DNA from: Methanocaldococcus indicus
Lineage (GTDB): Archaea; AGJL01; Methanococci; Methanococcales; Methanocaldococcaceae
Reading direction: 5' to 3'
Assembly: GCF_049554935.1 (NCBI RefSeq)
Contig: NZ_CP186926.1
Span: forward strand, 864,001 to 928,000
Length of the DNA stretch: 64,000 nt
Shown: positions 1 through 64,000 of the stretch, one piece after another
Position numbering within the stretch: the stretch's first letter is position 1
Layout of the letters: every line of letters starts with the position of its first letter
Notes under the pieces: generated by a model
What the model was told of the DNA's origin: nothing
The model's database searches: none
Seen by the model: the letters and a program-made list of their open reading frames with translations, nothing else
Made by a program: the position numbers and the translations under genes

Positions 1-240
1 AATTAACGTGAATCAAAAATTCTTATAATGTTAAAACTATGAACCTAAAGAATTAGACAATTTAACAGGACATAATATCTTTTAAAACATACAAGAAAAA
101 GGCAAAAACTTTAAATATAATTAATATAGAGCATATACCACAAAATCTAATTTTTGAAGTCCAAGAAAAAATGAGAAAATTTCAGTAATACTAATTATAA
201 AATTAACATTAATCAATTATAATATGAATCAAAAGTTTTT
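1..240. promoter_or_regulatory. Probable edge of the Methanococcales replication origin (ORB-like TTTGATTCA boxes in AT-rich DNA)
   Basis: Same-orientation boxes GTGAATCAAAA (8-18), ATGAACCTAAA (39-49) and ATGAATCAAAA (224-234) in non-coding AT-rich DNA. They resemble the TTWGATTCAY motif I recall for predicted methanococcal origins. Confidence 0.45.
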
Positions 241-323
241 TATACAATTAAAAATAAAATAATTGAGCAACCATTAGAAATTTTAATAAAAATATTCATA
301 AAGTTGAAATAAGGTGTATCAAT

Positions 324-851
324 ATGGATAATGTATATAAGGAGGTTGTATCAACAATATTCAGAAAAGCTATTTTACATCATATGTTAATAACAGGAAG
401 TACATTTCCTACAAAATTATCCAAAGATTTAAACATATCAAAAGGATTGTCATCATCTTTTTTAAGGCTCTGTTCTGCCTTAGATATCATGTCAAGAGAA
501 AGAATTGGACATAAGGTTGTATATTCATTAACAAAGAAAGGAATAGCAATATTAAAAAGATTAGCGCCTGAAATATTTGATTTGAGTTTTTCGAATGCTC
601 TTCGAAATTTATCTAAAAAGAGATTTATGACTAAACACTGTCCAATAACAAAAATAGGATTTAGGTTAGATATTCAAAAGGATATGTTTGGAGGGATTAC
701 ATTCTCGTTTTATGACTATGATAACAACCTTTTAGGGCAAGTTTTTAGGAATTATAAAGGTATTTGGTGGTGCACGATATGTAAATCTACTGACTGTAAG
801 CACATAGATTACGTCAAAAAACTATATGATAGATTGGAAAAAACAAATTAA
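324..851 (+). CDS. Winged-helix protein with C-terminal CxxC-x3-CxH (SWIM-like) zinc site
   Basis: HTH-like segment (PTKLSKDLNISKGLSSSFLR...YSLTKKG) and WCTICKSTDCKH; RBS AGGTG upstream. Confidence 0.65.
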   Translation: MDNVYKEVVSTIFRKAILHHMLITGSTFPTKLSKDLNISKGLSSSFLRLCSALDIMSRERIGHKVVYSLTKKGIAILKRLAPEIFDLSFSNALRNLSKKRFMTKHCPITKIGFRLDIQKDMFGGITFSFYDYDNNLLGQVFRNYKGIWWCTICKSTDCKHIDYVKKLYDRLEKTN

Positions 852-852
852 T

Positions 853-1236
853 GATTTTCGAGTTTTCGAGTTGCATGTATGTATATGCTACGGTTGTGCA
901 TATAGAATTTTTTGAAAATGAAATTATCACAACACAAAATTAGAGAGTAGTATAGACTTTTTTGTGATAATAAAATGTAACATGTCTAATTATTCAAATT
1001 GTTGTTGTAAAAATTATTTTTTTGTTTTAAAAAACTTAATTTAATGTTTATTCTTAAATTAATTAAAAATTTAGTTATATAATACTAAATATAAACAACA
1101 AAATTTTTTAAAAATCATTTATTGTGTAAGAAAGTATAATATTATAACAAAAATTTTGTGATAATTTGGAACTAAAAATTTTGTATATACCTTCCCAAAA
1201 ACCTATACATACATGCAACTCGAAAACTCGAAAATC
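853..1236. repeat. Perfect 33-bp inverted repeat flanking an AT-rich spacer
   Basis: GATTTTCGAGTTTTCGAGTTGCATGTATGTATA at 853-885 and its exact reverse complement at 1204-1236; internal ATTATCACAA/TTGTGATAAT boxes near 923, 962 and 1156. Confidence 0.9.
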
Positions 1237-1358
1237 TTATAAGAAAATTAGTTAAATTTTTTAACCAAATAGTATAAAATTATTTTCTTAAAAGAAATAA
1301 TATATTGTGTCATAAATACACACAACTAAGTGAGTGGTATAAAACTACACTTTATATT

Positions 1359-2390
1359 TTATTCGAAATTCCGAAACTCTATAAACCCATCTAATAGGAA
1401 TATTAAAAAATAGTTCTCTTTGTTATCTATAAATTTTGTTAATAAATTTAAAAAAGAAGATTTATTGTATTTTAGCTTAAATCTAACTTTTTTACCAAAT
1501 CTATATTTTGCTAAAATTCCTAAATCAACTAAATCATTTAAATACCTATAAATTGTTGGAAGTTTATAATTGACTCTATATATAATATCATCTATATGGA
1601 ACTTTCTAAGTTCAATAGCCATCTCAACTAACTTTCGATATTTCGAATCCACTATATAAGGCAATATTTTTAGCCAAGGAATTTTTAGCTCTCTTAGTGT
1701 TTTTATATTTCTATTACAACCTCTTAAAATAATCTCTATTATCTCTAAGTTACCATTTGTTATTTTTATTAGATGTTGAGCTACTTTATTGCTTATATAG
1801 TAACCTAATTTTTTTGCAAAATATCTTACAGCTCCTATACTGTTTATTTTTCCTTCAGGAAAAAGTTTTTTTATAAGACTGTGAGATTCTATTGGATATC
1901 TTAAAACAACTGAAATATTGTTTTTTCTTAGCTCATTTATAAATCTAACAAATCCTTTTTTATGCCTCCATTTTCTAATGTCATGAATATCTATAACCAA
2001 TATAGGATTTATAGATTTAAGAATTGACAATAGTTTTCCTCTAACTTTTTTAAAATCCCAATTTTTAACATCATTATAAAAATCTTTTATAGCTCTAAAA
2101 TATGCCTTTTTTGCTCTATAATGTTTTTTATATTTTTTCTTTTGATAAATATAATTAAAGAGATTTTCAAACCATCCAGATTTAGGATTAATCAAGTAAT
2201 ATTTATCCTTTATAATGAATAACAATCTAAGTATGGTCTTTTTCAAATTTGGGGTTGCTAATATATTGATTATTGGATATCTTTTATAGTAAAATCTACC
2301 ACTATCCTCTAATTCTAACAAGTTCCATCTATGAGTAGGATATAAATACAAGTCATTTAAAAACTCTTCAGGAATATCTTTGACTATCAT
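1359..2390 (-). CDS. Conserved hypothetical protein, degenerate AAA+-like region plus C-terminal winged helix
   Basis: 343 aa; Walker-B-like ILVIDIHD, TNGNL lid-like motif and wHTH (TIYRYLNDLVDLGIL); no intact Walker A seen. Confidence 0.5.
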   Translation of the reverse strand: MIVKDIPEEFLNDLYLYPTHRWNLLELEDSGRFYYKRYPIINILATPNLKKTILRLLFIIKDKYYLINPKSGWFENLFNYIYQKKKYKKHYRAKKAYFRAIKDFYNDVKNWDFKKVRGKLLSILKSINPILVIDIHDIRKWRHKKGFVRFINELRKNNISVVLRYPIESHSLIKKLFPEGKINSIGAVRYFAKKLGYYISNKVAQHLIKITNGNLEIIEIILRGCNRNIKTLRELKIPWLKILPYIVDSKYRKLVEMAIELRKFHIDDIIYRVNYKLPTIYRYLNDLVDLGILAKYRFGKKVRFKLKYNKSSFLNLLTKFIDNKENYFLIFLLDGFIEFRNFE

Positions 2391-2392
2391 AC

Positions 2393-3067
2393 CTATCTTA
2401 TTTTTTTAATTATTGCTATTGAAAGATAGTCATTAAACTCATTAAAATCAATATCTTTTATTTTTCCAAAAACAGCTTTTTCATTATCAAATGTGGCTCT
2501 TTTAACTAATCCTATAACAATATCATCCCTATCTTTAATTTTTTCTAATTTTTTCTCTAAGTTTTTAGTTTTCATTATTATTATAGTGTCAAATTCATCT
2601 ATGTATTTCTCTATATCTTTGCCTTGTGGAAGAATACAGAGTTTTTCATCACCTTCAACTAATGGAATATTTAAAGCTTTTGCAGCAGCAAATATAGAAG
2701 ATATTCCATTGACTATTTCAACTTTAATATCTCTCTCCAATAACTTTTTCCATAGATATGAAAAAGTGCTATATAAAGTAGGGTCCCCAATTGTTATAAC
2801 TGCAACGTCTCTTTTTTCATTAACAATTTTGTTAATTGCAAGGTCCCAATACTTTTTAGTTTTTTCTTTATCTTTAATCATTGGAAATAAGAGTTCTTCA
2901 ACTTCTTTATCATTAATGTAATCTTTAACTATTTCATAAGCAACTGATTTTCTACCTTCTTTGGATATAGGAACAAACACCTTATCAACTTTTTTTAAAA
3001 TATTTAGTGCTTTTAGTGTTATTAGCTCTTTATCTCCTGGACCTACTCCTATACCATACACTATCAT
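2393..3067 (-). CDS. cbiL: Precorrin-2/cobalt-factor II C20-methyltransferase
   Basis: YGIGVGPGDKELIT, GDPTLYSTF and NGISS tetrapyrrole methylase motifs. Confidence 0.9.
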   Translation of the reverse strand: MIVYGIGVGPGDKELITLKALNILKKVDKVFVPISKEGRKSVAYEIVKDYINDKEVEELLFPMIKDKEKTKKYWDLAINKIVNEKRDVAVITIGDPTLYSTFSYLWKKLLERDIKVEIVNGISSIFAAAKALNIPLVEGDEKLCILPQGKDIEKYIDEFDTIIIMKTKNLEKKLEKIKDRDDIVIGLVKRATFDNEKAVFGKIKDIDFNEFNDYLSIAIIKKIR

Positions 3068-3246
3068 TGTAATCTCCTAATCTAAGTTAAAGACTAATAA
3101 CTTATTAACTACTATTTAAATTTTATAAAAATTATTTTAACTGTTTATTTTGAATTTTTAGAGTTATATATATAATTTTATTTTAACTAAAAGTATATAT
3201 ACAATATGAAACAAAGACAAAAACTAAAATAAATGGAGTTGGAAAT

Positions 3247-3696
3247 TTGATAAATAAAGGAGATAAAGTTAAAGTTGATTATGTTTTAGAGGTTGATGGA
3301 AAAGTTATTGATACATCAATTGAAGAAGTGGCTAAGGAGCATAATATTTATAATGAAGAGAGAGAATATCAACCAATTGAGTTTGTTGTTGGTAGTAACC
3401 AACTAATTGAAGGATTTGAAGAAGCTGTTATAGGAATGGAAGTTGGTGAAGAGAAAGAAGTTGTTATACCTCCAGAAAAAGGATATGGATATAGAGATGA
3501 AAATCTTATTCAAGAAATTCCAAAAGAGATGTTTGAAGGAGCTGATTTTGAGCCTGAGGAGGGAATGCTAATTTTAGCAAATGGTATGCCTGCTAAGATA
3601 ATTAAAGTAACTGATGATACAGTTGTTTTAGATTTCAACCATGAATTAGCTGGAAAGGAACTTAAATTTAAAATTAAAGTAGTTGATAAAGAATAA
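3247..3696 (+). CDS. FKBP-type peptidyl-prolyl isomerase (short SlyD-like)
   Basis: [20 protein letters not shown] and [11 protein letters not shown] motifs. Confidence 0.93.
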
Positions 3697-4967
<1,271 letters not shown>

Positions 4968-5879
4968 CTATGAACTGTCCATTTTCTATAATTTCTCCAA
5001 TCTCTATAAATTTCATTTCTTTTAATTTTCTTTTTATAGTTGTTAATTTATTTGTAGTAAATAGAATTTCAAATTCTTCCCCACTATTTAAAGCTACTTT
5101 TATAGGATTTAAATTAAACTCTTCACAAAATTCTAAGACATCCTCTGGAATTAATTTATATAATTTATCTGAGTAGATATAAAAGCTCTTAAAATATTTT
5201 AACTCCTTAGCTAAGCCATCTGAAATATCACAAGCTCCTCTTACAAATTCTACAATTTTCAAAAACTCAATTTTAGCTCTTGGATATCTTAACTTTTTAA
5301 ATATTTCTTTATATTTTTCTTCATACTTTTCTAATTCATTTTTTGAGATTTTTCCTCTCTTATATCTATAATAAAGATAGAGGGCACAATACACTCTCCC
5401 AATATTGTTAGTAACAACTAACTTATCTTTTGCATTTCCACATCTATATAGTGGTTTTATACACTCTCCAAGAGCAAAGCCTGATAAAACTAACTCATAT
5501 CCTTTAACTGTATCACCACCAATAATAGGACATTTGTATATTTCTGAGTATTCATATAATCCTTTATATAACTCTTTTATAAAATCTTCATTAGCCTCAT
5601 ATTTTGATAAGACAATAGATAACAAAAAATAAAGTGGCTTTGCACCACAACTAACCAAATCAGATATATTTGCTGTTAAAACTCTTACTCCAATCTGGTA
5701 AGGAGTTAATATATCAGGAATATGAGTTTTTCTACATATTGTGTCAGTAGTTAGGGCTAAATATTTATTATTGAAGTTTATAATTGCACAGTCATCTCCA
5801 ATACCTTTTATAGTATTTTTATTGTTGTATTTTAAAATATTTTTTATAATTTCAATTATTTTGAGTTCATCCATAACTA

Positions 5880-7151
5880 TCAAATTGGAAGTATTGTATT
5901 TCTAACTGGGACATAAGTAGGGATTTTTAAGTTTTTCCAGATAGTCATTGCAAATGAATGTGCTTGGTATCTTTCTCCATGCATAACAATAGCTTTCTTT
6001 GGAGTAGGTAGTTTTTTTAAATATCTAACTAATGAGTTATAATCAGAATGAGCTGAGAACTCTATTTTAATAACTTTTCCTCTAATTGGAATAGTATTTT
6101 TAAAAGGAGTTATTTCGTTTGCTCCTTCTTCTAACTCTCTTCCTAAGGTTCCCTCTGCTTGATAACCTGTTAATATTAATTTGTTTTTTGGATTTTTTAG
6201 AAGTTTTAAATATTTTAGTATAGGCCCTCCTTGTAGCATACCTGAGGTGGAGATAATAATACAAGGCTCATTATTAAATACAGAATCATCAGCTTTTTTT
6301 ATCTCTCCAAATGGATTTATTCCTGTCTCTAACATATTTCTAATTTTTGGATTCAACCATTCTGAGTAGGATAGATAAATAGAAGTGGCATGAATTAGAG
6401 AACCATCAGTATATATAGGAACTTCTTTTAAAATACCTGTTCTCATATAGTTGTTAATAATTAACAAAATCTCCTGAGCTCTTCCAACAGCAAATACTGG
6501 TATTAAAACTTTTCCTCCATTTTCAATAGTTTCAGCAATTTCATCAATTAGTTGTTTTTCTAATTCTTTTCTTGATGGTTTAATATCCAAAGGAGAGCCA
6601 TAAGTAGATTCAATTATAAGAATGTCTATTTCATCTATATCAGTATCAGCTCCTTTCATTGTTTTAGTGGAAACTTCATTAATATCTCCTGTGTAAAAGA
6701 TTTTTTTACCTTCAATTTCTAAGTAAATGGATAAACTTCCTAATATATGTCCAGCATTGTATAATTTAAATTTAATGTTCTCATCTAAAACCTTCTCCTC
6801 ATAGTAATTTAGAGGTTCAATAACCTCCATAGCTTTCTGGATATCTTCCTCTTTGAAGGATTTAGTTAAATTTAAAGTGTCTTTCCAAGTAATATACATT
6901 AAATCAGCAGTAGGATATGTGCAATAAATCTTTTTAAATTTAAAAAATGGGATAGCTCCACAGTGGTCAAGATGAGCATGGGAAACAATAACCTCATCTA
7001 TCTCTTTATCATTAATCTTAGGAATCTCTCCAGTATTTGGATGCAAACCACAATCTAATAAAATTCTTCTTTTACCTTTACCTATAATCTCTACACAACT
7101 CATTCCTACCTCTTGAGCTCCACCATGAAATTTCAACAGCATAAATTTCAC
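5880..7151 (-). CDS. Metallo-beta-lactamase/beta-CASP ribonuclease
   Basis: SHAHLDH, AGHILGS, ESTYG and FSAH motifs. Confidence 0.92.
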   Translation of the reverse strand: MKFMLLKFHGGAQEVGMSCVEIIGKGKRRILLDCGLHPNTGEIPKINDKEIDEVIVSHAHLDHCGAIPFFKFKKIYCTYPTADLMYITWKDTLNLTKSFKEEDIQKAMEVIEPLNYYEEKVLDENIKFKLYNAGHILGSLSIYLEIEGKKIFYTGDINEVSTKTMKGADTDIDEIDILIIESTYGSPLDIKPSRKELEKQLIDEIAETIENGGKVLIPVFAVGRAQEILLIINNYMRTGILKEVPIYTDGSLIHATSIYLSYSEWLNPKIRNMLETGINPFGEIKKADDSVFNNEPCIIISTSGMLQGGPILKYLKLLKNPKNKLILTGYQAEGTLGRELEEGANEITPFKNTIPIRGKVIKIEFSAHSDYNSLVRYLKKLPTPKKAIVMHGERYQAHSFAMTIWKNLKIPTYVPVRNTILPI

Positions 7152-7155
7152 ATTT

Positions 7156-8409
7156 TTAAATTATTTTTCCTAATAGTCCAAATGTTTTAGCATTAGTAAT
7201 TTTAACTTTTTTAAATTCACCAATATCTTCACAATCTACTTTAACAACTTTAAAATTATCTAAATAAGCTTTATTTTTATCAACAATTAGACATTTAAGA
7301 GTTTTTCCTATATATTTTTTATTTTGTTTATAGCTTAACTCTCTCCTTAGTTTATCTAAAATTCTACTTCTTTCTTTTTTTATTTTTGAATCAACTTGTT
7401 TCATTTTAGCTGCTGGTGTTTTTTTTCTTACAGTGTATTTAGCAGCATGTATATAATCAGGTTTAATCTTTTTTAACACTTCTAATGTATTGTTAAATTG
7501 CTCATCTGTTTCAGTAGGAAATCCAACAATTATATCAGTTACAAAGCATAAATCTTTTATTTTTTTTCTAAATTCTTTAACTAACTCTATAAATTCATCT
7601 ACTGTATAGCCTCTATTCATCAATTTTAATATTTCATTATCACCACTTTGTAATGGAAGATGCAAAAATTTACCAACTTTTTCAGATTTATAGCTTTCAA
7701 TAACTTCATCAACAACATTCATTAATGATTTTGGATGCATCATTCCTACTCTCATTATAAACTCTTTGTCAATAGATGATAAATCATTTAATAGATTAGC
7801 TAAGTTATCTCCTCTATCAAATCCATAACATGCTGTATCCTGTGCAGTTATAAATAAACATTTTGCTCCTTTATTTAAGATATATTTTACTCTCTCAACT
7901 AAAATCTCTCTTGGGTAGGATTTGAGAGAACCTCTTGCTAATCTAACTATACAAAAGCTACACTTACCTAAGCAACCCTCAGCAATTGGAAGAGGAGTTA
8001 TTAACTTAGGTTCTAATAAATAAAGCTTTTTATATAGCTCTTTATTAAGATTTTCATCATTATGCTCTATATTCTCATTTTTTAAATAATTTTTTAAAAT
8101 TTCTCCTGCTTTAAATGCTTCTTTTGGCAAAATGTATGGTAGATTATTAATTTTTTCTTTTAAAGCTTTTGGCAAACATCCAGCAACTACAACAAATTTA
8201 TTCATATTTTTAAATTTTTTGATTCTGTATATCATTCTATTTTCTGTCTCTAATCTTACAATACATGTATTAATTATTACAATATCTGCCTCTTCTAAAT
8301 TATCAACTATTGTAAATCCTTCTTTAATTAATGAATTTTTTATAATATCAGTGTCAGCTTGGTTCAAAACACACCCATATCCTTCAATATAAACTTTCAT
8401 AATCATCAC
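7156..8409 (-). CDS. MiaB-like radical SAM tRNA methylthiotransferase (archaeal MtaB type)
   Basis: YGC..N N-terminal domain, INTC, GCLGKCSFC cluster motif and C-terminal TRAM domain. Confidence 0.9.
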   Translation of the reverse strand: MMIMKVYIEGYGCVLNQADTDIIKNSLIKEGFTIVDNLEEADIVIINTCIVRLETENRMIYRIKKFKNMNKFVVVAGCLPKALKEKINNLPYILPKEAFKAGEILKNYLKNENIEHNDENLNKELYKKLYLLEPKLITPLPIAEGCLGKCSFCIVRLARGSLKSYPREILVERVKYILNKGAKCLFITAQDTACYGFDRGDNLANLLNDLSSIDKEFIMRVGMMHPKSLMNVVDEVIESYKSEKVGKFLHLPLQSGDNEILKLMNRGYTVDEFIELVKEFRKKIKDLCFVTDIIVGFPTETDEQFNNTLEVLKKIKPDYIHAAKYTVRKKTPAAKMKQVDSKIKKERSRILDKLRRELSYKQNKKYIGKTLKCLIVDKNKAYLDNFKVVKVDCEDIGEFKKVKITNAKTFGLLGKII

Positions 8410-8479
8410 AATAAATAAAAATTTATTTATAATAGGGATAATTATAATAATTATAATACTTATTTAGTTAGAAAGCTTA

Positions 8480-9436
8480 ATGGGAAATATGATGATGAAA
8501 GATTATGCATACATAGGCTTAAAAATTTTAGATTATCTTATTGAAGCTGTTAATTTTTTAAACTTAGGGGATTATGAAAAAGCTAAATTTTATATTGATA
8601 AAGCTAAGGAGTTAGATAAAGACAATCCTCTTGTATTGTTAGTAGATGGAATTATAAATTTAGTTGAGGGAAATATAGATAATGCTGAAAAAGACTATTT
8701 AAAGTTATTTTTAGATAGTAATAATAAATCAATAATTGCTCTAAGAAATTTAATATGTCTATGTTTTATTAAAGGACAGTATGATAAGGTTTTGGAATAT
8801 ATAAATAAATTAGAGAATATAAACAAAATATGTATTTTATCACCTTTTCATAAGATATTGATTTATATAGATAGATATCAGTATGATTTAGCTTTGGAAG
8901 AGATTGATAAAGCTTTAAAAAAATATCCCAATGCAACACCATTTTATAAGTTTAAAATAAATATATTGTATCACTTAGGAAGATATAGAGAAACTTATGA
9001 AATATTAGAAAAATGTTTAGAATTATCCCCAAATGATGCATATTTATGGACTATTAAAGGAGAAATTTTAGAGCACTTTAATAAACCTAAGGAGGCTATT
9101 GAAGCATATATAACAGCTCTTAATTTAAATAAAAATTTAAAGTATTTATATAAAAAGTTAGGATACTTATACTTGGAAATTGATGATGTATTAATGTCTA
9201 TAAAATATTTTGAAGAGTACTTAGAGTATAATCCAAATGATTTAGAGGCAATATTTTATTTAGGATTAGCTTATGAAAAAAACAAAGAATATAATAAAGC
9301 AATTAAGTATTACAACAAGGTTATAGACTCTAATCATAATATACTTTCAAAGATTGCAAGATTACATAAAGCAAGAATTTTAGAAAACTTAGGTAGAATA
9401 GAAGAATCTTTAGAAGAGTATAATAAACTGTTTTAG
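8480..9436 (+). CDS. Tetratricopeptide-repeat protein
   Basis: Repeated TPR-like helical units (e.g. AIFYLGLAYEKNKEYNKAIKYYNKVI). Confidence 0.85.
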   Translation: MGNMMMKDYAYIGLKILDYLIEAVNFLNLGDYEKAKFYIDKAKELDKDNPLVLLVDGIINLVEGNIDNAEKDYLKLFLDSNNKSIIALRNLICLCFIKGQYDKVLEYINKLENINKICILSPFHKILIYIDRYQYDLALEEIDKALKKYPNATPFYKFKINILYHLGRYRETYEILEKCLELSPNDAYLWTIKGEILEHFNKPKEAIEAYITALNLNKNLKYLYKKLGYLYLEIDDVLMSIKYFEEYLEYNPNDLEAIFYLGLAYEKNKEYNKAIKYYNKVIDSNHNILSKIARLHKARILENLGRIEESLEEYNKLF

Positions 9437-9527
9437 CTGATAAGATATAAACAGTAATTTATGTATTATAACTTTATATTAGATTTCTTTGTTAATTTTT
9501 ATTATTAATTTTTTGGAGGGATAAGCT

Positions 9528-10166
9528 ATGCAGAAAGTTAGTCCTACAAGGATGGAACTTTTAAAGTTAAAGAATAAGATAAAATTGGCTGAAAAAGGGC
9601 ATAAACTTTTAAAGCAGAAAAGAGATGCTTTAATTATGGAATTTTTTCAAATAATTGATTTGGCAGCTAATTTAAGAGAAAAAGTAGAAAGTAAGTTAGA
9701 AGAAGCTTATAAAGATTTAATTTTGGCAGAGTTAAGTATGGGGACATTAGCAGTTAAGGAGGTTTCATTTGCAGCAAAGAATGACAAGTTAGAGGTAGAT
9801 ATGGATACTAAAAATATAATGGGTGTTACTGTTCCTACTTTTGAAATATATAATGTTAAAAGAAAATTTGGGGAGAGAGGATACTCTCCTTATGGTGTTA
9901 GTGCTAAGGTAGATGAAGCAGCTAAAAAGTTTGAAGAGGCATTAGAATTAATAACAGAGTTGGCTGAAATAGAGACATCAATAAAGCTCTTAGCAGAAGA
10001 GATAATAAAAACAAAAAGAAGAGTCAATGCATTAGAGTATGTTATAATTCCAAGATTAAAAGCTCTTAAAAAATACATCTCTATGAGATTAGATGAGATG
10101 GAAAGAGAAAACTTCTTCAGATTAAAACTAATAAAAGCAAGAATAGAACAAAGAGAAGAACAATAA
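9528..10166 (+). CDS. atpD: A-type ATP synthase subunit D
   Basis: [19 protein letters not shown] and [14 protein letters not shown]. Confidence 0.96.
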
Positions 10167-10249
10167 TTAATTTTAAAATCTTTTTTATTTTTTATCTATA
10201 TCTTGTAATTTTAATTAATTTTAATATTAAATTAAAAAATTAAAAAAAA

Positions 10250-10307
10250 TATGGCGCGGGGGCCGGGATTTGAACCCGGGTAGGGCGGTGCCCAACGGGA
10301 TTAGCAG
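10250..10307 (-). repeat. Attachment site (displaced 3' half of tRNA-Ser)
   Basis: Matches 36990-37047 with one mismatch (10289 T vs 37029 A); identity stops at the anticodon loop. Confidence 0.95.
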
Positions 10308-10548
10308 GAATGATATATAAGCCAACAATATAAAATTATAAAATAGCTTTTTTATCAGAAAATAAGCTTTATTATCAAATATTAGAGTAAGTCCAGTAAG
10401 GTTATAACGCTTTTTTATGTGAAATCTCAAAGGAAATTTTAGAGGACTCTATTTTTTGGATTACTACACTGCTGGACTAAAAAAATTAGTTATAAATAGA
10501 AATGTATAAATATATAAACCATTTAAAAATTTATTAAATCTGTAAATT

Positions 10549-10791
10549 GTGGTATCTATGGATTGGATAAGCAAAGCCATTAAACACCCTGGTTCTTTAA
10601 GAAAGAAACTACATGGTCATTTAGGTAGAGTTATAATTGGTGCCACAAAAAAGCCAATTTTCACGAAATCTGGAGATATTAACATCAATACTTTGAAGCA
10701 GTTTAGGACCACACGAGCATATCATGAGTTAGATAAAATAACAAAACAGCAAATAAATCTTGCAATAACTCTCAGAAGAATAAGAAAGTGA
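10549..10791 (+). CDS. Fusellovirus VP2-like basic DNA-binding virion protein
   Basis: WISKAIKHPG...FTKSGDI...LAITLRRI parallels SSV1 VP2 as I recall it (WVQKAIKRPG...FTKDGDI...LAKRLKRM). Start may be ATG 10558. Confidence 0.75.
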   Translation: MVSMDWISKAIKHPGSLRKKLHGHLGRVIIGATKKPIFTKSGDININTLKQFRTTRAYHELDKITKQQINLAITLRRIRK

Positions 10792-11156
10792 TGATTATGG
10801 AGCTCAAATGTCCAGTTTGTAAAAGTAATTATATTATTTTTGATGAGAGGCATTATGAACTGTATTGCTTTACGTGTGGTTATGTAATTGAAGATCTTTC
10901 TCTTGTTTTAGAAATTAAATATGACAGGGAACTGAACAACTTAGATAAGGAAGTTAAATATAGAAGAATTAAGAAATATAAAGAAAGAAAGGCTATGAAG
11001 TTACTGGCAGAAAAATATGACAAGCTGGGATTACCGGATTACTATTTTTATAGGTTTATTGAGTACTGTCATAGGAAAGGAATAAAGAATAATAACATCA
11101 GCAGACACATGAAGAAGCTGTATAATGACTTTGTGAGAGAATGCTTAGAGAAATAG
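10788..11156 (+). CDS. TFB/TFIIB-type zinc-ribbon protein
   Basis: CPVCKSNYIIFD...ELYCFTCGYVIED followed by a short basic helical region; no cyclin repeats. Confidence 0.75.
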   Translation: MMIMELKCPVCKSNYIIFDERHYELYCFTCGYVIEDLSLVLEIKYDRELNNLDKEVKYRRIKKYKERKAMKLLAEKYDKLGLPDYYFYRFIEYCHRKGIKNNNISRHMKKLYNDFVRECLEK

Positions 11157-11195
11157 CAATTTTTTACTGTTGTCTTTCTTTATTTTTTGGTTTGT

Positions 11196-11215
11196 TGGGG
11201 ATATTAATATCCCCA
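11196..11215. promoter_or_regulatory. Perfect 20-bp palindrome
   Basis: TGGGGATATTAATATCCCCA is its own reverse complement; a half-site-like TGGGGTATTA follows near 11230. Confidence 0.6.
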
Positions 11216-11334
11216 GTAAGTACAATCCTTGGGGTATTATTGTATATTTTTACTATGTGTTCATTTTTTTTAAGTTTTATTTTTCTTATAATTCATAAAC
11301 TTAAATTTAAAAATTAAAATTTTTTACTCAAAGA

Positions 11335-11407
11335 TTGCCGAGTTCAAAAATTTTCGGCAACTTTGCTTTTTTCCAGTCAAAAATTGCCGAGTTAGTGAAG
11401 TCGGCAG
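11335..11407. promoter_or_regulatory. Two imperfect palindromes TTGCCGAGTT...TCGGCA (operator- or res-like)
   Basis: TTGCCGAGTT-caaaaa-TTTTCGGCAA (11335-11360) and TTGCCGAGTT-agtg-AAGTCGGCAG (11384-11407). Confidence 0.6.
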
Positions 11408-11455
11408 TTATCTACATGATGTAAGCAACTTAGGGTTGATATTTGTTTTCCTTTA

Positions 11456-11467
11456 CTCTGAGGTTAC
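11456..11467 (+). promoter_or_regulatory. Element-specific upstream motif CTCTGAGGTTAC (copy 1)
   Basis: Also at 11886-11897 (one mismatch) and 16345-16356; each lies 22-33 nt before a gene start. Confidence 0.65.
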
Positions 11468-11490
11468 TAAATACAATTGGAGGTGCAAAA

Positions 11491-11883
11491 ATGAACGCAT
11501 CAATGAGTGCATCACTGCACAATTTAGCCATACAGGCAATAGCAACTATACACTCTGCACTGAATCAGCCACAATTACCAATAAGAACGAAATTAGAGCT
11601 GATAATTGACAATACAAAATATCTATTGGCGATATCTTCAGCTCTTTTAGAAGAAGAAAAAATAAAAGAATTAAAATCTGACTTAGAAAAAGCAGAAAAG
11701 GCACTATTAAATTTTGAAAAAGTAGAATTAGATGAAAATGAACAAACAATAACAACATATTCTGAGATGCAAGCAAAAATTGAAAGGAAAATCAAAGAAC
11801 GTGAGAAATACATCATAGACACATGTTTGGAAATAGTATCTGAGATTATTAATGCCACAAAAGGGCAGATCTTCTGGCAGTGA
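11491..11883 (+). CDS. Hypothetical helical/coiled-coil viral protein
   Basis: ATG 11491 follows RBS GGAGGTG (the ORF track start of 11443 is likely too long). Confidence 0.7.
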   Translation: MNASMSASLHNLAIQAIATIHSALNQPQLPIRTKLELIIDNTKYLLAISSALLEEEKIKELKSDLEKAEKALLNFEKVELDENEQTITTYSEMQAKIERKIKEREKYIIDTCLEIVSEIINATKGQIFWQ

Positions 11884-11885
11884 TT

Positions 11886-11897
11886 CTCTGAAGTTAC
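11886..11897 (+). promoter_or_regulatory. Element-specific upstream motif CTCTGAAGTTAC (copy 2, before the capsid gene)
   Basis: Followed by TATATAAT and RBS AGGTGA. Confidence 0.65.
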
Positions 11898-11930
11898 TAT
11901 ATAATATAGAGTAGTTTAGGTGAGGCTGAA

Positions 11931-12437
11931 ATGCTTGCAATTGAAGAAATGTTAAGAAATGAGAAAGTAATGAACTATGTGGAAAGCTGGAAAGGAGTTA
12001 TTTCAAAAGATGCCTCTATGAGAAGAAATTTAGAATTGATAATAAGAGCAGTTCAAGGAGATAAAGAAGCTGAAGCTATTCTATTAGTAGATAATAGACC
12101 ACTTCCATTTGCTCCAAATATAACATATGCACAAATGAACAGTTTAGTTATTTTAACAGCAAGAAAAAGCTTAGAGAGGGTTCCAGCAACTGTGGATATA
12201 GCTGTTGCTGGTATTGTAATTTTGGTTGCTCTTATTATTGGAGTTTTAATAATGACACAGGTTAAAAGCACAGCTATGGCTGTGGCAACTGCGAATAATG
12301 ACACTGATGCTATAAACTTGATTAATAGTGTATTCAATACAGGAAAAGCAGGACTAATTATTTTAGCACTGTCAGTTCTCGTTTTAGGAGCTGTAGTTAT
12401 AATTGGATACTTGAGAGGTATTGGGGGAGGTAGATAA
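11931..12437 (+). CDS. Putative major capsid protein precursor, spindle-shaped-virus (VP1-like) type
   Basis: About 85-aa soluble N-terminal region, then two long hydrophobic helices joined by a polar linker with an NDT sequon. ATVDIAVAGIVILVALIIGVLIMTQV resembles mature SSV1 VP1 as recalled. Confidence 0.75.
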   Translation: MLAIEEMLRNEKVMNYVESWKGVISKDASMRRNLELIIRAVQGDKEAEAILLVDNRPLPFAPNITYAQMNSLVILTARKSLERVPATVDIAVAGIVILVALIIGVLIMTQVKSTAMAVATANNDTDAINLINSVFNTGKAGLIILALSVLVLGAVVIIGYLRGIGGGR

Positions 12438-12439
12438 AC

Positions 12440-12505
12440 ATGGCTAGAAAAAGAACAAGAACAAGAAGGAAAAAGAAATCTGGAAGAAGGAAGAAGAGGA
12501 AATAA
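12440..12505 (+). CDS. 21-aa protamine-like Arg/Lys peptide (not in the ORF track)
   Basis: MARKRTRTRRKKKSGRRKKRK*; RBS GGAGGT upstream; 2 nt after the capsid stop; T-rich tract follows. Confidence 0.7.
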   Translation: MARKRTRTRRKKKSGRRKKRK

Positions 12506-12530
12506 GTTTATTTGATTTTTTTATTTTTTC
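12506..12530 (+). terminator. Oligo-T terminator-like tract after the capsid and basic-peptide genes
   Basis: GTTTATTTGATTTTTTTATTTTTTC. Confidence 0.45.
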
Positions 12531-12572
12531 ATACTTTCTGAAATTCTTAATTTATAAAGTAGGTAATTAATT

Positions 12573-12887
12573 ATGATAAGCTTAACACTTTACATTCTTC
12601 TTTGGATTTTAGCGTTAATATTCTTTGGTGCAAGCTTTCTAACTTATGGAGGGAAAAGAATAATTTTCAATGTAATATCATTCATTCTATTCTTTATAAT
12701 TGCTTTAATAGTTGATGTTACTACAGTTCAGGCAATAGAAGTTAATAATACAATACAATATGCCAAAATACACATTGAAGGAGTCAGTATTTTTCAGTAC
12801 ATTAGTTGGATATTTCTAAGTATAACAATAATTAGAGGTATTCAGCACGCATATCTGACATTTTCAAGGTCAAGGGGGGATGAATAA
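12573..12887 (+). CDS. Small viral membrane protein (3 TM)
   Basis: Three hydrophobic segments; stop overlaps the next start. Confidence 0.7.
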   Translation: MISLTLYILLWILALIFFGASFLTYGGKRIIFNVISFILFFIIALIVDVTTVQAIEVNNTIQYAKIHIEGVSIFQYISWIFLSITIIRGIQHAYLTFSRSRGDE

Positions 12888-13306
12888 TGGATGAGATTGA
12901 CGCACTGAGAGCACAGATTTTTTCTATGCTTAATCAATCAACACAAGAACAAACTCAACAATCTTTAAAAGACAATTTTGTTTATTTTGCAGCGGAAGCA
13001 TTTGAGATAGACAAGGAAACATTAAAAAAATATTGGGGTTTTCTCAACAAAGACATAACAACTACAAACATATCTGAAAAATACATAGAAGAGCTTAGAC
13101 TGTTAGCTACAGCTGTTTATCTTGAAGAGTATGAGACAATTCCTACTTCAGAATTAGCGGAAGACCACAACAGAAATTTTTGGAATCTTGATGTAGCAGT
13201 TTTAACAAGAGCAAGAAAATCTATTGGAGGATTTTTAATTAAGAAAGCAACTGAAAAACATATATCAATACAAGGTAGTGAAAGAGAGGAAAAAAAACTC
13301 TGGTGA
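12887..13306 (+). CDS. Hypothetical viral protein
   Basis: 139 aa, TAATG-coupled to the previous gene. Confidence 0.7.
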   Translation: MDEIDALRAQIFSMLNQSTQEQTQQSLKDNFVYFAAEAFEIDKETLKKYWGFLNKDITTTNISEKYIEELRLLATAVYLEEYETIPTSELAEDHNRNFWNLDVAVLTRARKSIGGFLIKKATEKHISIQGSEREEKKLW

Positions 13307-13310
13307 GTAA

Positions 13311-14249
13311 ATGGGAAAAAGAGATACTGAAGTTTATAAATATATATCAGGAATTAAGGACATAAAAATACCAGCAATCTTTAAAATATTATTTCTCCCA
13401 ATATTTGGTATTTTTCTTTCCTTAATTGGTTTTTATTTACTTTATACTAAATACTATCATCTGAACATAATAATTTTTGGATTAATGATAATTATTTTTG
13501 GAATTTTGGCTCTTATTTTTATACTTATTAGAGCATATGCCCCAGAGTTTGTTCTTGAACTGATAAAAATTAAATTTTTCAGGAAGGCTAATGAATGTAT
13601 CATATTTTTTGTTGATGAACTAGGAATAATGGACACTTCAGTGGGTGAAATAGACTTTTCAGTTAGGGAAGTGAAAGATAAAGCAACAGGATTAAGATAT
13701 GAATTTTCAGATGAAGATGTTGTGTATTTCAATAGAGTTCCTGTCTTATTTGTCAGCGGGATTTCTGGAAGGGCAATTCCAGCTAAATATGTGAATTCTC
13801 TCAATTTACTGAAAGATTTGGGATTTAAGACTGTTAAGGATGTCAAGAGATTTATTGAAGAGCATGAGAAAAGAATAGGTGAGAAATTAAAAAGACTAAA
13901 CAAGTTAAAATCTGAGTACCAAGTTCTAAAAGACGAAAATATAAAATTAGAGATTGAGAAGTTGGAGAAAGAGTTAGAACAAGAAAGAAACTTAATAAAA
14001 GAAATTGAGGATGCCATATCAACGATTCCTGCACAAACAATGAAACTTAAGAATGTTGTTAAAGTTTTAGGAAATGAAAATCCTGAAATTAAGATGGCAA
14101 AAGCCCAGAGGTTTTATTTAGCAGGATATATCAGAGGACAGAAGGATGAGGGATTTATTCAAATTCTTAAGTGGATTACTATAATTGCAATAATTTTAGC
14201 AGCCCCGACAATAACATATGTTATTGTAAAAGCGATGGGCGGGTTATAA
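13311..14249 (+). CDS. Viral membrane protein with coiled coil (2 N-terminal TM, 1 C-terminal TM)
   Basis: Hydropathy pattern and heptad-rich central region. Confidence 0.75.
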   Translation: MGKRDTEVYKYISGIKDIKIPAIFKILFLPIFGIFLSLIGFYLLYTKYYHLNIIIFGLMIIIFGILALIFILIRAYAPEFVLELIKIKFFRKANECIIFFVDELGIMDTSVGEIDFSVREVKDKATGLRYEFSDEDVVYFNRVPVLFVSGISGRAIPAKYVNSLNLLKDLGFKTVKDVKRFIEEHEKRIGEKLKRLNKLKSEYQVLKDENIKLEIEKLEKELEQERNLIKEIEDAISTIPAQTMKLKNVVKVLGNENPEIKMAKAQRFYLAGYIRGQKDEGFIQILKWITIIAIILAAPTITYVIVKAMGGL

Positions 14250-14944
14250 TGCTTCCTAAGCTTGAAACTATTGACTTTTACACAGGAGAACGGATTGAAT
14301 ACATCACATATGATGAATTAGAATATATTTGCAATGGGTTATGGAGCCAGTATAGGATATTGGAAGGGAGAAAGTCAGGATATAGACTATTAAGAGCTTG
14401 CTTCATATTCTCATTTTTATTTTTTACAGGGGCGAGAATTACTGAATTTTTATTATCACAAAAATTCTGCATTGATTTTGAACAAATGAACTACTATATA
14501 CCGCAGTTAAAGAAAAAATACTGGAAGAAGCTTCCAGATGACCCTTACATTGACCCTTATGAGAGATTTGAAAACGGGTTAATTAAATATGTTGAAATTC
14601 CAATTGACCATACTCCAAAACACCATATAAAATATTGGAAAGAATGGCTAAAAAATAGAGATGAAGAAGATTTCTTAGTAGATATAAAAGAGAGACAAGT
14701 TAGAAATGTAATTTATAAGTATTCAAAAGAATATTTAGGGAGAAAAATACATCCACATGCCCTTAGACATTCATTAGGTGTTTATTTGACTAATGATTTA
14801 AAACTTCCAGCACAGGATGTTCAAAAAATCATGAGGCATACCAATCCCGATGTGACTTTTAGATACATAAGATTGAAAAATATTGATTTAAAGGAAAAAT
14901 TAAAGTCAGTAAAGGGCAGAGATAATGAAGAGCTGGATGACTGA
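14249..14944 (+). CDS. Second tyrosine recombinase (catalytic domain only)
   Basis: TGARITE, HALRHS, MRH and TFRY motifs; ATG 14249 overlaps the upstream TAA; 231 aa with no N-terminal core-binding domain evident. Confidence 0.85.
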   Translation: MLPKLETIDFYTGERIEYITYDELEYICNGLWSQYRILEGRKSGYRLLRACFIFSFLFFTGARITEFLLSQKFCIDFEQMNYYIPQLKKKYWKKLPDDPYIDPYERFENGLIKYVEIPIDHTPKHHIKYWKEWLKNRDEEDFLVDIKERQVRNVIYKYSKEYLGRKIHPHALRHSLGVYLTNDLKLPAQDVQKIMRHTNPDVTFRYIRLKNIDLKEKLKSVKGRDNEELDD

Positions 14945-16331
14945 AATATACAGAACTTATAGGGAAGAGCAAGGGTTTCTAAACAGGTATGATTTGATTA
15001 AACACTGCATATTGTCAATTGCTGAACTAATATACCTCATATCCACGGGAGAGGTTAAATATCCTCCTCAGGAGATTTATAAAAGAATTACAAACTCTGC
15101 AAGAATCCTATGCGGATGGGCAAATATTTCATATGATAGTCAATTAGATACATTTGGAAATATAGCAAATGCTGTAAAACAGATTAGAAAACAAAATATT
15201 ATTTTTACACAGTTAGGAAAAGCAGATATTCTATTAAGAACAATTAAATATGTTATAGATGCTGTTAATACTACAGATTTGTATGAATTAAAGTATATAG
15301 CCTCTAATTATCTTTGGGCAGTGTCTAATATTGTGTATGATATTAAGGTAGAGAGACCACAAAAAGGGCAAAACATATCAGAATATATTGAGAATTTGAT
15401 AATTGATTATTATAAGCATAATGTATTGCCTAAACCCGTTGAGGTAAGATGGGTAGATTTAAAAAAAGACAATGAATTTGCAAAGACAACAATCTTTGAA
15501 GACATTTACACAAGAATTGAAAGAAATACAAATAACTTAATTTTCATAGAAGGAGAACATGGAGTTGGGAAGAGTTATACAGCACTCGCTTTAGCTATGG
15601 AAATAGACCCAGACTTTGAGCCAGAGAAGCAGATAGTTTTTGATATTCCGCAGTTTATAGAAAGATGCAATGACATGAAAAGAAAAAACCTAATTGGGAA
15701 AGTTATTATATTTGATGAGGTAGGAGCAGCGGCATCTGCTTTAACAAGCTGGGAATTTGAGAACATCTTATTTGATAGATATTTACAGCTTTTTAGGTAT
15801 CTGAGATTGACAGTAATTTTTACATCGAGAGATATCTCAGATACTATAAGGAGATTGAGAAAAAGAGTTACTCATTACATTGTCATGGAAGAACCGCAAA
15901 AATGTGAAATCTACAAAGTGAAAAGTAGATTTAACATTTCAAAAGACAAATTAGAAGTTGATTATGAGCCATACTACTATGAGGACGACTATAACATATA
16001 TCTATTGAAATTTAATGTTCCAAGAGTTTCAAAGGACATTGCAGAAGTCTATGAAAAACTAAGAGATAAGAATGTTACTTCAAAATACTTAGAGAAAATT
16101 GAAGAAGAAATTAAATTACTAAAGAATGACAAACTATTGTCAGATATGGCAAAGGAATTCATTGAAAAATACATAGAAGATGAAGAGGCATATATACAAA
16201 AAGGAAGAAGCAAAGGAAGGATTTCTACTGCTTATTTATCAGAAAAGTTTGGAATTGGTGAAAAAACAGCGAGAAAATTAAGAAACCTAATAGAAAAAAT
16301 GCTGGCTAAACAGCAAAATCAAGAAACATAA
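14925..16331 (+). CDS. P-loop ATPase, putative genome-packaging/morphogenesis ATPase
   Basis: Walker A GEHGVGKS, Walker B IIFDE, downstream Arg-rich motifs and C-terminal HTH-like segment. Confidence 0.8.
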   Translation: MKSWMTEIYRTYREEQGFLNRYDLIKHCILSIAELIYLISTGEVKYPPQEIYKRITNSARILCGWANISYDSQLDTFGNIANAVKQIRKQNIIFTQLGKADILLRTIKYVIDAVNTTDLYELKYIASNYLWAVSNIVYDIKVERPQKGQNISEYIENLIIDYYKHNVLPKPVEVRWVDLKKDNEFAKTTIFEDIYTRIERNTNNLIFIEGEHGVGKSYTALALAMEIDPDFEPEKQIVFDIPQFIERCNDMKRKNLIGKVIIFDEVGAAASALTSWEFENILFDRYLQLFRYLRLTVIFTSRDISDTIRRLRKRVTHYIVMEEPQKCEIYKVKSRFNISKDKLEVDYEPYYYEDDYNIYLLKFNVPRVSKDIAEVYEKLRDKNVTSKYLEKIEEEIKLLKNDKLLSDMAKEFIEKYIEDEEAYIQKGRSKGRISTAYLSEKFGIGEKTARKLRNLIEKMLAKQQNQET

Positions 16332-16344
16332 TTTACGCTTTTTT

Positions 16345-16356
16345 CTCTGAGGTTAC
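16345..16356 (+). promoter_or_regulatory. Element-specific upstream motif CTCTGAGGTTAC (copy 3)
   Basis: Followed by AATATAAT and RBS AGGAG. Confidence 0.65.
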
Positions 16357-16378
16357 AATATAATAGTAGGAGATAAAA

Positions 16379-16750
16379 TTGCAAGTTCAATATGTAATTT
16401 ATATAGCTTATTTGGCATATTTGGCTTATGAAGATTATAAATATAAATCAATTAGAGTCATTGATGGAGCATTATTTTCATTAATTTTCACAATTATAAA
16501 TCCTGAAAATGTTCTAATCTCAATAATCTTTGCTTTAATGTTGTATGTCCTTAGATTGTATGGAATTGGAGATGTGTTCGTAGTTATAGCTACTGTTTCA
16601 ATGTTTGGGATTGATGGGATATTCGTGGTTTTAATCTCATTGCTCTTAGCATATGTCTTTGGAATCATTATTAGAAATAAAAAGATTCCGTACATTCCAA
16701 TGCTTCTTGTTGGTGTTATATCATGGCAGTTGCTCCAGCTATCTATCTGA
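16379..16750 (+). CDS. Prepilin-peptidase-like (A24, GxGD) intramembrane aspartic protease
   Basis: YEDYKY (first Asp), GIGD and C-terminal IPYIP in a multi-TM protein; TTG start. Confidence 0.75.
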   Translation: MQVQYVIYIAYLAYLAYEDYKYKSIRVIDGALFSLIFTIINPENVLISIIFALMLYVLRLYGIGDVFVVIATVSMFGIDGIFVVLISLLLAYVFGIIIRNKKIPYIPMLLVGVISWQLLQLSI

Positions 16751-16968
16751 TTATTGAATTTATAATTATAGCTATTGTGTATTGGATGGTTACTCCAGTT
16801 TTTAATTATTTTATACAATTAGCCCAGATAAACGGGTGGACTCCTGAAGTTACGAGTGTTATAGTCTGGGTTTGGAAATTATTTCCACTAATTTTGATAT
16901 TTGGAACAATAATAGGATATTTCCTTTGGGTCTCAAGAAAAGATGTCACTTCAGGACCAATAGTGTGA
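16723..16968 (+). CDS. Two-TM small protein, possible minor capsid protein (VP3-like)
   Basis: 81 aa hydrophobic hairpin architecture like the capsid protein. Confidence 0.5.
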   Translation: MAVAPAIYLIIEFIIIAIVYWMVTPVFNYFIQLAQINGWTPEVTSVIVWVWKLFPLILIFGTIIGYFLWVSRKDVTSGPIV

Positions 16969-16972
16969 TATT

Positions 16973-19471
16973 ATGAAAAAAATAATCTTCACAATACTAC
17001 TTACTGTACTGTTAGCTTCTGTTTATTGCAGTGATTTCAAGTACTACAAAGACTTTATTTTTTATTCTAAATCTTCAGGAGAAGGTGTTTATTATGTAAC
17101 TCTAAATGTTTCTGGGGAACCGGTATCCACTGATTGGTATAGGAAAATAAGTGTATATGATTTAGACAATAATATCACACTAAAAAAATATGTTGCAATT
17201 ATAAATAATACAACAGTTAGAGTGTATTTTCTAAAAAATTGGAAAAAAGGTTTAAATTTTGTTAGAGTTTATTATGATAGTGATATAATTACAGAAGTTC
17301 CAGATAGTCCAGATATATTCACATTTATTGATGATTTTGAAAATTCAACAAAATTTAAAGTGTTAGAAGGAAATGTATCTTACTATTTTAAGAACTCAAC
17401 TATAACAATTAATTCTACTACATTATCTAAACTTTCACCAAATCTCTCAGTTTCTGGAAATTATACAATTTCTTGTAAAATTGTAAATTTTACAGTTCAG
17501 AGTTACCCATATTGGATTGAGGATACTGGCTCTAACTATTACATTTGGACAAAGGTAAATATCAGTGCAAATTCAAACATTACATTGTATATCAAAAAAG
17601 TGGATGGTTATCATCCAGATGGAGATAGTGTTTTCTTGTTTTTTGATGATTTTGATGCGGATAGTTTAAACAACAGTATATGGAGTGTATATGGAACGTC
17701 ATCAACGACAGTAGACATCGTAGATGGCTGGCTTAGATTACATCCAGATAAGGAAAATAGCAATATAGGAGTAAAGCATTACTGTTCTTATTCAAATGTT
17801 AGAATTGGCATAAAATACAATTATGTTGCTGGAGATGGATGTGAAATTCCTTATTTGGATATAGATGGGAACAAAATTTCTCTTCCAAAGACAAGCTATC
17901 CAAATGATTCTGCGACTGGAACTCAAATTCATTATTATGAAACCGGAAGATTATCAATATCATCATATATTGGATTGCTACAAAGTAGAGCAGGGTGGGA
18001 TGGTGAAACAAGATTCGATTACATCTTCGTTAGAAAATACGCAGACAAAGAACCAACGGTTTCAGTTGAGCAAATATCCACAGATACTTGGAAAGTTACC
18101 ATAACAAACCCTAACGATTATGATTTAACTGACTTCCAAGTAAAAATAAATGGAACTGGGATTGTTAATTCAAAAACAGATAGTTTATTAATAAGTAACT
18201 ATAATGGAATATTTTTTGCCAACGAAACAGTTCCAAGTTATCTAGGAATAATTGACATTGATGTTTATAACAATACATTCATAGCTACAAAAAACAATGA
18301 AGAAATTATAAAAACTGGCGTTATTAACAATACAACAGGTATTTTTGGAATATCTCTTTTAGGTAGTGCAACATACGATTGGTTTTTAGTTTATAAAAAA
18401 TTCCCTGTGTTACTCATTGCAACTTCATCAAATTACACAACTGAATTAATTAACAAAACAATTACATTATATAATGAAAATAACAAAACAACATATTTTT
18501 ACTCAAAATTAGATAAAATAGATAGTAATCTAACATTAATATTCTCAAATGGTTTAGTATCAAAAATATACACAATAACACCAGAAAACTATAATTCTAC
18601 ACTGAATCTTGAAGTTCCAGTTTTTGGGGAATTGACTGTTATATATAATGGATGGGTTAGAAAATTCAGCTATGGTATGTATGATGAAAATATAAACGTA
18701 ATTATCCCAACAAGTGATGTAGTGTCTTGGTATATAAGACTTGATAAAACTTCTGATGTAAGAATTGAAGATACCTCTGGAAACGTGCTTTCAGAGTATA
18801 AAAATACATTAGGATTTGAATTTCCAGCAATAGTTGGGAGAACATACAGAATATATATAAATGGAAAATTAAAGGATGAAAAAACAGCAATCTCTAATGA
18901 GTATGTTTATTATCAGACATCAGGTAATGTTGGAGAATTAACGATAGTTAATAATGTCTCTATACCTCAATCTGTAGATTTAATTTATAATTCAATATAC
19001 AAAAATGGCACAATTAATATTAATTATTCAATATTACAAAATGTTGAAACTTCAATAAAAATAGAAATCTACGATGATACAGGAAAGTTATTATATAACA
19101 CAACTGTTCAGGCAAGTAATCAGATTAATTCTCTCAAAGTTTATGTTGGAAATTCTTCAACATATTATAGAGTTGTTTTAACAACTGCAGACGGAAAGAA
19201 ATATGTTTCTTTAGTTTATACACCTAACTCTACAAATACTGGATTTTCTCTTTTAGAAAATTGGAAAAAGTGGATTAGTATATTGATATTGTTCATTACA
19301 TTAGTTACGTTCTCATATATTGATATTGAAGCTGGGACAATAGCAACAATCTCTATGATGCTATTTTTAGAACTAATTGGTTTCTTAGATTGGATGGATA
19401 TAAAACTAAAGTCAGTTCTATTCTTCCTTCTTCTGGTACCTCTTGGACTTAAAATAAAGAGGGGATGGTGA
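16973..19471 (+). CDS. Large secreted, membrane-anchored adhesin-like protein with DUF2341/ConA-like domains
   Basis: Signal peptide, PYWIE...IWTKV...VFLFFDDF motif, many N-x-S/T sequons and three C-terminal TMs. Confidence 0.8.
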   Translation: MKKIIFTILLTVLLASVYCSDFKYYKDFIFYSKSSGEGVYYVTLNVSGEPVSTDWYRKISVYDLDNNITLKKYVAIINNTTVRVYFLKNWKKGLNFVRVYYDSDIITEVPDSPDIFTFIDDFENSTKFKVLEGNVSYYFKNSTITINSTTLSKLSPNLSVSGNYTISCKIVNFTVQSYPYWIEDTGSNYYIWTKVNISANSNITLYIKKVDGYHPDGDSVFLFFDDFDADSLNNSIWSVYGTSSTTVDIVDGWLRLHPDKENSNIGVKHYCSYSNVRIGIKYNYVAGDGCEIPYLDIDGNKISLPKTSYPNDSATGTQIHYYETGRLSISSYIGLLQSRAGWDGETRFDYIFVRKYADKEPTVSVEQISTDTWKVTITNPNDYDLTDFQVKINGTGIVNSKTDSLLISNYNGIFFANETVPSYLGIIDIDVYNNTFIATKNNEEIIKTGVINNTTGIFGISLLGSATYDWFLVYKKFPVLLIATSSNYTTELINKTITLYNENNKTTYFYSKLDKIDSNLTLIFSNGLVSKIYTITPENYNSTLNLEVPVFGELTVIYNGWVRKFSYGMYDENINVIIPTSDVVSWYIRLDKTSDVRIEDTSGNVLSEYKNTLGFEFPAIVGRTYRIYINGKLKDEKTAISNEYVYYQTSGNVGELTIVNNVSIPQSVDLIYNSIYKNGTININYSILQNVETSIKIEIYDDTGKLLYNTTVQASNQINSLKVYVGNSSTYYRVVLTTADGKKYVSLVYTPNSTNTGFSLLENWKKWISILILFITLVTFSYIDIEAGTIATISMMLFLELIGFLDWMDIKLKSVLFFLLLVPLGLKIKRGW

Positions 19472-19869
19472 TGAACTATTCAAAATATCTTCTATTTATT
19501 GTTACTGTAAATATGATAATTCCTCTGTTATCCACGTCATATGACATAAATTATAACTCTGGAATAATGCAGATGTTTCAATCAACACTATTTAATGTTC
19601 AGAGCAGTATAGAATCATTCTTTAGTTCAGAAAAATTTTCAGCTATTGATGCTGCTTTTGCTTCTGTTTCTCTTATTGTGAATGGTGCCCTTCTCATAAT
19701 TCAATTAGTTGCATTTGGTCCTCTACTTACTGCTAATGTTATCAATACTATAGCTGGATTTACCCCAATAGTTCAGCCACTTACATCAATATTTACAATA
19801 ATATCTTACTTGGCATATGTTATGATAATTTGGGACATATTCTTTAGAAATAAAACTCTAACAATGTGA
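19465..19869 (+). CDS. Viral membrane protein
   Basis: Several hydrophobic segments; overlaps its neighbours. Confidence 0.7.
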   Translation: MVMNYSKYLLFIVTVNMIIPLLSTSYDINYNSGIMQMFQSTLFNVQSSIESFFSSEKFSAIDAAFASVSLIVNGALLIIQLVAFGPLLTANVINTIAGFTPIVQPLTSIFTIISYLAYVMIIWDIFFRNKTLTM

Positions 19870-20252
19870 AAAGTGAAAATATGGAAAATATAACTCTTCC
19901 AAATTCTACTGAGATTGTCACTCCAGTTGCAAATTTTACAAATTCAACAATATTAAACACTCTTAAAAATACAAGCGTTTCACATCCCCTTGATTTCTAC
20001 TATAATCTAACCCATTCATTTTTTGAAGCTGGTTTTGGAAATTACTGGGTTTTCATCATTTGGTTTGTTCCTACTGTTACGATTGCCATAAGAACAAAAA
20101 ATCCTGCACATATTGCGTTCGTATCTGCTCTTACTTCAGCAGGAACTGCAACTCTTTCTTCGTCTGGACCTATTCAATATCTTATGATATTCATAACTAT
20201 CATCTCAGTGATTTCTGCAATTGCATACTATTACTACTCTGGAACTGGGTGA
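19866..20252 (+). CDS. Viral membrane protein with N-glycosylation sequons
   Basis: N-x-S/T-rich N-terminus then 3 TM. Confidence 0.7.
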   Translation: MKSENMENITLPNSTEIVTPVANFTNSTILNTLKNTSVSHPLDFYYNLTHSFFEAGFGNYWVFIIWFVPTVTIAIRTKNPAHIAFVSALTSAGTATLSSSGPIQYLMIFITIISVISAIAYYYYSGTG

Positions 20253-20257
20253 GCAAA

Positions 20258-21196
20258 ATGTTCCTTCTATTATGTCTCTCAAGAAAATGCAACTTAAATT
20301 GCATTGGCTGTCATGCACACAAATCAGATGAATTAGTACATGAAAACAATCTAAAATTTTTTAAAAGAGCTTTAATCCATACTTTACAACAATACAGACC
20401 AAGAGAAATATGTTTTCATGGTGCTGAAACATTTGTTTGTTCTGAGACAGTCTTAAAAGAAGTCTTAGAAATCATTAACAAATACAAGATAAAAGAAGCT
20501 AAACTAAGTTGCATGTCAAATGGAACTTTAGTTACTGAAAAAAAATACAACTTAATGAAACAGTTTGGGGTATGTGTAAATATCAGTTACAGAGGACCAG
20601 AAGACTTATACAAAAAGATAACCAGAACAGATACTTATGCTGACTGGTTAGAAGGAATTTACTTAGTAAAACCTAAATCAACAATTTTCTATTATCCAAC
20701 AGAATTAGAGGATGAGATTTTGAATAGATACAAAGAGATTGTTGATGATATTGTTGATAAGGGATTCAAATCTGTAAGATTTTCTGAATATTGCTCATCA
20801 ACTCCAAATAAAAGACATTCTGAGTTTGTAATCAAATGTCAAAAATATATAATTAAGATGGGATATGATTTGCAGATACCTGAAATAGTTGATTTATTGA
20901 AGAGAATACAAGGATTGCAGCCAAAAATGAGTTGTAGTTGGGAACATAATTGTATGCAGTTCTTCTGCTTACAACCAAATGGTAAAATGACTTTCTGTAA
21001 TAGGAATATGAAGTCATATAGAGCATTTTATAAAGAATGCTATAGTTGTGAGGCTTATCCATTTTGTAAAGGAGGATGCGAAGCCGTTAGAGAGAAAAAT
21101 GGAGGAATATTCCCATATTGTGATGATAGAAGGAAAATAGTCAGATATGTTAGAGAGAATTACTTTGATTTGGCTTCATATTATGACATTATGTAA
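20258..21196 (+). CDS. Radical SAM protein with SPASM-type C-terminal domain
   Basis: CNLNCIGC, FHGAE, SNGTL, then CSWEHNC...C...CYSCEAYPFCKGGC...C; ATG 20258 after RBS GGGTGAG. Confidence 0.88.
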   Translation: MFLLLCLSRKCNLNCIGCHAHKSDELVHENNLKFFKRALIHTLQQYRPREICFHGAETFVCSETVLKEVLEIINKYKIKEAKLSCMSNGTLVTEKKYNLMKQFGVCVNISYRGPEDLYKKITRTDTYADWLEGIYLVKPKSTIFYYPTELEDEILNRYKEIVDDIVDKGFKSVRFSEYCSSTPNKRHSEFVIKCQKYIIKMGYDLQIPEIVDLLKRIQGLQPKMSCSWEHNCMQFFCLQPNGKMTFCNRNMKSYRAFYKECYSCEAYPFCKGGCEAVREKNGGIFPYCDDRRKIVRYVRENYFDLASYYDIM

Positions 21197-21205
21197 GGAG
21201 ATACT

Positions 21206-21694
21206 ATGATTATTGCCTTAGAAGGGCATCACAGAAGTGGAAAGACAACATTATCTAAGGCATTAGAGGAGTATGGTTTTATCAGAGTAAGAGAATACCT
21301 ATCAAAGTATAGAGTTCTAAGAGCTGATAGGCAGTTGGATGATTGTTCAGTATTCAAAGAAATTCTTGATAATAATGTTTATCAGTATGAACTCTACAAA
21401 GACTGTTATGTAGTATTTGACAGAAGCATATATGATATTTACATTGCAGCTTTCATTTGTTGCAAACCAGCAGCATTTGAAGAATTCAACAGATATTTCA
21501 ACAGAACTACTAAGAAAATCAGGTATGATTACTTAATTTGGTTAGAAGAGTTACATCCTCCTCAGTCTGGCATAGAATATACATTCAATACATTATGCCG
21601 TTGGAAAATCAAACCCATTTGTAATGTTATTTTGCCCGCAACAACAGTTGAAGACAGAATAAAACAATTGATAGGGATAATATGCAAAGAATGA
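21206..21694 (+). CDS. P-loop nucleoside/nucleotide monophosphate kinase-like protein
   Basis: IALEGHHRSGKTT and VVFDRS (dTMP/dNK kinase-like). Confidence 0.8.
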   Translation: MIIALEGHHRSGKTTLSKALEEYGFIRVREYLSKYRVLRADRQLDDCSVFKEILDNNVYQYELYKDCYVVFDRSIYDIYIAAFICCKPAAFEEFNRYFNRTTKKIRYDYLIWLEELHPPQSGIEYTFNTLCRWKIKPICNVILPATTVEDRIKQLIGIICKE

Positions 21695-24204
21695 AATTGA
21701 AAAAAACATTTGAAGACAATTTGATTGTTGAGCAAAAACTACAAAGGCTGAAGTTTTGGACATGGACTGATGACCCTTCTTATTCTGACAACTGGAGTCA
21801 TTATGATACTCCTGGAGCTTCTGGGGCAGCATACGGTGATTATGCAGACCATTCTGATTATTCTGATAGCCAGTATTCAGATAGTAGCAGCAATGGAACA
21901 ATAAATTCCAAAACATCAGCAAAAACATCAGCAGTAACTGTTGGGAAAATTGAGTATTCCAATGATGGAAAAGTCTATGTTAAAGATAACAATGGCAACA
22001 TTATAACAGTTACAAATAGACAAAATCTATCTTCTGCTTTACAAAGACTTGCCAGTAAAGGGATTATAGATAAAAATTATTCAGAATTCTATACCCCAGC
22101 AGGAACAAGGGTTATAATCCAAGGAGGTAAAGTATCACTTCCAGCAGTAATGGACAATCCAAAACCTCAAGATAATACATCCAACAAAAATAAGACAATA
22201 AACAAAAACTCGTCTGATTTGGAACAATACTTCCAAGTGTCAAAACCTAATCCATCCAAAGTATCCAATGTTGCTCCTGTTGTTACTAAGAGTGATTTAC
22301 CAAAATATGCAACAATTGAAAGTATTTTAGCTCCACCACAGACCCCTGATGTTGCTGTAATTCAACAACAATATAATAATAAAATAATGACAGCTGATGA
22401 AGCTGTTAAAAAATTCTATAATGAAAATAAGGACATATTATATTATGATGAAGGAAGACAGGAAATTGATAATATAGAAAGAAAAATTATTGAGGTCCCA
22501 ACTGCTATTGGGAAAAAATATGGTGGAATTGTTGGAGGAACAATTGGAGCAACAGTTGGAAAGTTAGCAGCGGGAGGGGTAGAGCTTATCGCTGGAACTG
22601 GTTGGGCTATTGGAACAGCTGCTGCTAAAAAATCATTTGAACCAATAAAAACAGAAGCTACAATAATCACTGATGGTGCGCTATCTCCATTTGATTCTAT
22701 TGGAAAGGCATTAGATTATATTGCTGGATATAAAAAACCAACTGAAGATGATATTATTGATGTAACATCAGATATACTTACTTTGGCACCAATCCCTATA
22801 ATAGATATAAAAGCTAAGTTTCAAAATCTGGATTCTTTAAAAACTAAAAATGTCATAAATTATGATGATTCTCTAAAAACCACAAAACAAACACCAATAC
22901 ATATCTCAAAATATATGTTAGATGAACCACCAACTCCAAAGCCAAATATGGTTGATGTTATTGGTGATAAGTATCAGCTATCTACCAACATTCTTGAATC
23001 TGGAGTAGAAAAAACAAAAGTTAGGTTTGGAGACAAAGTTTTAGAGGCTGAGAAATCTCCACAGGTAGAGGTAATTAGAAAAACTGATTTCTCAGTTGGA
23101 AGAGTTCAAGAAGTTAGGAAAACAAAGGATTCTATGTATGTTGTTGATATAGACTTATCTAAGCTAATTCCAGAGCAGAGAATTGTCCAAATATCAAAAA
23201 ATGGTGCAAAACAGATAACAAAAGGAAGAAACTACATATTTACATCTGAAATAAATTCTAAAGGTATAAGTAAATATGTCTCTGGACAAAATGGATTTAT
23301 TAGAACCAAATCCCAAATTACAGATATGTTATTTGATGACTCAAAACCATATAATCCTCCAAAACCACATCTAATTGATAACATTGAACATAACCATAAA
23401 TTCTTTGAAAGTAAAAAACCTAAACACAGCCCAATAGATGCTCCAAAACAGGACTTTGATATCCCACCAATTCAAATAATAGAGGAAGAACCTAAAAGCA
23501 GGCAAAAACCCAAACTAAATCCAGGCGGGGGCAGAATAATCTTTGCTTCAGATTTACTAAAGAAATTAGATGAAGTTAGTGGAGAGGCTAAAAGTGCTGG
23601 CTCTAAAACTTCACAACAATTGCTCCAAATTGAAAAAACCAAGACTGAAACTAAATCCTCTACAAAATTAGATGTTATTGAAAAGCCTAAACAAGTTGCA
23701 AAGGAAATGGAAAATAGCAAAAATAAAGTAAAAGAAAATGAGTTGGAGAAAAAAATAAAAAAACAGATGACTGAAATTGGAATATTCCCTCTCTACAGAG
23801 TAGATATATTTAACTTCCCAGTTGAAAAGGAAAAAGCAAGAAGGGGAATTTTCCACTACCCTGTTGTTGGACAGAAGGAAGATATTGTTCCTACAATTGC
23901 TAAAGCCACTCCTACACTTATTAAGAGAAAAACTAAATTAGGACAGATTACACCTAAAACTAAATTAAAACAGATTATACCTAAAAGTAGAACAGAAATT
24001 GCAAGTATTACAGAAGAATACCATCCAATCACTAGAACTAGTATTGCTACTTATCCCTCTGTTAAAACCTCCATAATCACTACACCTGAAATAAAAATAG
24101 TAGCCCCAATCCCAAAAATTCCTAAAATTAAATTGTATGGTGTAACTGGCTATAGCTCCAAATTTTTAAAATCTAAATGGAAAAAATTAGTTACCTGGCT
24201 CTAA
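21682..24204 (+). CDS. Large viral protein with N-terminal aromatic-X-Asp repeat tract, glycine-zipper segment and Pro/Lys/Thr-rich C-terminus
   Basis: 840-aa open frame; alternative start 21691 gives an ATGA overlap with the kinase stop. Confidence 0.75.
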   Translation: MQRMKLKKTFEDNLIVEQKLQRLKFWTWTDDPSYSDNWSHYDTPGASGAAYGDYADHSDYSDSQYSDSSSNGTINSKTSAKTSAVTVGKIEYSNDGKVYVKDNNGNIITVTNRQNLSSALQRLASKGIIDKNYSEFYTPAGTRVIIQGGKVSLPAVMDNPKPQDNTSNKNKTINKNSSDLEQYFQVSKPNPSKVSNVAPVVTKSDLPKYATIESILAPPQTPDVAVIQQQYNNKIMTADEAVKKFYNENKDILYYDEGRQEIDNIERKIIEVPTAIGKKYGGIVGGTIGATVGKLAAGGVELIAGTGWAIGTAAAKKSFEPIKTEATIITDGALSPFDSIGKALDYIAGYKKPTEDDIIDVTSDILTLAPIPIIDIKAKFQNLDSLKTKNVINYDDSLKTTKQTPIHISKYMLDEPPTPKPNMVDVIGDKYQLSTNILESGVEKTKVRFGDKVLEAEKSPQVEVIRKTDFSVGRVQEVRKTKDSMYVVDIDLSKLIPEQRIVQISKNGAKQITKGRNYIFTSEINSKGISKYVSGQNGFIRTKSQITDMLFDDSKPYNPPKPHLIDNIEHNHKFFESKKPKHSPIDAPKQDFDIPPIQIIEEEPKSRQKPKLNPGGGRIIFASDLLKKLDEVSGEAKSAGSKTSQQLLQIEKTKTETKSSTKLDVIEKPKQVAKEMENSKNKVKENELEKKIKKQMTEIGIFPLYRVDIFNFPVEKEKARRGIFHYPVVGQKEDIVPTIAKATPTLIKRKTKLGQITPKTKLKQIIPKSRTEIASITEEYHPITRTSIATYPSVKTSIITTPEIKIVAPIPKIPKIKLYGVTGYSSKFLKSKWKKLVTWL
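23929..23985 (+). repeat. 27-bp imperfect tandem duplication (KTKLGQITP/KTKLKQIIP)
   Basis: AAAACTAAATTAGGACAGATTACACCT followed by AAAACTAAATTAAAACAGATTATACCT. Confidence 0.75.
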
Positions 24205-24261
24205 TTCCTCCATCCTTTTTTTAGTTCAGATATTTTTTCATTTTGTAACCTCAGTAATAAA

Positions 24262-24690
24262 TTAAATCTTCTTTCTAATATCTTCTAATATTTCTTTTAT
24301 CTCCAATAGTATTTCCCTATGCTCTTTTAACTCACCAAATATTAGTTTAATATATTTAACTCCCTCATCTAATTTTTTATTTAGCTCTAAAATATCATCC
24401 GCAGAGATTCTATTTATTCCCTCTGGAAACTCAATATATGTATTTAATTCTCTCTCCTCTATCTTCTCAATTTTAATTAATTTATCCTCTTCTTCCAACT
24501 CTTTTATAAACTCCTTAAAAAGTTTTTTCTTTCTTTCACTTGGAAAATTTGCCAAAATCCTAACACTACCATCTTTATGATTATAAACTATTCCATCAAT
24601 CCCTAAACCCCTTCCAATATTTTCAATCCTATCCCTAAACCCAACATGTTGAACCTTTCCATAAATTTTTAATTCATAAGTTGTTGCCAT
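24262..24690 (-). CDS. Acylphosphatase-like domain protein with C-terminal coiled coil
   Basis: GKVQHVGFR and YNHKDGSV; ATG 24690 after RBS GGTGA. Confidence 0.8.
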
Positions 24691-24721
24691 GTGAATCACC
24701 ATTATTTTTATACAAAGCTCA

Positions 24722-25630
24722 CTACCCATCAATGCCAAAATCATCCAACAACAACTGTATTGGAGCTTTTTTCAATTCTTCAATGCAGGAGTTACATATT
24801 TTTATAAACCAGGGCATCCTTTGCAAATTTTCTCCTACATCAACAAACCACTTATTATTTTCCTTTTTTAAATAATCTTTTAACTTTCCATCTCTCAATT
24901 TAACAAGAATATATCTTGCTTTTCTTTTAAATACTTTCTTTTTTTCTCTATCTATGTAGTCCCAATATTTATGCACATTTTTAAGAAGGTCCTCTTCACT
25001 AAACCTTTCATTAGACCATGCGAACTTTATAATCTCTCTAAGAACATACTCAACAAATGCTGGAAAATCCTCTTTATATAAATCAAATGGATATAGGTGA
25101 TTAGGAATATATGCATTTATATGGATTGGGAATATCCTATTTAAATTTCCATTTTGAAAATTTCCTACTTTAAGCTCTATTTTTTCAACTTTTTCAGTAT
25201 TGTTTTGTTTAATCACATGTAAAATGGGTATTCTTTCAGACTTAACCAAATCATTATTACAAATCTCTTCATAAAATGATACAAATGTGCAGTCAGCAAT
25301 GATTTTTTCAGGATTATCTACATTAACAGAAACATAAGTTGGAATTATTTCAGGTTTTTTCTTTAGTTCTATATACTTCTTAGTTTGCTCGTCTTTTAAC
25401 GTTCTTGACTTGCAATCTATAATAACGAAATGTTTATATCTATTTGAAAATAGTAGTATATCTGGGTTAGATGTTTTATTATTCCCTTCAAATGATAACC
25501 CTATATTTGGTTCGATACTGGCTATATTATATCCCATCTCCCAGAACTTATTAGTCCAGTTTCGTATGTTTTTAGATGATAAAGCAAGAATTATATTCAT
25601 TAATTTAGTGTGGTCAGACAACCCTGCCAT
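24722..25630 (-). CDS. Putative PD-(D/E)xK nuclease-fold protein
   Basis: E...NPDILLF...IIDCKS pattern; likely start ATG 25630 (the ORF track gives 25687). Confidence 0.55.
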
Positions 25631-26738
25631 ACTCCACACCTTCCAATGTAGTTTCAGCATCGTAGTATTGCTGTAAGTTACATACAAGCCTTAAAGCAGT
25701 GTTACCGCAAGCACCCTTAGAGAGATATAGTCTTATCCAGTCGGTAGATACATCCATTTCAAACTTATCTCCGTTATGTAAGTCCAAGCCCACAACTGAG
25801 TAGTAATCTTTATCAATTTTTCTTTTAAACCCTGCCAACCTAAATGGCTTTTTTGTTGATAAGAGCATATCTAAAAATTTTTCTATGTCTTCAATTTCTC
25901 TTTCAAATGAAATTAACAACGGAGAGCCACTAACTGCAATACCAAAATCTTTTTTCTCATAATATATTTCATATTCTTCTTCAATTATTTTTAGCATGTT
26001 TGCATATCTTTCTCTAACACCATTTACTATTCTTAAATGTTCGTTAAATGATGTTCCTTTAACTGAGAATTTTCCATTGAAATACAGATTTTCTATGACC
26101 ATAAGCTCTAAATCTTCATAGTATTCAAATGATTTTTTAAATCCAATGCTTGTAATTGCCATAAAGTGTTTATCGTCCAGCTCATTTAATTTGTTAAATA
26201 TTATTTTTAGCAGTTTTCCATTTACTTTCAATGACAAATTGTCTGCTTCATCTGCATCACAAGCTAAGCTATCTAAGTATTTAATACCTATCTGTTTAGT
26301 TTCCACTCCTAATTCATCTTTGAATTTAAGTAAAAACTCCTTATCTAACCATACATTATCTAAACGGCTTGTTCTTGGATTTATCAGTTTTTCCATGTAT
26401 TTGTCAGCAACTTCTGATTTTTCGACAGTGTAAAATAACCAAAACCTGTTATTGCCGAAAGGGTCGTAGGTATCTACATAAAAAGTAGCTTCTTTTTTCC
26501 GTTTCTGGTCTTTTATCTTCAATATCCAAAATCCTTTGGTCTCTGTTTTTTCTATCTTTAATTCTAACTCTTTAATGTAGTTAGGTAAGTTCAATATTGA
26601 AGTGTTTGACTCTACAATGTATGTTTTTACAAGATTTCTTCCCATTTCATATTTTCCTTCTTCAACTAAATTATCATGGCTCTTTATCATATTATTTTCA
26701 AGATGTTCATAAAGGTCCTTTCTTGTCTTAATTTCCAT
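25614..26738 (-). CDS. Hypothetical protein, coupled to the downstream nuclease-like gene
   Basis: 374-aa ORF overlapping the next gene; no motif recognised. Confidence 0.7.
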   Translation of the reverse strand: MEIKTRKDLYEHLENNMIKSHDNLVEEGKYEMGRNLVKTYIVESNTSILNLPNYIKELELKIEKTETKGFWILKIKDQKRKKEATFYVDTYDPFGNNRFWLFYTVEKSEVADKYMEKLINPRTSRLDNVWLDKEFLLKFKDELGVETKQIGIKYLDSLACDADEADNLSLKVNGKLLKIIFNKLNELDDKHFMAITSIGFKKSFEYYEDLELMVIENLYFNGKFSVKGTSFNEHLRIVNGVRERYANMLKIIEEEYEIYYEKKDFGIAVSGSPLLISFEREIEDIEKFLDMLLSTKKPFRLAGFKRKIDKDYYSVVGLDLHNGDKFEMDVSTDWIRLYLSKGACGNTALRLVCNLQQYYDAETTLEGVEYGRVV

Positions 26739-27113
26739 AGTCTCACGCTCCCACCACCAAAATAAACATAATTAATGACCCTACAATAATCATCATTAGT
26801 TGTATAATATTATACAATATGTGTATAAACATTTTTCGAAAAATTGTTAGTAACATCTTCCATCAATAGGTCCAGCAAAATAGAAAAAAGACAAAGAAAG
26901 TTTAAGATTTATTTTTAACTTATTTTAATTTTTTTACGAGCTAAAGAAGCCCAAAACTCTGGGTCAGTTTCTTTACTAAGGTATTCCTGCCCCATACCAT
27001 CATCACTTGGCTTAACTAATTTTACAGATTTTATACCAGTCCAACCTCCCACCCAAAAGCAAAATAAAGAACTCAATAATTATTTGAATATGTGATATTG
27101 ACAATTAAAAAAT

Positions 27114-27238
27114 AAATCATTTAACTCCAAACAACAATTTTATCAACTCAATGGCATTGGGATTGGATAATATATACAGCAAGATTAAAATTACAAATCC
27201 AATTGTGAATTTTTTATCTAATTGGTGAAATTTACTAT
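27114..27238 (-). pseudogene. Orphan 3' fragment of a paralogue of the 28555-28905 gene
   Basis: Aligns with 28553-28677 (…SKFHQLDKKFTI…NPNAIELIKLLFGVK*) with a diverged TM segment. Confidence 0.85.
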
Positions 27239-27241
27239 ATT

Positions 27242-28021
27242 TTATAAGAAGTCATCTAATGTTTTATTTTTTAGCTCTTTTATATCCTCTTTTTTGGGAT
27301 ATATAACTGACACTATTAGCCATGTATTCCAAATAGCATGAGTCCCAACTATAAAGTAAGTGTTGTCTTGATAATAAATTTCCTTAGTAAATTTTTTCTT
27401 AACCAATTCACAAGCTTTGTTAGTCCCATATTTCTTTTTTAGTTTCCTGTAAAGTTCTTCAAGTTCCCAATCTTCACACATAATTTTATGTTCATTTGGA
27501 CAGGTTGATGAGCACTTAAATATATACTGAAACTTTTTATCTAAAGGTTCTAATGTGAAAACTGTTTTTCCATCTAAAGTCTTTTGTTTTTTGATATTCT
27601 CTGATTTTATAACTTGTTCTTTTCTATCTTCCCAAACCATATCAGTAATTTTTGGTTTTATAACTCCCAAAGTGCATTCATGCCTCCCTTTACTTTGAAG
27701 CTCTTCCATAGTGGTTAGCCTCTCTTCAAGCATTTTCTTTATATTCCTAAATCTTTCTTCATGTAGTGGAGTAATTGTTTCAGGTTTTATTTTTCTGCTC
27801 TCAGGTCTCCCATCAGGACTTTTATCCTCCCTTAGTTCATACTCTATCCATTGTTTCTTCTTAAATTTAATATTTCCATACCCTGCAAATATTTTCCAAG
27901 GTATTGGGAATATTCTCCGCCACTCCCCTTTTTCAGTTATCCCTGCTACACAAACTAAATTCTCATATTTCTTACTTTGAACTGGAGCAGCTTTTGCTAA
28001 AACAAGTAATCTTTCTTTCAA
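27242..28021 (-). CDS. Hypothetical protein, possibly OB-fold, of the type found beside DUF488
   Basis: KAAPVQSKKY..VCVAGI...WRRIFP, D.RPESRK, C...C..H...CEDWE. Confidence 0.6.
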   Translation of the reverse strand: MKERLLVLAKAAPVQSKKYENLVCVAGITEKGEWRRIFPIPWKIFAGYGNIKFKKKQWIEYELREDKSPDGRPESRKIKPETITPLHEERFRNIKKMLEERLTTMEELQSKGRHECTLGVIKPKITDMVWEDRKEQVIKSENIKKQKTLDGKTVFTLEPLDKKFQYIFKCSSTCPNEHKIMCEDWELEELYRKLKKKYGTNKACELVKKKFTKEIYYQDNTYFIVGTHAIWNTWLIVSVIYPKKEDIKELKNKTLDDFL

Positions 28022-28512
28022 AGATTAACCACCTTAAAATCTATCTTCCCTAATTCTTTAGCAATTATACTCCTATGACATTTTCTCCAATCTTTTTCAT
28101 AACACATTAATACACTCCTATATTCTACTGCATATCTTAATAATTCTTTCAAAGATTCAATGTTTTTATCTAAATGACTCAAATACTCATCCATAAATTC
28201 TATAAAACTAATTTTCCCAGACTTTAATTTGTCTCTCAATTCTTTTGGTGTTCCTAAGAATTTTAAATGCACATATCCAATCCCATGCTCAGTTAAAATT
28301 TCTTTTAGTTTATTCTTTGAAAACCCCTTTTTCCTACTTAATGGAATTTCTCTTACATCAATAACAAGCTCTATTTGATTGTCTTTTAGAATTTTTATAA
28401 ACTCATCTATGCTTCTTCTTTCATAGCCTATTGTGTAAATTGTCTTCCCATCCAGTATATCTAAATACTCCATATTCTCTAATACAACATCTATAGGACT
28501 CATAAATATCAC
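28018..28512 (-). CDS. DUF488 family protein
   Basis: IYTIGYE, DVREIPLSRKKGFSK and LMCYE...CHR motifs. Confidence 0.88.
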   Translation of the reverse strand: MIFMSPIDVVLENMEYLDILDGKTIYTIGYERRSIDEFIKILKDNQIELVIDVREIPLSRKKGFSKNKLKEILTEHGIGYVHLKFLGTPKELRDKLKSGKISFIEFMDEYLSHLDKNIESLKELLRYAVEYRSVLMCYEKDWRKCHRSIIAKELGKIDFKVVNL

Positions 28513-28554
28513 TCCCGTACTATTTTATTGATGAAACTTTTTCAAACACAATAA

Positions 28555-28905
28555 TCATTTAACTCCAAACAATAATTTTATCAACTCAATGGCATTTGGA
28601 TTAGTTATGATTATTGTAAATAAAATTATAATAAAAAATATTGTGAATTTTTTATCTAATTGGTGAAATTTACTATCAACATATCTTAATATCTCCTCCT
28701 TTATTGAGTTCATTTTTTCCTCTAATATAAGAATATCCTCCTTAGTCGCTAACTCACTCCTTAACTCATCCTTTAACTCATTCTTAATAATAATCTTGTT
28801 TTCTTTATTTAGCTCAATAATAATATCATAAATCTCTCTCGCTTCCTTCTCGTCCTTTACCTTTTTAAGTATCAACTCATATAACTTAGCATACCCAACT
28901 GCCAT
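28555..28905 (-). CDS. Coiled-coil, C-terminally anchored protein (DUF1640/CCDC90-like)
   Basis: ELATKEDI motif, coiled coil and one C-terminal TM. Confidence 0.7.
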   Translation of the reverse strand: MAVGYAKLYELILKKVKDEKEAREIYDIIIELNKENKIIIKNELKDELRSELATKEDILILEEKMNSIKEEILRYVDSKFHQLDKKFTIFFIIILFTIIITNPNAIELIKLLFGVK

Positions 28906-28911
28906 AACATC

Positions 28912-28948
28912 ACTCCCAACTAAATAATTAAAAAATAAAAACTCAACA
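28912..28948. repeat. 37-bp direct repeat (second copy 30362-30397)
   Basis: ACTCCCAACTAAATAATTAAAAA(A)TAAAAACTCAACA; the copies differ by one A. Confidence 0.85.
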
Positions 28949-28986
28949 TATTAATCTTATTTTTCTGAGATTTTGGTAAATTTTCT

Positions 28987-29376
28987 TAGTTGAAGTTAGT
29001 TACAATATAGTTGCAATTATTTCACTTAGTTACGCGATAGTTGCAGAGTTTTCGCTATAAATAATAAAAATAAATAAAATATAATAATAAATATAAAATA
29101 TATTGTTATTATATTATTTTTTTATATATATTATATAGATGCAACTTTGCAACTTGCCCTTATTTTCTTAAGTTTTCTGCAACTATCTTTCCTTTCTTTG
29201 CAACTAAACTTTAAAATTTACAACTTGCAATAATAAATAGTTATAGGTTGCTATTTACAAAAATGCTGGTTTTTAGAGCATTTAGTAAATTGAACATTAT
29301 CATTGAGTATTCTGTAAATTTTCAAGTGTTTATGATATTTTTGTTTAGTTGCAAGCAAGTTGCAAAAGTTGCAAAG
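28987..29376. repeat. Iteron-like array A (GTTGCA/TGCAAC) around an AT-rich core, putative origin
   Basis: Five TAGTTR boxes at 28987-29045, nearly pure A/T at 29056-29138, TGCAAC boxes at 29140-29204 and more GTTGCA at 29349-29374. Confidence 0.65.
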
Positions 29377-29471
29377 TAATTTTTGATAATTTTTCTAATT
29401 TTGTTAATTTAAATAACTGTTAATTTTGGTAATAAATATTTTTATATAATCCATATTATTTAATAATTATA

Positions 29472-29722
29472 TTGTAGAAATTTTTTTTCTACATCATTTC
29501 TACAATTTCTACATAACAAATTTTCATACTGAATATAAATACACATCAAGTTAATTTATTACATTGTATTACCTATTTTTAGGTAATATATAACAACAAT
29601 AATATTTTTTCATAAAAATTTTAGTAATAACACATAAAATTGTAGAAATTGTAGAAATAGTTTTTCTATATATATGTCAATCAAAATTAAACTTTAGGTC
29701 CTACAATTTCTACAATTTCTAC
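29472..29722. repeat. Iteron-like array B (TTTCTACA/TGTAGAAA)
   Basis: About nine copies in both orientations, including 9-bp tandem ATTTCTACA units. Confidence 0.65.
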
Positions 29723-29769
29723 CAAATAATAAAAATATATGAATATTTATATCAATAAAAAAACAAATT

Positions 29770-30249
29770 TTATAAAACTCTACAATAACCTGCTTTTGGT
29801 TCATAAATCCTACCATCTTTTAAAGCCTTATTGACAACATATTCTCCAAAGATTTTTATTAATTCATCCTTTGGAACTTCTCCCCCCTGCATGTTAATAT
29901 ACTCCTCAATATCCATATCAATTTCAAAATCTTCTAAGAAATCTCCTTCAATAACAATTAGTCTTATAATTTTATCGACTATTCTAACAGACTTATGCTC
30001 TGCAGATATACCCTGACTTGTCAAATATCTCTCAATATCTTTATAACTTGATAGATTTGGAAGCCCTGTTTTTTCTGAAATTTTCTTCCAACCTCTTTTT
30101 GACAAAACTAATTTATCTCTCATCATTGTATAGCCATTAATGTTAAAATTCATCTTAATAACTTCATTAACAAAATACTGTTTTTTTAGTTTTTGAGCGA
30201 CCGTTATCTGGTCATCAAGGACAATACCCTTTATAATATCTAAATTCAT
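29770..30249 (-). CDS. Hypothetical protein ending in an MCM-type winged helix; possibly a truncated replication gene
   Basis: C-terminal GRIYEPKAGY resembles the adjacent MCM's GDIFEPRPGY. Confidence 0.55.
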   Translation of the reverse strand: MNLDIIKGIVLDDQITVAQKLKKQYFVNEVIKMNFNINGYTMMRDKLVLSKRGWKKISEKTGLPNLSSYKDIERYLTSQGISAEHKSVRIVDKIIRLIVIEGDFLEDFEIDMDIEEYINMQGGEVPKDELIKIFGEYVVNKALKDGRIYEPKAGYCRVL

Positions 30250-30412
30250 ATATCCTAACTATAAATACAGTATAGATTTAAATTTTTCCATTTTTCCTCA
30301 GGTAATACTTTTCATAAGTATAATAATCTACTTGTAGGACCAGAAAAACACCACCAGTATTACTCCCAACTAAATAATTAAAAATAAAAACTCAACAGAT
30401 AAGGATTATTTC

Positions 30413-32605
30413 TCATGTTATTCCAATATATCCAGGTCTCGGTTCAAATATATCTCCATACTTCTTTAGATTGTTTAATATCCTTTCCGTCTCTTCTTCA
30501 CTAATCCCTACCTCTAACGCTCTCCATATAATCTCATCCTTTAGGACCATATTCCCATTTGGTTCGCATATCTCCTTAATTATATTTAATACTTTATTCT
30601 CTTTCTCTCTCATAGATTTTGGTGTCCCTGCTATCTTATCTATATCTAATGTCCCTGTCTCTGGGTCATATGCTATCTGCCTTAAACAATAATCCATAAT
30701 TTCTATTGCCTCCTTTGCATCTTCCTCATCAACTACTTCCTTTAATTTTGCTTTTGCTATGGCTTCTGCCAACCTTGTTAAACTCTCAGCTTGCCTCATT
30801 GTTATTGGAATCACTCCAAACTCTTCATACCCCTTCTTTCTCATAGTTACATAATATTCAACTAAAATCTTTTCAGCTTTTTCACTAATTATTGGTCTTA
30901 ATTGCCTTGCATAATAGATATACTTGAAAATAAATTCATCATCAATCTTTACTCCTTTAATTGTAAATTCTTTTTTATCATTTAATAATACCTTTTTCTT
31001 CCATCTTAAATTATATTCATAAATGTCTTTGTCTTTCTCTTCCTTAATCTCATCTATTAATGGAAATATTAAATCAAACCTACTAATTAAATATGGTGGT
31101 AAATTTATCTGCTCCGCTATCGGCATATCCTTATCAAATCTCCCCTTCTTTGGATTACATGCAGCTAATATAGAACACCTTGCTGGTAATTTTGCTATTA
31201 TACCTGCCTTGTTTATAGAAACTGTTTGCTGTTCCATAGGTTCTAATAATGCTTTATAAATTGAAGGATTCTGTGCAATCTCATCTATACAACATGTGCC
31301 ACCATCTGCTAAAACTAATGCCCCTGGTTTAACAACCCAACTTTCCATAAACTCTGTTTTTTCCTTTGATAATGATGCAGTTATCCCTACATCAGATGAC
31401 CCAACAGCTGAGGTATATATCGCCCCAAACTTCTCTAACTTCTTCATCATTGTTGATTTTCCTATCCCTGGGTCTGTTATTAATAAAATGTGTATATCCC
31501 CCCTGTAATTATCTACACTAACTCCTTTCACTTGCTGTAAAAATATAGCTTTCTTGACTATATCATAACCTTTTATCTCCTTAAACATTGCATTTGCTAA
31601 CTTCTGAATAACCCCTCTATCTTTTGCTACTTTTTTTATCTTTTCAATGTCTTCATCTGTTAGCTTTATCTCTATTTTATCTAACTCCTCAATCCCTAAA
31701 GATATAACATATATGTCAGATACTGATGTTTTCTTGGATGGTTTCATTATAGGAACTCCTGTTATCTTTACTTTCCCAGAATAATGCCCTTCTTGTCCCT
31801 CTATAAACACAGTTATTGTGTGTTGTCTTCCATCTTTGCTAAACTCTACTGGCTCCTGAATTAATAACTCCTGGAAATTTACAAAGGTGGATAGTTTCTC
31901 TATAAATTCAAAATCAGTCTTATCTTGACAGTTATCACAAATTAATCCCTTCCCTATCTTATTTATGTCATCCCATATCCCTATCTTCACTTTCTTAACT
32001 TTACCACACCTTAAACACATAAATGCTGCTTCTATACACCTTGTCTTTATCTTAGATGCTTGTATTATCATTCCCTCAAATACTACAAGCTTATCTATAT
32101 CTTTACTGCCTATATCTTTTATATTCTTGGAATCTACTATAGGATTAACTATTTGTATATCCTTATCTGGATAATCCCCATATATTTCATAATATGCTTC
32201 ATTGTAAATTTGATTAATTAGTTCTTTAACTTGAAAAGGATATTCTATTATAGCATCATTTAGTTCCATATTCATCGGGAAATTATAACAGAATTCTCTA
32301 ATGTTAAAGGTGCCCCACCTAAAGTCTTCAGAAAGCTTATACTTAATGTATTTCTTAATTGCTGCACCATGATTAATTAAAAATGATTCTTGGTCAAATA
32401 TACTAATTGTTTTTTCTTCTTCTTTGAGTCTAAGATATGCTTCTCCATCTTCTTCAAACATTTCCACAATGCCTCTGTCAATTAACCTTTTTCTACCCCT
32501 TATTACAGATTTTTCATTATATTTTTTAGATAATATTTCTAATATATCCTTCCACTTTGTAACCCCATTCTTTATTAACTCAATAATTTCATCCCCTATT
32601 GCCAT
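30413..32605 (-). CDS. mcm: Element-encoded MCM helicase
   Basis: CxxC...CxxC zinc finger, DPGIGKS, CIDE, MEQQTVSINKAG, AACNP and SRFDL. Confidence 0.95.
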   Translation of the reverse strand: MAIGDEIIELIKNGVTKWKDILEILSKKYNEKSVIRGRKRLIDRGIVEMFEEDGEAYLRLKEEEKTISIFDQESFLINHGAAIKKYIKYKLSEDFRWGTFNIREFCYNFPMNMELNDAIIEYPFQVKELINQIYNEAYYEIYGDYPDKDIQIVNPIVDSKNIKDIGSKDIDKLVVFEGMIIQASKIKTRCIEAAFMCLRCGKVKKVKIGIWDDINKIGKGLICDNCQDKTDFEFIEKLSTFVNFQELLIQEPVEFSKDGRQHTITVFIEGQEGHYSGKVKITGVPIMKPSKKTSVSDIYVISLGIEELDKIEIKLTDEDIEKIKKVAKDRGVIQKLANAMFKEIKGYDIVKKAIFLQQVKGVSVDNYRGDIHILLITDPGIGKSTMMKKLEKFGAIYTSAVGSSDVGITASLSKEKTEFMESWVVKPGALVLADGGTCCIDEIAQNPSIYKALLEPMEQQTVSINKAGIIAKLPARCSILAACNPKKGRFDKDMPIAEQINLPPYLISRFDLIFPLIDEIKEEKDKDIYEYNLRWKKKVLLNDKKEFTIKGVKIDDEFIFKYIYYARQLRPIISEKAEKILVEYYVTMRKKGYEEFGVIPITMRQAESLTRLAEAIAKAKLKEVVDEEDAKEAIEIMDYCLRQIAYDPETGTLDIDKIAGTPKSMREKENKVLNIIKEICEPNGNMVLKDEIIWRALEVGISEEETERILNNLKKYGDIFEPRPGYIGIT

Positions 32606-32774
32606 GACCTACCCCTTTTTCAGATTTATTATTCTGTTCATCAAGAATTATGATTTTTGCAAGCTTTCCAACGTATTTTTTAGGAATTATCACATGTCCG
32701 CTTTTTGAAAAAGGTTTTACTTTTTTAACAATTACAACCATCAGCTTCACCATAGTTGAAAATTTTTCCAACAT
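32589..32774 (-). CDS. DUF2080/AbrB-like small DNA-binding protein
   Basis: VKPFSKSGHVIIPKKYVGK; overlaps the mcm start; true start uncertain. Confidence 0.7.
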   Translation of the reverse strand: MLEKFSTMVKLMVVIVKKVKPFSKSGHVIIPKKYVGKLAKIIILDEQNNKSEKGVGHGNRG

Positions 32775-32929
32775 TTGAAGTCCAATCTTATTATTGGTAT
32801 ATACTCCTATATATAGTTTATGTATTATTCAACAGTAGGTGTCCAAACATGGGCTGAATATTTAACTATTCTATTTAAACTAAAAATAAAAATACTCAAC
32901 TATGGATAATTTCTAGAAAGTGTGAAAAA

Positions 32930-33292
32930 ATGACATTATTGAAGATTTTAGCAAAAAAATACGTAATAGATATCTTAGAATTACTAAATGAGCATGGAGA
33001 GTTAGGATATTCGGACATCTGGAAAACATTAGTGATAGATAAGGGGACATTAAGTAAGCTATTAAAAGAACTTGAAGATGAAGATTTAGTATTACGAAGA
33101 GAAGAAAGGACTGACAGAAGAATTCCAAGAGCTTATTATAGATTATCACCTTATGGTAAGGAAATTGTAAAAATTTGCAAACAATTAAAAGAAGCTGAAC
33201 AGAAGAAACAAGAACTTATATCGTTAGGAAATGATAATATAAACATCCAGATTGGGGAATCAACTAATACCAATATTAATATAAAAAAATAA
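32930..33292 (+). CDS. HxlR/MarR-like winged-helix regulator (copy 1)
   Basis: TLSKLLKELEDEDLVLR...YYRLSPYG; Asn/Ile-rich tail. Confidence 0.85.
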   Translation: MTLLKILAKKYVIDILELLNEHGELGYSDIWKTLVIDKGTLSKLLKELEDEDLVLRREERTDRRIPRAYYRLSPYGKEIVKICKQLKEAEQKKQELISLGNDNINIQIGESTNTNINIKK

Positions 33293-33606
33293 ATATTTAC
33301 ATATTATATTTACTCAGCGACCATTATAGTTAAAATGTGTTAATATTGGGATAACTGTCACTTGTGCTTCTTTTTTTAAAATAAATGTCACCTGTCTTTC
33401 TTTTTAGTGTCACTTTGATGTTACCAAGTGTCACCTCTGCCACTTTTCCGTATTTTAAAAAAATATCATCTAAAACCTTTCATTAAATTATATGCCGAAT
33501 AATAAATTTAATTTTCGTGAAAATAAGCATAAGTGACAGTTATTTTTAAAAAATAAGCTTAAATTATTGAGGTGACACTTTTTGAAATATCTCGTGACAC
33601 TACCTT
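33272..33606 (+). repeat. ~335-bp direct repeat, copy 1, with TGTCAC/GTGACA boxes
   Basis: Nearly identical to 34004-34390 apart from a ~52-bp indel. Confidence 0.92.
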
Positions 33607-33670
33607 GTATATATTAATAATGAATTATATAAAAAATACATTAATAATTAAACAAAAAGGAGGTCTAAAT

Positions 33671-34024
33671 ATGGACATATTAAAAATATTGACTAAAAAA
33701 TACAATAAAGCAATATTATTTTTATTGGAAAAATATGGAACTTTGCATTATAGCGCTATCAAAAAATCTTTAAATAATGTTCATGACCATTTACTTACAA
33801 AGGCTTTAGATGAACTTGTTGAAGCAGGATTAATAAAAAGAGAACTTGAGAATCCAAATATAAGGCCGTCAAGAGTTTTATATTCTTTAACTGATTTAGG
33901 AAAAATGGCATTGAATATATATTCAATTGCAAAAAAGATTGAAGACTCTAGAATCAAAGTTATTGGTAATAATAATATTATTATAAACAATGTATCGTCT
34001 TCTAATATTAATATAAAAAAATAA
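33671..34024 (+). CDS. HxlR/MarR-like winged-helix regulator (copy 2)
   Basis: LTKALDELVEAGLIKR...YSLTDLG; ATG 33671 after RBS GGAGGT; same NINIKK end as copy 1. Confidence 0.85.
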   Translation: MDILKILTKKYNKAILFLLEKYGTLHYSAIKKSLNNVHDHLLTKALDELVEAGLIKRELENPNIRPSRVLYSLTDLGKMALNIYSIAKKIEDSRIKVIGNNNIIINNVSSSNINIKK

Positions 34025-34390
34025 ATATTTACATATTATATTTACTCAGCGACCATTATAGTTAAAATGTGTTAATATTGGGATAACTGTCACTTGTGCT
34101 TCTTTTTTTAAAATAAATGTCACCTGTCTTTCTTTTTAGTGTCACTTTGATGTTACCAAGTGTCACCTCTGCCACTTTTCCGTATTTTAAAAAAATATCA
34201 TCTAAAACCTTTCATTAAATTATATGCCGAATAATAAATTTAATTTTCGTGAAAATAAGCATAAGTGGCAGAGGTGGCAGATGGTGGCACTTTGGTGGCA
34301 CTAAAAATAAGCATAAGTGGCAGTTATTTTCAAAAAATAAGCTTAAATTATTGAGGTGGCACTTTTTGAAATATCTCGTGACACTACCTT
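34004..34390 (+). repeat. Direct repeat, copy 2 (387 bp), with extra GTGGCA tandem boxes
   Basis: Contains GTGGCAGAGGTGGCAGATGGTGGCACTTTGGTGGCAC, absent from copy 1. Confidence 0.92.
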
Positions 34391-34540
34391 AAAAATTTTG
34401 TTATAAAATTTTTTAATGACTGATATTAATTTTTTTAGAGAAAAATGTTTTTATAATAGTATATATCTTATACTACTATTGAATATCAACTGTTGAAATA
34501 ATCTTCAACAAATACAAAGCAGAAAGGGTGAGCATAAGGC

Positions 34541-34702
34541 ATGAAGAAATATGAAGAAGAGGAATTAAGGGGGATGTTAAAAGAGCTTTTTGGGGATAAG
34601 TTTGAAGAAGAGTATGAGAAAGTTAGGGAAGAGTTCAGTGGGCTATTAACTGAGTATGGTGTTTTAGTTATTCTTGCAAAGAGAAATAGGATAATTTTAT
34701 AG
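34541..34702 (+). CDS. 53-aa protein resembling the N-terminal helical domain of euryarchaeal RPA (not in the ORF track)
   Basis: MKKYEEEELRGMLKELFGDKFEEEYEKVREEFSGLLTEYGVLVILAKRNRIIL*; RBS GGGTGAG. Confidence 0.55.
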   Translation: MKKYEEEELRGMLKELFGDKFEEEYEKVREEFSGLLTEYGVLVILAKRNRIIL

Positions 34703-34705
34703 GAG

Positions 34706-34918
34706 GTGGTAGGCATGCAAGTAAGAACTGCTAATAATGGAAGAAGGACAAAGATGGGAGGAGAAACCATTGAGAAGGTTAAGAAGTTAATTAAGAGGTA
34801 TTATTTGCTAAGGGAGTTTGAAGAGATGGGCTATCCACAGGAAGAGATTAAGGAAGTTATGGATGAGCTTGTAGCAATGATTGAGGAGGTGGTAAATGAT
34901 GCAAGTGTTAGTCATTGA
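34706..34918 (+). CDS. Small hypothetical protein
   Basis: Purine-rich ORF with RBS GGAGGTG in a tightly packed operon. Confidence 0.55.
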   Translation: MVGMQVRTANNGRRTKMGGETIEKVKKLIKRYYLLREFEEMGYPQEEIKEVMDELVAMIEEVVNDASVSH

Positions 34919-35168
34919 ATCAGATAGTAGTTTAGAGTGCATAAATGTGGATAAGGTAGTGAAGATATACACAAATGGGAAAGTAGTAGTGATAGAGTTA
35001 GAGACTGGGGAAAGGATAAGCTTTGAAGGTGGTAAGGAGAAGCTGAAAGAAATAATTTCTGGGATTGTAACTGAGCAGCCATTGATATACCTAAAGCAAG
35101 TTAGGAGGTTCATCAAAGCCAGCAATTTAGTTGAAGGTGATGATTCAAAAAACATTATTTGTTTATAA
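34896..35168 (+). CDS. Small hypothetical beta-rich protein
   Basis: RBS GAGGTGG; overlaps the previous ORF. Confidence 0.6.
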   Translation: MMQVLVIESDSSLECINVDKVVKIYTNGKVVVIELETGERISFEGGKEKLKEIISGIVTEQPLIYLKQVRRFIKASNLVEGDDSKNIICL

Positions 35169-35198
35169 CCTCCCTCCTTTATAAAATTTTTCCTTGAG

Positions 35199-35381
35199 GT
35201 GATAATGATGGAAAAGACATTAGTTATGATGGAAGTGGATAAAGAACTTTTAGATAAAGCCAAAAGAAAATGGTTAAAAAAAATAGCAAAAATACTTGAA
35301 ATAGATGAAAATAAGCTAAAATATGACGATGATGAAATCGTAAGAGCAGTGTTAATTTTGTATGTCGAAGGTAGGTTTTGA
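35199..35381 (+). CDS. Small ribbon-helix-helix-like protein
   Basis: KTLVMMEVDKELL...DDEIVRAVL pattern. Confidence 0.55.
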   Translation: MIMMEKTLVMMEVDKELLDKAKRKWLKKIAKILEIDENKLKYDDDEIVRAVLILYVEGRF

Positions 35382-35641
35382 GATATAATTCCTTTTTCCT
35401 TTTCCTGGTGGGGGTTATGAAGCTACTAAAATACAGCAAGGAATACAAGATAAATGCCAAGGGGCACATTAGCATAAACATAGAGAGTGTAGTTAAAGAG
35501 TCCATGAAAGTTAAAGGACTGGAACTTAGAAAGCTACTGAGAAACTACCCAATTGAAGTAATATTTGACTTAGAGGATAAAAAGATTACTATTGATTTAT
35601 CTAATTTATTTGATTATGTTGGTAAAAGGTTGGGAGTATGA
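35378..35641 (+). CDS. Small AbrB-like hypothetical protein
   Basis: KINAKGHISINI...IEVIFDLEDKKITI; likely start ATG 35418. Confidence 0.5.
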   Translation: MRYNSFFLFLVGVMKLLKYSKEYKINAKGHISINIESVVKESMKVKGLELRKLLRNYPIEVIFDLEDKKITIDLSNLFDYVGKRLGV

Positions 35642-35892
35642 AAGCAAGGAGGGCTACTTTTTATTTATGTAAGAATATTGATAGTAGAAGATTAAGGTAT
35701 ATTTTGCATAAATTAGAAAACTTGGAGACAATAAATCCAGAAATATTAAAAAAGGTTATTGAAAGTAAGAAATGCTACAGAAGGACAATAATTCTAACTG
35801 ATGAAGAGCTAAAAATATATGAAAAATATGGCAAGGCCATCAATTTATATCTAAATTATCTTTTGGTGAATGAAGATGGAGAAAGGACTTAA
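35638..35892 (+). CDS. MJ0366-like (DUF2540) knotted ribbon-helix-helix protein
   Basis: RATFYLCKNIDSRRLRYILHKLEN closely matches MJ0366 as recalled (RATFYLYKNIDGRKLRYLLHKLEN), which also precedes an integrase. Confidence 0.8.
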   Translation: MKARRATFYLCKNIDSRRLRYILHKLENLETINPEILKKVIESKKCYRRTIILTDEELKIYEKYGKAINLYLNYLLVNEDGERT

Positions 35893-36856
35893 TATCAAAA
35901 ATCTTTTATTAATAAAGCCAAAGAGAGAAAAAGCTGATGAAACACCAGAGATAAAAGAATGGTTGGATAAATTTAAAATTGAGAGAGAGTTTGATGGAAT
36001 AAAAAAAGAAACCATAAGGTCTGATTTAGATAGATTAAGGGTATTTTTAGATTTTGTATATAATAGGTTAAATAAAAAACCTGATGAATTAGAGACACAT
36101 GATTTTATAAAATTTTTCAGTTATTTAGAGAAAGAAAGAAGAGTTAGCAGGAGCACACAAAGGAAATATTATTTGTTATTAAAGGTTTTTTACAAAATTA
36201 TGAGGTTACAACATGTCATTAAAGGATTTATTGAAGAAAGTAAAGAGAGAAAAAGATTTTCAAAAATTGAAGTTAAGCATTATGACCCTGTAGATGATGA
36301 AATAGTTAATCAGATACTAAATAAGATATTAAAGTCAAATAGCAGGGTAAATATCAGAAATGCACTATTAATTAAATTTACTTATGAGACAGGATGTAGG
36401 ATATCTGAAGTTTTAAATTTGAAATATAAAGATTGTGATTTTAATACAGGGATGTTTAGAATAACTAACACTAAAACACATGAAGAGAGGGTAGTTGTAT
36501 GCTCTGAAGAAACGTTAGAAGCCTTGAGATGGTATGTTAGATATAATCCAAGACAAGGACCAGATGATTACATCTTTCAAAAACAAGATGGGAGTAAATT
36601 GAGCAGAAATACAATTTTACATGTATTTAATAAAGTAGTTAAAGAACTAAAAGAAGAGGGTAAAATTCCTATAAATAAAAGGATAACATTACACAGTCTA
36701 AGACATGGGAGAGCTGTTGATTTATTAGAAAAAGGATTACCACTTGATATAGTAAAAGAATTACTTGGACATAAAAGCTTAGACACAACTTTATTTTACT
36801 CACACTCAAAGGAAAGAACTAAGAAATTATTAAAAACTATAAAAAAGATTTTATAG
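35870..36856 (+). CDS. int: Tyrosine integrase (intact, not split by att)
   Basis: N-terminal SAM-like domain, TGCRISE, HSLRHG, LLGH and TTLFY; adjacent to att. Confidence 0.95.
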   Translation: MKMEKGLNIKNLLLIKPKREKADETPEIKEWLDKFKIEREFDGIKKETIRSDLDRLRVFLDFVYNRLNKKPDELETHDFIKFFSYLEKERRVSRSTQRKYYLLLKVFYKIMRLQHVIKGFIEESKERKRFSKIEVKHYDPVDDEIVNQILNKILKSNSRVNIRNALLIKFTYETGCRISEVLNLKYKDCDFNTGMFRITNTKTHEERVVVCSEETLEALRWYVRYNPRQGPDDYIFQKQDGSKLSRNTILHVFNKVVKELKEEGKIPINKRITLHSLRHGRAVDLLEKGLPLDIVKELLGHKSLDTTLFYSHSKERTKKLLKTIKKIL

Positions 36857-36991
36857 CTGCTACTTTTGTAGTCCAGTTAGGTTATTATAAACAAAGGACC
36901 TTAAAATTAATCAGGACTTAGTCCTGTGTAAAAAGTAGATATGAATATCAATTTTTTAGCTTTTTTTGGAAAATAATTTTACAAAAAAGTA

Positions 36992-37079
36992 TGGCGCGGG
37001 GGCCGGGATTTGAACCCGGGTAGGGCGGAGCCCAACGGGATTAGCAGTCCCGCGCCGTACCAGGCTGGGCCACCCCCGC
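36992..37079 (-). tRNA. tRNA-Ser(GCT), CCA encoded
   Basis: Reverse complement folds as a cloverleaf: GCGGGGG acceptor, CGGGA-CTGCTAA-TCCCG anticodon arm, long variable arm, GGTTCAAATCC T-arm, GCCA end. Confidence 0.96.
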
Positions 37080-37139
37080 ATACAAAAAAGCAAAAATAAA
37101 TAAAGTAATAGGATGTATATATAATTTTCGTTTAATTTT

Positions 37140-37955
37140 TTAATGATGATATACTATGATACTAACATTATCTTTTGTTTTTTGTAAAGAGATATCTAAC
37201 AATTTATCAACAATATCTTTTGGGTTTTTATAATTTTTAATTACATCTAAGATTTCTTCTTTTTTAACATAGTCATGTAATCCATCAGAGCTTAGCAATA
37301 TAATATCATCATCTTTTAAGTTCCATTCATATATATCTACTTTAAAATCATCTATACCTAATGCAAAGGTTATAATATTTTTCATGGGGTGATACATAGC
37401 TTCTTCCTCTGTTATATGTCCTTCATCAACTAACATCTGTACATATGTGTGGTCTTTTGTTCTCTCTATTATTTTGTTATCTCTAATTAAATAAGCTCTA
37501 CTATCTCCACAGTTTGCTACAATTGCTTTATTTCCTTTAATTATTACTGATGTTAATGTAGTCCCCATTCCTTCCTTATCTCCAATTGCCTCTGCTTTTA
37601 TTTGTTTGTGAGCAGTTTCATAAGCTTCTTTTAGAAGTTCTTTTATTTCTTCAATAGATAGATTTTTGTTATATTTTTCTCCTACAACTTTTTGTAATGT
37701 ATCTATAGCTATACTTGATGCCACTTCTCCTGCATTATGTCCTCCTAATCCATCTGCAACCGCTAATAAATATGCATCCTCTAATTTTTTTATTAAAATC
37801 GCATCTTCATTATTTGTCCTGTTCCCTTTATGAGATATTCCATAAGCTTTATCCTCTTCAAAAATTATTATATCTCTATTATTAGTTAATTCTATGTTGT
37901 TTTCTTTTTCTTTGTTACTATCTACTTTTTTGAAAAATTTGTTAATTATTCCCAT
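37140..37955 (-). CDS. PP2C/Stp1 family Ser/Thr protein phosphatase
   Basis: NNEDA, VADGLGGH, MGTT, GDSRAY, SDGL and KDNVS motifs. Confidence 0.93.
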   Translation of the reverse strand: MGIINKFFKKVDSNKEKENNIELTNNRDIIIFEEDKAYGISHKGNRTNNEDAILIKKLEDAYLLAVADGLGGHNAGEVASSIAIDTLQKVVGEKYNKNLSIEEIKELLKEAYETAHKQIKAEAIGDKEGMGTTLTSVIIKGNKAIVANCGDSRAYLIRDNKIIERTKDHTYVQMLVDEGHITEEEAMYHPMKNIITFALGIDDFKVDIYEWNLKDDDIILLSSDGLHDYVKKEEILDVIKNYKNPKDIVDKLLDISLQKTKDNVSIIVYHH

Positions 37956-37992
37956 AAATATTTCCCATCTTATATTTTTTTATAATTATTAA

Positions 37993-38233
37993 TTAACAAC
38001 CAATTATTTCTTTTATAGCCCCACCATTTTTTTATAGAGGTTGGTTTAATACTTCTTCTTTTAAAATATTTTTTATTGTTTCTTTTTCTAACCAATCAAT
38101 TAAATAATATTTTGAAGTATTTTCTAATGAGGAGTTTGTATAAATTTCCTCAATAAATAATATGTCAGAGGTTAAACAAATAACGTTAAGTCTTTAAATA
38201 TTTAAGTTCTTTCTCTCTATTATAGAATTTCAT
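37993..38233 (-). pseudogene. Internally deleted remnant of an archaeal ATPase-family gene
   Basis: Starts MKFYNREKELKYLKT* and ends with a ...AIKEIIGC*-type tail only ~240 bp later, with internal stops. Confidence 0.55.
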
Positions 38234-38282
38234 TTTATACGCCTTAAAAAAATAAAAAAAGTTAAAATTAATTTATAAAATT

Positions 38283-39113
38283 TCAATTTTTAATTTTTAT
38301 AGCTGTTTTAGTTCCATCTTTTAGAGATTTTAGGAAATTTTCTAATTCTTCTAAGAATTTTTCTTTATTTTCAATTTTATAATTATTTGTATATTTTTCA
38401 ACTATCTTTACAATAGCACTACCTACAATAGCTCCATCAGCTATTTTACAAATCTCTTCTACATGCTCTTTTTTGGATATACCAAAACCTACACATATTG
38501 GAAGGGATGTTTTTTCTTTAACTTTCTTTATATAGTTTTTAGTTTCTTCTTTTACTTTGTCTCTTTCCCCAGTTATTCCTGTTACAGAAACAGCATATAT
38601 AAATCCAGATGCTTTTTTTAGTATTTTATTTAATCTTTCTTCTGTTGTTGTTGGTGCTACTAAAAATATTAAGTCAATACCATACTTTTTGCATATATTA
38701 TAGAGAGATTCACTCTCTTCAACTGGTAAATCTGGAACTATTAAGCCAGATATTCCTGATTCTTTTGCTTTCTTTACAAAATTTTCCTCTCCCATCTTAA
38801 ATATTATATTATAATACACTAAAAATACTAATGGTTTATTAGGATATTTTTCATTTAGATATTTTGCTAACTCAAAAGCTTTTAATGGAGTCATCCCAGA
38901 TTTTAGAGCTCTATAATCAGCTTTTTGAATAGTTAATCCATCTGCAACTGGGTCAGAGAAAGGTATTCCTATTTCTATTATATCCCCATACTTACATAGC
39001 ATTTCAAAAGCTTCCTTAGAATCTTCAAAGTTTGGGTCTCCTGCTACTAAAAAAGGAATAAATGCTTTTTCCTCTTTTTCATTTAATTCTTTAAATTTCT
39101 CTTCAATTTTCAT
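38283..39113 (-). CDS. trpA: Tryptophan synthase alpha chain
   Basis: EIGIPFSDPVADG, VPDLP, GFGIS and ADGAIVGSA. Confidence 0.97.
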   Translation of the reverse strand: MKIEEKFKELNEKEEKAFIPFLVAGDPNFEDSKEAFEMLCKYGDIIEIGIPFSDPVADGLTIQKADYRALKSGMTPLKAFELAKYLNEKYPNKPLVFLVYYNIIFKMGEENFVKKAKESGISGLIVPDLPVEESESLYNICKKYGIDLIFLVAPTTTEERLNKILKKASGFIYAVSVTGITGERDKVKEETKNYIKKVKEKTSLPICVGFGISKKEHVEEICKIADGAIVGSAIVKIVEKYTNNYKIENKEKFLEELENFLKSLKDGTKTAIKIKN

Positions 39114-39129
39114 TTTTTCACTTCTATAT

Positions 39130-40329
39130 TTAAATTTCTTTTCCTAATGCCTTAGCAACTGTTTGCACATCTTTGTCTCCTCTTCCAGATAGATTAACAA
39201 CTATAATATCATCTTTATCATACTTATCAGCTATTTTAAATAAATATGCTAATGCATGGGAACTCTCTAATGCTGGAAGTATTCCTTCTAACCTACACAA
39301 CTGTTGAAATGCATATAATGCTTCATCATCAGTTATTGGAACTGGTTTTATCCTACCTAAATCCTTTAAAAAACTTAACTCTGGACCAACTCCTGGATAA
39401 TCTAATCCAGCAGATATGGAATAACTTTCCTCAATTTGTCCAAATTCATCCTCCTTCACATATATCTTAGCACCATGTAAAACACCAACATCTCCACAAC
39501 ATAAAGAAGCTCCATGTTCCTTTGTATTTATTCCCTTACCTCCAGCTTCAACTGCATATAACTCAACATCATCATCTAAAAATTCATAAAAACAACCAAT
39601 AGCATTGCTACCTCCACCTACACAGGCAATAATTGCATCAGGTAATCTACCCTCTTTTTTTAAAATTTGCTCTTTAATCTCTTTACCAATAACTCTTTGG
39701 AATTCTCTAACCATTAGAGGATAAGGATGTGGCCCAAGAGCAGAACCTAAAAGATAATAGGTAGTTCTAACATTAGTTGTCCAATCCCTTAAAGCTTCAT
39801 TTACAGCATCTTTTAGTGTTTGTGAGCCCCCATAAACAGGAATAACCTTAGCACCCATTAACTCCATTCTAAAAACATTCAACTTCTGTCTTTCAACATC
39901 CTTAGCCCCCATATATATATGACACTCTAAACCAAGTTTTGCACATACTGATGCAGTTGCAACACCATGCTGTCCAGCTCCTGTCTCAGCTATAACTCTC
40001 TTCTTACCCATTTTCTTAGCTAATAAGGCTTGACCTAATGCATTATTTATTTTATGTGCTCCTAAATGGCATAAGTCCTCTCTTTTTAAATATACTTTTA
40101 CATTCAACTCTTCACTTAATCTTTCAGCAAAGTATAGAGGTGTAGGTCTTCCAGCATAGTCCTCTAAGAGTTTATAAAACTCCTCTCTAAAATTTCCTTC
40201 ATTTTTTATCCAAAATCTTTCAAAAGCTTCTTCTAATTCTTCAATAGCAGGCATTAATGTTTCTGGAACAAACTTTCCTCCATATATTCCAAATTTTCCA
40301 TTCTTATCTGGATATTTATCTTTAATCAT
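39130..40329 (-). CDS. trpB: Tryptophan synthase beta chain
   Basis: [16 protein letters not shown] and [11 protein letters not shown]; likely start ATG 40329. Confidence 0.97.
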
Positions 40330-41171
40330 TATTCCTCCCATGGTAGTTTTTTATACTCCCTCTTTATATCAGGAACTTCTGAAAATACATCTAAATTTAT
40401 ATTTTCCAATAAAAAACTATCAAACTCTTTTATATTTTTTAGCAAGCAACCTTTTATAGTTATGTTTGTTTTCTTGTTTATCTCTCTCATTTTATAAACA
40501 GTAAGTAATAAATCTCTTAGTGAGCCAATTTTACTTTTATCTATATTTAAGGAATTAATAATTTTTTTATCATAAATAATTAAATGATGAACTAAAATCT
40601 CATCTACATCTAATTTAGCAATATTTAATAAATCATTTTCATTAACACCAGGAATGTATATAGTTCTTACAATTGTATGAAAATGTTTATTTGCTAATTG
40701 AATATTTTCTATGACTCTATTAACAATATCTTTACCACATAGTTTTTTATATGTATCTATTCCTGGGAGGCTAATCATAACAATATCTACACCTAAATCT
40801 TTTAACTCTAAAATTTTATCTTCATCTAAAAGAATCCCATTAGTTTGTAAATCCACTCTTAATCCCAAATCTTTAACATACTGAACAGCTTTCTTAACAT
40901 CTTCATATTTTAAAAGAGGTTCTCCATATTGAGAAATAGTAACAGCTTCACACTCTTCTAAATTTCCATAAATTCCTCTTTTAACTTTTTTCAGCTTAGA
41001 ATAACAAAATAAACAATTTAAATTACATGATTGAGTTAGTTCTATTGATGGATGATGATAAGGATTATCTTTTTCAGTTATTCCTTCACAACCATAGCAA
41101 TGTTTAACATACTTTAACTCTTTAACTAACTTTTCCAAAATTTTAGAAGTCTCACTTCTCAAAACTATCAT
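40329..41171 (-). CDS. Radical SAM protein of unknown function
   Basis: [15 protein letters not shown] and QTNG. Confidence 0.85.
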
Positions 41172-41182
41172 AAAGCAAACCT

Positions 41183-41890
41183 TTAAAATCTTACTCTCCT
41201 TTTAATTCCTTCATATAAATCAATAATATTTCCATTTAAAAATGCACTCATGGTGTAAATAACTCCTGGAGGTAAAATTGATATTGGAGTACTGTTCCTT
41301 ACAAAATATAAGTTATCAAAAGCTAATAAAGCACCATAAATTATAGTTGATAGCTTTTTTATATCTTCAAGTTCTTTAACAGCTATTATAACAATTGGGT
41401 CATCTGTATCTTTTCCAGAATAACCTACACCTTCAATTTTTTTGTATTCATAACAGACAGATGATGATGCCTCATAACCTAATTTTTTGGCTATTCTTTC
41501 AACATATAGAGCATAGTCATTAACTACACTCTCTCCTCCATAAGTGTCAAAACCTAAAACTATTGCATCACCATATTTTGAAAGTGATTTAACATATGTA
41601 TAAGAAACACCTTCCTTAGCCTTATCTTTATCTTTTGAAACTCCATTTAAATCATCAAAACCTTCTGCATATTTATATAGAATCTCAAAAATCTTTTTAT
41701 TGTGGAATTCTAACAACTCTTCAGGGATTAAAGAAGTTATAACAATATCATCTCCAGTTACATTAGATACTCTACTCAAAATGTTGTATTTTTTGAGAGA
41801 TTTTAGTTCTTTGTTTATGTTATCAACTATCTTCATATTAGCTTCAACATCATTGTCAAATATATCAACTCCAAAACCTACAATATACAT
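41183..41890 (-). CDS. Conserved hypothetical protein
   Basis: 235-aa ORF in operon context; no motif recognised. Confidence 0.7.
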   Translation of the reverse strand: MYIVGFGVDIFDNDVEANMKIVDNINKELKSLKKYNILSRVSNVTGDDIVITSLIPEELLEFHNKKIFEILYKYAEGFDDLNGVSKDKDKAKEGVSYTYVKSLSKYGDAIVLGFDTYGGESVVNDYALYVERIAKKLGYEASSSVCYEYKKIEGVGYSGKDTDDPIVIIAVKELEDIKKLSTIIYGALLAFDNLYFVRNSTPISILPPGVIYTMSAFLNGNIIDLYEGIKRRVRF

Positions 41891-41899
41891 AATTAAAAC

Positions 41900-43735
41900 C
41901 TATAATAACTCATCTAATGAATAAACTTCTATTTTTTTATTTCTGACTGATTCAATTGCATTTACTAATGCCTTAGCTCCTGATATGGTTGTTACATATG
42001 GAATTCCAAAATCAACTGCTGCTCTTCTTATATAATATCCTTCTGATTTTGCTCTTTTTCCTGATGCTGTATTTATAATTAAGTCAATCTTTCCTTCTTT
42101 TAAGAGAGATATTATATTATCTGTTGAACTTTCAGAAATCTTTTTAACTAATCTGACTGGGATATTGTGCTCTCTCAACTTATTAGCTGTTCCTTCTGTT
42201 GCATATATATTAAATCCTAATTCATGAAGTTTTTTAGCAATCTCAATTATTTTATCTTTATCTCTATCTTTAACACTTATAAAGACATTACCTCCATTAA
42301 TAGGAATTTCCATATTTGCAGAGAGTTGTGATTTGTAGTATGCTAAACCAAAATCTTTATCTATTCCAATTGCTTCTCCTGTTGATTTCATCTCAGGTCC
42401 TAAGACAGGGTCTACTCCTGGCAACTTTAAGAATGGAAATACAGATTCTTTTATTGATACATATTTTGGTTTTGTTATAAACACGTTCTCTTTAACTTCT
42501 TCTATTCTATGTTTATATTCCTCTAAAAGTTCATTTAATTTTTTTCCAACTATAACTTTGGTTGCCAACTTAGCCAATGGAATTCCAACAGATTTACTTA
42601 CATAAGGGACAGTTCTTGAAGCTCTTGGATTTGCTTCTAATACATAAACTTTTCCATCCTTAACAGCATACTGAATATTAATCAATCCTTTAACATTTAA
42701 AGCTCTTGCTATTTTAGCTGTATAATCAATAACTTTATCTATAATCTCCTTTGGTAGAGATTGAGGAGGAATTACTGTTGCTGAATCACCACTATGAACT
42801 CCTGCTTCTTCAATATGCTCCATTATTGCTCCTATTAAAACTGTTTCTCCATCAGAGACCGCATCAACATCTAACTCAATAGCATCCTCTAAAAACTTAT
42901 CTATAAGTATTGGATGTTCTTCTGAAACTTTGACAGCCTCTTTTATATACTCTTTAAGTTGTTCTTCATCATAAACTATCTGCATTGCCCTTCCTCCTAA
43001 AACATAGGAAGGCCTAACTAAAACAGGATAACCTATTTTTTTAGCTACTTCTAATGCCTCTTTTTCATTGTATGCAATCCCACCCTCAGGTTGAGGGATA
43101 TTTAACTCTTTCAATAGTTTAGAGAACTCTTCTCTATCTTCTGCTTTATGTATATTTTCTGGAGATGTTCCTAATACATTAACTCCATACTCTTTTAGTT
43201 TAAGAGCTAAATTTATTGCTGTTTGCCCTCCAAATTGGACAATAACTCCTAAAAATTCTCCATTTTGTTTTTCTAAATCAACAATATTTAAGACATCTTC
43301 TAATGTTATTGGTTCAAAATAGAGTTTATCTGATGTATCATAGTCAGTAGAAACAGTTTCAGGATTGTTGTTTATAATTATTGCCTCAATTCCCATCTCT
43401 TTTAAAGCTAAAACTGCATGGACAGATGAATAATCAAACTCAATACCTTGTCCAATTCTTATAGGCCCAGAACCTAAAATAATAGCTTTCTTTCTATTAG
43501 ATGGATATGATTCATTCTGTTCATTATAAAATATCTTTTCATAAGCAGAGTAATAATAAGGTGTTTCAGCTTCAAATTCTGCTGCACAGGTATCAACCAT
43601 TTTATAAATAGGAACTATTCCCAATTTTTTTCTTAATTTTCTAATTTCATCTTCTTTCATATCTAAAATGTGTGATAACTGTTTATCAGAAAATCCTAAC
43701 ATTTTAGCTTTTAATAGTATCTCCTTTATATCCAT
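41900..43735 (-). CDS. carB: Carbamoyl-phosphate synthase large subunit, C-terminal half (split carB)
   Basis: YKMVDTCAAEF, GSGPIRIGQGIEFDY, RPSYVLGG and the MGS domain; 611 aa. Confidence 0.95.
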   Translation of the reverse strand: MDIKEILLKAKMLGFSDKQLSHILDMKEDEIRKLRKKLGIVPIYKMVDTCAAEFEAETPYYYSAYEKIFYNEQNESYPSNRKKAIILGSGPIRIGQGIEFDYSSVHAVLALKEMGIEAIIINNNPETVSTDYDTSDKLYFEPITLEDVLNIVDLEKQNGEFLGVIVQFGGQTAINLALKLKEYGVNVLGTSPENIHKAEDREEFSKLLKELNIPQPEGGIAYNEKEALEVAKKIGYPVLVRPSYVLGGRAMQIVYDEEQLKEYIKEAVKVSEEHPILIDKFLEDAIELDVDAVSDGETVLIGAIMEHIEEAGVHSGDSATVIPPQSLPKEIIDKVIDYTAKIARALNVKGLINIQYAVKDGKVYVLEANPRASRTVPYVSKSVGIPLAKLATKVIVGKKLNELLEEYKHRIEEVKENVFITKPKYVSIKESVFPFLKLPGVDPVLGPEMKSTGEAIGIDKDFGLAYYKSQLSANMEIPINGGNVFISVKDRDKDKIIEIAKKLHELGFNIYATEGTANKLREHNIPVRLVKKISESSTDNIISLLKEGKIDLIINTASGKRAKSEGYYIRRAAVDFGIPYVTTISGAKALVNAIESVRNKKIEVYSLDELL

Positions 43736-43827
43736 AATTTACCACCAAGCATAAAAATAGATTTATAAATATTATAAATCTTAGTCAAAATAATTAATTA
43801 AACATAAGTAAATAAAAGTTTCTAAGA

Positions 43828-44835
43828 TTGATGACTATGATTGAAATTGATGGTAGTTATTTAGAAGGAGGAGGACAGATAGTTAGGACAGCAATAGCTT
43901 TGTCGGCTTTAACTATGAAACCTATCAAAATATTTAATATCAGAAAGAAGAGGAAAAATAAAGGATTATCATATCAACATGTGGCATGTGTTAAAGCTGT
44001 AAAAAAGTTATGTAACGCAGATGTTGAAGGATTGTATGTAGGTTCTGAAGAACTTATATTTATCCCAAAAAAACTCTCTCCAAAAAATTTTAAAATAAAT
44101 ATTGGAACTGCTGGGGCTGTTACATTAGTTATTCAGTCATTATTACCTCTATCATTAGGAATAGATAAGAGTTTTGAAGTTAAAATTATTGGAGGGACAG
44201 ATGTTAAAAATGCTCCAACTGTTGATTACACAAAATATATAACCTTAAAAATTTTGAGTAGATTTGGAGTAAATAGTGAATTAAAACTAATAAGGAGAGG
44301 ATTTTATCCAGAGGGAGGAGGAGAAGTTATATTTAAATTAAAACCTTCAAATATACAAAAGATAGATTTAGTTTATCATTCAAAATCAAAAGATGTCTAT
44401 GGAGTTAGCTATGTGCAAAATTTGAAAGAAGATATTGCAAGAAGAATGAGGAAAAAAGCTGTTGATTTGTTAAATAAGAATAAATTAAATCCTAATATAA
44501 AAATAGAAGTAAGTAAAGGTTTATCAACAGGAGCAGGAATATTTTTGTGTAATGATACTATTGGAAGTAGTTATTTGGGAGAGAAGGGTTTAAGAGCTGA
44601 AATTGTAGCTGAGAGATGTGTTAATTTTTTATTGGAAGAAAGAAACTCAAATATGGCATTAGATAGATATATGGGAGACCAAATAATTCCTTTCTTAGCT
44701 TTTGGAAAGGGAAAAGTTGGAGTATCTAAGATAACAAATCATACAAAAACAAATATGTGGGTTGTAAAACACTTTTTAGATGTTGATTTTAAAATTATTG
44801 AGATAGATAATGGATACATAATTGAAGTTACATAA
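43828..44835 (+). CDS. rtcA: RNA 3'-terminal phosphate cyclase
   Basis: [24 protein letters not shown] and TNHTKTN. Confidence 0.95.
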
Positions 44836-44963
44836 ATATATTCAAATATTCATTTTTTTTTGTTATTAATTGTTGTAATGGTAGTTAATAGTTATGACAC
44901 AACCATAACCTTTATATATGAATATGAAAAATAATTTATAGTATTTATGGAGGTGATGTATTA

Positions 44964-45251
44964 ATGAAAAAAGTAAATATTTCTGAAGAAGCTAAGAAAT
45001 ATATCTTAGAAAAGTTATCAAAAGTAAATAAGGACAGTGTAATAATAACATTTGAAGGTTTTGGATGAGCAGGACCAAGATTTGGGATTGTTATAGATGA
45101 ACCAAGTGATAAGGATATTTTAGTATATGACAAAGATTTTAAAATATATCTTGACCCTATTGCAGCTCAGTGGCTTCCATCAGTAGATATACAACTAAGA
45201 AGAAGCATATTTGGAAAATATTTAAAAATAAAAGGGTCAAGTGAGTGCTAA
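44964..45251 (+). CDS. HesB-like selenoprotein (UGA35 = Sec; not in the ORF track)
   Basis: MKKVNISEEAKKYI...FEGFG-TGA-AGPRFGIVIDE...SSEC*; the frame stays open after TGA 45066-45068; RBS GGAGGTGA. Confidence 0.88.
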
Positions 45252-45280
45252 CTGGGAACCCTGTTAAGGGACCAGTTAGC
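45247..45280 (+). promoter_or_regulatory. Archaeal SECIS element
   Basis: GCTAACTGG-GAA-CCCT-GTTA-AGGG-A-CCAGTTAGC: stem, GAA/A internal loop and C-G-rich upper stem. Confidence 0.85.
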
Positions 45281-45905
45281 TCAATAAAATATAGATTCCT
45301 AAGATGATTAATATCAACCCAGAAATTTTATTTACTAATTTGAAGTTTATTTTTTCTAATATCTCTTTTATTTCAATTCCTACTAAATTTATAAAAATAA
45401 GAGGAGTTCCAAATCCAAGTGCATATATAAATAAAGAAATAAATCCAAATAAAATATCCTGTTTTGTCGCAATATAAGATAATATACTTACTAAAACTGG
45501 GTCTGCACAGGTGTTTGCTAAAACTCCATAGAAAAATCCAAATAAGAAAGAGCCAAAATATTTTGTTTTATTATTTTCTAAAATAATTTTTGTTATTTTG
45601 TTGAATATCTTACTATTTCTTTTAATAGTAATTGGTAAGTATTTAACTCCAAACTTTTGAGCCAACTCTTTGTTTTTATCTACATCAATCTCAATAACAT
45701 TATATCCTTCTTCTTTTAACTTATTAATTGTTGGTTTTAATGCTTTACAATATCCACACCACTCTGCTTCAAAAACTAAGATAGTTAAATTTTTATCAGT
45801 TGTTAGGTTAATTACATTAGTGTTGATTTTAATATTTTCATTATTGTTGGATATACAACCAATCAATAAAAAACTTAATAATAAAAGAAAATTAGAACTT
45901 TAATA
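45276..45905 (-). pseudogene. Thioredoxin (WCGYC) joined to a CcdA/DsbD C-terminal fragment; probably disrupted
   Basis: The thioredoxin fold breaks off at LPIT and only one CcdA Cys region (NTCADP) remains. After RBS AGGTGA there is no ATG, and the lipoprotein-like leader is out of frame. Confidence 0.55.
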
Positions 45906-45908
45906 ATT

Positions 45909-46388
45909 TCACCTTAAAATTAGAGCATTTGTTGGGCAAATATCTTCACATCTTCCACATAGGACACATTTATCTTTTGATATATTTATTTTCTCATTAT
46001 CTTGATATATTGCCTTAAAAGGACAATTTTTTAGACAAATTAAACAACCTATACATCTATATTTTATATAATCTAAATATCTGTAAGATAAAACTTCATA
46101 CACATTTATATCTCTATTTACTTTTCCTTTTATTTTTACAATTTCAATAGCATTGACAGGACAAACTTTGACACATTTTCCACAATGGACACATTTACTA
46201 TCATCTATATTAACTATTGGAGGATTCTCTTTTATTGCATCAACAGGACACTCTAAAATACATAGAAAGCAACCTATACATTTATCCTCATTCAAATAAA
46301 TAAATCTTTTATTAAATTCAATATCAAAATTGTAATGTATTTTTCCATTTTTCAACCCAAATTTTTCATTTATTATTTTCTTTATCAT
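45909..46388 (-). CDS. Polyferredoxin (four CxxCxxCxxxCP motifs)
   Basis: Repeated 4Fe-4S motifs. Confidence 0.9.
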   Translation of the reverse strand: MIKKIINEKFGLKNGKIHYNFDIEFNKRFIYLNEDKCIGCFLCILECPVDAIKENPPIVNIDDSKCVHCGKCVKVCPVNAIEIVKIKGKVNRDINVYEVLSYRYLDYIKYRCIGCLICLKNCPFKAIYQDNEKINISKDKCVLCGRCEDICPTNALILR

Positions 46389-47553
46389 GGCTATTAACCT
46401 TCTCTTTTATTAGTTTAATAAGTTCTTCTTTAACTTTTGTCTTTAATATGTTAATTAGTTCTTCCTTAACTTCACCATATTTTTTAGTATAAAGCTCTAA
46501 ATCTTTCTCCATAGTCTCTAAAATTCTGTCTTCAATTATTCTAACATTTATTATTTTGTTGGCATTCTCTTTATTATCTAAATAGATTGCATCAACAGGA
46601 CATTTTTTAGCACATAAACCACAAACAACACACCTATCTGGAATAATATAAGGAATTTTTAATTTTTTGCTAATTTCAATAGCATTAACCTTACATACCT
46701 TATAACAGATTCTACAACCAATACATAACTCATCATTGATAACATAAGTCTTATCTTTATGTTTAGGAATAATTTTACTCTCTAATCTTATAGCTCCTGT
46801 TGGACAAACCTCTAAACAATATCCACATTTTATACATTCAACAACATTGTAGTTTTCTAAATCTATCTTCCCTGGACATATTTGAGAACAACTTTTACAA
46901 TTTATGCAGATTGACTTTGAAATGTGAGGAATATTTGGAATTCTTTCTTTATACTCCAACTTATTAGTTTCTTTTTTTATCTTCAATTCAAAGAACTTAT
47001 CAATCTTTTCTTTTAGAATTTTTTCATTGACAACTACTATAGCATTTATAGGACATGCTTCTAAACATCTCTTACATGAAATACATTCAGAGACATTAAT
47101 ATGATAGCTATCTTCTCTCTCATGTATTATATTTATTGGACATGCATTAGCACACTCCCCACAGAGAACACATAACTCACTATCAATCATTAAAAAATTG
47201 TATTTTGGTTTATTAAAGAACAAGCCTTCTGTTTCCTCTCTATGTTTATCTATCTCTAAAACAGCAGTTGGACAAACCTCTACACAATTTGCACAGGCAA
47301 TACATGAATTATCATCTATATAAGGGATTTTTTTTGAATATTTTTCAGTTTGATAGTTAATCATTTCAATAGCAAAAGCTGGACAACTCTCTTTACAAGC
47401 TTCACAAGAGATACATTTTTCAGGATATTTAACAAGAGGTGGGACTTTTCTATATCTCTTTGGAGGAATATAACTTTCTTTTTCAGGTTTTGCATTAATA
47501 ACTTTTTTAATTTTTTCAATTAATGTATATAAGTACCAAATAGAAGAAGCCAT
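46366..47553 (-). CDS. Polyferredoxin, energy-converting-hydrogenase-associated type
   Basis: Eight CxxCxxCxxxCP-type motifs; MASSIWYLY N-terminus. Confidence 0.88.
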   Translation of the reverse strand: MASSIWYLYTLIEKIKKVINAKPEKESYIPPKRYRKVPPLVKYPEKCISCEACKESCPAFAIEMINYQTEKYSKKIPYIDDNSCIACANCVEVCPTAVLEIDKHREETEGLFFNKPKYNFLMIDSELCVLCGECANACPINIIHEREDSYHINVSECISCKRCLEACPINAIVVVNEKILKEKIDKFFELKIKKETNKLEYKERIPNIPHISKSICINCKSCSQICPGKIDLENYNVVECIKCGYCLEVCPTGAIRLESKIIPKHKDKTYVINDELCIGCRICYKVCKVNAIEISKKLKIPYIIPDRCVVCGLCAKKCPVDAIYLDNKENANKIINVRIIEDRILETMEKDLELYTKKYGEVKEELINILKTKVKEELIKLIKEKVNSHDKENNK

Positions 47554-47749
47554 AAACTTTCACCATTTAAAATATTGGCAAAAAACATTTAATAATTTTT
47601 GAATTATTAAACCTATTAGTGGTGTTATTGAATTTTCTAATAGATTAGATTAATGAGATTTTCGATAAATTGATAAATATTTAGTGTTTGATAATTTTTT
47701 TATTTTATGTATTAAGCTATTTATTAGTTAATTGAATATATGGTATATT

Positions 47750-50005
47750 ATGAAGTCTGTTAAAGTTATAGTTAAGGGAATTGTGCAAGGTGTAGGATTT
47801 AGGCCATTTATATATAGATTAGCAAAGAAGTTAAATTTAAAAGGTTATGTAAAAAACCTTGGAAATGTTGTAGAGATTCATTTAGAAGGAGAAAATATAG
47901 ATAAATTTTTATCTCTCCTTAAAAAAGAAAAACCTCCTTTAGCTAAGATTGAGTATATTGAAGTAGAAAAAACTACACCTAAAAATTTTAAAGATTTTGA
48001 GATAATAAAAAGTTCTGATTATTCAGATTTGGGGATAATTCCTGCTGATATATCAATATGTGAGGAATGTCTAAAAGAGATATTTGATAAAAATAATAAA
48101 AGAAGATATTTATATCCTTTTAATTCATGTGTTGATTGTGGGCCAAGATTTACAATAATTTATGACTTACCTTATGATAGAGAAAATACATCAATGAGAG
48201 ATTTTCCACTATGTAGTGAATGTTTAGAGGAATACAACAATCCAGAGGATAGGAGATTTCATGGAGAAACTATATCCTGTAAGAACTGTGGGCCTTCTTT
48301 ATATTTAACTGATGGAAATGAAATTTTAGCAGAAGATTACAACTCCATTTTATTAGCTAAAAAGTTATTAAATGAAGGTTATATATTAGCTATAAAAGGA
48401 ATAGGAGGCTTTCATTTAGCATGTAGAGTAGATAATGATGAAACTCTTATCAAGTTAAGAGAAAGGTTAAATAGAAAGACTCAACCTTTTGCAGTTATGA
48501 CAAATTTTGAGAATATTAAACTATTTGCTCACTATGATGAAGATGAAAAAAAAGCTCTACTCTCTAAGGAGAGACCAATAGTTATATTAGATAAAAATGA
48601 AGATTATCATAACTATTTTTCTAAGTATGTTTCAAATCTAAATACTATTGGTGTCTTTTTACCTTACTCTGGATTACATTATCTCCTTTTAAAAGATGAG
48701 TTTGCTTTTGTTATGACCTCTGCTAATCTCCCTGGATTACCTATGGTTATTGATGAGAGTGATATTGAGAAATTAAAGGGCATAGCTGATTACTTTTTAA
48801 TTCATAATAGAAAAATTGTTAATAGATGTGATGACTCTGTTGTAAAAAAGATAGCAGATAGAATTGTTTTTTTGAGGAGAAGTAGAGGATATGCTCCTGA
48901 ACCAATAGATGTAAATATAGAAAATGATAAAATTATCTTATGTGTTGGAGCAGAGTTAAACTCAACAGCATGTTTAGTTAAAAAAAATAGATTTTATCTT
49001 ACACAATATATAGGTAATACTTCAAAATATGAAACTTTTTTATTTTTAAAAGATGCTATAAAAAGATTGTTAAAATTAACTAAAACAAATAGAATAGATT
49101 ATGTAGTTTGTGATTTACATCCTCAATATAACTCTACTAAGTTGGCTTATGAACTATCAAAAAAATTTAACTCTAAACTTATTAAAGTTCAGCATCATTT
49201 TGCTCATGCCTATTCTTTATTAGGAGATAACAACTACTTTGATGACATTTTAATCTTTTCTCTTGATGGAATGGGATATGGATTAGATGGAAATATTTGG
49301 GGAGGGGAGGTATTATTATACAAAGATAAAAAAATGGAAAGAGTAGCACATCTTGAAGAGCAAATACAAGTTGGAGGAGATTTAGCTGTTAAATATCCTA
49401 TTAGAATGTTGTTCTCCATCTTATATAAAGCAATTGGAGAAGAGGCTAAGGAATTTTTAAAAAGATATTTATCAGAAAGAGAAATTAATATTTTAGAGTT
49501 TCAACTTAAAAAGAATATAAACTGTTTTATTACAACATCAACAGGTAGAGTTTTAGATGCTATATCTTCTCTATTAAATATCTGTCAAGAGAAAACCTAT
49601 GATGGAGAACCTGCTATAAGATTAGAAAGTGTAGCTAAAAAATATGATAACTTAGAAATTAAACCAAAAATAAAAAATAATATCTTATTAACAACTCCTT
49701 TAATTGAGGAGTGCTATAATATGTATGTTAATGGAGAAGATATTAGTAAGATTGCATATTTTTCACATATGTATATTGCAGATGGTTTATTTATGTTGGC
49801 TAAAAAATACCTTAAAGATGTTGATACTATTGGACTTACAGGAGGTGTTAGCTACAACAAAATTATAACAGAAAGAATTTATAACTTAGCTAAAAGTGAA
49901 GAATATAACTTTATTTATCATAGAAGAGTTCCTAATGGTGATGGTGGAATTAGTTTTGGGCAAGGTGTTTATTTATGTTTATCTCAACTCCAAGATATAC
50001 AATAA
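47750..50005 (+). CDS. hypF: Hydrogenase maturation carbamoyltransferase
   Basis: Acylphosphatase domain, two zinc fingers, [15 protein letters not shown] and PNGDGGIS. Confidence 0.96.
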
Positions 50006-50955
50006 TTGAAGAAGATGCTATTCAAAAACTTCCATATATCTTAGAAAAACTAAATTTAAAAAAACCTTTGGTAGTAACAGGGAAAAACACTAAAAAATAT
50101 AATATTTTTGATTTTGATTATATCTATTATAATGAATTAGAATCTTTTAAAGATAAAAATTATGATTCAATTATTGGAATTGGTGGGGGGAAAGCAATAG
50201 ATTATGGAAAATTTTTATCATACAAATTAAAAGTTCCTTTTATAAGTGTTCCTACAACAGCTTCAAATGATGGCATCTCTTCTCCAATAGTATCTATAAA
50301 ACAACCTTCTTTTATGGTTGAGGCTCCAATAGCAATAATAGCAGATATAAACATTATAAAAAATTCTCCTAAAAGATTAATAAGAGCTGGAATAGGAGAT
50401 GCTCTCTCAAATATAACCGCTGTTTTAGACTGGAAATTAGCATATAAAGAAGGAAAGGAAAAATATTATAGTGAGAGTTCTGCAATATTCTCATGGACAA
50501 TAGCTAATGAGTTAATAAACTATATTCTAAAATCTAAAAATTTGAAAAATTTAGTTCCTAAGTTAGTTAAGGCATTGGTTGGTAGTGGAATAGCTATATG
50601 TATAGCCAACTCATCCCGTCCAGCTTCTGGAAGTGAGCATCTTTTTTCTCATGCATTAGATATGTTAAAAGAGAAATATGATTTTGACTCTTTACATGGA
50701 GAACAGTGTGGTTTAGGCACAATAATGATGAGCTATCTTCATGAGATGGAAGATAATTCTTTAAATATACATAAAAAAATAAAAACTGCATTAGAGAAGG
50801 TTAAAGCTCCAACAAAATTAAAAGATATTAATATTGATGAGGATATTGCCTTAGAAGCGTTGTTAATAGCCCATAAAATTAGAAAAAGATGGACAATATT
50901 GAGAGATGGTTTATCTAAGAAAAAAGCTCAAGAATTGATAGAATTAATAAGTTAA
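49975..50955 (+). CDS. egsA: sn-Glycerol-1-phosphate dehydrogenase
   Basis: [33 protein letters not shown] and LHGEQ. Confidence 0.94.
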
Positions 50956-51939
50956 TAATTTTTTAACTTTCAAGTATTCATTTATAGCCTCTCTACTACT
51001 CCCTATAAGTAATCTTTTATATTCATCATTATTTACACTTTCTAAGATACCTCTTGCTATAAATTCCTCATCCTTAAAGCACTGTCCAGCATAAGTATGG
51101 GTGAAAACAGCAATCTCTTTAATATCTTTGTTATTGTAACATTCTATTTTGTATATAGCTGGATTATCAAAAATAAATTTGTCATCCAAAACCTTTCCTT
51201 CAATCTCAATATAGCCTAATTTTTTGTAAGTTTTATTTTCTTCTTTAATATCTTTGTAGTATCTTACATACAACAAATCAAACATTGTATTATCTATAAC
51301 TCCTCTGTTAAATTTCCTTTTTTCATGGAAAATAAATTCTTCTAATGTTAATGAGTTATCTTTTATTCTCTTTTCATAAGCTTTTTTCCAAAAGTTGTAG
51401 TCCAATGCCTCTATTTTGTTATCCTCTATTGCTTCCTTTAATGCATTTCTTGCTTTATTAAATTCATTACCATAAACAACAAAATCAATATCTGAACTAT
51501 CAGAGCTTAGATTTATTAGTAAAGAGCCAGTAACTCCCATACTGTTTATATTTACTCCATAATCCTCCAAAGTTATAGCTAATTTTCTACACTTTTCTTC
51601 TAATTTATTTTTTGGCTCTTCAATAATTTCTAATAATCTATAATGAGGATAATAAACATTTTTTATTTTTTCTTTTGGAACACAAATCATTAATGTGTCT
51701 AAATTTTTATCATAATTTAAATACTCTGGAAAATTTTCTTTTAAAAATTTATATGCCTCAGAAGAGTTAGGAATCTTTACATATTCCTTATTATTTATCT
51801 TTCTAACAATTCCATTAAAAGTAGCTAACTCTTTTGGCACATATCTCAAAAAAGCATAAATTTTGTTTTTAGGGTGATTGTAGGTATTAACTGCAAAGAA
51901 CATTCCTTTTTCACATTCTATAAAATCTCTAATTCTCAT
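50944..51939 (-). CDS. Nucleotidyltransferase-domain protein
   Basis: GVTGS...SDIDFVVYG pol-beta motif. Confidence 0.8.
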
Positions 51940-52709
51940 TTTATCCCTTTTATAACATATCTTACTCTTTTTCCAACAGTAAAGTTATCTACTTCTACTG
52001 TATAGTATTCTTTCATTTTGTTTATAATTAATTCTCTTCTCTTTTCTGGTTTTTTAGGGAGCATTATGGATATTAGTCCCTTATCTAAATAGTTATAGCT
52101 TTCATCTATAAGTTTATAACAAAAGAGTTCCCCAAACTTTCCTCCACCAATTAATTCATGTGTCTTTGCAAGAGCCCCTCCAAACCTCTTTTTTGAAGGA
52201 ACTGAATTATCTGAATAAAATGGAGGATAACAAATAATTAAATTAAACTTTCTATTTTTTAGCTCATCTAAATTCAATATTTCTCCATTGGATTTTATAA
52301 TTTCTATGTTTAGATTATTCTTAATAAAGTTATTTTTTGCTAAATTATAGAGTGTTTCATCTATTTCAGTTGTAACTACTTCTGAACTTGAATATAACTT
52401 TTTAATTAAAAGAGCTATTACTCCTGAGCCAGTTCCAACTTCTAAAACTTTTGGATTCTTTATATTTAATTTATTTAAAGTTTCAAAAGAACTCTTAACA
52501 AATAAGTATCTACTTAAAACAGCTGGAATTAAATGTTCTCTACTAAAATCAACATCTAAATTGAATAGATGTTTTAAAATAGCTTTATTATACTCAATTA
52601 AAGCATCCTTATTTTTAAAATCTATTTTGTATTTATTATTTTCATAAAACACATATTTTTTCAAATTAGGATTTATCTTTATTGCATCCTCTATTTTTAA
52701 TCCTTCCAT
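51936..52709 (-). CDS. RlmF-related SAM-dependent methyltransferase
   Basis: LEVGTGSG and ICYPPFY. Confidence 0.8.
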   Translation of the reverse strand: MEGLKIEDAIKINPNLKKYVFYENNKYKIDFKNKDALIEYNKAILKHLFNLDVDFSREHLIPAVLSRYLFVKSSFETLNKLNIKNPKVLEVGTGSGVIALLIKKLYSSSEVVTTEIDETLYNLAKNNFIKNNLNIEIIKSNGEILNLDELKNRKFNLIICYPPFYSDNSVPSKKRFGGALAKTHELIGGGKFGELFCYKLIDESYNYLDKGLISIMLPKKPEKRRELIINKMKEYYTVEVDNFTVGKRVRYVIKGIK

Positions 52710-52751
52710 AGTTCTATCCCAAAAAATAGAAAATAAAAAATTAAAAAGGAT

Positions 52752-54932
52752 TTATTCAGTTTTTAGTCCTTTTCTTTCTCTAATTTCTTTAATTAATTTT
52801 TCTTGTAGTTCTCTTGGGACTCTTTCATATCCAGCAAATTCAGTACTCCATAAACATCTTCCTTGTGTAGCTCCTCTAATTGCTCCTGCAAATCCAAACA
52901 TCTCTGCTATTGGACACTTAGCTTTTATAATAGCCATATCTCCCTCTTGTTCCATATCTAATATTTGCCCTCTTCTGTTGGAGATTTCTCTCATTGCTGC
53001 TCCCATATAATCTTGAGGAGTGTTTATGAATACTAATTGCATTGGCTCTAATAATACTGGTTTAGCTTGCATCATAGCCTCTCTAATACCAAATCTCATA
53101 GCTGGAATCATTTGTGCTGGACCTCTGTGTATAGCATCTTCGTGTAATACTAAATCCATTATTTTGACTTTAACTCCTTGACATTTTTCAGCTGCTAATG
53201 GTCCATTTCTCATAGCTTCTTTAAATCCTTGTATTAATAATTCTTTAACTTCATCAAAATGAACAATACCTCTTGTCATATTAACTAATACATTACCTTC
53301 ATATATACAGATAACTCTTTTAGCTTCTTCTGGGTCCATTCCTGCTTTTATTAATTCTTGGACAACTTTATCATCTAATTTTCTCTTACTGTCAATATCT
53401 GGAATTTTACCTTCTTTGTATGCCTTTAAAACTCCTTCTTCTAATGGTTCAACCATTAAATAAATCTTGTTGTGTTTGTTTGGAGATTTACTTTCAATTA
53501 TTGGAGATTTGTCTGTAACTGTCTCTCTATATACAACTATTGGTTGCCCAACAACAACTGGAATTCCAGCATCTCTCTCAATTTTTAATTTTGTTAATAT
53601 TTCAATATGTAACTCTCCCATACCACTTAATAAGTGTTCTCCTGTCTCTTCATTAATTTCTACTCTTGCAGTTGGGTCTTCTCTTGCTATCTGTCTTAGG
53701 ACTTCTATTAATTTTGGTAAATCTTTTGTGTTTTTAGCTTCAATAGCAACTGTAATAACTGGCTCACTGATGTGTGTTATTGCTTCAAATGGCTCAATTA
53801 TCTTGTTTGGAGAACATATAGTTTCTCCAGCAGATGCTTCTTTTAAACCAACTAATGCACAAATATTACCTGCTGAAATACTTTCAACTGGGATTCTTTC
53901 TGGCCCCATAAAGACAGATACTTGCTGAACTTTTGCTTTTTGTTGTGCATTAACTAAATATACTTCTTGTCCTTGTCTAACTCTTCCACTAAATAATCTA
54001 CAAACTGAAATAGCTCCTGCATGTTTGTCCATAATTATTTTTGTTACTACTCCTGCTAATGGTCCATTAGGGTCACAGTTTAACATTGCCTGACCAACAT
54101 CTGAATTAATATCTCCTTTCCATAAGTGTGGAATTCTATACTTTTGAGCCTCTGGAGGACTTGGAAGGTGTTTTATAACCATATCTAAGACAACTTCATG
54201 TAGAGGAGCTTTTTCTGCAAGTTCTTTTTGTCTATCTTCTTCACAATACTTTATTATGTCTTTAAATGTTATTCCACTCTTTTGCATATATGGAACTGAT
54301 ATAGCCCAATTGTGATATGCTGAACCAAATGCAACACTTCCATCTTCTACTCTTACTAACCATTTATCTTTAAACTCTTCTGGAGCCATTTTTCTAATTA
54401 AGTTGTTTATCTCAGAAATAATTTTAATAAATCTTTGTTGTAGTTCTTCAGGAGTTAATTTTAATTCATTGATTAATCTATCTACTTTATTTATAAATAA
54501 GACTGGTTTAACTCTTTCTCTTAGAGCTTGTCTTAAAACAGTTTCTGTTTGTGGCATCACTCCTTCTACTGCACAAACAACAACAATAGCCCCATCAATT
54601 GCTCTCATTGCTCTTGTAACGTCTCCACCAAAATCAACGTGTCCAGGTGTATCAATTAAATTAATTAAGTAATCTTTACCTTCAAAGTTATGGACCATTG
54701 AAACGTTTGCAGCGAAGATGGTAATTCCTCTTTGAGCTTCTTCTTCATCAAAATCTAATGCTAATTGGTCTCCTGCTAATTCCTTTGAAATCATTCCTGC
54801 TCCAGCTAATAAGTTATCTGATAATGTTGTTTTCCCATGGTCAATGTGAGCACAAATTCCAATATTTCTTATTCTATCATACTTCTCCATCAACTCTTTA
54901 ATCTTTGCTATCATTTTTGCTCTTTTTCCCAT
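52752..54932 (-). CDS. fusA: Elongation factor 2
   Basis: [21 protein letters not shown] and HEDAIHRG diphthamide loop. Confidence 0.98.
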
Positions 54933-55012
54933 AAATTTCACCTTTTATGAATTTTTGTAAATATTTTGATTACAGTAAATATTATTTAAAGATTAAAAAA
55001 GTTATAAAAAAT

Positions 55013-55588
55013 TTATCTTGCAGATTCAGCAACTCTTTCAGTTTCTTCTTTCTTCTTAACAGCATAACTTTTTTGCATGTCTCCTCTTGCAGCAGCTATT
55101 AACTCATCAGCTAATGCTTCTTCAATTGGTTTTTTACTTTTATGAGCAGCATTGTATGCTCCAATAGCTATGTTTCTTAAAGCTATATCAATTCTTCTTA
55201 ATGAAGAACAATCTACTGATTGTAAGTAAATAATTCCTCCATACTGAATTCTTGTAGTGTCTTCTCTTGGTCCAGCATTTTCAATTGCATCAACTAAAAC
55301 TTGTATTGGATTTTGTTTTGTTCTCTTTTCTATAATTTCAAAAGCTTTCTCAACAATTTTTAAAGCTTTTAATTTTTTTCCAGTGTTTTCTTCTCTTCTC
55401 ATTACTTTATTTACTAATCTCTCAACAATATTCATTTTTGCTTTTTCAAATTGTCTCTTAGTGTATCTCCCAGCTGTATGTGGAACATATATTGGTGTTA
55501 AATTTATATAGTTCCTTAATCCTGGGTCTCTAACTACTACATCCTTAGTGCTCCACTTACCAAATATTTTAATTTCATCCAACTCCAT
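55013..55588 (-). CDS. rps7: 30S ribosomal protein S7
   Basis: [17 protein letters not shown]. Confidence 0.97.
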
Positions 55589-55608
55589 ACATCTTCACCT
55601 GAAAATTT

Positions 55609-56055
55609 TTATCTTTTAATTTTTTCTTGTCTTCCTCTAACTAATTCTTTTAATGAGTTTCTACCAACCATAATAACTTTATATTTAACTCCTGGAATGT
55701 CCCCTTTAGCTCTTGGCCCTTTTGGCCCACCAATACCTTCAATAATAACCTCATCGTGCTCATCAATAAAGTTTATAGCTCCATTTCCAGGACAGAATGC
55801 TGTAACAACTCTACCATTTTTAATTAATTGAACTCTTACACATTTTCTAATTCCAGAGTTTGGCTGCTTAGCTTCTAAACCAACTTTCTCAATAACAATA
55901 CCTCTTGCCATTGGAGCTCCTTCTAATGGGTCATACTTCTCTTTCAATCTTAAAACTCTTCTAACATATTTATAATCGTGCCATCTGCACCATTTTCTTT
56001 TTAATCTTAATTTTCTTCCTGCAAATTCTCCTCTTGGTGATTTACTACCACTCAT
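55609..56055 (-). CDS. rps12: 30S ribosomal protein S12
   Basis: [21 protein letters not shown]. Confidence 0.98.
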
Positions 56056-56128
56056 ATTTATTCACCCATTTAGTTATATTGTTTTTATACTATTCTTAAA
56101 CTTATAATACCTCATACCTAATATAAAT

Positions 56129-56638
56129 TTATTGTGTTTCAGTATTTTCTTGTGTTTTTTGAATATTATTCTGATTTTGTGGTTTATTTTGTCTTCTTCT
56201 TTGAGGCTGTTCAACTATAACTTTTATTTTTGTTATTTTTGTATGTCTTTTTAAAATATCTAATGCTCTTTTTAAGTTACTACCTCTTTCTCCAAATACA
56301 GCTCTTCTAATTCTTGGATGAATTTTTATATATGCTATAACATCTTTTCCTACTCTCTTTATCCAAATATCATTTAATCTTAATGGAGCAAATACATTTC
56401 TTACAAATTTTCTCCAATCATTTGAATATTCAATAATATCTATTTTTTTACCAAATTTTTGCTCAGCTTCTTTTACATGTTCCCCTCCTTTCCCAACAGC
56501 TGCTCCTATTTCACCTTCCTTAACTATAAATGCAATTCTATCATCAAATATGAGACAATCAATAGGATAAACTTTTGATATTTTTTCAAACATAGCCATT
56601 TTCATAATTTCTTCAGTTGTTAATCTTAACTTAGACAT
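56129..56638 (-). CDS. nusA: Archaeal NusA (KH domains)
   Basis: AAVGKGG KH motif; position in the operon. Confidence 0.92.
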   Translation of the reverse strand: MSKLRLTTEEIMKMAMFEKISKVYPIDCLIFDDRIAFIVKEGEIGAAVGKGGEHVKEAEQKFGKKIDIIEYSNDWRKFVRNVFAPLRLNDIWIKRVGKDVIAYIKIHPRIRRAVFGERGSNLKRALDILKRHTKITKIKVIVEQPQRRRQNKPQNQNNIQKTQENTETQ

Positions 56639-56944
56639 TTATTCATCACCTTTTAATATATCCATTATGTTTGAGAGTCCTTCATCTATAACAACAAGAG
56701 CAGCCACTGGGAAAGGTTTTCCACAGACAGCCCCTAATTCCAAAGATGTTATTTTATGTTTATAGACAGGAATGTTTGAAAGTTTTGCATAGTATGTTAC
56801 ATCTTCTTCAATTTCTTTTGGAATTTTGTCAGCCAAGATAACTAATTTTCCTTCCCCAAGTTTTATGTGTTTTATTGTGTTTTTTGTACCTAAGATAACT
56901 TTACCTGTATCAACAGCAGTCCTAATAGCTTTGTTTATATCCAT
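56639..56944 (-). CDS. rpl30e: 50S ribosomal protein L30e
   Basis: [10 protein letters not shown] and [10 protein letters not shown]. Confidence 0.96.
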
Positions 56945-57115
56945 TATTTTCCCCTCCTTCTCATTTTTTACTCCAGAGGGATATTAATGATATAATATCC
57001 CCAAATATAAATGTTTGATTTTGATAAAAATAGTTCTATTGTTATATTACCTAATAATATATTATAGAAACTTAAAATAAAAATAAAAAATATTATTTAA
57101 ATAGTTTTCCAAATT

Positions 57116-58186
57116 TTATTTATTTGAATTTATAACTTCTAATAATCTTTTTCCAGCTTCTTCCATAGACACTTCATAAATAATTCCATTCTCTTCTAAA
57201 ATTTTTTTACCTTCTTCTTCATTAGTTCCCATCAATCTAACTGAAAACTTTATATTAGGATATTCTTTTAATACATCAACAATTCCCTTAGCTACTTCAT
57301 CACATTTTGTTATTCCTCCTAAGATGTTGATAAAGATTCCCTTTACATTTTTATTTTCTAAAACTTTTTTAAGGGCTAATTTTACTCTTTCTTCATCTGC
57401 CCCTCCACCAATATCTAAGAAACATGCAGGTTTCAATCCTAAGTTATGAATTATGTCCATACTTGCTAATGTTAAACCAGCCCCATTTCCTATAACAGCA
57501 ATATCTCCATCTAATTCAACATAGGAGAAAGGTAACTTCTCTTTATAATCTTCAAATATCTCATAGTTTTGTCTAAATGCTGCATCATCATCTAATAAGA
57601 TAACAGCATCAGCAGCATAGATTTTGTTATCCTCAGTTATAACCAATGGATTAATCTCTACTAATGTAGCATCATAATCTTTGAATATTTTATATAATTT
57701 ATAGATTATATCTGCTATTCTAAAATCAACCTTTGCCTCATTTACAATTTCTCTACACATATAAGGGAGGAAGGGTTTAGTTACATCAACATAATATTTA
57801 ATAATTTTTTCATCAGGCACATCTTCAATATCTACTCCTCCCTCAGTGGAGAAGATAATAACTGGCTTTTTCTTAGCTCTATCTATTGTTATAGACAAAT
57901 AATATTCTTCTTTAATAGGTAGTTTTTCTTCAACTAAAATCTTCTCTACTTTTTCTCCTTTTATTTCTTTTTTAAATAACTCATCTAACTTCTCTTTAAA
58001 ATTTTCTTTATTTGCAAATATAATCCCTCCAGCTTTACCTCTTCCACCAACTAAAACCTGTGCTTTTAGAACTACATCTTTATCTACTTCTTTTGGAATG
58101 TCCCACTTCTTTATTAAAAAACTTTCTGGAACTGGAATACCATACTCCTTAAAAATCTTCTTAGCTTCATATTCATGCAATTTCAT
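57116..58186 (-). CDS. sucC: Succinyl-CoA ligase beta subunit
   Basis: MKLHEYEAK, GGRGKAGG and NGAGL. Confidence 0.95.
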   Translation of the reverse strand: MKLHEYEAKKIFKEYGIPVPESFLIKKWDIPKEVDKDVVLKAQVLVGGRGKAGGIIFANKENFKEKLDELFKKEIKGEKVEKILVEEKLPIKEEYYLSITIDRAKKKPVIIFSTEGGVDIEDVPDEKIIKYYVDVTKPFLPYMCREIVNEAKVDFRIADIIYKLYKIFKDYDATLVEINPLVITEDNKIYAADAVILLDDDAAFRQNYEIFEDYKEKLPFSYVELDGDIAVIGNGAGLTLASMDIIHNLGLKPACFLDIGGGADEERVKLALKKVLENKNVKGIFINILGGITKCDEVAKGIVDVLKEYPNIKFSVRLMGTNEEEGKKILEENGIIYEVSMEEAGKRLLEVINSNK

Positions 58187-58276
58187 TTAATCACCAAAAA
58201 AACTATTTAATGATAAAATTATTGAATGTTGATGAAAAAATTTAACTGAAATAATAAAAACATAATTTAAATAATT

Positions 58277-59701
58277 TTATGATTTATCAGTCCCAGAAAT
58301 AACTTTCATAATTTTTGTTTTTATAGCTTCCTCTACCAACTTTCTTAATGCTTCTTTGTCAGACACTTCTTTAAATATACCTAAGGGAATAGCTGCTGCT
58401 GCTTTTGTTTGATGACCTCCCCCACCAAATGCCTTATTTAAGATTTCTCCTAAATTTAATCTTAAATCTTTTGTTCTTGCAGATATATGAATTTCATCTC
58501 CAACAATACCAAAAACAAATGTTGTATTTATACCTTCCATTTTCAATAAAAAATCAGCTGCTTGTGGTAAAGCATCTCTATTGGTTATCTCACCAACATA
58601 AGCTAATGCAATATTTCCTTTTATAACTTTTCTGTTCATTATGGCTTTTGCAATAACTTCCATTACTTCTGTTGATATTTCAGGATTTTCTATCATGTCT
58701 AATAGATTTGAGTCAATATAACTTTGAAGATAAGCAGCTGCTTCAAAATCCAATTTAGAAACTTTTTCTCTAAAATAGTGAGTATCTGACTGTATCCCAT
58801 AAAAAAGAGCTGTAGCTAAAATTCTTGAAGGTTCTATATTTAGCTCCATCAGATACTGTGTTAAAATAGATGATGTAGCACCAACATCTTTTCTTATATC
58901 AATATATTTTGCCTCTAAGTCTGTTGTATTATGGTGGTCTATTATAATATCAACTTTATCAAGCTCAATAGGTAGTTGAGCTTTTGATGAAGTATCTACA
59001 ACAGCAATTGTGCAATATTTTTTAATATCTACTTTGTTGGCATCTAACATATTTACTCCTAAAATATTGACCATAGCTCTATTTTTATCATAACCTATAA
59101 TTCCTCCATAAGCTATATCTGCTAAAACACCCCATTTTTCAGCTATATTTTTTAGAGCTAAGGCACTTGCAATAGCATCAGGGTCAGGATTTTTATGAGT
59201 TAGAATTAATAAAGATTTTTCATCATTACATTTTTTCTTACCTTCTAACAATATACTTTTTAATTTTGATAGTTTTCTTTTTAATTTTGCATTATCTATT
59301 TCATTAGCAATATCTTTTGCACCACTGTCTAATACATTAATAATCTTATCAATGTCTAAACCATCATATATATCTGGATGTTTTAATATAGCTCTTGCAA
59401 TTTTATATGATGAAGGAGATAATTCACAAACTTTTTCAGCTATTTTTCTATTAATTTCAGGAGAATTTGTTAAAATTAAAATAATATCTGCTTTATCTAT
59501 ATTGGCTTTTTTTAGTATTTCTTTATTAGTTGCATCTCCTTGTATAATCTTAATTTTTTCTTTAGAAAGTTGGTCTATATCATTATCATCAAAATTTATA
59601 TCAATTATAGTAATTAATTCTTTATCTTTAATATACTTAACAACTTTTTTTCCAAATGTTCCATATCCTATAACTACTATCATAATAATCCCAAGGAACA
59701 A
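58277..59701 (-). CDS. TrkA-N (RCK) plus DHH/DHHA1 phosphoesterase
   Basis: GYGTFG, HKNPDPD, IDHH and GGGH. Confidence 0.9.
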   Translation of the reverse strand: MFLGIIMIVVIGYGTFGKKVVKYIKDKELITIIDINFDDNDIDQLSKEKIKIIQGDATNKEILKKANIDKADIILILTNSPEINRKIAEKVCELSPSSYKIARAILKHPDIYDGLDIDKIINVLDSGAKDIANEIDNAKLKRKLSKLKSILLEGKKKCNDEKSLLILTHKNPDPDAIASALALKNIAEKWGVLADIAYGGIIGYDKNRAMVNILGVNMLDANKVDIKKYCTIAVVDTSSKAQLPIELDKVDIIIDHHNTTDLEAKYIDIRKDVGATSSILTQYLMELNIEPSRILATALFYGIQSDTHYFREKVSKLDFEAAAYLQSYIDSNLLDMIENPEISTEVMEVIAKAIMNRKVIKGNIALAYVGEITNRDALPQAADFLLKMEGINTTFVFGIVGDEIHISARTKDLRLNLGEILNKAFGGGGHQTKAAAAIPLGIFKEVSDKEALRKLVEEAIKTKIMKVISGTDKS

Positions 59702-59817
59702 ATAACTTTAATACTTGTAATTTAGGAATATAAGTAATGAATATATAATGATTGCTATTTTATAACCATAAACTAACAACATTACGACAAAATATTAAAA
59801 CTTTATGAGGCTTTAAT

Positions 59818-60567
59818 ATGAAAATAGCAATTGTAGGAAAAGGAGGAGTAGGAAAAACATTTTTAGCATATAACTTAATAAAATTTTTTGCAAAAGATGG
59901 TTTTAAAGTTATAGGAATAGATTGTGATAACAATCCAACACTATCATTAAAATTTGGAGTTGAAGATATAACTCCATTATCAAAAAGAGAAGATATTATA
60001 GAGGAGAGAACTGGAGCTAAGCCAAATACTTATGGGACTGTTTTTAAAATAAATCCAAAAGTAGATGATTTAGTTGATAAGGTTGGATATAAAGTAAATG
60101 ATAAAATAACTCTAATAGTTATGGGGACTATTGAAAAATCTGGACAGGGTTGTGTATGTCCTGCTTCAACTTTGTTAAGGAGATTTTTAAGACATCTAAT
60201 TTTAAAAAGAAATGAAGTGGTTATTTTAGATATGGAAGCTGGTTTAGAGCATTTTGGTAGGAAGACCTTAGAGAATATTGATATGTTAATTATAGTTGTT
60301 GAAAATACTAAAACTTCACTAATAACAGGGAAAAGAATAAAGAAATTAGCTAATGAGCTTGGAATAAAAAACATAAAAGTGGTTATTAACAAAGTTATAG
60401 ATGATGAGTTTAAAAAATTGGTTGAAGAAGAGATAGGAGAAGTTATTGGAGTAATTCCATATGATAAATCAGTTGTTATGTCAGAATTTGGTAAAAGAAT
60501 TAATAAAAAAATTGAAGAAGAACTTTTTAATATTTATAAGAAAATTAAATCTGAACTATCTCCTTAA
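59818..60567 (+). CDS. cooC: CooC-like nickel-insertion ATPase
   Basis: GKGGVGKT, GCVCP and DMEAGLEH. Confidence 0.88.
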   Translation: MKIAIVGKGGVGKTFLAYNLIKFFAKDGFKVIGIDCDNNPTLSLKFGVEDITPLSKREDIIEERTGAKPNTYGTVFKINPKVDDLVDKVGYKVNDKITLIVMGTIEKSGQGCVCPASTLLRRFLRHLILKRNEVVILDMEAGLEHFGRKTLENIDMLIIVVENTKTSLITGKRIKKLANELGIKNIKVVINKVIDDEFKKLVEEEIGEVIGVIPYDKSVVMSEFGKRINKKIEEELFNIYKKIKSELSP

Positions 60568-61663
60568 TAGAATTGACTACATACTCAACCTGCTCCCATT
60601 CTAATCCATAAACACTCATTTTTATCTCTTTAGTTACTCCTGGCTTTATTCCCCCAATACCTCTCTTTTTTAATTCATCATAAAAGAAGTATCCCTTTCT
60701 TTTATCTTTCTTAGCAATCTCATCTAATATTTTTGTTTCAAATAATATTAAATCATGTTCCTTAGGTTTAATTCCAAGTTGTTTAAAACCAATTTTTTCA
60801 AGTTCATCTACAACATACCTTGTTTTTTTAAGTTCTTCATCCCATTTTTTAACTCTCTCTTTCACATAATCAAAACTTGCCATTAATGTTATTAGAGGTA
60901 ACCCTCTCAAAGTGCAACCTAAGAACTCTATTTCCTTTTTTGGATATCTTTCTGATGTTTTAGCTATTAAATCATCAAATTCATCCTCATAAAATAATAT
61001 TCCAGAAGGTGCTGATGAGGCCATACTCTTATGTCCTGATGAAACAATAAGATCAGCTTTTAGTTTTTTTCCATCTACTGGCATTCTTCCAACAGTATAA
61101 GCACAATTTAGTAGGAAAGGTATCCCCTTATCTTTTGCTATCTTACCAACTTTTTTAGCATCATTTAAATTTCCAAAATTACCATCAACATGGGTTAATA
61201 GAATTAATCCAATACTTTCATTTTTATCTTCTAAATTGTCTATAACCTCCTTATATCCTTCCAAATTTATTTTATATGTTGGATACTCCTCAACATAACC
61301 AACTTCTGCAACATTTAATTTAGCTTTTTCAGCAGCAACATAACTTGTATAATGAGCATTTTTATCTAAAACAACATAGTCTCCTTCTTTACATATAGAA
61401 TGCATAACTATATATTTTCCTTCTCTTGCTCCATAAGTTAATTTAGCTCTATCCATATTAATCCATTCAGAAACATCCTCTAAGAATTTTTTTATTGGTG
61501 GATTATCTACTTCTTCTAACTTCCCTTGACAAAAATCACAAACACTATATCCATCCCAAAACTCATAAATTGCTTTTTTTGCATCAGCAGGAAGAATTCC
61601 ACCTCTTTGTATAGGATTTAGATTAATAAATTCCCTTGCTAAGTTTCTATGAAGATAGTACAT
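60545..61663 (-). CDS. pscS: O-phosphoseryl-tRNA:Cys-tRNA synthase (SepCysS)
   Basis: INLNPIQRGG, GYSVCDFC, SGHKS and GCT. Confidence 0.93.
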   Translation of the reverse strand: MYYLHRNLAREFINLNPIQRGGILPADAKKAIYEFWDGYSVCDFCQGKLEEVDNPPIKKFLEDVSEWINMDRAKLTYGAREGKYIVMHSICKEGDYVVLDKNAHYTSYVAAEKAKLNVAEVGYVEEYPTYKINLEGYKEVIDNLEDKNESIGLILLTHVDGNFGNLNDAKKVGKIAKDKGIPFLLNCAYTVGRMPVDGKKLKADLIVSSGHKSMASSAPSGILFYEDEFDDLIAKTSERYPKKEIEFLGCTLRGLPLITLMASFDYVKERVKKWDEELKKTRYVVDELEKIGFKQLGIKPKEHDLILFETKILDEIAKKDKRKGYFFYDELKKRGIGGIKPGVTKEIKMSVYGLEWEQVEYVVNSIKEIVQI

Positions 61664-61828
61664 TTTTCCACCAAAAATATTCACATTTATTATGTTTAAG
61701 ATAAAACTTTATTGTATAATAATTTAACCAATGATATTAGTATTTTTAATACCCTCTTAGATTATTTAACTTTCTAAACTTAAAGCTTTTATTAAAATTT
61801 TCTAATAAATTATTTAAAATAAAAATTT

Positions 61829-62059
61829 TTGGTGAAGAAGATGAAGAAATTAGATGTTAGTGGAGATATATGTCCTATTCCAGTATTAAAAACTAAAAAA
61901 GCATTAGAAGAATTAAATCCAGGGGAAGAGTTAGAAGTTGTTGGAGATTATAAACCAGCATTAGAAAATATAAAAAGATTTGTTGAAAGTCAAGGACATG
62001 AAGTTGTTAAAGCAGAAGAAACAGAAAATGGATTTAGAATAATTATAAGAAAAAAATAA
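61829..62059 (+). CDS. TusA/SirA family sulfur carrier
   Basis: LDVSGDICPIP motif. Confidence 0.9.
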   Translation: MVKKMKKLDVSGDICPIPVLKTKKALEELNPGEELEVVGDYKPALENIKRFVESQGHEVVKAEETENGFRIIIRKK

Positions 62060-62078
62060 TAGTTTGGAGGGATAATGA

Positions 62079-62423
62079 ATGAAATTTACAGTTATAATTG
62101 GTTCTGCTCCTTATGGTAGAGAAAGAGCATACTCAGCTTTAAGGTTTGCTTTAACATCCTTATTGGAGGGAGTTGAAGTAAATATTTTCCTAATTGAAGA
62201 TGGAGTTTATGTAGCTAAGAAAAACCAAAATCCATCAGATGTCCCAAATTATTTAGAGTTGTTAAAAAATGCAATTGATTTAGGAGCTAATGTAAAAGTC
62301 TGTGGTCCATGTTGTAAAGCAAGAGGTTTAAGTGAAGAGGATTTAATTGAAGGAGTAAAATTAGCTACTATGCATGACTTAGTTAATTTTGTTAAAGAAA
62401 GTGATAAAGTAGTTTCATTTTAA
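62079..62423 (+). CDS. DsrE family protein
   Basis: APYG, FLIEDGV and CGPCCKARG. Confidence 0.9.
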   Translation: MKFTVIIGSAPYGRERAYSALRFALTSLLEGVEVNIFLIEDGVYVAKKNQNPSDVPNYLELLKNAIDLGANVKVCGPCCKARGLSEEDLIEGVKLATMHDLVNFVKESDKVVSF

Positions 62424-62483
62424 CATTAAATTATTTAAAAATATTGTTAAAAAATGTTATTTAATGAAAAATTTAAATATAAT

Positions 62484-63686
62484 TTAAGCACCAAATTTTT
62501 CATTTCTATTGGTTAAATCTAATAAAATTCTCATCAAATGTTCTCCTTTAATTGTATGTAGAGAGCCCTTAGCACAAGCAAATTCATTAAACTCTTTAAC
62601 ATCATCTATTCTAACACTCTTACCCCAAATAACTATTGGAACAGGGTCTGCTGAGTGGTCTTTAACTTCTATTGGAGAAGAATGGTCTCCTGTTAGAACA
62701 AAATAAACCTCTTCTTTGTTTATGTTTGATATTACTTTTTCTAAGAGCTTATCTATTTTTTCTAAAATTTCTTTTTTCTTTGAATAGTTTCCATCATGGC
62801 TTGCTTCATCTGCTTCTTTAACATTGACTAATATAAAATCATATTTTTTTAATCCTTCTAAAATCTCATTGGCTATACTATCATAGTCTCCAACTTTACA
62901 CTCTACAACATCTAATCCAACCATTTTAGCTAAACCTTTTATTAATCCTGTCTCACAAACACATAATCCCTTCATATTATATCTTTCAGAAAATTTAGGA
63001 ACTTCTTTGTAGATTCCTACTCCTCTTGGTAAAATTATATTTGCAGGAGGTAGTCCTTTTTTAACTCTTTCTATATTTATTGGATGATTGTTAAGTTTTT
63101 CATAGACTATTTTTAATAATTTATTTAGAACTTCAGCTGTTTTTTTAGATTTTTCATCTAAACTTTCTATTTTTGGAACTTTTAAACCTTCCTTGTGAGG
63201 GTCTCCATCAGTTACTTTATCCCCTAAATTCTCTCCTCTTAACACTAATGCTCCTCTATATCCTTTTGAAGATTTAAAAATTATTTTTACTCCATCTATT
63301 TCCAAGCCATCTATTTCTTTCTCCAAAACTTTTGCTTCTTCTTCAGAAATTCTCCCAGCTCTTCTATCTTTAACTATAAAGTTTTCATCAACAGTTGCAA
63401 AGTTGCATCTAAAGGCTATATCTCCATCTTTTAAATCTATATCAACTCCTAAAGCTTCTAATGGTCCTCTTCCTGGATAGTATTTGTATGGATTATATCC
63501 CAAAATAGATAAGTGAGAGGTATCACTTCCAGGCCTTATACCAACATCAATAGAATACATCAATCCATTAATTCCTTCTTCTGCTAATTTATCCATTGTT
63601 GGAGTTTTTGCTTCTTTTAAAGGAGTTAATCCTTCTTTATTTGGTCTATCTCCAATACCATCAACTATAAAAATAACTATTTTCAT
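62484..63686 (-). CDS. apgM: 2,3-BPG-independent phosphoglycerate mutase
   Basis: DGIGDRP, PGSDTSH, DEASHDG and TGDH. Confidence 0.93.
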   Translation of the reverse strand: MKIVIFIVDGIGDRPNKEGLTPLKEAKTPTMDKLAEEGINGLMYSIDVGIRPGSDTSHLSILGYNPYKYYPGRGPLEALGVDIDLKDGDIAFRCNFATVDENFIVKDRRAGRISEEEAKVLEKEIDGLEIDGVKIIFKSSKGYRGALVLRGENLGDKVTDGDPHKEGLKVPKIESLDEKSKKTAEVLNKLLKIVYEKLNNHPINIERVKKGLPPANIILPRGVGIYKEVPKFSERYNMKGLCVCETGLIKGLAKMVGLDVVECKVGDYDSIANEILEGLKKYDFILVNVKEADEASHDGNYSKKKEILEKIDKLLEKVISNINKEEVYFVLTGDHSSPIEVKDHSADPVPIVIWGKSVRIDDVKEFNEFACAKGSLHTIKGEHLMRILLDLTNRNEKFGA

Positions 63687-63706
63687 ATATATAACCTCAT
63701 AAAGTT

Positions 63707-64000
63707 TTATTCTAAGAATTCTTTTATTTTTTCTGCTATTGTATCAAAGATATATTTAAATTTTTTCTCATCACTTTCTAATAGTGTTATTCTAAATCCA
63801 TTTAACTCTGTGCAGAAGGATGTAAGAGGAACTACACAAATTCCAGTCTCAGCTAAAAGTTGATAAACAAATTTTTTATCATGAGTATTAGGTTTTAAAC
63901 TATCTACAAACTCTTTTAAATTTTTATTATTTATTTTTATCTCATTTGCTCCATTTAAATATGTATTATCAAAAACAACACTCATATAAAAAGCTCCATT
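63707..64000 (-). CDS. C-terminal part of a PLP-dependent aminotransferase (truncated by the window edge)
   Basis: GAF.MSV...GICVVPLTSF...FRITLL class I/II aminotransferase tail. Confidence 0.7.
   Translation of the reverse strand, partial: NGAFYMSVVFDNTYLNGANEIKINNKNLKEFVDSLKPNTHDKKFVYQLLAETGICVVPLTSFCTELNGFRITLLESDEKKFKYIFDTIAEKIKEFLE

Follow-up and report, generated by a model that had tools for sequence, protein, structure and literature searches.

An integrated element in a tRNA-Ser gene

The window analyzed here, a 64,000-nucleotide stretch of the Methanocaldococcus indicus genome, contains an element of 26,740 bp, a size given by the spacing of two 65-nt direct repeats (Table 1). The repeat copies are 97% identical, differing at 2 of 65 positions. 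Because the att repeats are accompanied by the tRNA gene and an intact integrase gene, we regard the element as integrated; site-specific recombination brought it into tRNA-Ser(GCT), and 65 nt of the tRNA were duplicated. The non-coding arm next to attL has counterparts in other integrated elements of methanococci, where it is likewise terminal.

Table 1. Features of the integrated element, with positions in the window
Feature	Position	Strand	Evidence or conservation
attL, copy of the 3' part of tRNA-Ser(GCT)	10243-10307		65-nt direct repeat versus 36983-37047
attL-proximal non-coding arm	10308-10518		70-78% nucleotide matches in G009, G006, G039
VP2-like basic DNA-binding protein, 80 aa	10549-10791	+	PF25632, phrog_15706, BLASTP to SSV1 VP2
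TFIIB-type zinc-ribbon protein, 122 aa	10788-11156	+	PF08271 E 2.7e-11
Conserved helical protein, 146 aa, directly 5' of capsid candidate	11443-11883	+	
Major capsid protein candidate, 168 aa	11931-12437	+	Sequence, model, homologues
Membrane protein, 104 aa, core gene	12573-12887	+	Order kept in G009, L023, L024, L026
Core protein, 139 aa	12887-13306	+	Matched in 6/6 relatives compared
Membrane and coiled-coil core protein, 312 aa	13311-14249	+	In G009, L023, L024, L026, G032
Second compact tyrosine recombinase, 257 aa, core gene	14171-14944	+	PF00589 E 1e-11; phrog_1 E 8.8e-15
AAA+ ATPase, SSV1 B251/His1 ORF16 family, 468 aa	14925-16331	+	phrog_5484
GxGD membrane protein, candidate A24 (prepilin-peptidase-like) aspartyl protease	16379-16750	+	PF01478, motifs
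Asp19 and Asp65 codons of the GxGD protein	16433-16435; 16571-16573	+	
Two-helix membrane protein, 81 aa, second capsid-like candidate	16723-16968	+	Kept in relatives
Adhesin/tail-fibre candidate, 832 aa	16973-19471	+	DUF2341, PF10102 E 4.1e-10
Two core membrane proteins, 134 and 128 aa	19465-20252	+	In G009, L023, L024, G032
Cargo: radical SAM/SPASM-type enzyme and P-loop kinase-like protein	20258-21694	+	PF04055 E 9.7e-12; AAA_28 E 1.5e-5
840-aa protein, last gene of + arm	21682-24204	+	Weakly conserved in G009, G032
Acylphosphatase-like, PD-(D/E)XK-like and phrog_22469 proteins	24262-26738	-	PF00708 E 8.8e-15; phrog_27163 E 2.7e-15; phrog_22469 E 1.1e-61
Cargo: candidate defence pair PDC-M19B, PDC-M19A (DUF488)	27242-28512	-	PADLOC E 2.2e-41, 4.3e-36
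MCM helicase, replication module, 730 aa	30413-32605	-	PF00493 E 2.4e-74; OB, lid, WH domains
Regulatory region: DUF2080 protein (-), MarR-type and HxlR-type wHTH proteins (+)	32589-34024		
MJ0366-like protein (DUF2540)	35638-35892	+	PF10802 E 3.1e-26
Integrase, XerA-like tyrosine recombinase, 328 aa, adjoining attR	35870-36856	+	PF00589 E 6.6e-38
attR (36983-37047) inside tRNA-Ser(GCT) (36992-37079)	36983-37079	-	Repeat and tRNA search

The integrase contains a SAM-like N domain (E 2.4e-14), matches NCBIfam XerA at E 1.4e-47, under the cut-off of that model, and belongs to a family present in 23 of 40 Methanococcales genomes. The adjacent MJ0366-like protein matches PDB 2efv ("MJ0366") with an E value of 1.9e-22. 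Two chromosomal MCM copies are 41 to 46% identical to the helicase of the element, and a further copy, on the 22-kb second contig of the same genome, is 43% identical; MCM is all that the element has in common with this contig. The MCM/MJ0366-like/integrase arm is a common methanococcal plasmid module. The regulatory region includes an exact 268-nt repeat, and an AT-rich gap (GC 0.22) lies at about 28.9 to 29.8 kb. The three proteins encoded at the minus-strand end next to the + arm have 70 to 83% identity to those of G009. The radical SAM/kinase pair, whose radical SAM protein has generic maturase matches, is without counterpart in G009 or L023, where the flanking genes adjoin; this pair and the PDC-M19 pair (DUF488 match, E 3e-32) are cargo.

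A conserved co-oriented arm and its relatives

From 10549 to 24204 (13.6 kb), all genes of the arm lie on the + strand, many of them encoding small membrane proteins that include hydrophobic two-helix proteins. The arm was found with the same gene order at five other places (G009:C16, G032:C66, the 27-kb separate contig G014:C2, and the metagenome contigs L023, L024, and L026, one of these three being near-identical to an integrated element), and a morphogenesis block of 14 genes is conserved in the relatives. The G009 and G032 elements sit at tRNA-Ser(TGA) between perfect repeats of 57 and 66 nt, which argues that the family is mobile. Replication genes vary: the element studied here, G014:C2, and G032 have MCM, whereas a search of pieces of G009 did not detect it. 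The host genome has 76 CRISPR spacers, none with a match in the element or in its relatives, and no relative was found among IMG/VR viral contigs or, at the DNA level, in the phage collection.

Core genes align with those of the relatives over nearly their full length and without stops, and none of the 37 open reading frames (ORFs) matched terminase, portal, HK97-type capsid, or tail families in Pfam and PHROG scans. The earlier note had described intact att repeats and integrase and a co-oriented 13.6-kb arm free of obvious frameshifts and of recognizable head-tail genes, a description that holds, the repeats being 63/65 identical and the integrase intact, with its domains matched in Pfam.

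Several genes of the arm are conserved. The zinc-ribbon protein is kept in G009, L023, L024, and L026; the 146-aa helical protein, with 58 to 62% identity in G009, L023, and L024, gave no match in Pfam, PHROG, and NCBIfam-type family scans, nor did the 840-aa protein in Pfam, PHROG, and further family scans. The 139-aa protein has matches in G009, L023, L024, L026, G014:C2, and G032. G014:C2 has a 303-aa positional counterpart of the 312-aa protein and also the 128-aa membrane protein, and the second recombinase is 39 to 77% identical to the relatives' copies.

VP2-like protein, ATPase, and adhesin candidate

The first gene of the arm encodes a homologue of SSV1 VP2, as the earlier note had suspected. 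Its product scores 24.7 bits on PF25632 (E 3.2e-5), below the 27-bit cut-off, and matches phrog_15706, to which SSV1 VP2 belongs, at E 7.1e-9 and SSV1 VP2 itself by BLASTP at E 7e-8. The Pfam model of fusellovirus VP2 scores the VP2 of G014:C2 at 80 bits (E 1.8e-22), and a hairpin protein gene lies immediately 5' of this VP2 gene, so that the order capsid candidate-VP2 matches the VP1-VP3-VP2 order of SSV1. According to excerpts of PMC4158269, VP2 homologues are not confined to spindle viruses: Thermus phage IN93 and the ArcVen-P3 element have them too.

The AAA+ ATPase aligns with positions 14 to 232 of the 239 of phrog_5484 (E 7.3e-12), a family whose members include SSV1 B251, His1 ORF16, and the ATPase of the Haloferax lemon-shaped virus LSV-48N; matches to B251 (BLASTP, E 1e-5) and LSV-48N (tblastn, E 5e-9) agree. 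The adhesin candidate has a signal peptide, a lectin-like DUF2341 domain, a C-terminal membrane anchor, and 31 N-glycosylation sequons; its ends are conserved and its middle is variable among relatives. It has no similarity to SSV1 VP4 (E 0.33).

Capsid candidates and putative maturation

The 168-aa protein consists of an N-terminal extension of about 86 aa, two hydrophobic helices, and a Gly-rich tail; the loop that connects the helices contains a conserved NDT motif. The predicted model (pLDDT 74) places the helices at residues 88 to 121 and 125 to 165. One search yielded 12 homologues and a representative search 28, with a strongly conserved C-terminal domain. The profile gave no match in the Methanococcus-side genomes among 40 searched; a 24.2-kb contig recorded under M. 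voltae does encode a homologue. In language-model space, the clusters closest to the capsid candidate are unnamed and consist mostly of viral proteins of about 90 aa (score, 0.93); clusters with VP1_VP3 and His1_capsid score 0.85 and 0.82. The label "VP1-like" given previously found no support in sequence or fold: Pfam and PHROG, including the VP1 and His1 families, gave no match, hhalign against 120 VP1/VP3 sequences gave a probability of 1.2%, and the fold searches with Foldseek and VIA yielded nothing for the capsid candidates beyond generic helical hairpins. Matches to pilins or conjugation proteins were also looked for, and none was found. The protein is a capsid candidate by its architecture and context.

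The second candidate, the 81-aa protein, occurs in all five longer relatives and always adjoins the adhesin gene. Neither candidate is linked by sequence or fold to VP1/VP3 or the His1 capsid; a tblastn match of the 81-aa protein to His1 VP21 has an E value of 0.012 in a database of four genomes. The atlas match of the 81-aa protein is a lead only.

PF01478 matches three sites in the genome; two host genes rank first, and the GxGD gene comes last. Its product spans the whole profile at just 9.1 to 10.6 bits, far under the A24 cut-off; the G014:C2 homologue reaches 35 bits (E 2e-8). The motifs, including both catalytic Asp positions, are conserved across five homologues, and VIA comparison with FlaK (3s0x) gave a Z score of 6.3. 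Distant homologues bear a signal-peptide site of the pilin type, and fusellovirus VP1/VP3 homologues (120 of 120) have [KR][GA], a prepilin-peptidase-type site, just before the known cleavage point. We read the pilin-type site and the prepilin-peptidase-like protein as suggesting capsid maturation rather than a pilus; a GxGD signal-peptide-cutting enzyme may explain coat-protein trimming in such viruses.

That the element is a decayed or domesticated provirus, having lost excision and particle formation while the host keeps the defence pair and radical SAM enzyme, appears very improbable. The two att mismatches, the 268-nt duplication, the low GxGD score, and a VP2-like gene far more diverged than that of G014:C2 (24.7 versus 80 bits) could be signs of decay, but the core ORFs are all open, with nearly full-length matches, the integrase has kept its domains and is intact, and the GxGD protein retains both catalytic Asp positions.

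A virus or an integrative plasmid

The VP2 homologue and the B251/His1-ORF16-family ATPase identify the morphogenesis module as fusellovirus-like, and the element is supported by sequence as a mosaic of this module and the methanococcal MCM/integrase/MJ0366-like module. The joining of a virion module to an MCM module proposed in the earlier note stands in this form, as do its MCM, MJ0366-like/integrase pair, arm ATPase, adhesin candidate, and membrane proteins; the VP1 homology that was part of it found no support in sequence or fold.

The same genes could belong to an integrative plasmid, the membrane-protein block, ATPase, and GxGD peptidase forming a cell-surface or DNA/protein-transfer apparatus, as had been proposed for core genes of the pT26-2 family, and VP2 being a plasmid-borne DNA-binding protein. 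The integrase, attL-proximal arm, MCM, acylphosphatase, and MJ0366-like gene also occur in methanococcal plasmid-type elements (excerpts of PMC6972569), G014:C2 is a separate contig whose co-resident MCP-family gene is labelled plasmid-borne in its source, and the capsid homology is unproven. Pili, moreover, are the usual clients of prepilin peptidases. We nevertheless consider a plasmid unlikely: none of the morphogenesis genes has a match in pMEFER01 of the pT26-2 family, Pfam and PHROG scans of the 37 ORFs detected neither a PilB/FlaI-type ATPase nor a PilC/FlaJ-type platform protein, VP2 adjoins the hairpin protein in G014:C2 as in SSV1, and the ATPase differs in family from the HerA/VirB4-like core ATPase reported for pT26-2 (Badel 2019; PMC6972569, in part).

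A virus with helical-hairpin capsid or membrane proteins and another shape (pleomorphic/enveloped, bacilliform, or ovoid) is less likely still. Sequence does not reveal particle shape, bacilliform Thermococcales viruses are also assigned hydrophobic hairpin capsid proteins (preprint PMC12934983, in part), and in pleomorphic viruses, too, small membrane proteins are accompanied by an NTPase and a spike that is large and anchored (PMC10919331, in part). The ATPase family and VP2, however, are those of spindle viruses, and the lectin-like adhesin agrees with the preprint, which gives such an adhesin to all its Thermococcales spindle-shaped viruses; the lack of pleolipovirus family matches among the 37 ORFs (Pfam, PHROG) points weakly the same way.

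We therefore favour, at a probability of roughly two in three, an integrated and apparently intact viral genome: that of a fusellovirus-like, spindle-shaped virus of archaea, either temperate or in a carrier state, in a Methanococcales-specific lineage, probably a new spindle-type one. In such a virus, the integrase would excise and integrate the circle, which MCM would replicate, probably from an origin in the AT-rich gap. The 168-aa precursor, a helical hairpin once in the membrane, would lose its N-terminal extension, probably to the GxGD peptidase that the element itself encodes. DNA would be coated by the VP2-like protein, the ATPase may serve virion assembly or the handling of DNA, the glycosylated, C-terminally anchored adhesin would make up tail fibres, and particles would be released by budding, without lysis.

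Comparison with known systems

The element resembles the pT26-2 family in integrase and att type (50 to 60 nt in tRNA-Ser TGA/GCT; excerpts of PMC8371274), attL-proximal arm, MCM, and acylphosphatase (excerpts of PMC6972569) but contains none of its conserved core block. When the 37 proteins were compared with pMEFER01 by tblastn, only MCM and acylphosphatase matched, and identity as a pT26-2-family plasmid was rejected.

With SSV1 it shares a VP2 homologue, a B251-family ATPase, a tyrosine recombinase, tRNA-gene integration, a terminal gene for a large adhesin, a small hydrophobic protein of two helices whose product starts out with an N-terminal extension, and, via G014:C2, the order of capsid candidate and VP2. 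It differs in its size (26.7 versus 15.5 kb), its euryarchaeal methanogen host, an integrase that remains intact on integration where the SSV type splits, its MCM, GxGD peptidase candidate, and second recombinase, and the lack of detectable VP1/VP3 (PF06281) or VP4 (phrog_6848) homology.

PAV1, TPV1, and candidate MCM-bearing Thermococcales spindle-virus families, as described in excerpts of PMC12934983, likewise infect euryarchaea of hydrothermal vents and have a hairpin capsid protein with a series of membrane proteins after it, lectin-like adhesins of the concanavalin/LamG type, and exchangeable replication modules, MCM included. In contrast to these families, the MCM of the element is close to host copies; no protein matches PAV1 below E 0.26, and the PAV1 cassette with its ORF375-type ATPase was not detected. 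The ORF180b/137/375 cassette, through which the Methanococcus voltae A3 provirus was tied to PAV1 (PMC3543421, in part), is likewise lacking. The A3 virus-like particle, reported in 1989 as oblate or spindle-shaped (cited in PMC9796341, in part), shares with the element a Methanococcales host, and a homologue of the capsid candidate is present in an M. voltae record.

Gene Content and Cargo

From the element, 37 ORFs were scanned against Pfam and PHROGs, and the features found in and around it are collected in the table.

Features of the element and its surroundings, with the order of the genes in the plus-strand morphogenesis arm
Order	Feature	Coordinates	Strand	Remarks
	attL	10243-10307		Direct repeat, 65 nt
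	Morphogenesis arm	10549-24204	+	
1	VP2-like basic protein		+	80 aa
2	TFIIB-type zinc ribbon protein		+	
3	Helical protein		+	146 aa
4	Capsid candidate	11931-12437	+	168 aa
5	Membrane protein		+	104 aa
6	Protein		+	139 aa
7	Membrane/coiled-coil protein		+	312 aa
8	Compact tyrosine recombinase	14171-14944	+	257 aa
9	AAA+ ATPase		+	468 aa
10	Polytopic GxGD membrane protein	16379-16750	+	123 aa
11	Two-helix membrane protein	16723-16968	+	81 aa
12	Adhesin candidate	16973-19471	+	832 aa; signal peptide, DUF2341 lectin-like domain, C-terminal membrane anchor, 31 N-glycosylation sequons
13-14	Two membrane proteins		+	
15-16	Radical SAM/SPASM-type enzyme and small P-loop kinase	20258-21694	+	
17	Protein without assigned function		+	840 aa
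	Acylphosphatase-like, PD-(D/E)XK-like, and phrog_22469 proteins		-	
	Upstream-region pair	27115-27238/28553-28676		
	PDC-M19-matching pair	27242-28512	-	
	Upstream-region pair	28909-28965/30359-30414		
	Most AT-rich kilobase	29001-30000		GC 0.217
	MCM helicase		-	730 aa
	Small regulators		-	
	MarR-type winged-helix gene	32930-33292		
	Exact direct repeat	33272-33539/34004-34271		268 nt, period 732 nt
	HxlR-type winged-helix gene	33572-34024		
	Integrase, tyrosine type	35870-36856		328 aa
	attR	36983-37047		Direct repeat, 65 nt
	tRNA-Ser(GCT)	36992-37079	-	Sole tRNA gene in the window
	Interspersed repeat	~38054-38246		~130 nt + ~50 nt

All domains are present in the MCM helicase (E value, 2.4e-74). 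In a PADLOC search, both genes of the nearby minus-strand pair hit the candidate defence system PDC-M19 (B, E value of 2.2e-41; A [DUF488], E value of 4.3e-36); the pair is cargo of the element. The radical SAM enzyme and the small P-loop kinase are inserted amid the core genes; no match to this pair was found in the related element of the Methanococcales genome G009 or in the metagenome contig L023, where the flanking genes are adjacent. Identification of the radical SAM gene as a viperin was rejected, because it matches only the generic radical SAM core (PADLOC E value, 4.2e-8), scores better against radical SAM maturase families (E value, 6.4e-13), and has a Cys-rich SPASM-like tail.

The 268-nt repeat brackets the two winged-helix genes, has a second repeat of 113 nt at 88% identity beside it, and suggests that this regulatory region recently underwent tandem duplication or gene conversion. 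The two near-identical pairs of upstream regions, spaced 1,438 to 1,450 nt apart, precede three minus-strand genes near the most AT-rich kilobase of the element and may be shared promoters or origin-associated repeats.

Integration Site and Host Genome

The two att repeats are identical at 63 of 65 positions and lie 26,740 nt apart from start to start, with the 3' part of the tRNA gene forming the right copy. The integrase gene is intact and ends 126 nt from attR. Repeats, tRNA gene, and adjoining integrase together are the signature of site-specific tRNA-gene integration and place the element among tRNA-integrated mobile elements. The gene ahead of the integrase encodes a DUF2540 protein of 84 aa, similar to MJ0366 of Methanocaldococcus jannaschii, whose structure is solved (E value, 1.9e-22). 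The att repeats, the intact integrase, and the MJ0366-like/integrase pair described in the earlier note are thus all confirmed.

Integrases of this family occur in 23 of 40 Methanococcales genomes (E value of up to 1e-20), and the best matches, with 70 to 76% amino acid identity, are sited in other integrated elements. The 200 nt adjoining attL likewise resemble, by nucleotide match, the ends of other integrated methanococcal elements. Because both recur in this way, they support the earlier view that the element combines a virus module with an MCM/integrase module of methanococcal type.

The window corresponds to C1:864001-928000 of a two-contig genome of 1.436 Mb, and both homologues and same-genus kinship point to Methanocaldococcus, in agreement with the proposed hyperthermophilic methanogen host. 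No clean empty integration site was found in 16 other genomes of the genus, because the flanks, which are kept at ~80% nucleotide identity, are nonadjacent and synteny is broken. Sequence words of the plus-strand arm were detected in two sequencing runs of another study (X2, share of 0.81; X3, share of 0.78) and in run X1, a possible source; no RNA run was among those listed. The interspersed repeat to the right of the tRNA gene recurs many times in each of the Methanocaldococcus genomes searched. The second contig of the genome, of 22 kb and with an MCM gene, carries a CRISPR-like array of six repeats at positions 10794 to 11121.

Spindle-Virus Hallmarks

The VP2-like protein matches the Pfam fusellovirus VP2 model over its full length at 24.7 bits, which is under the 27-bit cutoff. 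It also matches phrog_15706 (E value, 7.1e-9), of which VP2 of the fusellovirus SSV1 is the founding member, and SSV1 VP2 itself by BLASTP (E value, 7e-8), so the earlier reading of this gene as VP2-like holds. The DNA-binding protein VP2 is present in SSV1 but not in all members of the Fuselloviridae.

The AAA+ ATPase matches nearly the full profile of phrog_5484 (E value, 7.3e-12) and SSV1 B251 by BLASTP (E value, 1e-5). The same phrog holds B251 (E value, 5.2e-101), His1 ORF16 (E value, 2.8e-62), and the corresponding ATPase of LSV-48N, a lemon-shaped virus of Haloferax, and the element thus encodes a B251-like (DnaA-like) AAA+ ATPase of the kind found in Fuselloviridae. No match to this ATPase was found in plasmids.

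The Capsid Candidate

The capsid candidate was modeled with two helices (residues 88 to 121 and 125 to 165; pLDDT, 74), and its architecture, in which two long hydrophobic helices come after an N-terminal extension, is like that of SSV1 VP1. The VP1-like description in the earlier note is borne out in this respect and finds no counterpart in homology. Neither the candidate nor the 81-aa two-helix protein matched PF06281 (VP1/VP3) or phrog_11172/5402, even at an E value of 10, and hhalign of the 38-sequence family of the candidate against 120 VP1/VP3 homologues gave a probability of 1.2%, so that neither protein is assigned to the VP1/VP3 capsid proteins of the Fuselloviridae. For the candidate, Pfam and PHROG scans at permissive E values of 5 to 10 returned no match. 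A fold comparison of the model, proposed in the earlier note as a check, likewise yielded nothing by Foldseek against PDB and BFVD (E value of up to 0.001), and the VIA wide search returned generic helical hairpins only (Z score, 8 to 10). No match at an E value of 10 was obtained with the capsid profile among PDB sequences or by tblastn in the phage collection. These misses are not strong counterevidence to a capsid role, because the accepted capsid protein of PAV1, ORF121, was also missed by both Pfam capsid models.

In the language-model atlas, the C-terminal domain of the candidate was nearest to unnamed, mostly viral clusters of ~90 aa (score, 0.93), with scores of 0.85 for VP1_VP3 clusters and 0.82 for His1_capsid clusters, a placement that we regard as a lead only. 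The 81-aa protein, a second capsid-like candidate, matched His1 VP21 weakly by tblastn (E value, 0.012; database of four genomes).

Twelve close homologues of the capsid candidate were found. A search of 1.84 billion representative proteins gave 28 matches, 10 of them at an E value of up to 1e-10, including hypothetical proteins of Methanococcus maripaludis and Methanococcus voltae, the latter on a 24.2-kb contig. Of the 40 Methanococcales genomes, that of the window included, 3 have a match to the capsid profile and 4 to the ATPase. The capsid alignment gave 146 pattern matches in IMG/VR viral contigs, of which none was confirmed.

Relatives and Mobility of the Morphogenesis Module

The gene order of the morphogenesis block was found by tblastn to be conserved in five further places, namely, contig G009:C16, with 36 to 79% identity across the morphogenesis genes; G032:C66, from a genome of the order's second family; G014:C2, a separate contig of 27.2 kb; and two distinct metagenome contigs, L024 and L026. 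The identities of L023 are those of G009. A DNA search of the plus-strand arm in the phage collection gave no match. Both the G009 and the G032 copies are located at tRNA-Ser(TGA), bounded by perfect repeats of 57 and 66 nt, respectively. An MCM gene is present in the window, G014:C2, and G032 and was not found in the pieces of G009 searched. These comparisons show the morphogenesis module to be a unit, and a mobile one. Exchangeable replication modules are reported for Thermococcales spindle viruses in the part of a 2026 preprint available to us (PMC12934983). The compact recombinase lies in the conserved block of every longer relative, the nonintegrated G014:C2 included, and it may serve in dimer resolution or be the original integrase of the lineage.

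Gene context supports the capsid assignment best in G014:C2. This contig encodes a divergent capsid-family protein of 121 aa (hhalign against the family, E value of 4.4e-5 and probability of 69%) with a VP2 gene directly downstream (Pfam VP2, 80 bits; E value, 1.8e-22), an arrangement like the VP1-VP3-VP2 order of SSV1. Some decay of the element in the window is possible, because its att copies differ at two positions and its VP2 and GxGD genes have diverged beyond their G014:C2 counterparts.

Genome G014 also contains a 13.1-kb record (L008; G014:C3, 1-13123) that is a head-to-tail dimer of a ~6.56-kb plasmid encoding a 153-aa member of the capsid family together with 104-aa HTH, 1,049-aa helicase-like, and 426-aa primase-like proteins. 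The satellite pSSVx is packaged by fuselloviruses. By analogy, this plasmid may be a satellite that is packaged by the virus-like 27-kb element G014:C2, resident in the same genome.

A Candidate Prepilin-Type Peptidase and a Proposed Route of Capsid Maturation

The GxGD protein aligned with the whole profile of the A24 prepilin-peptidase family (PF01478) but scored only 9.1 to 10.6 bits, below the curated cutoff of 26.5. In a six-frame scan of the genome, it was the third and last PF01478 site, after two host peptidase genes (49 and 46 bits). Positional homologues are present in every longer relative, four of the five family members match PF01478 at an E value of up to 5, and the homologue in G014:C2 passes the cutoff (35 bits; E value, 2e-8). 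The protein has an early aspartate (Asp19) and a GIGD motif with Asp65; G64, D65, and two prolines near the C terminus (P104 and P107) are invariant in the five homologues. With a model of six helices (pLDDT, 74), it has the two aspartates, GxGD motif, and polytopic membrane fold of the A24 family. Foldseek found nothing with this model. In the VIA wide search, FlaK (3s0x; Z score of 6.3, rmsd of 4.9, 109 residues aligned, rank 8), presenilin-2 (7y5z; Z score, 6.0), and SPPL2a (9k93; Z score, 5.7) were among the matches spanning the whole model, all with Z scores within the noise range for helical proteins.

Prepilin peptidases recognize [KR][GA]. In all 120 fusellovirus VP1/VP3 homologues, K or R (77 and 43, respectively) followed by G or A (59 and 61) stands before the first helix, with Glu next in 116. 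Mature SSV1 VP1 begins at Glu66, and the protease is described as unknown in the part of Iverson et al. 2017 (PMC5748691) available to us; there, deletion of residues 61 to 65 killed the virus, and E66Q and E66A mutants stayed infectious. The pattern is consistent with recognition, by the enzyme, of residues ahead of the cut. The capsid candidate is the only protein of the block with a long N-terminal extension ahead of a hydrophobic helix, and R83-V-P-A86 precedes its helix in place of the [KR][GA] that marks a class III (prepilin-type) signal peptide. In its family alignment, 4 rows were of insufficient length and the other 34 were scored; [KR][GA] stands immediately before the helix in 13 distant members and in none of the 19 methanococcal-clade rows, which include that of the window.

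From the GxGD protein, the capsid extension, and the [KR][GA] site of VP1, we infer a possible maturation route in which the capsid protein of the element would be processed by its own A24-type peptidase, with a predicted cut of the 168-aa precursor near Ala86/Thr87; fuselloviruses may use the peptidase of the host. More generally, spindle-virus capsid proteins would be prepilin-like substrates. They would carry a signal peptide of class III type and be cleaved to maturity by a GxGD peptidase of family A24, which the methanococcal lineage would encode and which Sulfolobus fuselloviruses would borrow from the host as PibD. We give this tentative proposal a chance of about one in three. A limited literature search found no paper linking prepilin peptidases to VP1 processing. 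If true, the proposal would name the "unknown protease" of SSV1 VP1, would account for the need for the five residues ahead of Glu66 and for the dispensability of Glu66 itself, and would link membrane capsid assembly to the pilin-processing machinery. The peptidase candidate of the element and the invariant [KR][GA] of VP1 make the long-open question of the spindle-capsid protease experimentally simple.

Comparison with Known Viruses and Plasmids

In line with the earlier note, the Pfam and PHROG searches of the 37 ORFs revealed no genes for a terminase, a portal, an HK97-type capsid, or a tail, the sole head-tail-type match being a stray "minor head protein" (E value, 0.0016) inside the ATPase; the element is thus not placed in the Caudoviricetes. 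The same sequence searches gave no match to the VP4-like fusion-spike families of Pleolipoviridae/Thalassapleoviridae. CRISPR spacers, proposed earlier as a further check, provided no link, as none of the 76 host spacers from 10 arrays matched the element or its relatives and 5 trivially matched the contig of their own array. A DNA search of 40 genomes, by a method not built for spacers, found no spacer-like short exact matches to the plus-strand arm.

Plasmids of the pT26-2 family are integrated in Methanococcales, often with an MCM gene (Badel et al. 2019, PMC6972569, as far as its text was available), and their integrases are described in the accessible part of PMC8371274 as targeting tRNA-Ser(TGA), tRNA-Ser(GCT), or tRNA-Leu with att sites of 50 to 60 nt. 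Membership in the family is defined by seven core genes within the conserved block from t26-4p to t26-15p. When the 37 proteins of the element were compared with the listed family member pMEFER01, matches were limited to the MCM and the acylphosphatase, which marks the morphogenesis block as a different system. The 22-kb second contig of the genome has only the MCM in common with the element. On sequence grounds, then, the element is not a pT26-2 plasmid, yet the integration module is common to both.

To our knowledge, hardly any viruses of hyperthermophilic methanogens have been described. One isolated head-tailed virus is named for these hosts in the part of PMC9796341 available to us, and the 2025 ICTV summary, as far as accessible, lists no methanogen spindle-shaped virus classified before the uncultured Methanosarcina virus (PMC12451623). 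Together with its relatives, the element makes up a coherent and mobile lineage of Methanococcales with spindle-virus hallmarks, exchangeable replication modules, and possibly a small satellite plasmid, and the host is a cultivable lysogen for particle searches.

The 832-aa protein is not recognizable as the end-filament protein VP4 (C792) of the Fuselloviridae (BLASTP against SSV1 C792, E value of 0.33) and does not match phrog_6848, to which C792 does. The SSV-type integrase gene is split upon integration. In contrast, the integrase ORF here is uninterrupted and sits within the element next to attR, and att is located in the tRNA gene, outside the int gene. The mosaic nature and virus-like character proposed in the earlier note are largely right, and the most fitting placement for the element is as a new variant of spindle-type archaeal viruses that is specific to Methanococcales, rather than as a member of the Fuselloviridae.
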